A stretch of 64,000 nucleotides of DNA from Haliotis cracherodii (Eukaryota): contig NW_027266275.1 in NCBI RefSeq assembly GCF_022045235.1, positions 81,716,001 to 81,780,000 of the forward strand, written 5' to 3'. Below, one piece after another: positions 1 to 64,000 of this stretch. Within the stretch, counting starts at the first letter, position 1; the number at the start of each line of letters is the position of its first letter. The notes beneath the pieces are model-generated. The model ran no database searches. It was not told the DNA's origin and worked only from the letters and a program-made list of their open reading frames with translations. The position numbers and the translations under genes are program-made.

Positions 1-1486
1 CTGCAATGGTCATACAAATATACACAGACAGCTGCTTGGCCAGGTCGTGGTAGCTGTCAACAGCAGATGTACAAGTCTTGGCCTGCAATGGTCATACAAA
101 TATACACAGACAGCTGCTTGGCCAGGTCGTGGTAGCTGTCAACAGCAGATGTACAAGTCTTGGCCTGCAATGGTCATACAAATATACACAGACAGCTGCT
201 TGGCCAGGTCGTGGTAGCTGTCAACAGTGGATGTACAAGTCTGGTCATACAAATATACACAGACAGCTGCTTGGCCAGGTCGTGGTAGCTGTCAACAGCA
301 GATGTACAAGTCTGGTCATACAAATATACAAAGATAGCTGCTTGGCCAGGTCGTGGTAGCTGTCAACAGCAGATGTACAAGTCTGGTCATACAAATATAC
401 ACAGACAGCTGCATGGCCAGGTCGTGGTAGCTGCCAACAGCAGATGTACAAGTCTGGTCATACAAATATACACAGACAGCTGCTTGGCCAGGTCGTGGTA
501 GCTGTCAAAAGCAGATGTTCAAGTCTGGTCATACAAATATACAGAGACAGCTGCTTGGCCAGGTCATGGTAGCTGTCAACAGTGGATGTACAAGTCTGGT
601 CATACAAATATACACAGACAGCTGCTTGGCCAGGTCGTGGTAGCTGTCAACAGCAGATGTACAAGTCTGGTCATACAAATATACACAGACAGCTGCTTGG
701 CCAGGTCATGGTAGCTGTCAACAGTGGATGTACAAGTCTGGTCATACAAATATACACAGACAGCTGCTTGGCCAGGTCATGGTAGCTGTCAACAGTGGAT
801 GTACAAGTCTGGTCATACAAATATACACAGACAGCTGCTTGGCCAGGTCGTGGTAGCTGTCAACAGCAGATGTACAAGTCTGGTCATACAAATATACACA
901 GACAGCTGCTTGGCCAGGTCATGGTAGCTGTAAACAGTGGATGTACAAGTCTGGTCATACAAATATACACAGACAGCTGCTTGGCCAGGTTGTGGTAGCT
1001 GTCAACAGTGGATGTACAAGTCTGGTCATACAAATATACACAGACAGCTGCTTGGCCAGGTCATGGTAGCTGTAAACAGTGGATGTACAAGTCTGGTCAT
1101 ACAAATATACACAGACAGCTGCTTGGCCAGGTCATGGTAGCTGTAAACAGTGGATATACAAGTCTGGTCATACAAATATACATAGACAGCTGCTTGGCCA
1201 GGTCATGGTAGCTGTCAACAGCAGATGTACAAGTCTGGTCATACAAATATACACAGACAGCTGCTTGGCCAGGTCATGGTAGCTGTCAACAGTGGATGTA
1301 CAAGTCTGGTCATACAAATATACACAGACAGCTGCATGGCCAGGTCGTGGTAGCTGTCAACAGCAGATGTACAAGTCTGGTCATACAAATATACACAGAC
1401 AGCTGCTTGGCCAGGTCGTGGTAGCTGTCAACAGCAGATGTACAAGTCTGGTCATACAAATATACATAGACAGCTGCTTGGCCAGA
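1..1486 (-). repeat. Minisatellite (71-bp unit; 82-bp units at left) derived from the NPRL3 exon-5 acceptor and first codons
   Basis: About 20 copies. Minus strand reads ttgcag|GCCAAGACTTGTACATCTGCTGTTGACAGCTACCACGACCTGGCCAAGCAGCTG = AKTCTSAVDSYHDLAKQL, the expected NPRL3 continuation after VVFALN. Confidence 0.9.
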
Positions 1487-1707
1487 TGTTTGGGGCTACA
1501 ATTGTCATACAAATTTACAGACAAGGACAGTTTGTCCCACCAATCCAATTGCAGCATTTACTGACTGGCAGCGGACACCAAGGAGGACAGTTTTAAGGAA
1601 GGACTCGGCTGGGGAAGTTTGGCACGCCTAGAACGTTGGATGTCCATTATGTTATTATGAATGAGAAATGAAAGTATTTTGAAAGTATGGTTACAATTCT
1701 GACTTAC

Positions 1708-1891
1708 ATTAAGTGCAAACACGACATTGACGGTGATGATCATGTGACCAGCTGACGATGGCTTGCTATCCACATGGTACATCTTCATCGGAAAGCCGAT
1801 GAAGCGAATTTCATCGATCTTCACATTGAACTTCTTTTTGCAGAGGGAAGATTTCACAGCTAACAAATTTGCCAGAATCTTGTCTGAAAAC
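1708..1891 (-). CDS. NPRL3: NPRL3 coding exon 4
   Basis: ctaag| FSDKILANLLAVKSSLCKKKFNVKIDEIRFIGFP...NVVFALN |gtaagt. Confidence 0.88.
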
Positions 1892-4800
1892 CTTAGAAGA
1901 GAGAATATTAGTAAGAGTGATTAAGGTTGTAATGCTGCTTTGAACAGTATTTCAGGGTTAGATCACTGCGGGTCATGTGATGTGAGGAAACACCAAACTG
2001 ATGTTGGACATAGAAGGAGACGGGTATGGTGCTGATATACAATGATATACCTAGAAACATAATCAGAGTCATCTTAACCCTCGATCACAGGTTTCTGGCA
2101 TGCCCAAGGGAAGTAACTCTGCATACCAAACTGTGGCACCTTAGGCCTGTTACACGACTGGGCCACCATGTAAAAGATGTTGATACTTTGTGATGTCATC
2201 AATTATCAAGAAGGTACCTTGTGCATGATAACTCGTATATGATTTGCCAGATTCACTATGGATACTTATTTCATCAAACAAATATGTCAACAGCAACTGT
2301 AACATTTTCAGGGCATTGTACAGTCAGCGGCAACAAAAACAAAGTCAAATATGTATTTTCCCTTGTGTTATGATGCACTTACTTGTCCGAAATATTAATC
2401 TTTTTTTCTTTATGTTCTTATTTCCCCAACAAATAAGTATATAGTCAACAGATACGTTTTAACATTCACATGTGCCTCAGATTGTCACATACAATTTTCA
2501 GTACATTATAAACATCACCATAATGTCACATCATGCACACATTTCACCATACCAACAGAACCCTAGAGTTATAGTTTGTGCATTGATGTAGTGGTTGTAC
2601 AGACATTATGTTTTCCCTATCATATTGAGCACTGTACACGTGTGTTTGTGAATGTCAGCTACTTACCAGTCCAAGTTTGCGTTCCTGCCTGAAGGGATCA
2701 CAGTACTCCTGTAACACAGCATCAGAATTAATCCTGTTAAGGATTCCACGTGACCCATGAACCAGTTAGGAACATAGAGTTTAATGCTGGTGCAATGTTA
2801 GTATCCTTCCGTTAAGCCATGACCAAGTGCTATTGTAAGGAAGATAAAATAGACCAGGCTACCAACCTGGCTATCCATGTGTTGACTGTACTAATATTCC
2901 GGGGGGGGCGGAAATACACCATTCAACCATCTTCCGGGGCACCATTGTGAAATGAGGTCTTTGTGCATTTTTTGGTCCGGACAAACAATAGCATATGGGT
3001 TTATGAAACAACAGTATGTTGGTAAACAAAAAATAAACCCTTATTGGCACTGCCTTGACGGAGCGCTGCTGAGCAAAACCAAGAATGCTCAACAGTACGT
3101 GTGTCAAGCTGATAGTGCCCAAGAAAGGTATTGAAGTGGCGCCACATAGCAGCCGAGCAGACTTCTTTGATGAGCAACGATGCAGCAAAGCCTTAAAAGG
3201 TCGCCATCCCTCTAACAGAATGGCCTTCTAAACCAGCTGGAATGGCCACGCCCTTCGCCATGTGAAACAGCATCAGATTTATTCATGTTAATGATTCGCC
3301 ATGCATGGAAGAATCAATGTGAAACTGTCACTAACTATTTGTCCCCCTTAAATTAATTATTGGCTCAGATCATCTTCCCGAGGCAAGGGAGTTAACTGAT
3401 TATAAAAGTCCAGTTTCCACACTTGCTGAACTAGGCTGGAATTATATTTTGGCTGGATGAATGAGTCTATGCATCATCCAATCAAAATCACTTAACGAAA
3501 GTGACATCCACTTTGTGACTGCTGTGCAGATTTCTGCTGATTGCAGGATTTGCAAAGCTAAGATTTGGGTGCCACGTTTACAGTCTGAACTTTTACAGTC
3601 AATTAAGTCCCTTGCCTCGGGAAGATGGGCTCAGATATCCACAGGACAAGTAGAGTTTACTCAAATTTGCAAGATCTTTTTCATATACTTTATCTATTCT
3701 TTCAAATGATTATGAGCTTAGAGATTACATTTGGAATAGCTGACACTCTAAAATTGTCAATGACATATAAAAGTGAAAAGAAACCTGACAAGCAAATTCC
3801 CAATTATACGCTTTTGAAATCCCTTTAGTGCCCATTGAATCAAGCTGGGGATGAAGAGATAATGTTGTACCTGGACATCAGGGCAATGGTACCTTAAAAA
3901 CCAGGAGGGATTGTATCATAAGTAATTTAAAGGACTTTATCCTGTTGCACTAAGGTCAGCTAATACATATACATGTGCACTCACTTGCTCCGATGATGAT
4001 CCTCAGCAACTTTGGATCGTGTAGCATAAGGATTTCGACCATACACTGAAAGATAATCATGTTCTACGTATAACCTGTAAGAAGGAAATATACACACTGT
4101 GAAAGTTAAAACAAATGTACATTTGTGTCTTGGAAAATGATTACCAATTCAGGTTACACTGTTGTAAATATTACATAAAATATGATGAGTACCGTATTTG
4201 CCATAATAAGCACACAGGAAACTTCGAAAATTGACAAATGGGGGTGCTTATTAAACCGGTTAAAACCTTAAACAAGCAAAATATAATTTTAGACTCTGAA
4301 CAGTAGTAAGCATACTTATTTCAAGCATTTATGAAACCAAAACATTTTCAATAATAGTTCATGATAGTTACTAGGCAATTATATCATTCCTACTTCTGTA
4401 AACAAAATCTGTAATATGCACAAGAAAATACTGACTAGCTGTCATGTAAATCTTCAATTATAGTCGTATAAATTTTCGATTATAGCACATGTTGGTATGC
4501 TAATAAATATTACTTACAAACTGGGTTCCTATAGGAGCAAAGCACTTAATACAGTGAATATGGTAATCATAAATAGGGTGTGGTATCCTATCCTGCACAA
4601 TGACTTGAACACCCTGTCATGCTTGTAGCAGCATACTATATAATTACTGCATTAACCAACCTGCGAAATACGCTACAGTCGGAAAGCACACGTTAAATCT
4701 TCTATATCAGTCAGTCAACCTGCTCCAAATGAAGTACATGGAATAGGTAATTTTTATTAAGCATCAACCCTTCAAAACTTTTGGTGCATCAAAGACACTA

Positions 4801-6056
4801 TAATTCTGGTATGAGGTATGTAGGCCCATAAAATATTAAATATCCACGTTATGGGTTTTCAGACTCTTAGAAAAATTCGCAGATGCAAAACATCTTACTC
4901 CACAGTTTGAAATAATTTTCAAACCCAACAAGACAGTCGGCCAGGTGACCCATAAATGTTGCCTGCCCATCGCCAAAGTTACCTGTCCGCATTCAGCTAT
5001 AATGAATATTAAAAAATTGCAATAAATAAGAGACAAGTGGCATCTTGAATCAGCTGAAAAAAGGCAAACAATTGCAAAAAAATCTACGAGGAGTAATGAT
5101 ATAACTGACTATGTAAGTCTTAAAATTACAGATGGAGGAAAATGTCATGCAGCCTGACTATAAAGTTACCAGGCATGGGCAGGAAGGCTGGCAGTTATTT
5201 TGGACACTTGTCTCGCTCACTTGTAAAAGACAACATTATCTTAAAAAATAAGCCATCATCTGAGCATTTACGATGTCTGTGTGACGCCATACCCCTCGTT
5301 AAAGCGACGAACATGGCCGTCCAAAAACAATTAGTGTCCAAAAACATGATCCGATGAAAGTGTACCCAGCCTCAAATAATAGTAAACATTATTTTCACCT
5401 TGCAAAAAAGTACTATCACAAGTGATATTTTTGGCCAAAATGATTTTTGAAGTTTGAACAAATAATAACCCACATGATGTTCTTTATCTGGCATTTTGTA
5501 AACAGAAATAAACATGATAAACGTGGACATCTTGGAAAGTTATACTTATATTCATGGATCATCACACTGTTTTAAATATTGTTGTACGATGAAATTCTGT
5601 ACATCAATAAATCAATAGCCAAACAGTAGTTTAGTTCAACATCGAATATAATATTACAAATACCTACAAAGTTCGCCAGCCGTTCAATAGAGGTGTAACT
5701 GCATCAGTAGAACTGATTTGGCCTATTTTGTTTCGGAAAAGCATCAATAACAAATGTTAATATTTTGCTACATCTTCAGAAAATAGACATTTCATTTACA
5801 ACTCAATTAGTTTACTCCGAAATAACAATTCCTTCAAATGTTATTTAGCCAAATCTTTTGAGAGCTGAGGCATAATATGTATGATCATAACACAGAAGCA
5901 ATTGTGATCGAAAAGTGGACGAAGAGGATCGCTGAGCCCACCTCTTGACACGGTGTACCGGTTGTCTTCGGATTCGTAAGGGTAACGGAATAATAAACGA
6001 TCCCCTCGGGTTCCCGATGTCACAACAAAAATACCGAGTGGGTCCATGTCTTCCAT
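1708..6056 (-). CDS. NPRL3: GATOR1 complex subunit NPRL3, 5' part (exons 6056-5942, 4045-3985, 2708-2667, 1891-1708; continues left of window)
   Basis: Spliced translation is MEDMDPLGIFVVTSGTRGDRLLFRYPY...GRNPYA...LDWFSDKILANLLAVKSSLCKKKFNVKIDEIRFIGFP...NVVFALN. It matches recalled NPRL3 longin-domain motifs (SGSRGxxLLFRYP; FSDxILAxxLAxKSxxCxxKFxxKIDxxRFxGxP). All junctions are GT-AG and phase-consistent. Confidence 0.92.
2667..2708 (-). CDS. NPRL3: NPRL3 coding exon 3
   Basis: ttacag| STVIPSGRNANLD |gtaagt; phase 2->2. Confidence 0.75.
3985..4045 (-). CDS. NPRL3: NPRL3 coding exon 2
   Basis: tttcag| (V)YGRNPYATRSKVAEDHHRS |gtgagt; phase 1->2. Confidence 0.8.
5942..6056 (-). CDS. NPRL3: NPRL3 coding exon 1
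   Basis: ATG at 6056; MEDMDPLGIFVVTSGTRGDRLLFRYPYESEDNRYTVSR; donor G|gtgggc. Confidence 0.9.
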
Positions 6057-6482
6057 GATGATGAATTAACGGTTAACTATCACATCTGACACTGACATTT
6101 ACAAGAGATGCTCAGCGGATATGTAGTTGTCGTCCTGTTGATTACCTCCCTTGTTCGTGTGTAGCCTCCCTTTGGTTCGTCTGCTAAAGAAGGTGACGAT
6201 TAGTTCGAAAGCGCTGAAATTCAATCGCAGATGTCGGGTGAATGTCTAGCAATGCGTAATTCAATTTCAGTTCGCAGTTTGTCATATTTTTCAATAGTCT
6301 GATTAATAATTGGGATATAGGCCTAATAACCTCACTGAAAGGAGTAAAACGCGAGTAAATGTCTCGCACCTGTTTTGATGTGAATCACTGCAAACCTTGC
6401 ACAACAGATGCTTCGCCCATTGTGTTCTATGCAGTATTAATTTATGGAGTCACAAATAGTGTTTTTTTTCTTTTAGATCACC
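6057..6482. promoter_or_regulatory. Putative bidirectional promoter / 5' UTRs shared by NPRL3 and MEI1
   Basis: The divergent ATGs are 427 bp apart. A strong acceptor (T-tract ending ttag|atcaccATGG) before the MEI1 ATG implies an upstream 5'UTR exon within or across this interval. Confidence 0.6.
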
Positions 6483-6738
6483 ATGGCCACTCAATTACCC
6501 TATATAACGCAGGGTCACCGGAAACACGACGTCCATTGGATGGTGATATCTCCAGGCCACAGTGGTGTTTTGTGTGTAGCTTGTTTGGTGGAGCAGGTGG
6601 AGAATGATGAAGCCCCACTTGTACAGAGGAAAGTCGTCCTGTCGTTGTTGGCCAGTCTCCTTGGAGACAGTAAAGAAGTAGCAGCCAAGTTTGAAGAAAA
6701 CCTGTTACTTTGTAGACACATGATTGACATTGTGACAG
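6483..6738 (+). CDS. MEI1: MEI1 coding exon 1
   Basis: caccATGG Kozak; MATQLPYITQGHRKHDVHW...LCVACLVEQVENDEAPLVQRK...DIVT; donor G|gtagcc. Confidence 0.88.
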
Positions 6739-9700
6739 GTAGCCCCCTAGCCTATGATTTAATTAATTGTGATAATGACTCGCCAATGAGACGAATCAAT
6801 CAGGCACCATCTTGTTACCGTCATGGTTGGATACAGAGGGGGGTCGCGGGGGTGCGCACCATCCCTTTTTATTTCGAAAAAATCTTTATTTCTGTATAAA
6901 TTACCACCAAAGACAATGAATAGATCTTAATTGTGCACCCCCCCTTTTCAGAAAAGCTGTATCCGCCCATGACCGTCATCTGATTTCGAGCTCCTCCATG
7001 ACAGTAAAGTTAAAAATAGATGCACAACATGATGATTCACATGACATTACAGACAGGATGTTTGCAAATAGCAGCCTATAAATCACCGGTGCGATTGGTC
7101 TGATGCAAAATTATTATCAGATCAATATCTTACCTGGTGTAGCTTAATTCTTAATATAACTTCAGCGGCAAGTGGCGAACACTTTGATGTCTTGAGTGGG
7201 CTTTGAAGCGCCTACCTTGATTACGTCATAAAGTGCATGATTAAGTATTGTTTAGGGGCTCGAAAAGAGGTAAGGCTCAAAAACATGTTATGTGGGGATA
7301 TATTACACAGCTTTGGATAGGCGTCATCAGAAATGTCATTCTGTTCAAATATACACATGTCATTGTGCGAGTCATGTTTGTGTATCATGGGAAGATAAAA
7401 ATATCTCCATCATCAGAGTCGTCGTCATTTATTAATATGTGAGAGAATATGTTTTCTTTTATTTTTGACAGGCAGTTTTTTCAAACATGACCAGCATGTG
7501 GATCCAGCGATTAAAGGTAATGGCTCTTATATGTGTTCTATGTAATGTGATCTATGCCATCTAATTAGGTTTGGACAAATAACACAGCTTTAACCTTAAG
7601 TAAACTCTGGTGGTTGAATCAAAGCAGGACTTACTTTGAAGATAGCTGACTTAGGGTTTTCAGCTTCTTTGGTATTTTAATGCGAAGTTTCGGTACAGAT
7701 GCAAGTGAAGAATAACCATGTAAGCATCTGTACTACAACACCGCATACACATGTTGAAATCCATAAGTCAACCCTGTCTTCCCAGATACTACAGCTGAAT
7801 GCCACTAAATGATGCAGTGTGTTTCTAACTGTTTCATTGGCATTCTAGAAGTTGGTGAGTAAGTAAGAAAACATACAACTTTATGGATAATAACGTCTGG
7901 TTTATGGTATATAGTGATGTTTCGATGTAGACTCTTACACCAATATCAAGCTTGTAATACATTTTGTCTGTTTTCTTAGGATATATTTCATTTCTGACTT
8001 AAGGCCACACTTCTGAAATTTTGTTTCATGGATGTATTCCAGCTTTTCCACACAAGGTCGGTCAACATAAAAGTTAAAAATAAATGTAAAAATATTTTTA
8101 TTTTTATTTTTTTCTTAGACTGGCCTCTTTCCAGTATTGGTGGTGGGACAATGAAAAAAAAAAAAAAAAATGTATGGCCTTATTTAAAATGACTACATTG
8201 CTAAGTCAGCATGTATCATGTGTATGGGACTAGTGACAATGTCAGATCCTGTTAAAGAGAGCATGAGACAGGAAAACAAACATGTTCTGGCAATATTGTT
8301 TATAAAACATCATCATATGTTATGGGACTGATCTAAGAGTTTAAATTTTTTCAAGAATTAGGGGAATATCTACTTTGTTTACCTTTTCTAATGTCTGTGA
8401 TAGATGAGTGGTAACAATGTTATTTGTTACACGGAAAACCTGGGTTTAATCCACAACTTTGATATGATTTGTGAAGCCCACTGTCAAGTACTGACCACCA
8501 CAGTGAAATTCCTGGAACACTGCTAAAAGTGGCAAAAAGTCATGCTTGCATTCATGTGTGCTTGCTTGTTGATGCATGTGTGCTTGCTTGTTGATGCATG
8601 TGTGCTTGCTTGTTGATGGATGTGTGCTTGCTTGTTGATGGATGTGTGCTTGCTTGTTGATGGATGTGTGCTTGCTTGTTGATGCATGTGTGCTTGCTTG
8701 TTGATGGATGTGTGCTTGCTTGTTGATGCATGTGTGCTTGCTTGTTGATGGATGTGTGCTTGCTTGTTGATGGATGTGTGCTTGCTTGTTGATGGATGTG
8801 TGCTTGCTTGTTGATGGATGTGTGCTTGCTTGTTGATGGATGTGTGCTTGCTTGTTGATGGATGTGTGCTTGCTTGTTGATGGATGTGTGCTTGCTTGTT
8901 GATGGATGTGTGCTTGCTTGTTGATGGATGTGTGCTTGCTTGTTGATGGATGGCTTGCTTCTTTGCTGCCATTGACCATCTCTCACTCACTCACCCTGTA
9001 CTATTGGAATGAACCTGTCAAAAAAAGAGATTTTCTTACTTCAGATTTGAAGAAAATGAGTTCCTTGTGTAATGTGTGTACATGAGTACTAGGAATGTGT
9101 CTTGTAGTGTGTCAGCTGATACTGGAGACTGCTGAATCGGAGGATTTGGTCTGGTACGCCATAGACAAGTTCCACTTCCAGGTGGGTTTCAGCAGATACA
9201 TGTGTAATACTGGACAGGTGCCATGTCATAATGTATTGTTACCTACATCCATCCCTGTTGCAGATTAAAATATAGTATACAGTAAACTGTGTTTATAACG
9301 AACACGTTTATTACAAACAGACAGATATATTAAACTGTTTTTGTTGTTGTCCAGGCCATTTGTTGTATATATGCTGTATATATGCTTACAACGAACTACG
9401 GTTATAACAAACTACAATTAGTGGTCCCTTTGAGTTTGTTATAACCATAGTTTACTGTATGTAGTCTTATACACTATTTACGATTAATTGGGTCCTGGGT
9501 CCTTGTGGTGCTCTCCTGTGGTTTTGAATCTAGGAATCCCCTAAAACTTTTAAAATCAGGCTTAGGATAAGGAATCCTTGACTTCCAGCTTAACTAACTC
9601 TGGAAAAATATTAACATTTCAATACATCAATATATAGTAGTTGAATGCGACATGCAAGATTTGCCATGGATTTTAATGACTATTTTGTTAAGGGATTGTT

Positions 9701-12700
9701 TTTAATGACTTGACAAATATGTAAGTATTTGAACCGTATTTATCTTGTAAATAAGCCATGTGTTAACAGAGGTCAGGTTAATAACTGGACTGCACATCTG
9801 TTAATATTAAGGGGTCATACGATACATGATGGACATGCACATCCAGTTGAGCTCAGGTCCAAAACGATTTGTAGGATATGTTGGGTGTACCTGTTTATCT
9901 ATTGCCAGTGGTGCAAGTTAAGCATGACGCCCAAGGACCCTTGTCATAACCCTAATGTTTAAAGTTAAAATTTAGGGGTCCCTAGACAGAGAAAGTTTAG
10001 CAGAAAGCCTCAAGGTACCCCGTTAATTTTGAACACTGAGAAGGAGAGATGTCTGTTGATGTTTAACTGCTATGATATGTCGGTAGTTACAAGACAGCCA
10101 GGACCTGGTGTCTGTCTCACCATACTTGCTGCTGCTTGGGAGGCTGCTGGTTATTTCTCCGGCATATGGATTTCACCTTCTCCACAAACACGGTAAACTT
10201 CTCAATCAGTGTCACACTTATTGCACTAACAAACACGGTAAACTTCTCAATCAGTGTCACTTATTGCACTAACGACTTATATTTGCATAAAACCCTGTTG
10301 TAAATAGTTCCAATCCAAGCTCTATATTTGTCATATTTCAAGAACTTTAGTTGTGAATGATGTTATCAAAGGCCATTGGTGATAGAAAGAATTTTACTAC
10401 TGTGTATGGGTTTTGTTTCAGAATCTCTTCTTCTCCTCGTACTAAGGTTACTGAGTCAAACGTCAGATGAAAGCTGTTTGTGTTCTGTAATCTACATCTT
10501 CATCCATCTGTTGGATGACTCTCTGCAATCAGACGTGTCCCTTGATGTGAGGTGTTGTGTCAATCAGGTGCTGGTGTCTCTCCTCACTTGTGCTGAATCT
10601 CTGGACCTGAGAGTCAATCTACTGGGTGAGTTAGGTCCACAATCAGGTATGTCCCTTGATGTGAGGTGTAGTGTCAATCAGGTGCTGGTGTCTCTCCTCA
10701 CTTGTGCTAAATCTCTGGACCTGAGAGTCAATCTACTGGGTGAGTTAGGCCCACAGTTGCTAATGTATCGCTATAATATCTTGTAATTATGCACAACTGA
10801 AAATGCAACAAAATTAACATCTATAGAAAAGACTGTTAAAGGCTTCTATAGGACTAATAGAAATAACGAAATGTTTTGAAAAATATTAATATATATCATT
10901 CAGGATCTTTGGTAGCCGCCTCAATGAGTTTCACAATCTCTGCTTCAGCGCTTCTCAAAAACATCCTGAAGCACACAGATGAAAACACTGTGAAGCTGTT
11001 GATGGCACCCAACCCAGACAACAAGTATTTGGTGATGGGACTCAAGAAGATGTTGATCACCAAGCAGGAGGTGCTGCAGACGGCCTCTGCTCACTGCGTG
11101 ACGGTGCTGATGTCCTGCTCCAAGGATGAAAGTACCGTCACTCAGATCCTGGAGAGTGACCTAGCCGGTGAGTGAGTGAGTTACTGATGCTCTAGAGATG
11201 AAAGTACTGTCACTCAGATCCTGGAGAGTGACCTAGCCAGTGAGTGACGCTCTACAGATGAAGGTACCGTCACTCAGATCCTGGAGAGTGACCTAGCTGG
11301 TGAGTGAGTGAGTGAGTGACGCTCTACAGATGAAGGTACCGTCACTCAGATCCTGGAGAGTGACCTAGCTGGTGAGTGAGTGTGTGAGTGATGCTCTAGA
11401 GATGAAAGTACAGTCACTCAGATCCTGGAGAGTGACCTGGCCCGTGAGTGAGTGAGTGAGTGAGTGAGTGAGTGAATGATGCTCTAGAGATGAAAGTACT
11501 GTCACTCAGATCCTGGAGAGTGACTTAGCTGGTGAGTGAGTGAGTGAGTGAGTGATGCTCTAGAGATGAAAGTACTGTCACTCAGATCCTGGAGAGTGAC
11601 CTAGCTGGTGAGTGAGTGAGTGAGTGATGCTCTAGAGATGAAAGTACAGTCACTCAGATCCTGGAGAGTGACCTAGCTGGTGAGTGAGTGAGTGAGTGAT
11701 GCTCTAGGGATGAAAGTACAGTCACTCATATCCTGGAGAGTGACCTAGCTGGTGTGTGAGTTAGTGAGTGAGTGATGCTCTAGAGATGAAAGTACAGTAA
11801 CTCAGAACCTGGAGAGTGACCTAGCCGGTGAGTGAGTGAGTGATTCTCTAGAGATGAAAGTACAGTCACTCAGATCCTGGAGAGTGACCTAGCTGGTGAG
11901 TGAGTGAGTGAGTGAGTGATGCTCTAGAGATGAAAGTACCGTCACTCAGATCCTGGAGAGTGACCTGGCCCGTGAGTGAGTGAGTGAGTGAGTGAGTGAT
12001 GCTCTAGAGATGAAAGTACTGTCACTCAGATCCTGGAGAGTGACCTAGCTGATGAGTGAGTTAGTGAGTGAGTGAGTGATGCTCTAGAGATGAAAGTACA
12101 GTAACTCAGATCCTGGAGAGTGACCTAGCCGGTGAGTGAGTGAGTGATGCTCTAGAGATGAAAGTACAGTCACTCAGATCCTGGAGAGTGACCTAGCTGG
12201 TGAGTGAGTGAGTGAGTGATGCTCTACAGATGAAAGTACCGTCACTCAGATCCTGGAGAGTGACTTGGCCCGAGAGTGAGTGAGTGAGTGAGTGATGCTC
12301 TAGAGATGAAAGTACTGTCACTCAGATCCTGGAGAGTGACCTAGCTGGTGAGTGAGTGAGTGAGTGAGTGATGCTCTACAGATGAAAGTACCGTCACTCA
12401 GATCCTGGAGAGTGACTTGGCCCGAGAGTGAGTGAGTGAGTGAGTGATGCTCTAGAGATGAAAGTACTGTCACTCAGATCCTGGAGAGTGACTTAGCTGG
12501 TGAGTGAGTGAGTGAGTGAGTGAGTGATGCTCTAGAGATGAAAGTACTGTCACTCAGATCCTGGAGAGTGACCTAGCTGGTGAGTGAGTGAGTGAGTGAT
12601 GCTCTAGGGATGAAAGTACTGTCACTCAGATCCTGGAGAGTGACCTAGCTGGTGAGTGAGTGACGCTCTACAGATGAAAGTACTGTCACTCAGATCCTGG

Positions 12701-15700
12701 AGAGTGACCTAGCTGGTGAGTGAGTGAGTGAGTGAGTGATAGATGCTCTAGAGATAAAGGTACTGTCACTCATATCCTGGAGAGTGATCTAGCTGGTGAG
12801 TGAGTGAGTGATGCTCTAGAGATGAAAGTACTGTCACTCAGATCCTGGAGAGTGACCTAGCTGGTGAGTGAGTAAGTGATGCTCTAGAGATGAAAGTACT
12901 GTCACTCAGATCCTGGAGAGTGACCTAGCTGGTGAGTGATGCTCTAGAGATGAAAGTACAGTCACTCAGATCCTGGAGAGTGACCTAGCCGGTGAGTGAG
13001 TGAGTGAGTGAGTGATAGATGCTCTAGAGATAAAGGTACTGTCACTCATATCCTGGAGAGTGATCTAGCTGGTGAGTGAGTGAGTGATGCTCTAGAGATG
13101 AAGGTACTGTCACTCAGATCCTGGAGAGTGACCTAGCTGGTGAGTGAGTGAGTGATGCTCTAGAGATGAAAGTACAGTCACTCAGATCCTGGAGAGTGAC
13201 TTAGCTGGTGAGTGAGTGAGTGATGCTCTAAAGATGAAAGTACTGTCACTCAGATACTGGAGAGTGACCTAGCTGGTGAGTGAGTGAGTGAGTGAGTGAT
13301 GCTCTAGGGATGAAATTACCGTCACTCAGATCCTGGAGAGTGACCTGGCCCGTGAGTGAGTGAGTGAGTGAGTGATGCTCTAGAGATGAAAGTACTGTCA
13401 CTCAGATCCTGGAGAGTGACTTAGCTGGTGAGTGAGTGAGTGATGCTCTAGAGATGAAAGTACTGTCACTCAGATCCTGGAGAGTGACCTAGCTGGTGAG
13501 TGAGTGAGTGAGTGAGTGATGCTCTAGAGATGAAAGTACAGTCACTCAGATCCTGGAGAGTGACCTAGCTGGTGAGTGAGTGAGTGAGTGATGCTCTAGG
13601 GATGAAAGTACTGTCACTCAGATCCTGGAGAGTGACCTAGCTGGTGAGTGAGTGACGCTCTACAGATGAAAGTACTGTCACTCAGATCCTGGAGAGTGAC
13701 CTAGCTGGTGAGTGAGTGAGTGAGTGAGTGATAGATGCTCTAGAGATAAAGGTACTGTCACTCATATCCTGGAGAGTGATCTAGCTGGTGAGTGAGTGAG
13801 TGATGCTCTAGAGATGAAGGTACTGTCACTCAGATCCTGGAGAGTGACCTAGCTGGTGAGTGAGTGAGTGATGCTCTAGAGATGAAAGTACTGTCACTCA
13901 GATCCTGGAGAGTGACCTAGCTGGTGAGTGATGCTCTAGAGATGAAAGTACAGTCACTCAGATCCTGGAGAGTGACCTAGCCGGTGAGTGAGTGAGTGAG
14001 TGATGCTCTAGAGATGAAAGTACTGTCACTCAGATCCTGGAGAGTGACCTGACCAGTGAGTGAGTGAGTGAGTGATGCTCTAGAGATGAAAGTCCAGTCA
14101 CTCAGATCCTGGAGAGTGACCTAGCTGGTGAGTGAGTTAGTGAGTGAGTGAGTGATGCTCTAGAGATGAAAGTACAGTCACTCAGATCCTGGAGAGTGAC
14201 CTAGCCGGTGAGTGAGTTAGTGAGTGAGTGATCGATGCTCTAGAGATGAAAGTACTGTCACTCAGATCCTGGAGAGTGACCTGACCAGTGAGTGAGTGAG
14301 TGAGTGATGCTCTAGAGATGAAAGTCCAGTCACTCAGATCCTGGAGAGTGACCTAGCTGGTGAGTGAGTTAGTGAGTGAGTGAGTGATGCTCTAGAGATG
14401 AAAGTACAGTCACTCAGATCCTGGAGAGTGACCTAGCTGGTGAGTGAGTTAGTGAGTGAGTGATGCTCTAGAGATGAAGGTACTGTCACTCATATCCTGG
14501 AGAGTGATCTAGCTGGTGAGTGAGTGAGTGATGCTCTATAGATGAAGGTACTGTCACTCAGATCCTGGAGAGTGACCTAGCTGATGAGTGAGTGAGTGAG
14601 TGATCGATGCTCTAGAGATAAAGGTACTGTAACTCATATCCTGGAGAGTGATCTAGCTGGTGAGTGAGTGAGTGATGCTCTATAGATGAAGGTACTGTCA
14701 CTCAGATCCTGGAGAGTGACCTAGCTGGTGAGTGAGTGAGTGAGTGATGCTCTAGAGATGAAAGTACAGTCACTCAGATCCTGGAGAGTGACCTAGCCGG
14801 TGAGTGAGTGAGTGATGCTCTAGAGATGACAGTACTGTCACTCAGATCCTGGAGAGTGACCTGGCCAGTGAGTGAGTGAGTGAGTGATGCTCTAGAGATG
14901 AAAGTACAGTCACTCATATCCTGGAGAGTGACCTAGCTGGTGAGTGAGTTAGTGAGTGAGTGAGTGATGCTCTAGAGATGAAAGTACAGTAACTCAGATC
15001 CTGGAGAGTGACCTGACCAGTGAGTGAGTGAGTGAGTGATGCTCTAGAGATGAAAGTACTGTCACTCAGATCCTGGAGAGTGACCTAGCTGGTGAGTGAG
15101 TGAGTGAGTGAGTGATGCTCTAGGGATGAAATTACCGTCACTCAGATCCTGGAGAGTGACCTGGCCCGTGAGTGAGTGAGTGAGTGAGTGATGCTCTAGA
15201 GATGAAAGTACTGTCACTCAGATCCTGGAGAGTGACTTAGCTGGTGAGTGAGTGAGTGATGCTCTAGAGATGAAAGTACTGTCACTCAGATCCTGGAGAG
15301 TGACCTAGCTGGTGAGTGAGTGAGTGAGTGAGTGATGCTCTAGAGATGAAAGTACAGTCACTCAGATCCTGGAGAGTGACCTAGCTGGTGAGTGAGTGAG
15401 TGAGTGATGCTCTAGGGATGAAAGTACTGTCACTCAGATCCTGGAGAGTGACCTAGCTGGTGTGTGAGTGAGTGACGCTCTACAGATGAAAGTACCATCA
15501 CTCAGATCCTGGAGAGTGACCTAGCTGGTGAGTGAGTGAGTGAGTGAGTGATAGATGCTCTAGAGATAAAGGTACTGTCACTCATATCCTGGAGAGTGAT
15601 CTAGCTGGTGAGTGAGTGAGTGATGCTCTAGAGATGAAGGTACTGTCACTCAGATCCTGGAGAGTGACCTAGCTGGTGAGTGAGTGAGTGATGCTCTAGA

Positions 15701-18700
15701 GATGAAAGTACTGTCACTCAGATCCTGGAGAGTGACCTAGCTGGTGAGTGATGCTCTAGAGATGAAAGTACAGTCACTCAGATCCTGGAGAGTGACCTAG
15801 CCGGTGAGTGAGTGAGTGAGTGATGCTCTAGAGATGAAGGTACTGTCACTCAGATCCTGGAGAGTGACCTGACCAGTGAGTGAGTGAGTGAGTGATGCTC
15901 TAGAGATGAAAGTCCAGTCACTCAGATCCTGGAGAGTGACCTAGCTGGTGAGTGAGTTAGTGAGTGAGTGAGTGATGCTCTAGAGATGAAAGTACAGTCA
16001 CTCAGATCCTGGAGAGTGACCTAGCCGGTGAGTGAGTTAGTGAGTGAGTGAGTGATGCTCTAGAGATGAAAGTACTGTCACTCAGATCCTGGAGAGTGAC
16101 CTGACCAGTGAGTGAGTGAGTGAGTGATGCTCTAGAGATGAAAGTCCAGTCACTCAGATCCTGGAGAGTGACCTAGCTGGTGAGTGAGTTAGTGAGTGAG
16201 TGATGCTCTAGAGATGAAAGTACAGTCACTCAGATCCTGGAGAGTGATCTAGCTGGTGAGTGAGTTAGTGAGTGAGTGATGCTCTAGAGATGAAAGTACC
16301 ATCACTCAGAACCTGGAGAGTGACCTAGCCGGTGAGTGAGTGATCGATGCTCTAGAGATGAAGGTACTGTCACTCAGATCCTGGAGAGTGACCTAGCTGG
16401 TGAGTGAGTGAGTGAGTGAGTGATGCTCTAGAGATGAAAGTACAGTAACTCAGATCCTGGAGAGTGACCTAGCTGGTGAGTGAGTGAGTGAGTGATGCTC
16501 TAGAGATGAAAGTACAGTAACTCAGATCCTGGAGAGTGACCTAGCTGGTGAGTGAGTTAGTGAGTGAGTGATGCTCTAGAGATGAAAGTACAGTCACTCA
16601 GATCCTGGAGAGTGACCTAGCTGGTGAGTGAGTTAGTGAGTGAGTGATGCTCTAGAGATGAAAGTACCATCACTCAGAACCTGGAGAGTGACCTAGCCGG
16701 TAAGTGAGTGATCGATGCTCTAGAGATGAAGGTACTGTCACTCAGATCCTGGAGAGTGACCTAGCTGGTGAGTGAGTGAGTGAGTGATGCTCTAGAGATG
16801 AAAGTACAGTAACTCAGATCCTGGAGAGTGACCTAGCCGGTGAGTGAGTGAGGTAGAACACAGTATCTCAGGAACAGGAAGTGCATCCAAATGTGATACC
16901 ATGTGGCATATTGTCACTGCAATCTCCTTCCTCCTTCAAGACACAAGAGGTCAAGCCACGGGGTGGGATTGTTTAGTGTGACATCATAGACTCAGAATGC
17001 CAACCGCTAAAAAACACAAAATATGTGTAAGAATGGGCAGGGCCAAGTGTTCTAGGTTTAGGTGCATAATTTATTACTTTGATTTATTTGATTAAAAATG
17101 ATGCAAGTTTTGAATAAATTCATATTTTTGAACTTATCCCTCCACATCAGTAGGACCTTATAGATAAGGGGAATACTCTGATTCCCCCTGGTTGAATGGT
17201 ATTATGTATAGAAAAGTGCTCAACTTGTTGCCTTTTTAAAAACCCTTTATTAAATGTAGAAGGAAAGTCCAAAGTGGCATGACTTAGTTGTAGACATTTG
17301 CCACTTTGATCACACCAACGGTTGTAGCCATAACCTGAGAATGATGGTGATGTACATGAACCCGATCCTGCTGCTGTTGCTGTTGTTTCTGTTGCTGGTG
17401 AGGTGTTCCCATAGATTACAGTGTGGGTAACAGTATAACAAAATTTCTTAGTTTTTTAGTTTTGAAGACACATGAGTCATATTTGTTATTTCTTTCTGTT
17501 GTATTTTGGGAAGCCTTTGATGATATAAGGCATAGATGTGTAGGAGTCATGCACCGTATTGTGATGTATGGAATTTTTCTTTTCAGAATTTCTCTTTGAG
17601 TCTTTGCATTCACAAAGTGGTCCTCAACTGGAGTAAGAATCATTCAGAATGGTTTCCCTTTTTTATCATTATTTGTGGGTTTTGTTTGTTCTATTTGTAA
17701 ACATGGTGAAGCGTTTGTGTTGACATCTTACTAATAGTTCAATGCTCTCGTCCTGGCCATATTTCTATGATATGTATATTCCTAGGTTTCATTTATATTT
17801 TCAGATTTAATGTTTATTTATAGTTCAGTTGTTAGCAGTCTTTGAATTCTTTACATTTGAGCCAACATCAGAAAACTTAATCATACTGCAGTGATAGAAA
17901 CTAACAGTTTTAGTCCACTAGTCCAAATAATGATAAAAATCCTTAAAAAGGGCAAATTCTGCTAGTCCTTATGATACTGTAACTATTGGGCAGATTGGCA
18001 GGGACTAAGGGACTAGTGCCAATTTCTAACTCTGTACTACATACACATTGCTTTACAGTGTTCCCTCGCTATTGCGCTCTTCAATATAGCACTAACTCGG
18101 TTATAGCGCACTATAAAGCATGGCTCCCAAAAGTTACTTGCATTTTAAATAAACTCATGTTTTCCAATGACACGATGTTTTCCCCATCTCAAAAACATTA
18201 TCAGCTTTTCTTTTGTTGGTCATATACCCCCTACAACTCCATCTCAGTTAAACCTCCGATCATCGATTATTTGGACCCCAAAGGTAGCGTTGTAGTGAGG
18301 GATCACTGTATCTGGTAGTTATCTCCAACTTTCCCCCTGTTGGGGCCCAGGTTCTAACAGGTCACCAGCACTCTAATTCCTGAAGTAAGAGGGGACTTTA
18401 TTGGACTGGGTGGTTGCACACGCTGACTTCCGTGATTGATCCGGGGAGGAGGGGGGGCTTCAGCAACCCATGCTTGTCGTAAGAGGCGACTAACGGGATC
18501 GGGTGGTCAGGCTCACCGACTTCCATGATTTCTTGTTGTCATACCCAAACAGCTTGGGAGAGTGCTCATAACATCCACGACTGGTTTGTCTGGCCTTGAC
18601 TACAGGTCACCAGGATATACATGGAATATGGCTGAATGTGCTTTTAAGCAACACTGACCAACTCACTCACTCTTATATTCAACATGTCCTTAACAATTAA

Positions 18701-21700
18701 TTTTACAATTTCTTTGATCACTTCTGGGAGACAGAACCATACTCTCAGTGGAAGCCTCGGTGACTGAGTGGGTGAGATCGCTGACTGTGTGCTGGCTATT
18801 AGGTGCCTCACTCTCAGAGTGTGGGTTCGAATTCCGGATGGGACTAGAATTTCTACTTTACTATGAAAATGTTATCTTAAATATAACATTTGTTACATTG
18901 ACCACTTTCTAAATGGCATTGTGTATTCATAGCTTTCGGCCATGGGAGCTGGGCCAATTTACACTTGTCAAAGGGGTACACAAAGTATGTGATCTAGACT
19001 ACCAGTTGTCAGACTTTCATTTTTGTGGAAGCCTCAGTGGCTGGGTTAGATCGCTGACTTTGTGTGCTGGCGATTTGGTGCCTCACTCTGAGAGTGTGGG
19101 TTTGAATCCCGGATTTACATTTGTATTTTCTAAAGACTGTTCCCAAGTTACAGCTATCATAAATTTCTTTAATGCTTTTATTTTGAGTCACATGGTACTA
19201 CTTTGTTTCCTTTCAGTTCTGTGTACCAGTGCCTTCATCTGCTCACAGATTATGAACAATTCTTCACACGCTGCCATGCAGTCTACGGTCAGTTTCACAT
19301 TTGTATATCTGTATCACTATTTCAACCAGCTTGATATTGTAGGTGTTCTTTGAACAAAACTATAAGCTGATGTAGTATACATATTTTATGTATAACTGTC
19401 AAAAGAATAGATTCAACATTATGATATGGCACTGATTTTGTCAACTTGTTTTGTTTTTTAAATTCATTTTTCAAAAGAGAGATATATATTAACTGAACAG
19501 TAAACTGCAGTCGAACTAAACAAAGTTCAACAGGGTACTTACCCATGTGTCTGCCCTGTTCATTGTGCAAACCAAAGACGACTAAGCTTGTCATAAGAGG
19601 CGACTAACGGGATCGGGTGGTCAGGCTCGCTGACTGGGTTGATGCATGTCATCATATCCAAATTGCGTGGATCAATGCTCATGATGTCAATCACTGGATC
19701 GTCTGGTCCAGACTCGATTAATTACAGACCGCCATCATATAGCTGGAATATTGCTGAGTGCAGTGTTAAACAAGAAACAAACAAAGTGTCAAATTATGGA
19801 AACTAGAGTAACATTGAATACACAATGCCATTTAGAAAGTGGTCAAATGTAACTAATGTTATATTTGGGATAACACTTTCTTAGTGAAGTACAGATTCTA
19901 GTACTTTTTTGGGTTGAGTCCCGTGCAGGATTCGAACCCACACCTGCCAGGGTGAGGCACCAAATCGCCGGCACACAAAGTCAGCGATCTAACCCACTCA
20001 GCCACCGAGCCTTCCACAAAAATGAAAGTCCGACAACTGGTAGTCTAGATCACGTACTTTGAGTACCCCCCTGACAAGTGTAAATTGGCACGGCTCCCAT
20101 GGCCGAAAGCTATGAATACACAATGCCATTTAGAAAGTGGTCAAATGTAACTAATGTTATACTAATAAAGTGTTATCCCAAATATAACATTAGTTAGAGT
20201 AACATTGTTTGATATTGTACATTTTGTGTAATTCTTGTCAGATTTGTTGATATGAGTATTGGTTCCAGGGGTTGAGTCGATCCTGCGTTCCCTGTGTGTT
20301 GTGATGGATGTGAAGAACTATCGGCTTATGGAGAAGGGCTTCTGTCTACTGGCAAACATATTGCACCGGTGAATATTCTCCGCACAGACCTGTAATATAC
20401 TGTAAATCTTAAAATCAATGCGAGTGTGAATTAAATGCAAAAATTGCAAGTGGTCTTTGCTCGCATTACTTAACTTCGCATATATGTCTCCAAATGACTA
20501 TCCAACAATAAGATGGCCTCACTGCACACTTTGGATAGCGGAAAAACAACTTGAATATAAACACAAACACGGTTTATTGAGCAGCAGTTGTAATAAGTAT
20601 ATAAACAATGTCAGTCAAAGAATAGGAATTACACAAAAGGCATCCGGTGAGTTATCACTGCTGGGGTCAAGAGTTCTACCCACTCGTGTCAAGCTTGTTG
20701 ACACCTTCTTCACATACCAATCAGTGCACTGTTGTTGGTTTAATTACTTTATTGCATTTGAACTTCCTTAATGCCAGACAACAGAATAAACATATAAATT
20801 GTGTGTTGTTGTTAGTAAAACACTGTTTATTGTTATTATGGAAGTGCTTTACTCAGTGCTAATAAGCGGTGCTATTTGCTGTTTGATTGGATTAAGGTGA
20901 GGATAATGCATCATTCCACAGGTGATAGGGTTAGGGAGGCTCGGGGTCAGCAGTCATATTAATTTGGAGATGCATTAATTTCCAGATTTACAGTATCTGA
21001 TATCATTCTGTTTATTAGGATGATATTGTTTGAAACCTGGTGTAGTAGCTCTGTATGATGCTTTGAACAGTTTTTCAGCTACCAGTTTCTGACTGCATTG
21101 TCCACATGACAAACCAAAATGGAATGTGTGCATTACAATCAAGTGCATATTTAAATTAGGCATGAAAATATGGGGTGAGCTGAATGGGGGATAAAACCCA
21201 AAGTGATGCAATGTCCATTTTGGTGAAAACCATGAGTACAAGTATGGTGTTGACAAACCAAGGGTCATAATCAGTATTTGTCAGGGGATTCTGGAGAATT
21301 ACAAAGCTTTAGATGTCAGGGACACTATCTCCTAACTACCATCCAGAATTTACTTTTCAAATTACATTTCCATGTGAGTATACTTCATGCCTGTTGTTGG
21401 TAATGCTATCAGGTCTTTCAGAGACAAATGACCTTTTTAAATGGAACCACCACTGTCTGATTCTTTGTAATTTCCTTGAGAATTACATGGCCTTGAAAAT
21501 AAGACAGCAGGCTGATTCCCAAAGTGGGTGCCATGGATGGCGATTGCAGCATGTCTGCCCAAATGTTCTGAGCCTGAAGTGGTCTTCGTTGCAGGCAGCC
21601 CCCGGGCATCCCCCTGTTTGTGAACGTGACGTCGGTGAAACAGTGTGTCCACCTGGTGAGGCAGGCACTGGCTCAGTCCCACCCAGCAGTGTTTCTCCAG

Positions 21701-24168
21701 GCTCTAACAGCTGCTAGGCCTCTTGTCAGGTAACACTGTGAGTCTTTTTTTCAGTTGGGGTAAATGCTGTCCTTTCAAATGTTATTATTTATATGTGGGG
21801 AACATCAGTTAATTATCATGATTGTGTCATCTAGCAAGCATATTGTTTGCAGGGAATACCCATCAGTATAGACTTGATCGAATACTTCATAAAGGTTCTC
21901 CCTAGGTTGTAATCTCACAACTGATTGTAAGACTGCCCTTAGTATGACACATTAGTATGACACATTAGTATGGCACATTAGTGACACATTAGTATGACAC
22001 ATTAGTATGTCACATTAGTACGGCTCACATGTATGGTACATTGGTATGTCACATTAGTATGTCACAGTAGTATGGCTCATATGTATGGTACATTGGTATG
22101 ACACATTAGTATGACACATTAGTATGACACATTAGTATGACACATTGGTATGACACATTGGTATGTCACATTAGTATGACACATTAGTATGGTTGTGGTT
22201 GTAATCTCTCTCTCTCTGATTGTAAGGTTGTAGTCCCCCCGGTGATTGTAAGGTTGTAGTCTTCCATGTAGACTAGCATATAGTCCAGGATATGGATAAA
22301 GTTGATTAAAATAATTCTATCAAGGAACCCTCAAATGTTAAGAGCCTTGAGATCTCTTAAATCAGAGCTGAACGGGGATGAGTTTAGGCTTCTGGTGCTG
22401 AGGAAGGGGATTAGAATGGAATGGGGGTGATCGTTTTATCCTTTAAGGTCTGTAAGAGAGAGACTACCTCCCAAGTGAATGACACTGAATGTGTAGCCTC
22501 GTCACTGATGTTAGTTCCCTGTGTCTGCAGCAAGCAGTACCTGCCGTGGGTGTATCGATGTGAGGTCGTAGAGGACCTGCTGAAGGTGTAGTCTCGTCAC
22601 TGATGTTAGTTCCCTGTGTCTGCAGCAAGCAGTACCTGCCGTGGGTGTATCGATGTGAGGTCGTAGAGGACCTGCTGAAGGTTCTAGTCTCGTCACTGAT
22701 GTTAGTTCCCTGTGTCTGCAGCAAGCAGTACCTGCCGTGGGTGTATCGATGTGAGGTCGTAGAGGACCTGCTGAAGGTGGCCTGCTGTCAGATGACGGAC
22801 CTCCACACCTCGCTGTGTCATGGCAGACACACACAGACACGGATGGGCCAACAGGTGGACTGGCAGAACCTTCTGGTTGCCTTCACAGATCTCATCACTG
22901 TATGCTGTAGGTGGGTAGAGATATTCTTTATCCTATGATGAAATGAGACAAGTGAAAATGACAACTGAAAATATATAGTAAATAGAATGTTTGTTTTTAT
23001 CATTTTGTCTGTTTTATTTATTATCCTAAAAGCTGTGGTTCATCTCCAACACATTGTCTTCTTTTTTGCACTTGAGGGAAGCCTTGCCCTCAACATTAAA
23101 CTGCAAAATCATCAACACTTGCAACAGTCACGTTTTTCTCACTTAGTGACTGAAAGAATCACTGTATAAAACTTCCAACTCAAGTCACGATATCACAATG
23201 TATCTTTCTGAATGCACTTGGTCCCATTGGACTAGGTTTGTGCATCACAATGGGGAGTTCCTTATTTTGCACCATACTGACCAAAAAAATAACTAATAAC
23301 AAAAGGAGAAATATTTTTTGCCATTAGTAACTTCATGACAACCAAAAATGCATGTTGAAAATAAGTGACATGTGACAAGTGTAAGTGTTTTCAAACATGT
23401 CCTTCCATCCAACAACCGACTACCGGTATCTGTCTGCATGTTTCAGAGTGTACGGGGAGAGTGTACTCAGGTCCTCCAGTGAGATGGAGGAGAGACAGTG
23501 GATGAATGTGGAGGGCACTCTCTCGCTCCTGGTGTCAGCTGCAGAGAGACATCTAGCACCATACATACAGGTGAGACAGATGCTCTACCCACTGCAGTCT
23601 GCGAGTTCAGCCACGAGTTTAGACTAATGCTTAGTTTCCGAATATATATAATTTTGATCAAAACAAGCAGCTACCTTTAAACTGAAAAAGAGCCCTGAAC
23701 CTGTGAAATATCTAGACTTTCTTTATTTAGAGCTATAGCATGACAGCAAGAGAATAATAATTTTCTGTGTGACAGACTCCAATTAGTTTGATGACAGTCT
23801 TGTCATTTTTATCTTCTGTCTAGGAAGCTTGACTGATAACGAGCAGTTGGGTAGCCTAGTTGTTAAAGCGTTTGCTCGTTCGCTCGGGTTTTATTCCCGA
23901 CATGGGTACAATGTGTGAAACCAATATCTGGTGTCCCCCACCATGATTTTGCAGGAATATTGCTAAAAGTGGCGTAAAACCACGCTCACTCACTCACTCA
24001 CCTGGTTACTGTTCTAACAGCAGCACTAAGATCTACTAAAAGTAAAGACAAGGTTAGCTACTTAACTTAAATGTTGTTGCACAGACTACCACTGTCTATC
24101 AGCACAAGTATGTAGACACTGTGTGGAGTTGGTGTCATGAAATGGGGTTTAATCTTGTGTTCAAGATT

Positions 24169-24228
<60 letters not shown>

Positions 24229-27200
24229 CATGCGTTATAATGATGAATCATCTAATAACGTGAAATAACTTTCCCATATTTGCACTTGTGTATTTTATTG
24301 ATTCTCATTGCTGATTGGTCAATATGATGTCACAGTGCTTCATTGTTCAGACAAATAGGATATGATGTCATCCATTGTTCATGATGTCATCTGAGCAAGA
24401 AGCAAGAGCCTGCCTTCACAGAAGTTGGACATTACATATGCTTGTTCTCTATTTTTTCTCTTAAAATGTCAATACTTGGAACTCAGAATTACAGATTTTC
24501 TCTCCCTCCTGAATGAATGCTGTAAGTCCCTTGCCAAAGGCTCGGTTTAAACGCCATTCTTTCACATGGGACAGATAATCTGTCATTCATCATAGTTTGT
24601 TGGGTATTCTCTGAATATGGAAAAGATTCTGTGATGCTTCCTAACAATATGAAACACATCTGTCCATTTTCAGTCAGTGTTTCAGTCTGAAGAATGTCCC
24701 CCTGCCCTGAAGACCGTCCTGACCTGTATGAATGAGCTGTATTCCCAGACGGGGCGTGGCATGACCCAAATGTCTCTCATGTTCACACAGTCGGGAGTCA
24801 TCATTCAAGCTCCGGTTGTCAAATATAGGTAAAGCTCTGATTAGAATATCCTTAATGTTGCCCTACAGGTTTTTTACCTGTCTACTAGTCTGCTGGTCCA
24901 AGACTAGCAATGAGACTTAATGACTTGTAATTTTAACCCCAAGAAACCATTCAATAGTAATTTGTGACCAGTTGGATTTAGCTTATAATGACCACCCTGC
25001 CTTGAGATTTAGTATGTGTTTCTGTGTTAAGTTATGAATTTATTATCCCCCGCCACGAAGTGAAGTTGAGATAAGTTTTATCAGAAAACAAATACATCCA
25101 TGAATAAAAGTTTGCATTCTTATCTAGAAAATACTTGCCAAGACTGCGTTTTAAAAAATTGGTCCCATTATTTATTTTGTTAGAGAGTTGCAGCCCTTGA
25201 TCCATGTTATTTTATTTTGTGCATAGTGTGTGCAGTGGTGACAATTTTTTTCAGAAACTACTGAAGTTGCATGAATGAAAGTTTGCATGCTTTTCTTAGA
25301 GATACTTGTCAAGACTGAGTTCGAAAAATATTTTTACAGAGTTAAGGCTCTTAATAGATATTATTTTACTTGGTGCATACTGTCTGCAGTTAGCTTATCT
25401 GAGAGACCAAGACTGAGTTATTTTTTTCCAGAGAAGGGGCATTTTGTCTGTATTAAATTCACTTTTAATCATTTTTTCTGATGACATAAAGTGACCCTAG
25501 AGCCTATCTCTTATTTAGGCTTTATAGGACTCTTTTTTATAGTTTATGTTCACTACTATATGAACAAACAAACTTCTAATGTGTCCCATGGCAGAGGATA
25601 GTGATAGCGTTGTTTTCTTGTTTTGATTTAGGTCACCAATTTCATTAAAATATCAATTAACCTGACATATTATCAAGCACCAAATGTAGAAATTTTTTTA
25701 GTTCCCAGTGGGAAATTCTGGGATAAAATAGGTCCCCAGTCACCTATGCTGAAGTGACTTTCAATGGACCATTGAATGGCTCGGCTCGGCTCGGCTCGGT
25801 TCGGCTGACAGTGTATTTATTACATGTCATTGTGTCCTGATGACCTCCTTGGTGCCCATGACATTGATCACAGGTTTTTCCTGATCCAGACTGGATTATG
25901 TACAGCCTGATGTGATACCTGGGATATTGTGGCACCTCATGGTGTCTGGCTGTCAGCTGGCTTTGTCCAGATCTTTTATTGTACTAAAGGCCTCCGGCCC
26001 ATATACCGCTCAGTGCTGCAGTGTGATGACATTGTAGTTTGAAAAACATACGTTGTATAAAAAGGGTTACAATGTTCTTGTTGCTCCACACAGTGTAGCC
26101 AGATTCTGTAACATTTATCTGGAGTTGATTGTCTTTCCAACGCTATCTAAATTCAGCAAATCTAAAAGGTATATAGGCACTGCCAAGCCATCGATGAAAG
26201 TGACGGTATAAAGTTTAAAGCCAAGCAAGCGCATTTGTTTCAAATCTAGATGTCCAATAATTCATATCATTGTAAAGTACATGTCCTAATGATGATAGAC
26301 ATAGGACATTTATGTTCTAGTTCAGATCAGTCAATCAGAATATTATTATTTAGAAATGAGAACCATGTGTGTCCATATTCAACCACAGTATTAGATCAGC
26401 TGTTTGACATGCCAATAGTTATATACAGTGGGGAAAAGTAAATCTTTCAGACCAGTCTGATCAGATTTCTTTATCAAATTGGCTGTTTGATACTGAAATA
26501 GTTACGTGTATGTGAATTGGATGCATAATCAAACTTTGCCGCCATTGGCTTGAAGTTCAAACATGGCAGAAAAAGGTAAAGAAGTGTGGTAACCACTTTA
26601 CTGATCTCACCATGTTTTGCAATCTGTTGCACTGTATAAAATATGAGTTACATGATGGTAAAGTGGAAATGATTTGGGCGATGATATGATTTTGATTTTG
26701 CGCATTCAATGTTTGACATCTTGATTCACTGTGGCAAAGGGACATGTTCACGAGACCATATATGGCCCCATGCCACTAAGGGTGTGTGAATTGTGAGGGA
26801 CCATGTATAGTCCTGTGGCACCAAGACGGTTAAGCAACAAAGATTGTTTTCTGTATGAAATATGTTGTGTCTCCTACGGCAAGTGGTGTGGACTCTGGCG
26901 CTAGGCCAGACTTTTTTTTTGAGGAGGGGAGGTTACAGGGTTTTGGCCCAAAAATTCAGGTCGGTAGGTGAACAAAAATAATTCCAAGTCCAAATTGTTT
27001 GTTTATTTCTCTCACAATTTGTCATAATTTGTTGTGTTTTGAAGTTTTTGAGATAAATTTTTAACAGGTTTTAATTAGAAAATCTATAGCATTTTAAATA
27101 ATTTATTTATATTGATAGTGGACATAATTGAGTTGGGTTTTTTCACATTTGACATATTTCTGGTTGGCAGAATGAAAACCCCATTGTTTTGAATTTTAGG

Positions 27201-30200
27201 AACTTTTCCTCATGTAAATTCTTTTAAGTTGGTGGATTTGTAAACCAAGTTTAAATAGAAGTCTGAGTGGCCTTATATCTTTATCATAACCTTCCTAGGG
27301 CTGCTGAAGATGCGTGTGACGGTATAGACAAGTTCCTAGAGAATGTGTACCGAGACCTGCTGGAGGACATCACCCCTCAGAATCCTGCCCTACCCAGCTG
27401 GCTAGTGTCTGGTGTTGCCACCATCAAATGTATGTCACCATAGTGATTATTGGTTAGAATAGGGCCCCAGCAACCAACCTATCATATGGTCAGACTCGGT
27501 GACTTGGTTGATAGCGTGGTACATGGATCATCGTTCAAAATATCAATCACTGGCTTGTCTGGTTCAGTCTTGATTATTCACAGGCTGCCATCATACAGCT
27601 GAAATACTGCTGAGTGTGGCATTCAATAACAAACAAACATTACCCTAATGTTATAATGTCAGGTTTAAATGGTCCTAATGTAGAGTCTAATAATTAAGCC
27701 AAAACTTTCAAATTCATGGATTTGATGAAATTGTGGTTCAATGTGTAGAGGCTTGCTTGATAAAGGTACTAGCACCTGTCATGAAAAGTTGCACAGGAAG
27801 AAAAAAAAAGTTGAAATCTGTATTAAAGTCAGCTCTGGTCAGTTATTGATGCTACAACTTGTAAAATGTAACTATTTGATATTGGCGATGTGTGTTCCAT
27901 AAGCAGATCCAGAGGGGAAGTCCAGGGGTCCAGACCCCCTTTGGAAAACCACATATATTACGTTGTAGGCAGTAGAATTGACTGAGAGAGGATTTTGATA
28001 TTTCGGACCCCTCCCTTTTAAAAATGTTGAATCTTCCCTTGTGTTCCACTGCAGTGCAGTCTGGAGATCCATGCCATCTACTGCCGGTAATAGAACAGAG
28101 TGAGGATGCAGCATGGGCCGTGCTGATGATGCTCTACTTCTCATATCTACACAGTCACAGGTAACAGCCGTGTCATTATGTCATTATGTTTTGCTACTTA
28201 TCACAATGTTCACTTGGTTCATGTAAATGTGGGCGGTGGGGTAGCCTAGTGGTTAAAGCCTTCTCTCGTCGCCCCAATGACCCGGGTTCGATTCCCCACA
28301 TGGATACCATGTGTGAAGCCCATTTCTGGTGTTCCCCGCTGTGATATATATAACATATGGCGGCAATATTGCTGTGTGTGGCATTAAACAACAAACAACA
28401 AACACACAGTTCTAAAATGTATCACTTCACTCTGGCATGTTCGTTTCTAAAATAAATTTATAGGTAGCGAAACTACATTTGTGACCTTCAAATTGAAACA
28501 CAGAACGTTCGTCTCCTAATCACGTGATCTTGAATGCAGAGTTGTAACTTATAGCCCCCGCCGTGATAATACTCAATCCCTGTAACTGATAGCCCCCGCC
28601 GTGATAATACTCAATCAATGTAACTGATAGCCCCCGCCGTGATAATACTCAATCAATGTAACTGATAGCCCCCGCCATGATAATACTCAATCACTGTAAC
28701 TGATAGCCCCCGCCGTGATAATACTCAATCACTGTAACTGATAGCCCCCGCCGTGATAATACTCAATCACTGTAACTGATAGCCCCCGCCGTGATAATAC
28801 TCAATCACTGTAACTGATAGCCCCCGCCGTGATAATACTCAATCACTGTAACTGATAGCCCCCGCCATGATAATACTCAATCACTGTAACTGATAGCCCC
28901 CGCCGTGATAATACTCAATCACTGTAACTGATAGCCCCCGCCGTGATAATACTCAATCACTGTAACTGATAGCCCCCGCCGTGATAATACTCAATCACTG
29001 TAACTGATAGCCCCCGCCATGATAATACTCAATCACTGTAACTGATAGCCCCCGCCGTGATAATACTCAATCACTGTAACTGATAGCCCCCGCCATGATA
29101 ATACTCAATCACTGTAACTGATAGCCCCCGCCGTGATAATACTCAATCACTGTAACTGATAGCCCCCGCCATGATAATACTCAATCACTGTAACTGATAG
29201 CCCCCGCCATGATGATACTCAATCACTGTAACTGATAGCCCCCGCCATGATAATACTCAATCACTGTCACTGATAGCCCCCGCCGTGATAATACTCAATC
29301 ACTGTAACTGATAGCCCCCGCCGTGATAATACTCAATCACTGTAACTGATAGCCCCCGCCGTGATAATACTCAATCACTGTAACTGATAGCCCCTGCCGT
29401 GATAATACTCAATCACTGTAACTGATAGCCCCCGCCGTGATAATACTCAATCACTGTAACTGATAGCCCCCGCCGTGATAATACTCAATCACTGTAACTG
29501 ATAGCCCCCGCCGTGATAATACTCAATCACTGTAACTGATAGCTCTGCCGTGATAATACTCAATCACTGTAACTGATAGCCCCCGCCATGATAATACTCA
29601 ATCACTGTAACTGATAGCCCCCGCCATGATAATACTCAATCACTGTAACTGATAGCACCCGCCGTGATAATACTCAATCACTGTAACTGATAGCGCTGCC
29701 GTGATAATACTCAATCACTGTAAATGATAGCCCCCGCCGTGATAATACTCAATCACTGTAACTGATAGCCCCCGCCATGATAATACTCAATCACTGTAAC
29801 TGATAGCATCACATCATATGACATCCTTGTCATTGGACATCTCGTATCTCGTTGTATCACAATAATAGTTGCAGTACCTTAAATCATATCGAAAAAACTT
29901 GATTAAAAAAAAATCCAAATGGTAATATTTGGACATTTCCTATTTGCCTAGTTTGCCCTAGAAAATTACTGTTCTTTACAATAATGAAAAGTTAAGCACC
30001 CATCCTCTATTGGTGTAATTGTCATGCAAAATATCAAGTGATAAAAATAAGTTGCCTGTAAGAGATTCCTTCACAGATTATATAGCACACACCAGTAAGA
30101 GGGCTCAACATTTATAACATGCCCTTCAAGGATGTAATACCTAGATACCTAGAACATCACGGTGACCTCCAATCCACAGCTGGGTCGAGTGCTGTGATCT

Positions 30201-33200
30201 CCAGTCTCTGCTGCAGTGTTTCCTGGCCAACAGCCGAGATCTGTCCGGATTACCTCCCCTTGTTATCAGATGTCTTGCTTTCCTTGTGGCGGTGAGTATA
30301 AGGCTAAAAACAATAATACATGTAGTCTTGGTTCTCAGGCACTGCCCTTATCATCATAAAGTTTCCAGCACATTTCATGTTTATTTACATTTAGAAAAAA
30401 GCAAAAAAAATCCTTAAAAATTCCAAGTTCAATGGTAGCCAAATACTGTATTCCAGTATTTTATTCATCAAGAAATACATTTATGTAGGGAGGCCCTTTT
30501 CTTGGTTGATTGTATACAATTGTTTTTTTTGGTTACACAACTGTATATTTGGTTACATAGTAGTTTGAACAACACCCCAAAAACAAATAAAAAAGGCACC
30601 GCCTGCCCGCACAATATTTTCAAAAACCATTGCTTAAGAACCAATTCTTTTATGTTTTAAAGCCTAATGTTTGTATTTTTAGGAACTTTACAATGGGAAT
30701 GCCAAATGCTATATGTAGTATAGGACATTAGGGATGTATGTCTTGAGAACCTTGAGAAGATATATGAAATTATAGATTTGGAGAATATTTGGTGCAGAGC
30801 TTGGAAGCTAAGACCCCCCCCCCCCCCCCCCTCCCCTTTTAAGAGAGACAAGACTCAATTGGACGCCTTTACAAGAAGGTTTCAATTCATTCATCACTGA
30901 ATTGACTGGCTCAGACTTGTGTATTTACCTTGGGATGAAAAAAAAATCAGGGTCTTTGGTGTTCTTATATTTATCATTATTCATACCTGTTGGAATTCTT
31001 CCTGGTAGTCTTAACTTCTCACATGATGTACGAAGCACAAGCAGATCTGTCTGTCTGCATTAATCTTAACTTCTCACATGATGTACAAAAGTACAAGCAG
31101 ATCTGTCTGTCTGCATTAGACATGAGCATGTTAATACACGTAGTACTGGTTTAAAATGTTTGTTTGATCGTCAGTGTTCATCAGGAGATACAGTGGCCAA
31201 TACCCATCAGTCCTTCCAGTATCACACAGGTATGCAGGACACAGTGGTTATCTAATGAGTATTGTCTATTGGTGGGGTGTGTGTTCTGCAACAGGATCTT
31301 AATAGTAATGCTGTGATGATGACGTCGCTCTGTTGTTGTTGCAGTTGATTCTGGACTAGGAATTCACTGACCGTTCCGAACGTGCATTTTATGAAAAACC
31401 GACGCAACTATAGATCTTTATGCAGAATTATAGGGAATTTTTTTATTTGTAAATGGTTTTGTTGGAGAAATCACTCGAATCAGTGGATTCAGGAGGAAGA
31501 AGGCATCTTACTCATGGGATGATTCTGTCACTCTTTTGTCCTTAGTATGACACATTAGTATGACACATTAGTATGTCACATTAGTATGACACATTAGTAT
31601 GGTACATTGGTAATACACATTAGTACGACACATTAGTATGACACATTAGTATGACAAATAAGTATGTCACATTAGTATGACATGTTAGTATGACACATTA
31701 GTATTTCACATTAGTATGGTACATTGGTAATACACATTAGTATGACACATTAGTATGTCACATTAGTATGACCATTAGTATGTCACATTAGTATGTCACA
31801 TTAGTATGACCATTAGTATGTCACATTAGTATGACACATTAGTATGTCACATTAGTATGACACATTAGTGACACATTAGTATGTCACATTAGTGACACAT
31901 TAGTATCTCACATTGGTACGACACATTGGCAAGACACATAAGTACGACACATTAGTATGTCACATTAGTATGTCACATTGGTATGCCACATTAGTATGAC
32001 AGATAAGTATGGTACATTGGTATGACACATTAGTGTGACACATTAGTATGTGACATTAGTATGGCACATTAGTATGACACATTTGTGACACATTAGTATG
32101 ACACATTAGTGACACATTAGTATGACTCCATATCACTTGCCTTTTGGTAATCTACATGATTCTAGCCGTAAGAATATATGGTCTTGTTATATGATTCTGT
32201 TTTAATTATATTTAAACATTTAGGAATGTTACCATATGGTATGAATGTATTTGTTAAAAAAAAATATTTCAATAAAGTCATAAATATAAAAAATGATTTT
32301 TGCTGTACAGTGATGCCATATTTATTTTGCTTTCCGGTTTGGGAAATCTGACTGACCTCCTGGAGAGTTGCCCTGTAGCAGTGTGGTACACCCACCACCC
32401 TGTCGTCATGTGCTGGGTTTTCAGTGAGGAGAGTCGGGCACAGCAACTGGGCCACACNNNNNNNNNNNNNNNNNNNNNNNNNNNNNNNNNNNNNNNNNNN
32501 NNNNNNNNNNNNNNNNNNNNNNNNNNNNNNNNNNNNNNNNNNNNNNNNNNNNNNNNNNNNNNNNNNNNNNNNNNNNNNNNNNNNNNNNNNNNNNNNNNNN
32601 NNNNNNNNNNNNNNNNNNNATCCTACAGACAAAAGTAGGGGAACTGATGAAATGATAGTGAAGGTGTAATAGCGATAAATGGGGCGTGTAGATCAATATC
32701 ACCTTGACGGCATACTGTTGATTAACCTGCGTATGGTTGTCCCTCTTATTGCCCACTGTTCTGCATGGAGAGCTGCCCCAAGTTGGGCCACGTCGGTGGG
32801 TGCTGGGCCTCTGGTGTACACTCCCACAAGGAACATCCCACAGATGCCCCAATAGGAACATGTCAGGGTACTGAGCATGCCAGTCCCAAGTCCGTACACC
32901 TGTGATTGTTGATGTTGTAAACCTTCTGTGACGTCATCATAATGTTCTCCTTTGGGGTTAAATCTCATAAACAGGGATGTTGTAATATCCCTGTGATTTT
33001 ATATGATATTCCAGGCAAATTTGCTATATAATGTGTTATAATAACCAGGGGATTTTATTAACACAACTTCCGTTTAGACTGTAACATGTAAATGTTTCTC
33101 ACTAGAAAGTTATATTGCGTTTGAACACAATGTAATGAAAAAAAATAAAAAATATTTGTTTTGGTTATTTTCCCAGGATCGAACACACAACCTTCGAATA

Positions 33201-36200
33201 GATAGCCCATTTTGTGTATCTCTAGGCTACAGAGCCGCTGATAAATCACAATGCTTTCTACAATGTCTTTTTCAAGAACTGAACACCAGCAAAAGATATT
33301 TTATGCCCGTTTCCTAAGGTTCATGGAAACCATGTTTGAAACAAATGTTGATAAATGTTGTTTTAAGTTTCTTTTTTCGGTTTATAAGTTTAAATATTTC
33401 TCCTCGGGGTTTTCTGATATTTAAAACTCTTATCCTTGGGATAAAACCTCGGGGTGACATCCCTTGGTTTTATCCTGTGGATGCGTGATTTAAATATTAT
33501 GAAAAAGCTTGGACATAATTTATCCTCCCCTTAAAACATGGTATTTGAAAGGTTATTAGAGACTGTGGACAGAGTAAATTGTTGGCATTCTGGGTTAGAA
33601 TAGGTGGCCAGTATTTTGTGCTGATTGTAGGAGGCCATTTCATGAATCAGATGGTCAGGTTCTGAGACTTGATTGTTTGTCATCGTACCCCTACGGGGTG
33701 GATTGTTGCTCAGAATATCAGTCACTTCACATCTGTGCCAGACTGGATTATTTACAGGTCACCATTATATTTTCAGTTTATAAAATTCCCCAAATTTCAG
33801 TCAGACAACTGGACTGGCAACTTTGCAAATAAAATGTTGCCAATCCAGAATTTTCAAGACTAACAAACAATAGTAACAAAAGGGTAAACATAAGAATAGT
33901 ATGAGGACAGAAACTTGATATCAATATATGCGGAAGTGATTATATAATGTGTTTAATGTTTACAGTCTCTTACACTGAATTAAAACTAGAATGCTTAGGT
34001 AATTCAGGGAATACAATAACAGCCCAACCATCGGGAGTGCAACTTTTCAAAACTGACCGTCCATCGTCAAAACAGGCGGATATTTTAAACAAGGATACAG
34101 TAAACTATGTTTATAATGAATATGCTTATAACAAACAACGTATAACAAATTAAGATTAGTGTCCCTTTGAGTTCATTATGACCGTAGTTTACTGAATTTT
34201 GTAGTTGGAGTACTGGCTGCCCCTGATTGATGTGAAGAGTCTGGAGACAACATTGTCCTCTACCACAGCACAGTGCAGTCACACAGGCCCACAGCACACT
34301 GTCCCAGAACAGCAGCATCCTGACACAGATCGTCATCCAGCAGACACAGAACCACACCTCACAGATGCAGAACAGCAGCAGACGGACATAGTACAGCATC
34401 ATTCCGATTCAGAACAAGATCATGCAGATGCAGAGAATTGGCAAAGAGGGGATACAGAGAGACAGCAGCAAAAGGCTATGGAGAGAGATCATGAGATCAC
34501 AGATACAGACAAGATGACGTCAGAGATGGCGTATCCTGACACAGACACACAGTTACTGGTGGAACTCGCACACAACTCGGCCTTCATCCACACCCTAATG
34601 GTAAACACTGGGGAGACTTTGGTAACTCGTGTCTAACATTTTATAATGAGAAGGCAAGATGATATACATTACTAGGCACCAGACCTGTGAAGATCTGGGG
34701 TAGAACAGGTCTTCAGCAACCCATGCTTGCCATTTGTAGGCGACTTTGCTTTTCATAAGAGGCGACTAAGGGGATTGGGTGTTCAGGCTCGCTGACTTAT
34801 TTGATGGATGTCATTGTATCCCAGTTGTGTAGATCAATGCTCATGAAGTACATCACTGGACTGTCTGGTCCAGACTCTATTATTATCATATAGCTAGAAT
34901 ATTGTTGAGTGTGACATTAAACAACAAACAAACAAACAAAACTAGGCACCAAAAGAAACTGTATGTATATATATAACTTGATGTAAACTGATACATTGAT
35001 TGAAGCGTTCATAAAATCTTGCCCACAGTGTACACCAGTGCCTGAAGCCAGTACTCATGCTTGTTTATATACATATATGTTAATGTGATCCCAAGTACAT
35101 TACATATTGACATGAAAATATAAAGTCTACCCTCACCATGGCTGCTCTAGCTTAGACACTTTTCCCAGAAAGCATGAATTACATAATGAAAACATTTTAT
35201 TACTTGATCAAGTGTGAAGTCTGTAGATGACTTGAGTATGATATAAGCATTTTCTTCATTGTCTTTTCCAGACAGTGCTTGCGGCACGGCAGGAGATTGC
35301 AGCCATTGCTGCGAATGTTGCAGAGCATTTGGCTGGCATGGTAGAGTAGCCTTTATTGTCCTGTATTATCAGGGGTGAGGTAAAGTGGGGCTTGATGTCG
35401 CTTTCAAGATGACTGCACTTATAGGGACGTCCATCTGTCTGTCTGTCTGCTTAATCTTGTCCAGACTAATGTTGGTTTTATAGTGCTAGCCTACTGAGAT
35501 ACCATGCAGTGGAATTCCCCACTGAGACATAGTACACCTACTCTGAACAAACAAAGTCCTTGTTTTATTCTGATCGCCAGGCAGGGTAACAACAAGTATC
35601 ATCTCTTAACATGTTTTGGTATGACACGGCTGGGGATCAAACTACCAATCTTACACTCAGAAATGGAGGGTTCAACATATAAATCTACATGTTGTGTTAA
35701 TCAGTGTTATCATACCTCCATGTCAGAATGATGAGATCTGATTGGTCCACGTGATCTTGTTAAAGTACTGTGTAACCAGCCTTGAAAGGAGAATAAATTT
35801 CTCAGGTGGGGATAAATCCCTTATACCCCGCTTCAAAACAAAAAGCTGCACGCTTTTTCCGAGTCAATGGAAGTCATGTGACATAACGCAAGCTAACTTC
35901 AGCTCAATGGAACAGCTGTTTTGCTATTAATTTTGAATTTGTTTGAATTCTTTTACAATGTCATGTTAAAACATATCGGTAAGATAAATTCGCTGTAGCA
36001 GGATCACTCTTGGTACATGGGGTTTTATGTGTCAAATGTTAGGTTTCATAGATTAAGTATAAAACATAACGCGGGACACATAAAACCCCATGTACGCCCT
36101 GCAAGTAATGCCGAGTCAGCGGGTTGTTAATCGTGTTTCATCCGTGTGGGAGTTCTGGTTCAGGATGGTAGCCCAGTAGCCGTACCTGTTGTATGAGATG

Positions 36201-39200
36201 ACTGATGAGTTACAAGTGTGTGGTTACAATGCGCGGTTACAATGTGCAGTTCCAGTGTGTGGTTACAATGTGTGGTTAAAGTGTACGGTTACAGTGTGCG
36301 GTTACAGTGTGCAGTTTCAGTGTGTGGTTACAGTGTATGGTTATAAGGTGTGGTTACAGTGTGCGGTTACAGTGTGGTCTCAGTGTGCAGTTACAGTGTA
36401 TGGTTATAAGGTGTGGTTACAGTGCAGTTAAAATGTGCGGTTACAATGTGTGTTTACAATGTGCGGTTACAGTGTGTGGTTACAGCGTATGGTTATAAGG
36501 TGTGGTTACAGTGTATGGTTACAATGTGTGGTTATAGTGTGAGATTACAATGTGTGGCTACAGTGTATGGTTACAATGTGTGGTTATAGTGTGAGATTAC
36601 AATGTGTGGCTACAGTGTATGGTTACAATGTGTGGTTATAGTGTGAGATTACAATGTGTGGCTACAGTGTATGGTTACAATGTGTGGTTATAGTGTGAGA
36701 TTACAATGTGTGGCTATAGTGTATGGTTACAATGTGTGGTTATAGTGTGAGATTACAATGTGTGGCTATAGTGTATGGTTACAATGTGTGGTTATAGTGT
36801 GAGATTACAATGTGTGGCTATAGTGTATGGTTACAATGTGTGGTTATAGTGTGAGATTACAGTGTGTGGCTATAGTGTATGGTTACAATGTGTGGTTATA
36901 GTGTGAGATTACAGTGTGTGGCTATAGTGTATGGTTACAATGTGTGGTTATAGTGTGAGATTACAGTGTGTGGCTACAGTGTATGGTTACAATGTGTGGT
37001 TATAGTGTGAGATTACAGTGTGTGGCTACAGTGTATGGTTACAATGTGTGGTTATAGTGTGAGATTACAGTGTGTGGCTATAGTGTATGGTTACAATGTG
37101 TGGTTATAGTGTGAGATTACAGTGTGTGGCTACAGTGTATGGTTACAATGTGTGGTTATAGTGTGAGATTACAATGTGTGGCTACAGTGTATGGTTACAA
37201 TGTGTGGTTATAGTGTGAGATTACAATGTGTGGCTACAGTGTATGGTTACAATGTGTGGTTATAGTGTGAGATTACAAGGTGTGGCTACAGTGTATGGTT
37301 ACAATGTGTGGTTATAGTGTGAGATTACAGTGTGTGGCTATAGTGTATGGTTACAATGTGTGGTTACAGTGTATGGTTATAAGGTGTGGTTACAGTGTAT
37401 GGTTACAATGTGTGGTTATAGTGTGAGATTACAGTGTGTGGCTACAGTGTGTGGCCTGGATCAAAACTCACAGTGTCAACCACTGGTTTTCCTGGTCTTG
37501 ACTCAGTTATTTATAAGTGGAACGGACCTGGCTGTAATATTGCTGTAATAAAGCAACATCCACTCACTAACTCATTGTAGCTTTAGAAGGGTCTTATGTT
37601 TTTGTTTGTTTTTGTTTACCATATTTTATCCAGTCCATATTTTTAGGTCATATAGATATTTTATTATTTATTTCCCAAAATGTCTTTTTGTTAACAGCGA
37701 GTTTTCGCAGGTAAAGTGTTCATATCAACTGTTATCCTGATGCCTTATTTGTATTTGTTTGATATCTTATTACCCTCGTAGCTGTGTGAGGAAGTGCCAG
37801 ACAAGTCCGCTTCAGCCAGTACCTCCACTGTCAGTGTGGTGCTGGACACCTGTACCACTCTCTTCCAGCAACTGTTTCTGCAAGACTCGCTCCCACAAGG
37901 TAATATGCCCCTTTAACTCATTCAATAAATAGTCCTGATGGCTTCGCATAGAAAATACTAAAGAATAAAAATTATTCACATATCTTTTTTTAATATGATC
38001 TCCTTTGACTTTGATACACTTGGGGGCGGTGGGGTAGCCTAGTGGTTAAAGCGTTCGTTCGTCATGCTGAAGACCCAGGTTTGATTCCCCTCATGGGCAC
38101 ATTGTGTGAAGCCCATTTCTGGTGTTCCTTGCTGGAACGAGAGAAGAGTCAGAGGGTGCTAGGTCAGGAGAAGAGTCAGAGGGTGCTAGGTCAGGAGAAG
38201 AGTCAGAGGGTGGTAGGTCAGGAGAAGAGTCAGCAGGTGCTAGGTCAGGAGAAGAGTCAGAGGGTGCTAGGTCAGGAGAAGAGTCAGCAGGTGCTAGGTC
38301 AGGAGAAGAGTCAGAGGGTGCTAGGTCAGGAGAAGAGTCAGAGGGTGCTAGGTCAGGAGAAGAGTCAGAGGGTGCTAGGTCGGGAGAAGTGTCAGCAGGT
38401 GCTAGGTCAGGAGAAGAGTCAGAGGGTGCTAGATCGGGAGAAGAGTCAGAGGATGCTAGGTCGGGAGAAGAGTCAGAGGGTGCTAGGTCAGGAGAGAGAA
38501 GAGTCAGTGGGTGCTAGGTCAGGAGAGATAAGTGTCAGAGGGTTCTAGATCAGGAGAAGAGTCAGAGGGTGCTAGGTCGGGAGAAGAGTCAGAGGGTGCT
38601 AGGTCGGGAGAAGAGTCAGCAGGTGCTAGGTCAGGAGAAGAGTCAGAGGGTGCTAGGTCTGGAGAGAAAAGAGTCAGTGGGTGCTAGGTCAGGAGAAGAG
38701 TCAGAGGGTGCTAGATCGGGAGAAGAGTCAGAGGATGCTAGGTCGGGAGAAGAGTCAGAGGATGCTAGGTCGGGAGAAGAGTCAGAGGGTGCTAGGTCTG
38801 GAGAGAGAAGAGTCAGAGGGTGCTAGGTCTGGAGAGAAAAGAGTCAGTGGGTGCTAGGTCAGGAGAAGAGTCAGAGGGTGCTAGATCGGGAGAAGAGTCA
38901 GAGGATGCTAGGTCGGGAGAAGAGTCAGAGGATGCTAGGTCGGGAGAAGAGTCAGAGGGTGCTAGGTCTGGAGAGAGAAGAGTCAGTGGGTGCTAGGTCA
39001 GGAGAGATAAGAGTCAGAGGGTGCTAGGTTGGGAGAAGAGTCGGAGGGTGCTAGGTCAGGAGAAGAGTCAGAAGGTGCTAGGTCAGGAAAAGAGTCAGAG
39101 GGTGCTAGGTCGGGAGAAGTGTCGGCAGGTGCTAGGTCAGGAGAAGAGTCAGAGGGTGCTAGATCGGGAGAAGAGACAGAGGGTGCTAGGTCGGGAGAAG

Positions 39201-42200
39201 ATTCAGCAGGTGCTAGGTCAGGAGAAGAGTCAGAGGGTGCTAGATCGGGAGAAGAGTCAGAGGGTGCTAGGTCGGGAGAAGAGTCAGAGGATGCTAGGTC
39301 GGGAGAAGAGTCAGAGGGTGCTAGGTCAGGAGAGAGAAGAGTCAGTGGGTGCTAGGTCAGGAGAGATAAGTGTCAGAGGGTGCTAGATCGGGAGAAGAGA
39401 CAGAGGGTGCTAGGTCGGGAGAAGAGTCAGAGGGTGCTAGGTCGGGAGAAGAGTCAGCAGGTGCTAGGTCAGGAGAAGAGTCAGAGGGTGCTAGGTCGGG
39501 AGAAGAGTCAGAGGGTGCTAGATCGAGAGAAGAGTCAGAGGGTGCTAGGTCAGGAGAAGAGTCAGCAGGTGCTAGGTTGGGAGAAGAGTCAGAGGGTGCT
39601 AAGTCGGGAGAAGAGTCAGGGTGCTAGGTCGGGAGAAGAGTCAGAGAGTGTTAGGTCAGGGGAAGAGTCAGAGGGTGCTAGGTCAGGAGAGATAAGAGTC
39701 AGAAGGTGCTAGGTCGGGAGAGATAAGAGTCAGAGGGTGCTAGGTCAGGAGAAGATTTAGAGGGTGCTTGGTCGGGAAAAGAGTCAGAGGGTGCTAGGTC
39801 AGGAGAGATAAGAGTCAGAGGCGGTCTAGATGACCTACAATGCCAAAAATTTCAATTTTCATTTCAATCACTCATACTTGGAAACTGTATGTCCTTCTTT
39901 GCTAAATAAATGTATTTTGAATTCAGTCGACTACCTTGTGTTGAAACTTGATGTGAGCTTCCAGATGTTCCTTGATTTAAGAATATGAAGTGTCACTATC
40001 ACAAATTAATGAATTTAAGATACTATGCCTCCATTTTAGATCTACTTAACAAAAGGAGCTGCTTTTTGATGTTTTAGATTAACAGAAATTCTGCAAATTG
40101 ATTTTCAATAAACATGGATGCTTTTTAGCCCCAGATATGTTTGGTTACAGACTATCAAGTGATTAACATGCTCAAGGTGATGATAATTTTGATGCGAGGC
40201 AGTGGCAGCAACACTTGCGATGCTTTCAATGTCAAGAGTGTCTATCATGGTAAGATGTTTGTAGCGCACAAATGACATTTTATCGGGAAATATTCATCTA
40301 ATCCTTGCACCCATTCTTTTCAGATTACCTTTGACTTTATTGAGAATAGGATCACTTGAGTTTTGCTGATTGCTAATTGTGTATAAGCGTGTAAGTATTG
40401 GAGTTAGATGGTTAGATTAATGACTGTTGAGGATATCTGGTGAAAGGTTTCTTTTGGAGGGAACAATGTGAAAAATGTGTCACAGTCAGCCCTGATCCCT
40501 CCATCATACCCCACAGTCAGCCCTGATCCCTTTGTCATACCCCACAGTCAGCCCTGATCCCTTTGTCATACCCCACAGTCAGCCCTGATCCCCCTGTCAT
40601 ACCCCACAGTCTGCCCTGATCCCTCTGCCATACCCCACAGTCAGCCCTGATCCCCCTGTCATACCCCACAGTCAGCCCTGATCCCCCTGTCATACCCCAC
40701 AGTCTGCCCTGATCCCTCTGTCATACCCCACAGTCTGCCCTGATCCCCCTGTCATACCCCACAGTCAGCCCTGATCCCCCTGTCATACCCCACAGTCTGC
40801 CCTGATCCCCCTGTCATACCCCACAGTCAGCCCTGATCCCCCTGTCATACCCCACAGTCAGCCCTTATCCCTCGATCATACCCCACAGTCTGCCCTGATC
40901 CCTCTGTCATACCCCACAGTCTGCCCTGATCCCCCTGTCATACCCCACAGTCAGCCCTGATCCCCCTGTCATACCCCACAGTCTGCCCTGATCCCTCTGT
41001 CATACCCCACAGTCAGCCCTGATCCCCCTGTCATACCCCACAGTCTGCCCTGATCCCTCTGTCATACCCCACAGTCAGCCCTTATCCCTCGATCATACCC
41101 CACAGTCTGCCCTGATCCCTCTGTCATACCCCACAGTCTGCCCTGATCCCCCTGTCATACCCCACAGTCAGCCCTGATCCCCCTGTCATACCCCACAGTC
41201 AGCCCTGATCCCCCTGTCATACCCCACAGTCTGCCCTGATCCCCCTGTCATACCCCACAGTCAGCCCTGATCCCCCTGTCATACCCCACAGTCAGCCCTG
41301 ATCCCCCTGTCATACCCCACAGTCTGCCCTGATCCCTCTGTCATACCCCACAGTCAGCCCTGATCCCTCTGTCATACCCCACAGTCAGCCCTTATCCCTC
41401 CATCATACCCCACAGTCAGCCCTGATCCCTCTGTCATACCCCACAGTCAGCCCTTATCCCTCCATCATACCCCACAGTCAGCCCTGATCCCTCCATCATA
41501 CCACTGTCAATCCTGATCATATTCTCTCATCACGTTCAGCTCATGCAAAACTTTATATTATAAGATATATTTCCTTATGTTTCTAGTGGTGAAGTTTGTT
41601 GGAAGCCAGGAAGAAGACACTCAAAGTGAAAGTATAAAATGGTGTGTGGAATACCTGCTGAGATACACAGATGACCGGATTGTAGCTGATTGTTTATGCA
41701 GTAAGTGTCCCTGGGCATGTCTGCAATGCTGTTAATATACCCATTGTGTTCTGAGGCTCTTGATCAGTTCAAGGTTGACCTTGTTTTATTTAGTTTGTTT
41801 GGGTCACCATGGGCGTTTATTTATTAAACTCTTCATCAAACTAAACAAGCACGTCTCACACATAGCAATAGCATAAACAACTTAGTACATGCATTTAAAT
41901 GTCAACAGTGCCCATTTTTGGTCATATATTAGTATTCATCTGCAATAGGATTTGCAACCAGTTTCGCTTTGGTGTAAACGAAAATTGATATTTATTTACA
42001 CTGAAATACATAATTAACTTAGTAATCAACAAAATATCAAACTCTAAGGTATCATTTTCACAAAACTCATGAACTTTGTATGGTAATTAACTAGACTAAG
42101 TGTGGTATATCTATTTATGTAACATTTAAATACACAGACATCAAATTTTAGTTGTAGAGATATAACACTCCAACTTTGAAAATATTGAAAATGGATTGGC

Positions 42201-45200
42201 TTTTTCCTTGTGGATCCAATTTGCTTACTATAGACTCTAGCGACGTCTATCTGAGGAGTGGAGAATGAGAAGTCAACATTATATTATACACAGTAAAAAA
42301 ATACATAGTGTCCCTTCAGAGAATTCAGGTAAACAAACAGCTGATAACTAACTTGGTCAATAAAAATGTGAAATTTCAGAAGAATTATCACCAGACATGA
42401 TGATTTACAATTTATATTGTATTTTCTGTTCTGCTAGGCATTATTTTATATGCAGAAATAAAGATTACTGCATGTATTTTCTCGTAAACTAAGCCAGAAA
42501 TAGTAATCAGCTGTATGCACATTTTCTACCAATCTACAGGTGATTCAGTTAAAAATATACCCAAAAATACAACTTCAAAGAATTTTGATGCAATGATCTG
42601 ATGAATTGTATCTGAAACTATTATTTTATCAGAAACAACATATTCCAGTATTTAGTTGCAGCTTTACTACCGGGTATATATATTTAGAAAAATGATAACC
42701 ATAAGCACAGCATTATGGAACAAATGTTTGCTATTGCCAGATATGTTTACGTATGAACAATTTTATCAGTCACCATTGAAGCCTCCCGCATTCTTGCTAC
42801 AACAAATGAATGAAAACAAAATGTGAATATTGTAATTACAATTGACGAAGGTTATGTGTATAATATCAGGCAGTTACCTTGTTAGAGGAATGTATCCGTC
42901 AATATCCACACAAAGGACCAATATTCCTTACATCTGAGGCTGTACAATGAAACTTGTTCGAAGTCACAGGTCTATGTAACAATCTAACATTTTAAAGTAT
43001 ATATAGTGTTTCCAGATATTATAACCCGTGTTCTTCTCTCAACTGATCATGCAAGTTTGTTTCAGGTGTTTCACATTGTGTCATGTCTCATTGGTCAGCT
43101 GGGATAGCACACGTGATAACTATATTCATGGATGTCCATGGTTCTTTAAAATTACAGTGAGCAATCAATCAAAGTATTATGAGCACTGGCTAATCCTTTC
43201 AACAAAGTGTGCTGTTTTCACGTAGGCACTTCAAGCCCAGATATGGGTGTATTCTGTGTGCTTTAGTAAACCTACATATATAAACAATTACTCTTGGCAA
43301 ATCTACTGTGCAAGGAGGCACGGGTGGCCCAGTCGTCTAAGGCGCCGCGATTCGCTGTGCAGAGTTGCGTCTTTTGGGCACGCCCAAAACCTATGATTGT
43401 GGGTTCGAATCCCGGTTTGCCCCGATTATGTTTCTAGGTTTGTCAGCACCATACCCATGCGAGTGGGTTTCACCGAAGTGGTAAACGTCTGAGACCTGCA
43501 TCACTTGGGGCTTTCCTCTCACATTAAGCTGACACGCCGTGACATAACTGGAATACTGTTAAAAGCGGCGTTAAACCCAACTCACTCACTGTGCAAGATC
43601 AATCAACCTATTATCGATCAATGTTATTTGCTGCTCAACTGACCATTTCTCTCTTTCTGCAATGCCAAGTGCATATTACATGACATGTAATACATTCACC
43701 ACATCAGATCTGGACTTATATCCCAGTCTTAGATTAATACCCCAGACACCAGAAATGCCAAATGCGAACCACTGATTGCGATATATAAGATTCTTATCAA
43801 ATTACTTGAACATAACTTAAAAATACAAAATAACAAGGTAACTGACTCACAAATGCTGATTGACTTGTGGTCTGATCATTTTTAGTTGGTCCTATCCTTG
43901 TCCAAAACAAAGGCTTCATGGTGAAACTGGAGAGAATTTTGTCAGGCAGTTGCCATACAGAGGTGGACTCAGTCATGAGATTGGTTTCCTGGCTAGCAGC
44001 TACAGCAAGGCCAGAAGGTGAGGTAAGTCTAGCCAGAGGTGGACAAATAACACTAGACATAGGTGAACAGTAACAAGACTAGACAGAGGTGGACAGAGTG
44101 ATCAGACTAGCCAGAGGTGGACAGATAACACTAGACAAAGGTGGACAGAGTGACCAGACTAGCCAGAGGTGGACAAATAACACTAGACAGAGGTGGACAG
44201 AGTGACCAGACTAGCCAGAGGTGGACAGATAACACTAGACAGAGGTGGACAGAGTGACCAGACTAGCCAGAGGTGGACAGATAACACTAGCCAGAGGTGG
44301 ACAGAGTGACCAGACTAGCCAGAGGTGGACAGAGTGAACAGACTAGCCAGAGGTGGACAGATAACACTAGACAGAGGTGGACAGGGTGACCACACTAGCC
44401 AGAAACGGACAGAGTGACTACACTAGCCAGAAGTTGAATGAGTGACCAGACTAGACAGAGGTGGACAGAGTGACCAGACCAGCCAGAGGTGGACAGAGAT
44501 GAGGTATAAGGTAGACTATTTGAATTAAATTAATCTGCATTGCTTTTCCTGTAGGTTCCCTACCAAATCCATGTGAGCCACATCTTCTTGCTGGATGTTG
44601 TCACAACAGGCGATGGAGCCACCCCTGCTGGAGGCCTCAGTCTGCTGTCTGCAGCCCTGTCTGTTCCCCCCAGCACACAGGGGCCTGTCGTGTTCAGTAG
44701 AGACAGACTTATACAGGACACTCCTCTGTTCACTGCCAGGGACGTCAGGACTCTCTACTTCCATCTCCAGCAGCTGGTGTGTCAGGTTGGTTCATAAAGA
44801 CATTTATCTTACCTCCTTGTCAGAATGTTGAATTCTGATTGGTTCACGTAATCTTGATAAAATACTATGTATCCTTCCTGGGAGGGAAATATATTTCTGA
44901 GTGGGAGAATAAATTGCTTATACTCACCACGAAGAAAACAGGCTGCATGTAAATTTCTGAGTGGGTAATTAATCCCTTACACCCCGCTACGAAGCAAAAA
45001 CCTGCACGTTGTTTACGAGTCAATGAAACAGCACAAGTTAACCTCAGTTCAATCAAACAGCTATTTTCTATCAATTTTTGGTTTGTTTTAATTCTTTTAC
45101 AATAGAAGACTGAAACATGTTGGCAAGATAAAGACGTTGTAGCTTCAGCTTGTGGTATAAAACCTAACACAGGATGCAAAGGACCAAATATACCCCTCGT

Positions 45201-48200
45201 GATACTACAACAACTTATACACTGTGTAGTGTTTGTCAAGTCAACATAAGTGAATCCCTATTGTGACATACAGACAGTAATCTCACACAATATAATTTCC
45301 TTCCCAATAACATGTACTTCTGTATTTGATCCTGTATGAATCCATCCTTGTGTTTGAGATTACTGAGTGTAACAAAACAACTGATATGCTGTAATTAACT
45401 CATCTTGTTGTTCCATTTGTATCTCACCTGATTGAGAGTCAAGTGAGGTTTTGCTGTGGCATATTGTGTATCTTTCTGTCTAGTTGTGTATGATATTTAT
45501 ATTTTTGACATCTACTCTGAAACCACAAGGTCTATTAAGCTGGAACTTTGCTGTGAATCTCAAGAAGTTGCTCACAAATCTGATTCCAGTTATCCAGTTA
45601 TAAACATGAAATTGTCGTCTGTAACTATTATTTAGCCAATTTGCATGTATCATTCTGAGTATGTTCAGAATAACATATTTTTTTCATATTTTACAACCTA
45701 CCTTTCATCAATTTTCACCATGGCTGCCATGGCAGCAGTATTGAAAACGTCACTTTGCCCATGACTCAGACATGTCTGCAGGATTATCATGAAGAGTCAA
45801 ATGAAAGTATGTGCTATGCCCACTAACACGTTTATATTAGGCTGTATTTAAGAAAATAATGAGTTCAGTAAAACACTGCAGGGAGAATAAACAGTTTATT
45901 TTCCCTGCAGTGTTTTATTGTATGATAAATAACAATCGCAAGTCATTTATTTCTTATATAAGATTTCAACATTATGTACAGTCTCTTTAGTGATGTTGAT
46001 AAAATGTACAAGCTTTAAGAATATTTAGCCGTTTTTAAATAAGGATGACTCCCTCAATACAATCCGACCTCAGCAATGTTGGACAAGTCCATTTTATGAA
46101 CAGGGGGGTAACTTTGGTATTTTTCCTGATATTCTTACAATTTTCACGTTGATTATCTGTACCTCTTCTCCCATTACCGATTGCCATATCTCGTGTCACT
46201 TTTTGATGCAATCGTTCGGCCATTGCGTTTATCTACATTGCCCAGCTACATTTATGGGAACAACTCACGAGAGTTGCACAACCCATCCCTGGTGTTGCCT
46301 AGATCACCCCAATCTTTGCCGCCTATAGTAAGTTGTTAGGGTCACACCCTTCACAGGACATCTTGCTTTCAGGCGGGCTGCATAGAGTTTTTAACAATAG
46401 ATATTGAAAATCGCCTTCCTGTTATAGTACAGAATTCTTTTTTGATAACTATCATAATAGGAACAGATTTGAATCTATGGCATGGTGCCATTAATGTCAT
46501 GGGACGATCTCGTCTAGATGTCGTTTGTTTTAGCTTGCCATGCCCAGGTCTTGTTGCAACCCCACGTTTGATGCTACATGTCCCACAATCGAGAAGTTAC
46601 ATTTTTTGATTTGCCAAACTTTTGGGCAGTTTGGGATATTGATGTGTACTCCTCTATCATACTCACAATTCACCATTTTGTCTGTTCATTGGATACTGTC
46701 TTGGATTCATTTTTAAACATGTTCTTAGCTCAGTTGCATTGGTGATTGTGAGTTTCCCTATAGGCACACACACTTTGGCTTCTGTGTGCATTTTCATCCT
46801 GTGATGTTCATGCAATTTTATTGTGATTAGATGTTGCGTTCTGATGCAACGCCACAGTATCGTACTTGACACCTCATCAATAGCTACCTTCAAATCATCA
46901 GTTGCCTTATTTTTTGTCGGTAGTATATAATTTTCACTGCTGTTTTGCCTTTTAAGCCTAATGGAATCTGTTGGCTCAAAATGTTGTGTTCAATGGATAA
47001 ATTTGACGTTAATTTCTTATTATTGTATATAAAATATTTTGTCGGTATTAGTTTGCAATACAAATTGTTTACAAATATGTTCTCAATTGTCTCATTCAGG
47101 CAAATAAAGAAATGTGTAGAATGTTTTTCAGGATTGCCAGGTTGTCTTCAACTGTGCACTGGAGTGTATATACAAGCTGTACAAATATGCCGCCGCAGTG
47201 CACAAGGCTCTAGGTAGGAAGTGGTTTCTTTGCTGTACTTCTTTAAGAAGGAAATACATCCAGTCCATTAATGAGATTGTTCGGACTTCCAGAACCCCAG
47301 TTTTTTCACTGAAATAATATAAGGCTTTAGTATTTCTCATCGCTGTACACAGGTTTATTTTCAGTTGAGTATGCAAAGTCCTCCTAGTTTTTTTAGGAAT
47401 CCTATTCCCTAATCTAAGTACAGTCAAGTCCTGTTAATCTGACATGGTTGGTTGCATATGATTATGTCAGATTAAGGAGTATGTCGTATAAACAAAATTA
47501 AGTAGTATCAAGGTTCGTGATTGAAAATTGGACAACTACACGATAGATAACGATACAAATACGTTGTTATAAGAAAAGGAAAAAGGAAATGTTTATATTG
47601 TTATGTTACATTGTTTGTGGAATATGTTTTCTAATCATGCAACCTCTAAAGCTTAACACAAACCTACTGTTACAGGCTACATGACTGTATGACTGCAATT
47701 GTTCAAGCTATGGGTGAACACTAGCATTATTTCATCAATACAAAATAAGGCTGCATGGATTTGTATCTTATTAATATATTTCTTATTGGTACAAATAGTA
47801 TGTTTTTTTGTGATAAAACCTTATCGAATGTAAATTTAAACATAAGCTTATTTTGCAGCAAGCCAGCTGTCCAGCCAGCCATGGAACAAGCTGTGGCTGG
47901 AGGCGGTGCTACATGCCTCCTGGGACCTTGGTTGTCTGAGCCAGGAGATGCTGCAGCTTCTACAGATGGTAACTGTGTACTGCAAACTGACTTGGCCACT
48001 ATGCTTTGTTTGTTTGTTTGTTGTTTAACACCGTAATACTCCAGCTATATGATGGTCTGTAAATAATCGTCCCTGGACCAGACAGTCCAGTGATTGACAT
48101 CATGAGCATCAATCCACACATTTGAGATACGATGACATGCATCAACCCAGTCAGCGAGCCTGACCACCCAATCCCGTTAGTCGCCTTTTGTGACAAGCAT

Positions 48201-49522
48201 GGGTTGCTGAAGACTTATTCTACCCCAGATCTTCACAGGTCACAAGTGGTTGCTGAAGACCTATTCTATCCCGGATCTTCAGGGCTCTGGGCACTATGCT
48301 CAATCTAGACACACAAGATACACTAGACGCATTTAAAGGGGTTCTTGGCTCTTGATGAAACTTGCTATACAGATCAGTCTAGTGGTGAAGTGGTGCCTTT
48401 TGATGATTTGAGATTTTGAAAATTACTGAACAGCATTATTGTACTGAATAGCCCCAGACCTTGGGGACTCATTTTTAAACATGTTCTAAGCTCAGTTGCA
48501 TTGGTAATTGTGAGTTTCCCTATAGGCACACACACTTTATTTATTTTTTACAGAGTTATGACCCTTGATCCATGTTATTTTACTTGGTGCATTGTTTATG
48601 CAATGGGGACAAGTTCCTCAGAAACTACTAAAGTTAGCTTATCTAAGAGATACTTATCAAGACAGAGTTATTTTTCCAGAGAAAGGGCCTTTTGTGTGTA
48701 TTAAATTCACATTTAATCATTTTTTTTCTGACAACATAAAGCGACCCTAGTGCCTATCTCTTATTTAGGCTTTATAGGACTGTTTTTCATAGTTTATGTT
48801 CACTACTATATGAACAGACAAAATTTGAAAGTGCCCCATGGCGGGGGGAAAGTGATAACGCTGTGTTTTTTTGTTGTCATGGCTCAAGAAAATATGTTGC
48901 CGATAGAACAAAGATCAAAAAACTTGTTTGGTTGTCATGCTAGAAAATTGAATGAAATATGTGTGGAATGAAATGCAGGTGTTTATATGAAACATATTAC
49001 ATCATCAGCTGAGCGACTTCCCCACATGTCAGGAACTGATAGCTGTGTCCGGGGAAACCTTTCTACATGCAGTACTGAAGTCCCCTCTACAGGAACATGA
49101 GGCTCAACGTGTCACACACATATTATCAAAGGTTATGTTATTTCCAAAACTAACGCCAGTTTCAGTTCATGAACTTTGCAAGTCTTGTGTACAAACATTA
49201 GGGTATGATCAGTGGAAATATTGCTTACTCATCAGAGATTAATTATTAGTATCCTATTTAGTAAGCCTTTCACCTCTGACTTAGCTGTAAAATGCAGTTG
49301 GAACTGTAGAATATGTTGAATAGAAATCGCACATGAAGGTAAGAGTTTAGAATAAACAACCTTTGAATAAAAATGTGAAGATCAACAGAAATACATGTGC
49401 CTGCATTGATCATGTTCAACGGTGTGTCTTTTTGCTGGTGGTTGCAGTGCATGTTGGTGAAAACTGTGAAGCCTCACCTCCTCCAGCAGGTGGAGAACCA
49501 CCTCGGGCAGCCAGTGCACTAG
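6483..49522 (+). CDS. MEI1: Meiosis inhibitor protein 1 (MEI1), ~30 coding exons, ~1300 aa; 3' end uncertain
   Basis: A phase-consistent GT-AG exon chain gives motifs matching recalled MEI1: HxxHDxxW...LCVACxxE...PLVxRK, LLLLGRL, GLKKMLI, DLAEFLFE, FFTRCHAVYGVESILRSL, RQPPGIPLF, YTHHP, SQPWN. Total length is close to vertebrate MEI1. Confidence 0.88.
6831..6971. mobile_element. MITE with CATGG..GGATACAG terminal inverted repeats
   Basis: Imperfect TIRs; 5-bp TSD ACCGT on both sides. Confidence 0.6.
7472..7516 (+). CDS. MEI1: MEI1 exon 2
   Basis: gacag| SFFKHDQHVDPAIK |gtaatg; phase 1->1. Confidence 0.75.
8552..8957. repeat. 22-bp minisatellite (GATGGATGTGTGCTTGCTTGTT)n, ~18 copies
   Basis: Direct inspection. 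Confidence 0.95.
9108..9181 (+). CDS. MEI1: MEI1 exon 3
   Basis: ttgtag| CQLILETAESEDLVWYAIDKFHFQ |gtgggt. Confidence 0.8.
9278..9459. mobile_element. TA-flanked MITE (CAGTAAACT...AGTTTACTG), Tc1/mariner-like
   Basis: TIRs and TA flanks; shorter relative at ~34097-34195. Confidence 0.7.
10087..10192 (+). CDS. MEI1: MEI1 exon 4
   Basis: LQDSQDLVSVSPYLLLLGRLLVISPAYGFHLLHKH |gtaaac; duplicated donor after 10237. Confidence 0.8.
10422..10625 (+). CDS. MEI1: MEI1 exon 5
   Basis: tttcag| SLLLLVLRLL...AESLDLRVNLL |gtgagt; duplicated donor after 10739. Confidence 0.82.
10904..11167 (+). CDS. MEI1: MEI1 exon 6
   Basis: ttcag| ...LLKNILKH...GLKKMLITKQEVLQTASAHC...QILESDLA |gtgagt. Confidence 0.85.
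11125..16851 (+). repeat. Compound satellite: MEI1 exon-6 3' end + donor + variable (GTGA)n, ~60-85-bp unit, ~75-80 copies
   Basis: Unit TGATGCTCTAGA-GATGAAAGTACTGTCACTCAGATCCTGGAGAGTGACCTAGCTG-GTGA(GTGA)n; first copy lies in the exon. Confidence 0.97.
17587..17632 (+). CDS. MEI1: MEI1 exon 7
   Basis: tttcag| (E)FLFESLHSQSGPQL |gtaaga. Confidence 0.85.
18054..18310. mobile_element. TA-flanked MITE (CAGTGxTCCCTC...GAGGGAxCACTG)
   Basis: TIRs and TA flanks. Confidence 0.7.
18457..18672 (+). mobile_element. Interspersed repeat family C (SINE/LINE 3' body)
   Basis: CAGCAACCCATGCTTGTCGTAAGAGGCGACTAACGGGATCGGGTGGTCAGGCTC... shared with copies near 19586, 27465, 33650, 34680, 37455, 48005. Confidence 0.75.
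18748..19115 (+). mobile_element. tRNA-head-containing repeat, family D (head-body-head)
   Basis: GGAAGCCTCGGTGxCTGAGTGGGTxAGATCGCTGAC...GGGTTCGAAT twice, separated by a body shared with 19817-20194. Confidence 0.75.
19217..19287 (+). CDS. MEI1: MEI1 exon 8
   Basis: tttcag| SVYQCLHLLTDYEQFFTRCHAVY |gtcagt. Confidence 0.85.
19586..19785 (+). mobile_element. Interspersed repeat family C
   Basis: Same core, (AAAC)n tail. Confidence 0.8.
19817..20194 (-). mobile_element. tRNA-head-containing repeat, family D (inverted; 13-bp TSD)
   Basis: Reverse complement of 18860-19115; flanked by TAGAGTAACATTG at 19804 and 20195. Confidence 0.78.
20269..20368 (+). CDS. MEI1: MEI1 exon 9
   Basis: ttccag| (G)VESILRSLCVVMDVKNYRLMEKGFCLLANILH |gtgaat. 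Confidence 0.85.
21595..21729 (+). CDS. MEI1: MEI1 exon 10
   Basis: ttgcag| QPPGIPLFVNVTSVKQCVHLVRQALAQSHPAVFLQALTAARPLV |gtaaca. Confidence 0.85.
21940..22191. repeat. 13-bp minisatellite (TTAGTATGACACA)n
   Basis: Direct inspection; same family at 31541-32126. Confidence 0.93.
22498..22777 (+). repeat. 95/96-bp triplication spanning the MEI1 exon-11 acceptor
   Basis: Three near-identical copies of ctcgtcactgatgttagttccctgtgtctgcag|caagcagtac...ctgctgaag. Confidence 0.95.
22722..22910 (+). CDS. MEI1: MEI1 exon 11
   Basis: ctgcag| KQYLPWVYRCEVVEDLLKVACC...FTDLITVCC |gtgggt; acceptor triplicated (22531, 22626, 22722). Confidence 0.78.
23447..23570 (+). CDS. MEI1: MEI1 exon 12
   Basis: tttcag| VYGESVLRSSSEMEER...AERHLAPYIQ |gtgaga. 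Confidence 0.8.
23850..24001 (+). mobile_element. tRNA-derived SINE, family A
   Basis: GGTAGCCTAGTxGTTAAAGCG A-box, degenerate B-box, (CACT)n tail; homologous to 28230 and 38022 copies. Confidence 0.8.
24176..24224. repeat. (TG)n microsatellite
   Basis: Direct inspection. Confidence 0.95.
24674..24828 (+). CDS. MEI1: MEI1 exon 13
   Basis: tttcag| SVFQSEECPPALKTVL...IQAPVVKY |gtaaag. Confidence 0.8.
25040..25622 (+). mobile_element. Interspersed repeat family E (non-autonomous, unclassified)
   Basis: Colinear with ~48540-48875; TTATCCCCCGCC / GGCGGGGGGA-type subterminal inverted motif. Confidence 0.65.
27299..27429 (+). CDS. MEI1: MEI1 exon 14
   Basis: cctag| AAEDACDGIDKFLENVYRDLL...VATIK |gtatgt. 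Confidence 0.8.
27465..27640 (+). mobile_element. Interspersed repeat family C (diverged)
   Basis: Same 3' core and AAAC tail. Confidence 0.65.
27898..28041. mobile_element. MITE (related TIR type) inserted in the exon-15 acceptor region
   Basis: CATAAGCAGATCCAG...TTGAATCTTCCCTTG, 5-bp TSD TGTTC. Confidence 0.55.
28055..28160 (+). CDS. MEI1: MEI1 exon 15
   Basis: ctgcag| QSGDPCHLLPVIEQSEDAAWAVLMMLYFSYLHSH |gtaaca. Confidence 0.8.
28230..28405 (+). mobile_element. tRNA-derived SINE, family A
   Basis: GGGGTAGCCTAGTGGTTAAAGC...GGGTTCGATTCCC, (CAAA)n tail. Confidence 0.85.
28543..29807. repeat. 38-bp minisatellite (TGTAACTGATAGCCCCCGCCGTGATAATACTCAATCAC)n, ~33 copies
   Basis: Direct inspection. 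Confidence 0.97.
30180..30291 (+). CDS. MEI1: MEI1 exon 16
   Basis: ccacag| WVECCDLQSLLQCFLANSRDLSGLPPLVIRCLAFLVA |gtgagt. Confidence 0.8.
30299..30666 (+). mobile_element. TAAGGC-terminated non-autonomous DNA transposon
   Basis: Inverted homolog at ~59780-60164; similar TAAGGCC..GGCCTTA ends at ~7999-8182 and ~26901-27275. Confidence 0.65.
31175..31218 (+). CDS. MEI1: MEI1 exon 17 (boundaries uncertain)
   Basis: cgtcag| CSSGDTVANTHQSF. The donor ca|gtatca was chosen because it is the only one giving the phase needed by the next exon; the stronger-looking ag|gtatgc after 31229 breaks frame. Confidence 0.5.
31541..32126. repeat. 13-bp minisatellite (TTAGTATGACACA)n
   Basis: Direct inspection. 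Confidence 0.93.
32311..32457 (+). CDS. MEI1: MEI1 exon 18 (3' end in assembly gap)
   Basis: gtacag| DAIFILLSGLGNLTDLLESCPVAVWYTHHPVVMCWVFSEESRAQQLGH, then Ns. Confidence 0.75.
32458..32619. other. Assembly gap (162 N)
   Basis: Run of N. Confidence 1.
34205..34600 (+). CDS. MEI1: MEI1 exon 19 (contains low-complexity D/E/Q/H insert)
   Basis: ttgtag| LEYWLPLIDVKSL...LLVELAHNSAFIHTLM |gtaaac; 396 nt open. Confidence 0.8.
34681..34941 (+). mobile_element. Interspersed repeat family C with target-site duplication
   Basis: Same core; flanked by direct repeat ACTAGGCACCA (34671-34681 and 34941-34951). Confidence 0.85.
35272..35340 (+). CDS. MEI1: MEI1 exon 20
   Basis: ttccag| TVLAARQEIAAIAANVAEHLAGM |gtagag. 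Confidence 0.75.
35710..36100 (+). mobile_element. Interspersed repeat family F
   Basis: Colinear with ~44810-45220 (CCTCCxTGTCAGAATG..CTGATTGGTxCACGTxATCTTG). Confidence 0.6.
36209..37455. repeat. 13-bp minisatellite with homogenised 52-bp (4x13) higher-order core
   Basis: GGTTACAATGTGT-GGTTATAGTGTGA-GATTACAATGTGT-GGCTACAGTGTAT repeated. Confidence 0.93.
37782..37899 (+). CDS. MEI1: MEI1 exon 21
   Basis: tcgtag| LCEEVPDK...LFQQLFLQDSLPQ |gtaata. Confidence 0.78.
38022..38136 (+). mobile_element. tRNA-derived SINE, family A, 3'-truncated
   Basis: Same head and body; runs directly into the 27-bp array. Confidence 0.8.
38139..39820. repeat. 27-bp purine-rich minisatellite (GGTCAGGAGAAGAGTCAGAGGGTGCTA)n, ~60 copies
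   Basis: Direct inspection; begins inside a truncated SINE. Confidence 0.95.
40151..40249 (+). CDS. MEI1: MEI1 exon 22
   Basis: ttacag| (D)YQVINMLKVMIILMRG...FNVKSVYH |gtaaga. Confidence 0.75.
40481..41505. repeat. 31-bp C-rich minisatellite (CCCACAGTCAGCCCTGATCCCCCTGTCATAC)n, ~33 copies
   Basis: Direct inspection. Confidence 0.95.
41587..41700 (+). CDS. MEI1: MEI1 exon 23
   Basis: ttctag| VKFVGSQEEDTQSESIKWCVEYLL...DCLC |gtaagt. Confidence 0.78.
43016..43054 (+). CDS. MEI1: MEI1 exon 24 (small, tentative)
   Basis: ttccag| IITRVLLSTDHA |gtttgt; phase 1->1 so skippable; weak donor. Confidence 0.45.
43316..43590 (+). mobile_element. tRNA-derived SINE, family B
   Basis: GGCACGGGTGGCCCAGTCGTCTAAGGCG A-box, GGGTTCGAATCCC B-box, (CACT)n tail; second copy at 55649. 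Confidence 0.85.
43886..44022 (+). CDS. MEI1: MEI1 exon 25
   Basis: ttttag| GPILVQNKGFMVKLERIL...ATARPEGE |gtaagt. Confidence 0.78.
44028..44500. repeat. 26/28-bp minisatellite (CTAGCCAGAGGTGGACAGAGTGACCAGA) starting at the exon-25 donor
   Basis: Direct inspection. Confidence 0.9.
44555..44785 (+). CDS. MEI1: MEI1 exon 26
   Basis: ctgtag| VPYQIHVSHIFLLDV...RTLYFHLQQLVCQ |gttggt. Confidence 0.8.
47132..47213 (+). CDS. MEI1: MEI1 exon 27
   Basis: tttcag| DCQVVFNCALECIYKLYKYAAAVHKAL |gtagga. Confidence 0.8.
47859..47968 (+). CDS. MEI1: MEI1 exon 28
   Basis: ttgcag| SQLSSQPWNKLWLEAVL...EMLQLLQM |gtaact; SQPWN motif. Confidence 0.85.
48004..48290 (-). mobile_element. Interspersed repeat family C (reverse)
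   Basis: Reverse complement of the same core. Confidence 0.8.
48330..48875 (+). mobile_element. Interspersed repeat family E
   Basis: Shares segments with 25300-25620 and 46700-46780. Confidence 0.65.
49009..49131 (+). CDS. MEI1: MEI1 exon 29
   Basis: catcag| LSDFPTCQELIAVSGETFLHAVL...VTHILSK |gttatg. Confidence 0.72.
49448..49522 (+). CDS. MEI1: MEI1 exon 30 (putative terminal, or spliced out at 49489)
   Basis: ttgcag| CMLVKTVKPHLLQQVENHLGQPVH*; possible internal donor CAG|gtggag. Confidence 0.55.
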   Translation, partial: CMLVKTVKPHLLQQVENHLGQPVH

Positions 49523-49822
49523 TGGGCGTCGTCAGGGAAAGACTGACCCACAGAAGTAATAGAAAGAGACACTTGGCCTTACTTCTAGCATTGCTGAATG
49601 CAGGGTAGAAGACTATGAAGCCTCACATCAGTAGTGTTTGTCATCAGGAAACACCGACCCACAAAACAACAAATATTAAAAGACACTTGTACTCCCAGCA
49701 CTACTGAATCCAGGGTAGGAGACTATAAAGGAACAACAGTGTGGACGTCATCAGTGTGAATGGAGTTAACTATGATCATGCACAACGGAAGCAATCCCAT
49801 TTGCTTTGTGTGGGTCTCGTAG

Positions 49823-50156
49823 GTCACCTCGGCCAGCACTGGGGGAGATCCTACTGGAACTAGTTCACTGATGGGGCTTATCGTTACCGGTACATGGCAT
49901 GTACAGGATGATTCTTACTTCCTCTTTTCTCTGAATCAAAGTATATACTATCTGTTAAGCATACAATAAGCTATTTTAAAGATTTCCAGGTTTCTGTGTA
50001 TTTAGCATAATAAACAGTGTGGATACCAGGTGTCACACATTGTGCAGGAATTACTATGAGCTATGGTTTGCAGGTGTGGTGAGTCAGAACAGTTTAAACC
50101 ATTTCCTAATGCAGGATGATGTTGAATGTGCCACTGTGGCGGTTACTGATGGATGA
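49823..50156 (+). CDS. Possible alternative MEI1 terminal exons 49823-49889 and 50074-50156
   Basis: Phase-compatible with a donor at 49489: VTSASTGGDPTGTSSLMGLIVT|GVVSQNSLNHFLMQDDVECATVAVTDG*. No homology support. Confidence 0.3.
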
Positions 50157-51708
50157 TGTTGAATATGCACTGTGGTTATTACTGATGGATGATGTTGAAT
50201 GTGCACTATGGCTGTTACTGTCGGATGATGATGAATGTGCACTGTGGCTGTTACTGATGGATGATGTTGAATGTGCACTGTGACTGTTGCTGATGGATGA
50301 TGTTGAATGTGCACTGTGGCTGTTACTGATGGATGATGTTGAATGTGCACTGTGGCTGTTACTGATGGATGATGTTGAATGTGCACTATGGCTGTTACTG
50401 ATGGATGATGTTGAATGTGCACCGTGGCTGTTACTGATGGATGATGTTGAATGTGCACTATGGCTGTTACTGATGGATGATGTTGAATGTGCACTGTGGC
50501 TGTTACTGATGGATGATGTTGAATATGCACTGTGGCTGTTACTGATGGATGATGTTGAATATGCACTGTGGCTGTTACTGATGGATGATGTTGAATATGC
50601 ACTGTGGCTGTTACTGATGGATGATGTTGAATGTGCACTGTGGCTGTTACTGATGGATGATGTTGAATATGCACTGTGGCTGTTACTGATGGATGATGTT
50701 GAATGTTCACTATGGCTGTTACTGATGGATGATGTTGAATATGCACTGTGGCTGTTACTGATGGATGATGTTGAATATGCACTGTGGATGTTACTGATGG
50801 ATGATGTTGAATATGCACTGTGGTTGTTACTGATGGATGATGTTGAATGTTCACTATGGCTGTTACTGATGGATGATGTTGAATATGCACTGTGGCTGTT
50901 ACTGATGGATGATGTTAAATATGCACTGTGGATGTTACTGATGGATGATGTTGAATATGCACTGTGGTTGTTACTGATGGATGATGTTGAATATGCACTG
51001 TGGTTGTTACTGATGGATGATGTTGAATATGCACTGTGGCTGTTACTGATGGATGATGTTGAATGTGCACTATGGCTGTTACTGACGGATGATGTTGAAT
51101 GTGCACTGTGGCTGTTACTGATGGATGATGTTGAATATGCACTGTGGTTGTTACTGATAGATGATGTTGAATATGCACTGTGGCTGTTACTGATGGATGA
51201 TGTTGAATGTTCACTGTGGCTGTTACTGATGGATGATGTTGAATGTGCACTATGGCTTTTACTGATGGATGATGTTGAATGTGCACTGTGGCTGTCACTG
51301 ATGGATGATGTTGAATGTTCACTATGGCTGTTACTGATGGATGATGTTGAATGTGCACTGTGGCTGTGACTGATGGATGATGTTGAATGTGCACTGTGGC
51401 TGTTACTGATGGATGATGTTGAATATGCACTGTGGCTGTTGCTGATGGATGATGTTGAATGTGCACTGTGGCTGTAACTGATGGATGATGTTGAATGTGC
51501 ACTGTGGCTGTTGCTGATGGATGATGTTGAATGTGCACTGTGGCTGTAACTGATGGATGATGTTGAATGTGCACTGTGGCTGTTGCTGATGGATGATGTT
51601 GAATGTGCACTGTGGCTGTAACTGATGGATGATGTTGAATGTGCACTGTGGCTGTTACTGATGGATGATGTTGAATGTGCACTATGGCTGTTACTGACGG
51701 ATGATATT
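50114..51708. repeat. 36-bp minisatellite (GATGATGTTGAATGTGCACTGTGGCTGTTACTGATG)n, ~44 copies
   Basis: Direct inspection; explains the long repetitive ORFs on both strands. Confidence 0.97.
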
Positions 51709-54700
51709 GCAAGCTTGGACTTTATTAACTCGACCTGAGGAAAGGTCAAGCAGATGTTCTAAAACAAATGAAGAACACTCATATCACATGCCATCTTTTT
51801 ATTTTATTTTTGATTATCTTTGTCACTACTGTCTGATGAACGTTTGATAAAGCTCTGAGTATATACACAATATACATGGAAAAACATACACTGCACCATG
51901 TGCTCACGTCAGAACATCTAGTGTCATGAAACAACTCGAGCTATCCACCATGTTGTATCACTGGGATCACCTTCAGTACTGATTGTTCATATTTTAGAAA
52001 CTCCATGTTTAGTTTTTTCAAGATGTGCACTGTTATTTGGTGTTTCTGTGACGGTGATAATCATTGAGGAATCATCCTTATTATCAACTGTTCATTTCAA
52101 ATAATAAAATTCTTACAAAAAGATTTGAAATATGATTAATCAAAAACTATGTGAGGATAGCTAGAGCTGCACCATGACACTTATACACCTGGGATAACCA
52201 AATCTTTCTCCTCCGACGCTCCATTTACATTCCCTTGGTTGAATGACTCTAGTTTGGTGGAATATTGTATGCTGAGATATTTCCAAACTTGCTAAAACAA
52301 ACATACATGTTCATTTAATCAACACATTTAGTAGAGTGGAGCTCAAGATATGTTTTCATGCTTTTGTCTTAATGGAAATCGTGCCACAACAGTTCAAAGC
52401 TACATGACTATTTCACTCTGAGTGATTAACAGAAATCAGATTCAAGCCACTGCATCAGTTTCACCCAGGTGTCCACGAACTTGTGGAGGAATCCAGCTCT
52501 ACCAGTGAACGTTGTCAACATCGTATGTATGTAGAGGACTTCCTCGGGATGTTACACTGACAAACACATCTACTCCTGTACTTCCACTAACCACTATAGG
52601 ATGATAGGATTGATGCAGTATCACATACTGGGCTTTAATAAACCCCACATTAAAGTGGTGGATATTCCCCAATCCCAAAAAATAATAAATAAAAAACAAT
52701 TTGATTTGTAAAATTACTCATGGTTCACCATGACAAAAAAAACACTGAAAGTACCCATGTTTTTTTAAATTTCTAATGACAATGTATGAAGTGTACTCCC
52801 TTTCCACTGAGAGTATATTCCTAACATATGTCCTCCACGTTCTGCCTTACACCAGGGAGAATTAAATGAAAGTATTTTGTTGGAGGGTAATATATACATA
52901 TATGTGCTAAATTCAATCCACCAAATAGGACACTTGTCAAGTACAGTTTCAATGTCGCCCATCTGTCCAGAATGTTCCTGACATCAATCCTTATTGGAAT
53001 TGATGACCTATGGTTGGAACTGATACTTATTGTTTCCTCAACTGCTGTAAAACTACATGATATGAAGTTTTCTTGTCTGTGTTAATGATACTGCAAAAAT
53101 CTAATGAAAATATGCAATTGAAACCTTCATATTACACGACTCTTCTTGTATACTATGTTGATATCACAGGCATGAGAATTGTGAAACATTGACAAATCAC
53201 TTGATGACTTTACATAATATGTGATGTGTTTATGGTACTCATTCTGTTTGCCCCTTGGCTAGTCCAAGATGAGAACTATCACCCTATAGCATTCAGCATG
53301 TAAAGACCCTCAGATGTTCAACATTCTTACTGGCTTCAACAACTAGGGCTTCCATCAGTAACTAAGGTTATGCATACACTACAAAAAATATTCCACAAAA
53401 GCCTCATTCACGCAAAACATGCACTCACACATAAACATAGGTAGCATTTGAGTTGCATGCATTTAATTTTCATGATACTTGCACTGTTTGATTTCAAAAT
53501 GATAAAAAAAAATTAATTTGATATATGACTTATGAGAACTATTGCAACATATATGGCCTGTATGTCAGGTGCAATTGTAGCCAGCATACTATCAATCCTA
53601 ACAAGAAATATATTTAACTATATATGTGACAAGCCATTTCCTTCTAAAAACATTTATTCTCAAGACTATTACTACAAAGTACACTACTTGTGTTCCTCTC
53701 TCACCCTTGCATACAAGTAAGCACCACACCTGCTGTGAGATGGAAGGTCCTCCAACTGTTAAAACGAACATAACACCATGCCCTTGCCAATGATATTACC
53801 AGGGTTTCCCTGGACCAACATTTTCTCATCAAATGTCATTTTCACTGACAATTTCCTAGCTGTCTGACATATGATACAGTGATCTCATCACTGCATCTCT
53901 CCAGCTTCATACAGCCAAATGGCCTGTCATCGTAAGTTCAGTGATGGCTATGGCAAACATATAGTGTTAAAGGGGGCTATGTCCTGGGAAAGTTACAGCC
54001 CATGCACGTTTTATTCAAGTCTTAAGACAATCTTTGTGAGTTTGGGGACTTATATTTCATGATATTGTTTGATTTAGCAGTTACTTTTGTCCATATCACA
54101 CAGGCAATCACCAATCCATTGTGATGATGTCACTCTACTGTTGATGAAGTCGATTCTGAGCCAGGAATTCATTAGGAATACAAGATCATTATGCAAAATA
54201 ATAGATAAATCATAAACCAACCATACATGGACCAACCAAGTTGGAGAAATCACTTGAATCTGTTGATTCCTGAAGGGGCAAGTTGATTCTACTCCTGGGA
54301 TCAACAGATTCTCAGGATCTCTCCGTTACCTAATTAACAAAAAAACAACATCTTAGAGATCGGAAACAGGAAGTGGGCATGAGACCATGGAGCATAGTCC
54401 CCCTTTAATTAGACGAGGCTTTTTAAATTTAGCATCTTGATTTAAACAAGAAATTAATTGACTCTTCCCATTTTTTGTAATGACGCCATGTGCCTGAGAT
54501 ATGCGCTGACAACTTGAACCAATATGAACCTGGTTGTGTTATGAAACTATCTGCCACACCTGACCCACTGTCATAGCCCATTAAGCCTTAAAGACCAACA
54601 GAGCACCGATGAAGGCTGTCTACAAACAGAATGAGTAAGATAAACCCCACTTGAACACAGCATGTAACAACAAACAACATCCTTATATAACAACCGGATC

Positions 54701-55648
54701 ACGTAAAAATAACAATTCACATTTTGAATACTATTCTTTCATTTCACATATACATATAAATATTATTCTAAAATACTAGCTGAAATAGACTCATAAAAAT
54801 GTACATCCCATTTACAAAAACCATGGGTCCACATTGACCACACCAATAAAATCAGTCTCAACATGGAAAATAAATATGAAGAGTTGATAGACTTTGGAAT
54901 CTGTTTTAGATTGGTTGATACAAGGCTATACCCCCCTGGTTGATACAAGACTATACCTCCCTCACAAGGCCTAATACTTGGACAACACTTTCAGAATTAG
55001 TTAGCCTTGTCCTACTACTAATATGAATTGTTTCACTCCACTCCACAGCAATATTTTTTTGAAAAATATTTGTGAATCTGGTAAGGATTTGTTTTGGTTG
55101 ATATTAGTGGTGGGACAATTTGCATCACTGGATTGCGATATTTTGCTTCCCAATTCAAGTATCGATCACAGTTGTACACTAAGTAAAAAATATTGATTCA
55201 TACCTTAAATGTTTGCTTCCATGGCTGTTACACCAAACACTAATTAGTAGTAAAAACAAAAATATTTTTATCCATTGCGCCATACATGACACTGCCAACT
55301 GTAAATCATCAGTGTGCCAGGTATTTGGCCATCCTGTGTATTAAAAAGATGGCTTACACACCACATATAAGAGCACATAAAAGTATCGTGATATGTATCG
55401 GACCGTGAACAAGGTATCGTGATACATATCAGATCGCACAGTTGGTGTATCGTTCCAGCCCTAGTTGATATGGATGAACTGTTTTATTATTCTGATCATG
55501 GTTTTGCTTGGCATTTTTTGCAGGAGTGGAGAAAGTAATGAAACCAAAGAACCAGTCATTTATTACAGGGGGTGTGGGTTAGAGGTATTGGATGCACTAA
55601 TATACTGAAGATAATCACCCTCCCCTTATGCTGGTCATAATTTGGGAG

Positions 55649-55916
55649 GGGGCACGGGTGGCCCAGCTGTCTATGGTGCCACGATTTGCTGTGCAGAGTT
55701 GCGTCTATTGGGCACGCCGGAAACCTATGACTGGGTTCGAATCCCGGTTTGATTATGTTTCTAGGTTTGTCAGTACCATACCCGTGCTCGTGGGTTTCAC
55801 CGAGGTGGTAAATATTTGAGACCTGCATCACATGAGCTTTCCTCCAACATTAATCTAACACGCTGTGATACAACTGGAATACTGTTAAGCGGTGTTAAAC
55901 CCAACTCACTCATTCA
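55649..55916 (+). mobile_element. tRNA-derived SINE, family B
   Basis: Colinear with 43316-43590. Confidence 0.85.
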
Positions 55917-58689
55917 TATTTTTGGATGACCCATGTCCTTATACACTTTTTCTTGACCCTCCCTGAAAAGAGAAAATGCAAAAGCGCTCTATATTTTATT
56001 TTAAAATTTCCAAAAAATATTTAGCCTCCCCTAGAGACTTTGATATTTTTTGGCGACCTTCCCTCGATTCCCTGTTGCCTGCCCACCACTGTGATAAATG
56101 ACTGGTCCCTAATGTGTTTCTGCAAGAATATGAACAGTTCTTTGTCCTTAGGATGAGGTGCTGCACTGCAGGATCATTGACAACTCAACAAACTGCAGCA
56201 GTGGCATAGAAGAGAAAGGATAAAGCATATGTAAAGCAACTAAAATACTCAGTTAATTTATTACTCCCTACTTTGGTACTTGTTCAAAAACTTTTGTTTA
56301 CCTCCCAACTGCAAGGTGACCACACTTTAAAAGTGTGTGATCCATGAAGAAGACACGGCGGTCTCAACACCTAAGGGCTGACCCAGGCCCAGGTCATAAC
56401 TTACAGAAATAACTAAATTTTCAGTCTCTTATATTTCAAAGAGTATATTCTTATAAATTGTGCAATATTGAGTTTATCTTTATATTGACCAGGAGCCTTG
56501 TAATGAGGAGAGCTTTTCATTAATAATATGTTTGAATGTCATTGGAGTATTTCAGAAAAGCGTGGGATGTAAAAGTTCTTCCCTAATTTGTGCTGTAGAT
56601 AAAAAAAAATTGATTCTTCAAGGGCAAGCTTCCTGAATCCTGATTAAGTTACAATTCATTATCATGTAGATATCACCAGGATCAAGTCTTCCGATTGGAA
56701 AAAATGGAAAATATTGACGTCATGAACCTTGGTTTTGCTTCAACGGAAAACTGAATGATGACATGAGAAGAAGAAATAGCATAGTTTGGATTTGAACAAT
56801 CCATAGTTGTATATTTGTGAGGTAATAATCAGGGCGTGGACTCATTGTGCAGACAAATCAATGCCTGCACCTTTACTTTAATGATTCTACAAAATGTAGC
56901 ACTAGGATACAACAGTACGCTAGGACTTTGACAAAGTGGGAAATGGGCTGACTCAGCAAATCTTTCTGAATGAACATACAACTCCGTGTGTAAAGCATTC
57001 ACAACAGGCTGGAATGAAAAGTCAATACTCTAGACACAACTACAGGAATATTGCTTTATACACTTTGTCTTTATAGAGTCTGCACCATGGTTAATGATAT
57101 GTCTGTTCATGCTATACAGTTAGATGACAATATGCAAAGATACATGTTTTGGGAACTATAACAAGATTCTCCCTAGTTTCATGGATGCTACATTTATTCC
57201 ACTACATATCAGTTTGTTAGTATCATGAGTGAAACTCAGCCGATCTCAGCACTGTCTGTGAGAGACATTGGAGGGATTATAAGGAAGGAAATGTATGGCT
57301 ACAAGCTACATGTAACTGTATAGCATGCATCTTGGCATTAGCTTGCTCCACCAAGTTGGCATGAACAGTACACTGCCATCCTAGTCTCTATAACCAGCTA
57401 GTTAATGGTGCATCAAGTATATAGAAACATTTGTATTGTCATTTATATGGGCTATACTTCATAAAACAACAAAATACCAAATTGCCTTAATGAACTGCTA
57501 TGTCGAAAAGATATTCTAAGTTGTTTAGCTTGTTCCCATTATTACTTTCATGAATAAAACTTTTTGAAGTTTACTGACACACTGAAAACTCATAATCAGC
57601 AAAGATTGTTTTTGTGCCAAACACACTGAATGAGATTCGAACCCGTACAACAACATTGTTACGTTCGATTATTTCATGCTTGAATACCCAGAACAACTTA
57701 ATTTGATAATTGTGTCCATTTTGCCAAATATTACAAAACATAAAAAATGTGTTTTCAAGGTGTTTCGGTATATATACACACGCTCATGCTAAACATGACT
57801 TTTTAAATTCAATTTTATGTTTGACAACAAAAGACAATACAAACATAAAGATATAACATTATATCTAAATTTATGGTATGCATGGTTGTGACAGTTCATA
57901 AGCTTTAAAGATGAGTCTCCACTGTTTGTTCTAGAGAATGAATAAATGAATATTGTTTTAAGCTGCATCAGCAATTTTCCAGCCATCTGTGTTGGGACTT
58001 GTTCTTGTAAATCAAATCGTGAAAACAATTCATGAATTTGAATGTACTACACACCAATGAAAATTTCATTATGACATGACTGTTAAATGCACTAGCTGCA
58101 ACTTTTAACCTTAGATGCCCATGTGGCACATAACGACAACTCCAGGACAGCTATGTTGATTGTCAGCTACCATCATATTAATCACCATCACAACATATAT
58201 GTACTCTACAATGAGTGAGGTGTGCTGTAACAATATCTGTACCCTGTCCAAGAGCACTCTGTTCACACACACAAACATACAGAATCACAGTTTCTTAGCA
58301 AATCTAAATGCAACTATATGTCTCTAACTCTTGTACATGTGCAGTTTACACAAGGTGAAAAATACATGGCTTCTATGTCTATTGTTATCACTGCATAAAA
58401 CATGTAGTCCTGTATACAAGTAATATATATCATGGGAAACCTTGACATTGGTGAAAAGCATTCTACTGTATTCTTCTAGTGCTATTGGCTAGGTGTGTAT
58501 CTCAGGGTTTGTCGGGAGTTCAATTCCCACATCACCACGACCATCTTGCCACTGCAGTATGTTCATACACTTATCCTTTAACATGGAACGCCCTTCACTC
58601 TGCTGACGTCTGTAGAAGTTGGAGAAGTTTGGTCTGTGTCCTTCTCTGTGAGAGAAAAGGTGTCTCATTCATTGGGAATATACGATCCA

Positions 58690-59080
58690 TATATCCTTCA
58701 AGGAACTCTTGAATTTCATGAAAAGCCTATGAACTTGTGACACCATAATGTTCTTTAAAGAATCTTTGATCTTGTGATACCATCATATTCTTTAAAGAAT
58801 CCTTTATCTTGTGATACCTGTTTTCTTTGAAGAAACTTTGATCATGTGGAACCGTCATATTCTTTAAATAATCCTTCAAGGAACTCTTGAATATTATGAA
58901 AAGCCTACAAACTTGTGATACCATCATATTCTTTAAAGAATCTTTGATCTTGTGATACCATCATATTCTTTAAAGAATCTTTGATCTTGTGATACCATCA
59001 TATTCTTTAAAGAATCCTTGATCTTGTGGTACATCCATTTCCTTTGAAGAAACTTTGATCTTGTGGTATCTCCATATTCA
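58690..59080. repeat. Diverged 37-bp minisatellite (TTTAAAGAATCTTTGATCTTGTGATACCATCATATTC)
   Basis: Direct inspection. Confidence 0.85.
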
Positions 59081-59779
59081 CTGAAGAAAGTTGCAATACC
59101 ATCACATTCCATGTCAAAGAGAAAATGTTTTTTGTTTACACTTCTAAAAAGCTCTCTTGTGGTTCCTTGACATTATGTGTGCACTAGAAGATGTGTTGGT
59201 ACCTCTATGTTTCCCCAGGATCAAATAACCATGTGTTACATTCATATTCTTTGGAGCAAGCATAATCTGATCGACCAGTACATTGCCATGTGTCGCCTCC
59301 AACTTCCGTGGAGCAACCATGATCTCACGGACGATCACAGTCAAAGTGTAACATGTTTTGGAACAAGCAGGATCCTGTAAACCATCTAATTCCAAGTGAA
59401 ATAAGGAATGCGAGCAAGCATGATCTGTTTCTCTCGTTCATTGACACATCTTCACATAAACAAGTCCATATAAACTACATGGTGTTGTTGTACCTCTTCC
59501 TTAGGGGTCAATAATCCTTTGATTACATATTGAATCAAGGAGCACCGCAACAAGTCTCAGGATTGATAGGATGCAGATGATTCTCCTCACATTTCCACTG
59601 CATACCTTGCAACATCGTCCTGATTATGGTGTAAACCTATGTATCAATCTAGATCTGTAATCCAGGTTCCCTTCAATCATATACAGACAACATGGAGTGA
59701 GGTTGATACAGTGTATACGAACACCTGGTGTCATCACAGAGTTTCTGCAATCCATTCAAGTTTCAGAGTTATTTTGCCT

Positions 59780-60164
59780 TATAGGCTTCAAAAAATTAAA
59801 GAATTGGTTCTCGGGCAATAACTATTAAAAATATAGTGCAGGCAGGCATTTTTTAATATTTTTTTTGCTTGTTCAAACTAGTATGTAACCAAATAAACAG
59901 ATGTGTACCATCAACCTAGGAAAAGGCCTCCCTACATAAACAAGCACACAAACTCCTATTGCCGCCATGACCAAAAAATGAGATGCGCAGTAAAGCAGTG
60001 TGCAAATAAAGGGAAGTAACTGCATGCTGTATTGGATTGAATTGTTTTTAAGTATTATGATTTTTGTAATTTTTAAAAAATGGAAATAAAATGAAACATG
60101 CGGTGGACTTTATGATGATGTGGGCGGTGCCTGAGAACCAAGGCTTTTATTTTTTTTAGCCTTA
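59780..60164 (-). mobile_element. TAAGGC-terminated non-autonomous DNA transposon
   Basis: Reverse complement of 30299-30666. Confidence 0.65.
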
Positions 60165-60531
60165 CACCCAATGGAATGTGTTTCGGCAGATTATCAAGGC
60201 TGGCTATTCTCTGGCACTGATGTTTGCTACAAAGTCGCGACAACTCACTCCAGTGCCTTCCATACAGAAACAGAATGTGTGTTGTCTCCCGTCAGTCCCA
60301 GTGGCCGTAAATGCTGCAAACACTGACAGGAGAATCTCTTTCAACATGGCTACTGACAATAAGATACAGGATTACTTTGCTTTGATCCAAAATCTTCAAT
60401 GTCAGTCATGCCAACAATTATATCACTGTCCACCTATCTGGGTAAGCTACAGTGTATACCCAGTATCTGATAAACTACATGATGATGTTCGCATAGGATG
60501 AGATCTCCAGAGTACACAGTGTCCTAGCATA

Positions 60532-61155
60532 TTACTTTCCCAGCAGATTCGGTGGGGATGAATGTATCACATCCGATTTATCCTCTTCAACTCTTAGATC
60601 TTCATGAGAGATTTTTAGGGCCGGGTTAATTTTGCCATTGATGTCTTTGTAAGAATCTATGATTGATGTCATTTCATCAGGAGCTATGCGAGCTGCTAGG
60701 GCAATACTTTCATCAGGTATATTTACAATACACATGAATACATCGTATCTTCGTGGGAAGATGCCAGTCTCAAATGCATACTTGAGGGGGTATGAGACTC
60801 CCACTATTGTACATAAGGTAATGAGCATGGATAGAGTCTTGAAGGGGAACAGTTGCACATTGTCCACATAGTCAAAGCCAGGGTATTTGATAATGGGTGG
60901 TACTCCGATGGCTATCTCGCCCCCAGCAAGACGGAAGAACAGGCCCAGGATGTAGCCTGCGAGGGAGCCGTACGTGTTGCTGAACTTGACGTATATGACG
61001 CAGATGAGTTGGGGGAAGAGGACGACGTAGACAAGGTCGGCACAGAGGTACCACAGTTCATAGATGGAGGTGACCATGATGGCCATGACTGTGGCCATTA
61101 TTCCCACGCCAAAGATGGCCAATCTCATCACCCACAGGATCTCCTTTTCAGAAGC
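60532..61155 (-). CDS. SLC5A7: High-affinity choline transporter (SLC5/SSS family), last coding exon
   Basis: ttccag| [11 protein letters not shown]...[20 protein letters not shown]...[10 protein letters not shown]...[10 protein letters not shown]...; matches recalled CHT1 C-terminal TM motifs; stop TAA at 60532. Confidence 0.9.
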
Positions 61156-61692
61156 CTGGAAGACAGAAGTATCAAGATGAAACATGGCACAGTAGAGGAA
61201 ACATGGCACAATAGAGGAAATTCATAAGGTAGGAATATTGTTATGCTGCTCAATATGAGAATACAAAAATAAATCCTAAGTAAATTGGTAAAACAATAGT
61301 TTGATACGGAAGCTGTTTAAAAGTTTGAAAAATAGTGTCATAGCACTGTAGCTCACCTGGATGGTGAAGACAGACACTTAAGAAAGGTTCTGTTAGCATT
61401 GATGTTCAAAAGATTTCTGTAGAAATACTGAGGACAAAAAACTGTAATAAAATCTAATGATTTGAAAAAACACCATAAGGAACATACCCGTTGAACCCCA
61501 TTACTAACAACACATCTACCAAATTTCTTTATATTTTGAAAAAAATTGACCGAGTAATGGTAATATATAACTTTTTCAATATTCCCTCGATAGTACAACC
61601 TTTTGGGTGCGGATGCCATGGTGACAGGAATAACAGGGGGTGTAAATAGCCACAACATATATAGCACTGCCATTATTATTTTCCAATCGGAA

Positions 61693-63919
61693 TTTTGTAA
61701 ATTTTACTTTAAATTGTACATTTATATACTTATCTTATCTCACACTATGCATTTGTTCCTTCTTTTTTCAATCCTTTTGTAAATTTTACTTTAAATTGTA
61801 CATTTATATACTTATCTTATCTCACACAATGCATTTGTTCCTCCTTCTTTCAATCCTTATGTGGAAATGTGCTTGAACAAAGTTTCCAGCTTCGGAACAC
61901 ATTTCGCCCAAACACATACCAGTTTCACCATGGTCATCACCCCCCAAAATGGGCCAAGCACTGTAACCCTGTGAGTTGTGGGCATACATGACCTGATCAC
62001 CTGACTAGCCTGCCACATCATTCACTTCTAAGAGTTGACTGGCTACAGTATTTGTGATGCGGGGATCGTCAGGATATGGCTTGTCAGATAGGATAAGTAT
62101 ATAAATATACAATCTAATGTAAAATATACAAATTTTTAAACCTATCTCACACTATGCATTTATCCCACAGTTGGACTGTGGAGTGCAGATACCCTAGCCT
62201 GTAGAGACTACAACAGTGAGACACACACGAGGAAGCTGGCGCTAAACAGTGATACAAACAAAAAGAATCCATAACACTGCCTAGAGTTGCAAGACAATAA
62301 CTCGTGAGTGAGTAAAAATCCCATAACAGGTGATGTGAGCCCTTTATGCTAATGGGATGTAAATATGACATCAGGTATAACATGTTTTCACGTTGGACAT
62401 TATTACACGAATGGCCGCGTAGCTTGAATAGATCAATGAGCTCTGCCCAGTGGGACACTGCCAGAATGACCACCTTTGAGGTTATCATTATGGAGTCGCT
62501 TTTCTTCGACGGACCAGCACCCTGCCACCTGTAGTTCATGGAAGTGCGCTCCCTAGCCCATGGTTGAGTTGTCACCGAAGAGGTGTTGGCTCAGGAACAT
62601 CCGCAAAGAGACTCCTGCAAACATCGCCAGCCAATACTGAAGATGCGTATGCAGAGAGATTGGTAGGGAGATTGGGACCAAGTAATTGTCACTCTGGAGG
62701 TAATGCTTCAGGAAACTCTGGATTGGTGGAAGCTGAAGTTGACTCTGTGTGACTGCTTGTGCCGACATTAGGACGCCTAGTAGCTGTTGCCATTTGCGTA
62801 GAGGTAGGGGCTAGGGGTCATTTTCAGTAATCCCAGAGCAGATGCGAGTCACTTAGAGATGAGTTGCCTGGCTTGGAATGCATGTTGTCTGTGATGACCC
62901 TGACCTCAGCCATGAAAAGAACTGTGAATGAATGAATTGTGGTCGATGTCGCTCTTCCTTTGTTGTGCTGTTTTTGAAGCCAGAGGTGGTCCACGGATAC
63001 CTGGAGATGTGTGTCCCGAGGAACATCCTGGGAGACGTCCGGAATCCTTTTGGCAAAGAGGTACCAGGTAAACTATGGAAGTTGGTATAAGCGTGCCTTG
63101 AAGTGGTTGTCCCAATGACTGGCGGAGAGCTGTGATTTTACCAGCATGGTGCGAGATGAGATCCATGATACCCCAAAACTTCTCTTGAATCAGCATAACA
63201 GAACTGCTAATACAAAGCAAGATCAGAAGACACGTCAGCAGGAGACAATCCAAGAGTGCCAGTATTGTCTAATTTGAACTGAGGAGTTGAAGATGATCTC
63301 ATAAACGTCAGAACATAGCGAAAGTCTTGTCCAAATTACTGGTGGCAGCAGGCAGAAAAGGGTCTGGGAGCCAGCAATATGGCAGAGGAACCGGCGTTGG
63401 GTATGACAAAACATGCAGTACTGCGCTGTAACTGAAGTCGATCCACAATCCAAGGAAGGATAACCGCTGGATCGACATTGACTAAGCTCCCCGTAAAGCA
63501 GGTGGGGGAAGTCGGTACACCAGTGGAGGAAGGTCGTCTACAATTTAGACAACCCAGGCGTTTAGCATGTTCTGTACCCATCCTCTCTTCAAGTTAGAGT
63601 TGTAAATGTTTATACAAATGAGGACGTAGAAAAGCAAAAAAATATGTATTCTCTAAAACTCAAAACACGTCTCCACAGTGTGGCGATGAGAAAGAGCATG
63701 ATGCAGCCGGGGTAGTCAGGTGATCACGTTGTGTAAGGTCACAACATGTTGTGTAAGATTATAGTGCGTAACCCATTTGTTGGGGCGGTGACCATGGTGA
63801 TATAGAAACATGTTCAGGTGAAATGTTTTAAGAAGCTGAAAACTTTCTTCAGGCACGTTTCCACATAAGGATCGAAAGAAGAAGGATGAAATGCATAGTG
63901 TGAGATAGGAAAGTTTAAA
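61693..63919 (-). mobile_element. Decayed, internally deleted DIRS1-type (tyrosine-recombinase) retrotransposon in the SLC5A7 intron
   Basis: Diverged ~220-bp inverted terminal repeats (~61815-62030 vs ~63690-63910), internal complementary region ~62087-62161, and pseudogenised RT-connection/RNase H: RKWQQLLGVLM...LFGDNSTMG*GAHF...GCWSVEEKRLHN. Confidence 0.82.
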
Positions 63920-64000
63920 GATTCATGTCTATGTTAATTTCACTTGCTCATACCCTTTGAATTGAAATTTTCTTGTACAGTTAACTACAGTTATAACGAA

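Follow-up and report, generated by a model that had tools for sequence, protein, structure and literature searches.

The first 1,524 nt of the analysed window (64,000 nt of Haliotis cracherodii DNA, G000:C12:81716001-81780000; positions are those of the window unless another stretch is named) hold a minus-strand minisatellite whose unit joins the 22-nt end of intron 4 to the first 60 nt of coding exon 5 of NPRL3. It is very probably an intronic minisatellite, likely neutral and spliced out whole, with the spliceosome likely using the last acceptor only; neutrality and removal as a whole would follow from this choice of site, since the last acceptor is the one that adjoins the complete exon. 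A preliminary description, made from the sequence alone, had read the array as a multiplied NPRL3 exon start, which was borne out by the anatomy of the units and by the match to the protein record P0001. Its further proposal, that loss of the acceptor was what allowed the unit to expand, is not supported as necessary, since two other arrays of the same region kept most of their splice signals.

Results

P0001 is labelled GATOR1 complex protein NPRL3-like, Haliotis cracherodii. It contains the Pfam domains PF03666 (NPR3, E 6.4e-41) and PF24064 (HTH_NPRL3, E 8.7e-20) and matches human NPRL3 (chain 6ces_M) with E 7.7e-137. By the domain content and human homology of this predicted protein, the host gene is NPRL3, a GATOR1 subunit. 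P0001 was reproduced letter for letter by a 14-exon GT-AG model that includes a join of position 1708 to position 0, and the exon 5 translation (51 residues) matched it at 100%. The array lies in intron 4, before coding exon 5. That exon had been placed at or left of position 1 and starts at position 0: the AG at 1-2 is followed in the adjacent stretch (L003) by a 154-nt exon with a GT donor at its end. The exon opens with AKTCTSAV, in agreement with the predicted start, and continues to HEERRCQYL, the HEE.R..YL segment that the preliminary description had expected to find there. The exon 4/5 junction is the same, free of any insertion, in proteins labelled H. rufescens, H. rubra, H. asinina and Gigantopelta. 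The features of the locus were as follows.

1 to 2, minus strand: live 3' splice-site AG of NPRL3 intron 4 (adjacent sequence, X1 contig, gene model, acceptor matrix)
3 to 82, minus strand: full 82-bp copy, with the intron-end part leading to the live acceptor (hand splitting, alignment)
83 to 164, minus strand: full 82-bp copy made of the 22-nt intron end (AG at 83-84) and exon nt 1-60, with no difference from the live exon start and acceptor (hand splitting, alignment)
165 to 1448, minus strand: 18 truncated copies (exon nt 6-60) at 71-bp spacing (TRF, hand splitting, matrix, alignment)
1449 to 1495, minus strand: degenerate outermost unit, an internally deleted exon start with intron tail (alignment)
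1496 to 1524, minus strand: decayed intron-end copy, TTGTAG for TTGCAG (shuffle score 34; matrix 4.0 bits)
1708 to 1891, minus strand: NPRL3 coding exon 4, 184 nt, GT donor at 1707-1706 (14-exon model; X1, X7 and X14 contigs)
0 to -153 (L003:8000-7847), minus strand, just outside the window: coding exon 5, 154 nt (P0001 model)

NPRL3 (minus strand) and a MEI1-like gene (plus strand) are divergent; their mapped coding parts, at window 6056 and from 10500 onward, lie about 4.5 kb apart. MEI1-like records in relatives are fragments of 365-910 aa.

TRF reported the array with a period of 71, 18.5 copies and a score of 2343 at 171-1485. A genome search with the array unit gave 20 matches in G000, all 20 at the NPRL3 locus (one candidate region scored). 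Three intact TTGCAG acceptors at 82-bp spacing (AG at 1-2, 83-84 and 165-166), one real and two extra, were confirmed as first described, and the copies without acceptor, put at about 18, were counted as 18 (starts 1448, 1377 ... 312, 241). Each of these lacks 11 nt, namely the acceptor and the first five bases of the exon. The deletion creates a new CAG at every 71-bp junction, so the 71-bp units are not free of AG; each truncated copy is preceded by this weak CAG, and the final one runs to the intact acceptor at 165-166. The peptide TCTSAVDSYHDLAKQL, which had been assigned to each unit, was found exactly in both full copies and in 6 of the 18 truncated ones; in the other 12 it carries amino-acid changes, one of them a stop. 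C-to-T change at a CpG was seen in 8 of 20 copies. On this sequence record of missense changes, one stop and CpG decay, the copies appear to drift like non-coding DNA. Coding use of the copies was rejected on account of the stops and missense changes. Intron gain by duplication was rejected as well, as no donor within the unit yields a usable extra exon under the P0001 model.

Interior units are homogenised: the 17 complete 71-bp units differ on average by 3.2 of 71 sites in pairwise comparison, and four of them equal the live sequence. Divergence is greatest in the outermost unit, in which a large internal part is deleted and the acceptor has decayed. This fourth acceptor copy, at 1524-1496, lies beyond the range 1-1486 of the preliminary description. 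It gave a local score of 34, against a top of 28 among 2000 shuffles (0/2000 reached 34), and differs from the live 30-nt intron end by 3 mismatches and a 2-nt gap. Intron 4 probably had its 3' end at 1496-1524 originally.

Acceptor strength was scored with a matrix built from 27 local sites (13 from NPRL3 and 14 predicted for MEI1-like; 3 of 17 attempted joins were left out). The live site and its two copies scored 7.6 bits and the decayed site 4.0 bits. The CAG created by the deletion reached 1.0-1.6 bits, which exceeds just 4% of real acceptors, and was rejected as a strong acceptor. The reported loss of the acceptor stands as a weakening of the site (1.0-1.6 against 7.6 bits). A further acceptor-like AG in the exon-derived part of the 71-bp units scored 5.2-6.2 bits (two copies scored). 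The live intron 4 acceptor itself has a modest pyrimidine tract. Among the 91 AGs of intron 4, only the real one gives the full-length protein; the others lead to a stop or a frameshift. Use of the acceptors 82 or 164 nt upstream (AG at 83 and 165) leads to a stop after 35 codons, in line with the frame shift foreseen for the 82-nt copy.

The contigs from X1, X7 and X14 behave as spliced RNA, with exons 3 and 4 joined. The junction from the donor at 1708, proposed earlier as a check, was found in a 1067-nt contig of X1, the one informative contig among four RNA-like runs (X1, X7, X14 and X22). Bases 292-474 of this contig lie on exon 4 and bases 474-627 on exon 5, joining 1708 to 0; at the acceptor, the loose end of the contig corresponds to the end of exon 4, and nothing is inserted. 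The run comes from a related organism (label A) other than the species of the window, and its exon 5 differs at 3 of 154 nt. On exon 4, the X14 contig stops 17 nt and the X7 contig 48 nt into the 60 nt common to all three acceptors, and neither can separate them. Minor use of the 82-bp acceptors would be invisible in such contigs, because they drop rare variants. For the same reason, the lack of contigs over L003:8001-8082 in X1 and X14, and over the intact acceptor in X18, does not count as evidence. X22, the run labelled with the species of the window, gave no contig at the locus, which speaks neither for nor against.

Arrays at splice junctions were also seen elsewhere in both genes. In NPRL3, an acceptor-spanning array of 50-76-bp units precedes exon 9 (L004:5147-6964, window ~-12853 to -11036, minus strand). 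AG is present in 26 of its 28 extra acceptor copies; the seven closest to the exon reach 8.3-10.1 bits, compared with 8.3 bits at the real site. The MEI1-like gene has a donor-spanning array at 11125-16852 (plus strand), in which the end of an exon and GTGAGT are repeated about 70-75 times; GT is kept in 66 of 70 matched units. As both arrays keep AG or GT in most units, acceptor loss is not required for expansion. A 95-bp acceptor and exon start is triplicated in the same gene at 22485-22779 (plus strand), with all AGs intact and the last copy leading to the full exon; at 10535-10755 (plus strand) there is a 114-bp coding-like duplication that includes a possible donor GTGAGT. Four more arrays have one boundary 3-14 nt away from a splice junction but do not span it (window ~-14177, -14915, -22489 and 44029). 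The exon-14 array among these four includes a second acceptor-end copy about 70 nt upstream, and the last codons and stop of NPRL3 belong to a 28-bp unit repeated about four times into the 3' UTR (L005:5268-5381, window ~-22732 to -22619, minus strand).

Of the seven intronic arrays of NPRL3, five either cross a junction or stop no more than 15 nt short of one (expected 1.0); P was 0.006 at 5 nt, ~0.001 at 15 nt and 0.04 at 100 nt, in a post hoc test of one gene in which the limits of two arrays were set by hand. Junction-spanning arrays as delimited by TRF showed no clear excess in NPRL3 (1/7, expected 0.69; 2/7 by hand, TRF having clipped the exon-9 array) and were not above chance in MEI1-like (2/12, expected 0.52, P 0.09).

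Exon nt 54 is A in the exons of X1, X14 and X18 and G in the exon of this genome; in the arrays it is G, in 19 of 20 copies here and in the X18 array unit. From these letters, nt 54 would fit array-to-exon conversion, and just as well a later change that the X1, X14 and X18 organisms have in common. It is possible, though doubtful, that abalone intronic minisatellites arise preferentially at splice junctions, where they may trade sequence with the coding exon. If true, a mutational process linked to exon edges would be able to rewrite coding DNA, and an excess at edges that held genome-wide would bear on the origin of minisatellites and on tandem duplication as a route to intron gain or sliding.

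Discussion

TGTCTG is present about 30 nt before the acceptor and again at exon nt 53-58, and is likely the breakpoint homology of the duplication, to judge by position. The array would have started as an 82-bp tandem duplication between these two microhomologies (intron ~-30; exon nt 53-58), which would have left the original intron end outermost, where it could decay, and made the working acceptor a copy. An 11-nt deletion in one copy would then have produced the 71-bp unit, which slippage or unequal crossing-over of the ordinary kind would have multiplied. The pair of 82-bp copies next to the exon may be young, or may have been kept homogenised with it. Part of this history can be placed in time with X18, a DNA-like run of organism label C, whose introns differ by ~3% in mismatches. 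One of its contigs, 101 nt long, consists precisely of a single 71-bp unit and 30 nt of overlap, and lacks the same 11 nt, so the 71-bp array is likely older than the split from label C. Depth was 41.9 for the unit contig and 6.5 for the exon contig, which suggests several copies, though it gives no copy number.

Exon definition and nonsense-mediated decay are textbook filters of splicing, and we infer that both apply here. The downstream donor would pair with whichever acceptor lies closest. On the rare occasions when an upstream site was used, a premature stop would result, and nonsense-mediated decay would remove the product.

It could be argued that selection against competing acceptors capped the 82-bp unit and left only the acceptor-deleted 71-bp unit free to expand. 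There are indeed 18 deleted against 2 intact extra copies; the intact copies score like the live site, the new CAG stands above only 4% of real acceptors, and the outer, original acceptor has decayed. The modest pyrimidine tract might also make this acceptor more sensitive than others. We nevertheless consider this explanation unlikely. The extra copies before exon 9 retain AG in 26 of 28 cases, with strengths at or above that of the real site (8.3-10.1 against 8.3 bits) in the seven nearest the exon, and the MEI1-like donor units retain GT in 66 of 70. Lancelet mirages, too, often keep AG or GT, with no splicing effect reported in the portions of PMC3087553 and PMC3902484 used here, and one deletion followed by drift would account equally well for the counts. 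A mild advantage of the acceptor-deleted unit may still have existed.

A regulatory role, in which the upstream intact acceptors form an alternative-splicing and nonsense-mediated decay device that tunes NPRL3/GATOR1 dose with copy number as the dial, is highly improbable. The X1 contig of a related organism runs unbroken across the proximal junction, and comparable arrays are frequent here in unrelated genes. The two perfect extra acceptors, each leading to a stop after 35 codons, would suit such a device, as would the presence of the 71-bp unit under a second organism label (X18), but what persists in X18 is the acceptor-deleted unit. An assembly artefact is hardly credible as the source of the array or of its two identical 82-bp copies. 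Both 82-bp copies are identical to the exon start and are known from one assembly; yet the 71-bp copies vary among themselves, with an average of 3.2 differing sites, and the unit with the same 11-nt deletion was recovered independently in X18. The exon-edge array in NPRL3 is real and, by itself, ordinary, likely one more tolerated case of a known kind.

The kind in question is the mirage, a descriptive class of exon-intron boundary minisatellites rather than a homologous family. In the part of PMC3087553 that describes it, the mirage of the lancelet globin gene BflGb6 consists of tandem duplications of an intron 3' end and the 5' part of an exon. AG or GT is retained in many of its copies, though not in every one, and splicing is not apparently affected; the cluster evolves in concert, with divergent boundary units left out of homogenisation. 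Mirage units are given there as 10-160 bp. PGBD5, Adh and troponin C show the same pattern as BflGb6 in the corresponding part of PMC3902484. The NPRL3 array has a real exon-intron boundary within its unit, about 20 copies of 71/82 bp arranged head to tail, splice signals that are partly retained (2 intact, 18 deleted with a weak CAG, 1 decayed), and a homogenised interior with a divergent boundary unit. It resembles BflGb6, as far as the cited part of PMC3087553 describes it, in that an intron 3' end and exon start are copied, signals are partly kept and the edge is divergent. It differs from that account in its gastropod host, in unit size (71/82 bp against 150-160 bp in BflGb6), in copy number (about 20 against 3-6) and in the dominance of an acceptor-less length variant.

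Two human cases are similar on the portions of the reports consulted. In CBS c.844_845ins68 (PMC7490669) an intron end and exon start are likewise duplicated, and splicing goes to the downstream one of the two acceptors and removes the upstream exon start; that case is a single 68-bp duplication tested in human cells, whereas NPRL3 contains a multi-copy minisatellite. The 37-bp VNTR of F7 IVS7 (PMC1557585) is also a boundary-spanning minisatellite, and its repeated pseudo-sites are described as silent although functional. It lies on the donor side, with the first copy used; the NPRL3 array lies on the acceptor side, with the last copy used. A literature search on Haliotis intronic minisatellites and splicing returned no matching title, which does not imply absence from print.

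The locus offers a natural experiment on 3' splice-site choice, with identical acceptors 82 nt apart of which apparently only the last is used, and the second NPRL3 array, with its 26 intact extra AGs, adds to this experiment. Exon-edge arrays can also mislead gene annotation.

A genome search with window 1500-2200 gave matches only to a dispersed repeat. This short element, at 2076-2144, had very deep contig cover in all four runs compared with the window, and its flanking letters look tRNA-like, presumably those of a SINE-like repeat.

What the first reader, a model, noticed from the sequence alone, without database searches (positions are those of the whole stretch)
1..51708. Recurrent tandem repeats seeded at exon-intron junctions that amplify splice sites in two neighbouring genes
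Seen: at least five independent repeats have a unit that straddles a splice junction. They are the NPRL3 exon-5 acceptor (1-1486, ~20x), the MEI1 exon-4 donor (2x45 nt), exon-5 donor (2x114 nt), exon-6 donor (~80x) and exon-11 acceptor (3x95/96 nt). Weaker cases lie at exon 25, exon 30 and the putative terminal exon. Junctions are a tiny fraction of the window, and in every case the array grows outward into the intron and leaves one intact exon copy. Established: tandem duplication across splice or proto-splice sites is a recognised route to new introns and exons. Inference: this lineage may have a junction-targeted duplication process (e.g. transcription- or spliceosome-linked breaks), or strong selection shaping where minisatellites survive. 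It also needs some way to cope with hundreds of decoy splice sites.
Basis: partly seen in the sequence, partly recalled or inferred. Interest (0 to 1): 0.88.

Follow-up and report, generated by a model that had tools for sequence, protein, structure and literature searches.

The report
Splice-junction minisatellites in abalone genes
Five tandem repeats in two neighbouring black abalone genes really are copies of the genes' own exon-intron junctions, but this repeat type is already known and, in an independent sample of this genome, occurs about as often as random placement predicts.

Summary
The window is Haliotis cracherodii (black abalone), with NPRL3 on the minus strand head to head with MEI1 on the plus strand. 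All five main claims hold. Each repeat unit contains a real exon end plus its splice site:
- NPRL3 acceptor: 20 extra copies.
- MEI1 donor: 2x45.
- MEI1 donor: 2x114.
- MEI1 donor: 78 extra copies over 5.7 kb.
- MEI1 acceptor: 3x95.

The weaker cases (exon 25, exon 30, terminal exon) are not established.

This is a known kind of repeat: the 'mirage' minisatellites of amphioxus and the human F7 intron-7 VNTR. This scan has already reported it on other DNA of this genome.

The geometry of "array in the intron, one intact exon copy" follows automatically from any tandem duplication that spans a junction.

The window has 5 such arrays against about 1 expected (nominal P about 0.0015), but it was picked for this feature. 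In an independent sample of 150 conserved exons from this genome I found 4-5 junction-spanning arrays against 3.4 expected (ratio 1.2-1.5, 95% CI 0.3-3.5). No arrays lay inside exons, against about 10 expected.

The best reading is ordinary minisatellite birth at random positions, purged from exons and tolerated at junctions. A junction-targeted process is not supported, though an excess up to about threefold is not excluded. No RNA evidence could be obtained.

The parts
1..1486 (-). NPRL3 acceptor array: 20 decoy copies of intron end + CAG + first 31 nt of the next exon. The authentic copy lies just left of the window.
1711..1899 (-). NPRL3 exon upstream of the array-bearing intron (donor at about 1710)
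   Evidence: Pfam NPR3, 30.6 bits against a cut-off of 27.5; translation
10087..10192 (+).
   Evidence: tblastn with P0001; sequence
10184..10273 (+). 2x45 duplication: last 9 nt of the exon + GTAAAC donor + 36 nt of intron
10422..10625 (+). The RefSeq model uses the first copy and the first donor.
10536..10755 (+). 2x114 duplication: last 90 nt of the exon + GTGAGT + 24 nt of intron. The 7-nt motif CAATCAG lies just before both copies.
10949..11167 (+).
11125..16852 (+). Donor array: the authentic junction plus 78 copies. Unit lengths are 60-88 nt in steps of 4, because of the (GTGA)n run. It contains a 1,820-bp higher-order duplication.
22485..22779 (+). 3x95/96 acceptor triplication. The last copy is the authentic one.
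22722..22910 (+).
   Evidence: tblastn with P0002; sequence
44029..44498 (+). 28/52-nt array that starts 12 nt after the donor of the exon ending at 44017. The unit only resembles the donor region (weak case).
50114..51709 (+). 36-nt x44 array. Its relation to any MEI1 exon was not established.
32458..32619 (.). Assembly gap. It abuts the open end of a MEI1 exon, lies in no array, and was left unfilled.

Best explanation
These are 'mirage'-type minisatellites: ordinary tandem duplications that happen to span an exon-intron junction.

1. Birth (inferred). Segments of 30-250 bp are duplicated by replication slippage or short-homology events at essentially random positions in genes. In this genome about 1.2-1.4% of intronic positions lie in the founding unit of some array.

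2. Filter (shown statistically). Duplications inside exons are removed by selection. Those that span a junction persist at about the neutral rate.

3. Geometry (follows logically). The copy still joined to the rest of the exon remains the working splice site, so every other copy is intronic by definition.

4. Growth (shown). Unequal exchange expands and reshuffles the arrays. The evidence is a 1,820-bp block duplicated inside the 5.7-kb array, interleaved unit subtypes in the NPRL3 array, and microsatellite length variation inside units.

5. Splicing (inferred from gene models and published precedent; not tested here). The first donor or the last acceptor is used. For donors the upstream-most of identical sites wins. 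For acceptors only the last copy is followed by a complete exon with a real donor.
For: All five units contain a mapped exon end plus its splice site.

Independent sample: 64 loci around dynein, myosin and kinesin exons from other parts of the genome, giving 150 exons, 300 edges, 45 arrays and 126.5 kb of non-exonic sequence.
- 4 clear junction-spanning arrays were found: L060 (83 nt x19+), L044 (83 nt x7), L019 (230 nt x2) and L021 (31 nt x2.7). L018 is a fifth, weak case.
- 3.4 were expected under uniform seeding.
- No array lies inside an exon, against about 10 expected.

The number of arrays per kb is the same in the window and in the sample, 0.29 per kb.

The junction position within the unit is spread evenly.

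There is higher-order structure and unit-length variation in steps of 4 nt.

The RefSeq H. cracherodii and H. rubra proteins contain each duplicated segment once, and the RefSeq model uses copy 1 of the 2x114 duplication.

Published precedents: amphioxus mirages splice normally and are length-unstable (PMC3087553); the human F7 intron-7 VNTR uses the upstream-most donor (PMC1557585).
Against: - The window itself holds 5 such arrays against about 1 expected (nominal P 0.0015), and MEI1 alone has 4.
- In the sample, arrays that begin within 7 nt of a splice site without including it look over-represented (3-4 against 0.75 expected), but I chose that threshold after seeing the data.
- Two paralogous dynein genes carry independent duplications at the homologous donor.
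- The sample is small, so an excess up to about 3.5-fold is not excluded.
- At least one background array abuts an interspersed-repeat copy and another lies about 200 nt from one. If many background arrays arrive with mobile elements, the expected number is overstated.
- No RNA data were available, so splice-site use is inferred only.
Confidence: 0.7

Rival explanations
1. A mutational process aimed at junctions (breaks linked to transcription or the spliceosome, or splice-site sequences acting as slippage seeds) makes tandem duplications arise preferentially at exon-intron boundaries in abalone.
For: - The window has an excess, 5 against about 1 expected.
- Arrays that abut a junction look over-represented in the sample.
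- Two paralogous dynein genes have independent duplications at the homologous donor.
- The GTGAGT donor is itself a proto-(GTGA)n, and a (GTGA)n run sits in the 5.7-kb array and at the unit boundary of L044.
- One earlier follow-up of this scan judged the recurrence too frequent for chance.
Against: - In the independent sample the ratio is 1.2-1.5 with a CI that includes 1.
- The junction lies at arbitrary positions inside the units.
- The window was selected for this feature. About 0.8 such windows are expected among the 526 read.
- Another earlier follow-up found a rate close to chance.
Confidence: 0.15
2. The arrays are kept because they do something. Possibilities are in-frame 42-nt micro-exon cassettes that lengthen MEI1, or decoy splice sites or U1-binding sites that tune expression of a meiotic gene.
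For: - The exon-derived part of the large array is 42 nt between an AG and a GT and has no stop codon.
- The 2x114 duplication is in frame.
Against: - The would-be micro-exon acceptors sit behind a purine-rich (GTGA)n run. The pyrimidine fraction is about 0.3, against 0.65-0.75 at authentic MEI1 acceptors.
- Unit lengths vary in steps of 4 nt, not 3.
- The cassette in the acceptor triplication is 55 nt, so it shifts the frame. If instead the first acceptor is used without a cassette donor, the read-through runs straight into a stop.
- The gene models of two species contain a single copy.
- The same structures occur in unrelated housekeeping and motor genes.
Confidence: 0.05
3. The arrays, or their sizes, are assembly artefacts.
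For:
- Copy numbers of long arrays can be misjudged by assemblers.
Against: - The assembly comes from 15-20 kb PacBio HiFi reads at 37x (PMC9709981). These reads are longer than every array here.
- The copies differ by point changes and by microsatellite length in an ordered pattern.
- The same structures recur at many loci.
Confidence: 0.03

Closest known systems
'Mirage' minisatellites of amphioxus (Adh3, Canestro et al. 2002; globin genes BflGb6 and BflGb9, PMC3087553)
   Same: - Minisatellite-like tandem duplications whose unit spans an exon-intron boundary.
- Both 5' and 3' boundaries are affected.
- Units range from 10 to about 160 bp.
- Most copies keep the AG/GT signals.
- One edge copy is the authentic junction.
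- Turnover is array-like.
   Different: - The host is a gastropod mollusc, not a cephalochordate.
- Copy numbers are far higher (79 copies, 5.7 kb, against 3-6 in the globin genes).
- Normal splicing and length instability were shown experimentally in amphioxus and could not be tested here.
Human F7 intron-7 37-bp VNTR (PMC1557585)
   Same: The first repeat element spans the exon-intron boundary, so the authentic donor is followed by identical pseudo-donors that stay silent. This is a direct model for the three MEI1 donor arrays.
   Different: - It has a handful of copies in one human gene.
- The mechanism of donor choice was shown with minigenes in mammalian cells and has not been shown in molluscs.
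- It says nothing about acceptor arrays.
Intron gain by internal tandem duplication across AG|GT proto-splice sites (Rogers' model; Zhuo et al. 2007 and Gao and Lynch 2009, as cited in PMC3087553)
   Same: Tandem duplication creates extra, potentially usable splice sites inside a gene.
   Different: That model duplicates exonic sequence and creates a new intron between the copies. Here an existing intron is only lengthened, and no new intron or exon is evident in the gene models.

Membership tests
Mirage minisatellite | Head-to-tail tandem repeat of minisatellite unit size inside a gene | tested here: met
   Tandem Repeats Finder: units of 45-114 nt, 2 to 79 copies, 85-98% matches
Mirage minisatellite | The unit contains an exon end plus the adjoining intron end, including the splice signal | tested here: met
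   Exon ends were fixed by homologous proteins and by Pfam. The exon share of the unit is 9, 90, 43, 57 and 31 nt.
Mirage minisatellite | One edge copy is the authentic junction, continuous with the rest of the exon | tested here: met
   It is the first copy for the three donor arrays and the last copy for the two acceptor arrays.
Mirage minisatellite | Regular splicing of the host mRNA is maintained | not testable with these tools
   There is only indirect support: the RefSeq and H. rubra models contain each segment once.
Mirage minisatellite | Length instability or polymorphism between alleles | not testable with these tools
   No second haplotype or reads could be reached. The higher-order duplication and the unit subtypes show past unequal exchange.
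F7-type donor VNTR | The authentic donor is followed by identical or near-identical pseudo-donors in the repeat | tested here: met
   About 60 of the 78 copies keep G|GTGAGT. The 2x45 and 2x114 copies keep their donors.
F7-type donor VNTR | The upstream-most donor is the one used | not testable with these tools
   This is inferred from the gene models only.
Intron gain by tandem duplication (Rogers' model) | A new intron is created between duplicated exonic AG|GT sites | tested here: not met
   All arrays lie in introns whose flanking exons join as in the Gigantopelta and H. rubra proteins. No extra exon or intron appears.

The most novel reading that the evidence does not exclude
Abalone genes carry a real but modest (about 2-3 fold) excess of tandem-repeat births at or right next to splice sites. 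One possible cause is that splice-site sequences are themselves slippage-prone: GTGAGT can act as a seed of (GTGA)n, and polypyrimidine and TG-rich acceptor regions are low in complexity. Another is breakage linked to co-transcriptional splicing. Such an excess would make junction repeats a steady source of new splice sites in this lineage.
Probability: 0.2. Interest if true: 0.6.

Novelty: new member of a known kind. Interest (0 to 1): 0.3.

Why it matters
The window shows that large numbers of perfect decoy splice sites can sit next to a working site without visible damage to the gene models: 78 donors in one intron and 20 acceptors in another.

In this minisatellite-rich mollusc roughly 1-2% of the exon edges sampled carry such arrays, at about the rate expected for neutral events. 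Abalone is therefore a convenient natural system for studying splice-site choice among identical competitors, and for studying the raw material of intron and exon gain.

It does not call for a new mutational mechanism.

The arrays also coincide with a gene-model problem. The RefSeq MEI1 model stops at 302 aa, just past the 5.7-kb array. I did not test whether the array is the cause.

Tried and rejected
I then stopped, so read laying was never used.

Wider genome sample. Three further family searches (Pkinase, p450, COesterase) therefore gave coordinates but no DNA. The cadherin search hit mostly giant single exons and was of no use for sampling junctions.

Protein searches. The search for homologous proteins with the C-terminal half of the Gigantopelta MEI1 returned only the query itself.

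Exon finding in the sample. A first all-against-all ORF comparison to find flanking exons was swamped by interspersed repeats. I replaced it with a version filtered by strand and family.

Candidates rejected as junction-spanning after reading the sequence:
- The L015 array starts at intron position +7.
- The L030 array ends 4 nt before the AG.
- L025 abuts the acceptor.

Micro-exon cassette reading of the 5.7-kb array. I rejected it as unlikely because the acceptors are poor.

Joined model. All protein searches used single exons by reference or database proteins.
Full report
WHERE THE WINDOW COMES FROM. The window is G000:C12:81716001-81780000 of a 1.18-Gb assembly. A phmmer search with one MEI1 exon found a 302-aa protein that is identical over the shared exons. 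It is named XP_071105446, 'meiosis inhibitor protein 1-like', from Haliotis cracherodii, and it lies on a contig of exactly the length of C12. The published assembly was built from 15-20 kb PacBio HiFi reads at 37x (PMC9709981).

THE GENES. NPRL3 lies on the minus strand. Its exon at 1711-1899 matches Pfam NPR3 above the cut-off, and its first coding exon is near 5950-6055. MEI1 starts at 6483 on the plus strand. I mapped its exons one at a time by tblastn, using the black abalone model, the H. rubra model (505 aa) and the Gigantopelta aegis protein (1170 aa).

THE OBSERVATION. All five main claims are correct.
- NPRL3 acceptor. Read on the minus strand, the 71-nt unit consists of about 40 nt of intron, a CAG acceptor and the first 31 nt of the next exon. 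There are 20 such copies in the window and all keep the AG. The 21st copy lies 29 nt left of the window and runs on into an exon that aligns with NPRL3.
- MEI1 2x45. This duplication carries the last 9 nt of the exon ending at 10192, plus its donor.
- MEI1 2x114. This duplication carries the last 90 nt of the exon ending at 10625 plus GTGAGT.
- MEI1 donor array, 11125-16852. It has 79 copies, counting the authentic one, of the last 43 nt of the exon ending at 11167, a donor and a (GTGA)n run. About 60 copies keep G|GTGAGT. Unit lengths run from 60 to 88 nt in steps of 4.
- MEI1 acceptor triplication, 22485-22779. It carries 37 nt of intron, the acceptor and the first 57 nt of the exon that starts at 22722.

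The weaker cases are not established. The array after the exon ending at 44017 begins 12 nt into the intron and only resembles the donor region. I found no exon evidence for the array at 50114-51709.

THE ASSEMBLY GAP. The gap at 32458-32619 lies in none of the arrays. A MEI1 exon reads open right up to the first N, so its donor cannot be placed and continuity across the gap is unknown. I left the gap as it is.

WHAT IS ALREADY KNOWN. Tandem repeats whose unit spans an exon-intron boundary were named 'mirages' in amphioxus. They were first described in Adh3 and later in the globin genes. They occur at both kinds of boundary, most copies keep the AG/GT signals, mRNA splicing is normal, and the arrays are unstable in length (PMC3087553). 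The human F7 gene has a 37-bp VNTR whose first element spans the exon 7 / intron 7 boundary. There the identical downstream donors are functional but silent, because the most upstream site is chosen (PMC1557585). Earlier notes of this scan list many more such arrays on other DNA of this genome. Four follow-ups had already filed them as mirages, and two of those disagreed on whether they exceed chance.

THE GEOMETRY IS AUTOMATIC. This follows from the definition. After a tandem duplication across a donor, the first copy is still joined to the exon, and everything after its GT is intron. After a duplication across an acceptor, the last copy is joined to the exon, and everything before it is intron. 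No polarity in the mutational process is needed.

IS IT MORE THAN CHANCE? The right target size is not the junction itself but the unit length. A founding duplication of u bp spans a given junction if it starts within u bp of it. In positions 1-52,000 the window has 15 arrays with a period of 10 or more. Their unit lengths sum to 713 nt, and there are about 70 junctions. That gives about 1 expected junction-spanning array against 5 observed, nominal P about 0.0015. The window was chosen for this feature, and about 0.8 such windows would be expected among the 526 already read in this genome.

INDEPENDENT SAMPLE. For an unselected sample I searched the whole genome with Pfam models of dynein AAA_6, the myosin head and the kinesin motor. 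I kept the 64 loci returned, each an exon match with 1.5 kb on either side. One contaminant-like contig was dropped. I found further exons in the flanks by similarity to paralogues of the same family, on the same strand, with no hits to other families. After removing overlaps the sample holds 150 exons (300 edges), 126.5 kb of non-exonic sequence and 45 arrays. The density of arrays, 0.29 per kb, is the same as in the window. The window differs only in having longer arrays, with 26% of its length covered against 6.7% in the sample.

I read each candidate by eye.
- Four arrays clearly span a junction:
  - a kinesin donor, 83 nt x19 or more, with 62 nt of exon in the unit (L060);
  - a myosin donor, 83 nt x7 (L044);
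  - two dynein donors, 230 nt x2 (L019) and 31 nt x2.7 (L021).
- A fifth case is weak: L018, with 6 nt of exon plus the donor in a 125-nt partial duplication.
- Three others only abut the site (L015, L025, L030).

The expectation stratified by gene family is 3.4. The ratio is therefore 1.2-1.5, with a 95% interval of 0.3-3.5. No array lies wholly inside an exon, where about 10 would be expected at the intronic density. Across all eight clear or weak cases, the junction sits anywhere from 5% to 81% of the way along the unit, consistent with a uniform spread. A break at the splice site would not give that pattern.

HOW THE ARRAYS GROW. The 5.7-kb array contains a block that is repeated almost exactly 1,820 bp further on. 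The NPRL3 array interleaves two unit subtypes. Unit lengths in the MEI1 array vary through the internal (GTGA)n run. These are the usual marks of unequal exchange and slippage. The 2x114 duplication has the motif CAATCAG just before both copies, which fits short-homology slippage.

SPLICING. I could obtain no RNA data. Indirect evidence is as follows.
- The RefSeq black abalone and H. rubra proteins contain each duplicated segment once.
- The black abalone model uses copy 1 and the first donor of the 2x114 duplication.
- The idea that the 5.7-kb array is a set of in-frame 42-nt micro-exons is unlikely. The would-be acceptors follow a purine-rich (GTGA)n run, with a pyrimidine fraction of about 0.3 against 0.65-0.75 at real MEI1 acceptors.
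- The extra acceptor copies at 22485-22779 would give a 55-nt cassette, which shifts the frame. Without a cassette donor, the read-through from the first acceptor runs straight into a stop.

VERDICT. The thing is a known kind of repeat in a new host, and this scan has already seen it elsewhere in this genome. The best-supported mechanism is random minisatellite birth in a genome with a very high birth rate, removal from exons, and near-neutral survival at junctions.

CAVEATS.
- The independent sample is small.
- Exon edges in the sample come from similarity, not from annotation.
- At least one background array abuts an interspersed-repeat copy and another lies about 200 nt from one, which could inflate the expectation.
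- An apparent excess of arrays that start within a few bases of a splice site (3-4 against 0.75) rests on a threshold I chose after seeing the data.
- A modest junction bias therefore remains possible.

Noticed in passing
G000:C74:4486-5433 and 24214-24885 (outside the window): A small contig carries kinesin and protein-kinase matches with many in-frame TAA and TAG codons (18 TAA + 2 TAG, and 8 TAA + 2 TAG). This looks like a contaminant from an organism that reads these codons as sense, such as a ciliate.
   Followed up: no
window 5950-6740: NPRL3 (minus strand) and MEI1 (plus strand) are head to head, with their start codons about 430 bp apart. This suggests a shared bidirectional promoter region.
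   Followed up: no
window 6483-17633: The RefSeq MEI1-like model XP_071105446 is only 302 aa and ends just after the 5.7-kb array. The H. rubra model starts inside the exon that is partly duplicated here. Gene models of this locus appear fragmented.
   Followed up: partly
L019:844-1304 and L021:1104-1188: Two paralogous dynein genes on different contigs carry independent donor-spanning duplications (230 nt and 31 nt units) at the homologous junction after ...RLVITPLTDR.
   Followed up: partly
window 38021-38128, 28228-28335, 23843-23934: These are copies of one interspersed repeat (77-84% alike). The 27-nt x60 array at 38141 starts right at the end of one copy, and the 38-nt x33 array at 28543 lies about 200 nt from another. 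Some arrays may therefore be linked to mobile elements.
   Followed up: partly
L004:1-5070 and 6349-7912 (NPRL3 introns left of the window): Two more large arrays (36 nt x141 and 60 nt x26) lie in the next NPRL3 introns. Neither contains an exon end.
   Followed up: yes
G000:C12:28406365-28415066: Six intronless protein-kinase ORFs of about 288 aa lie in tandem, about 1.59 kb apart.
   Followed up: no
window 1915-2170: A short interspersed repeat just upstream of the NPRL3 exon has dozens of 68-82% identical copies across the genome.
   Followed up: no
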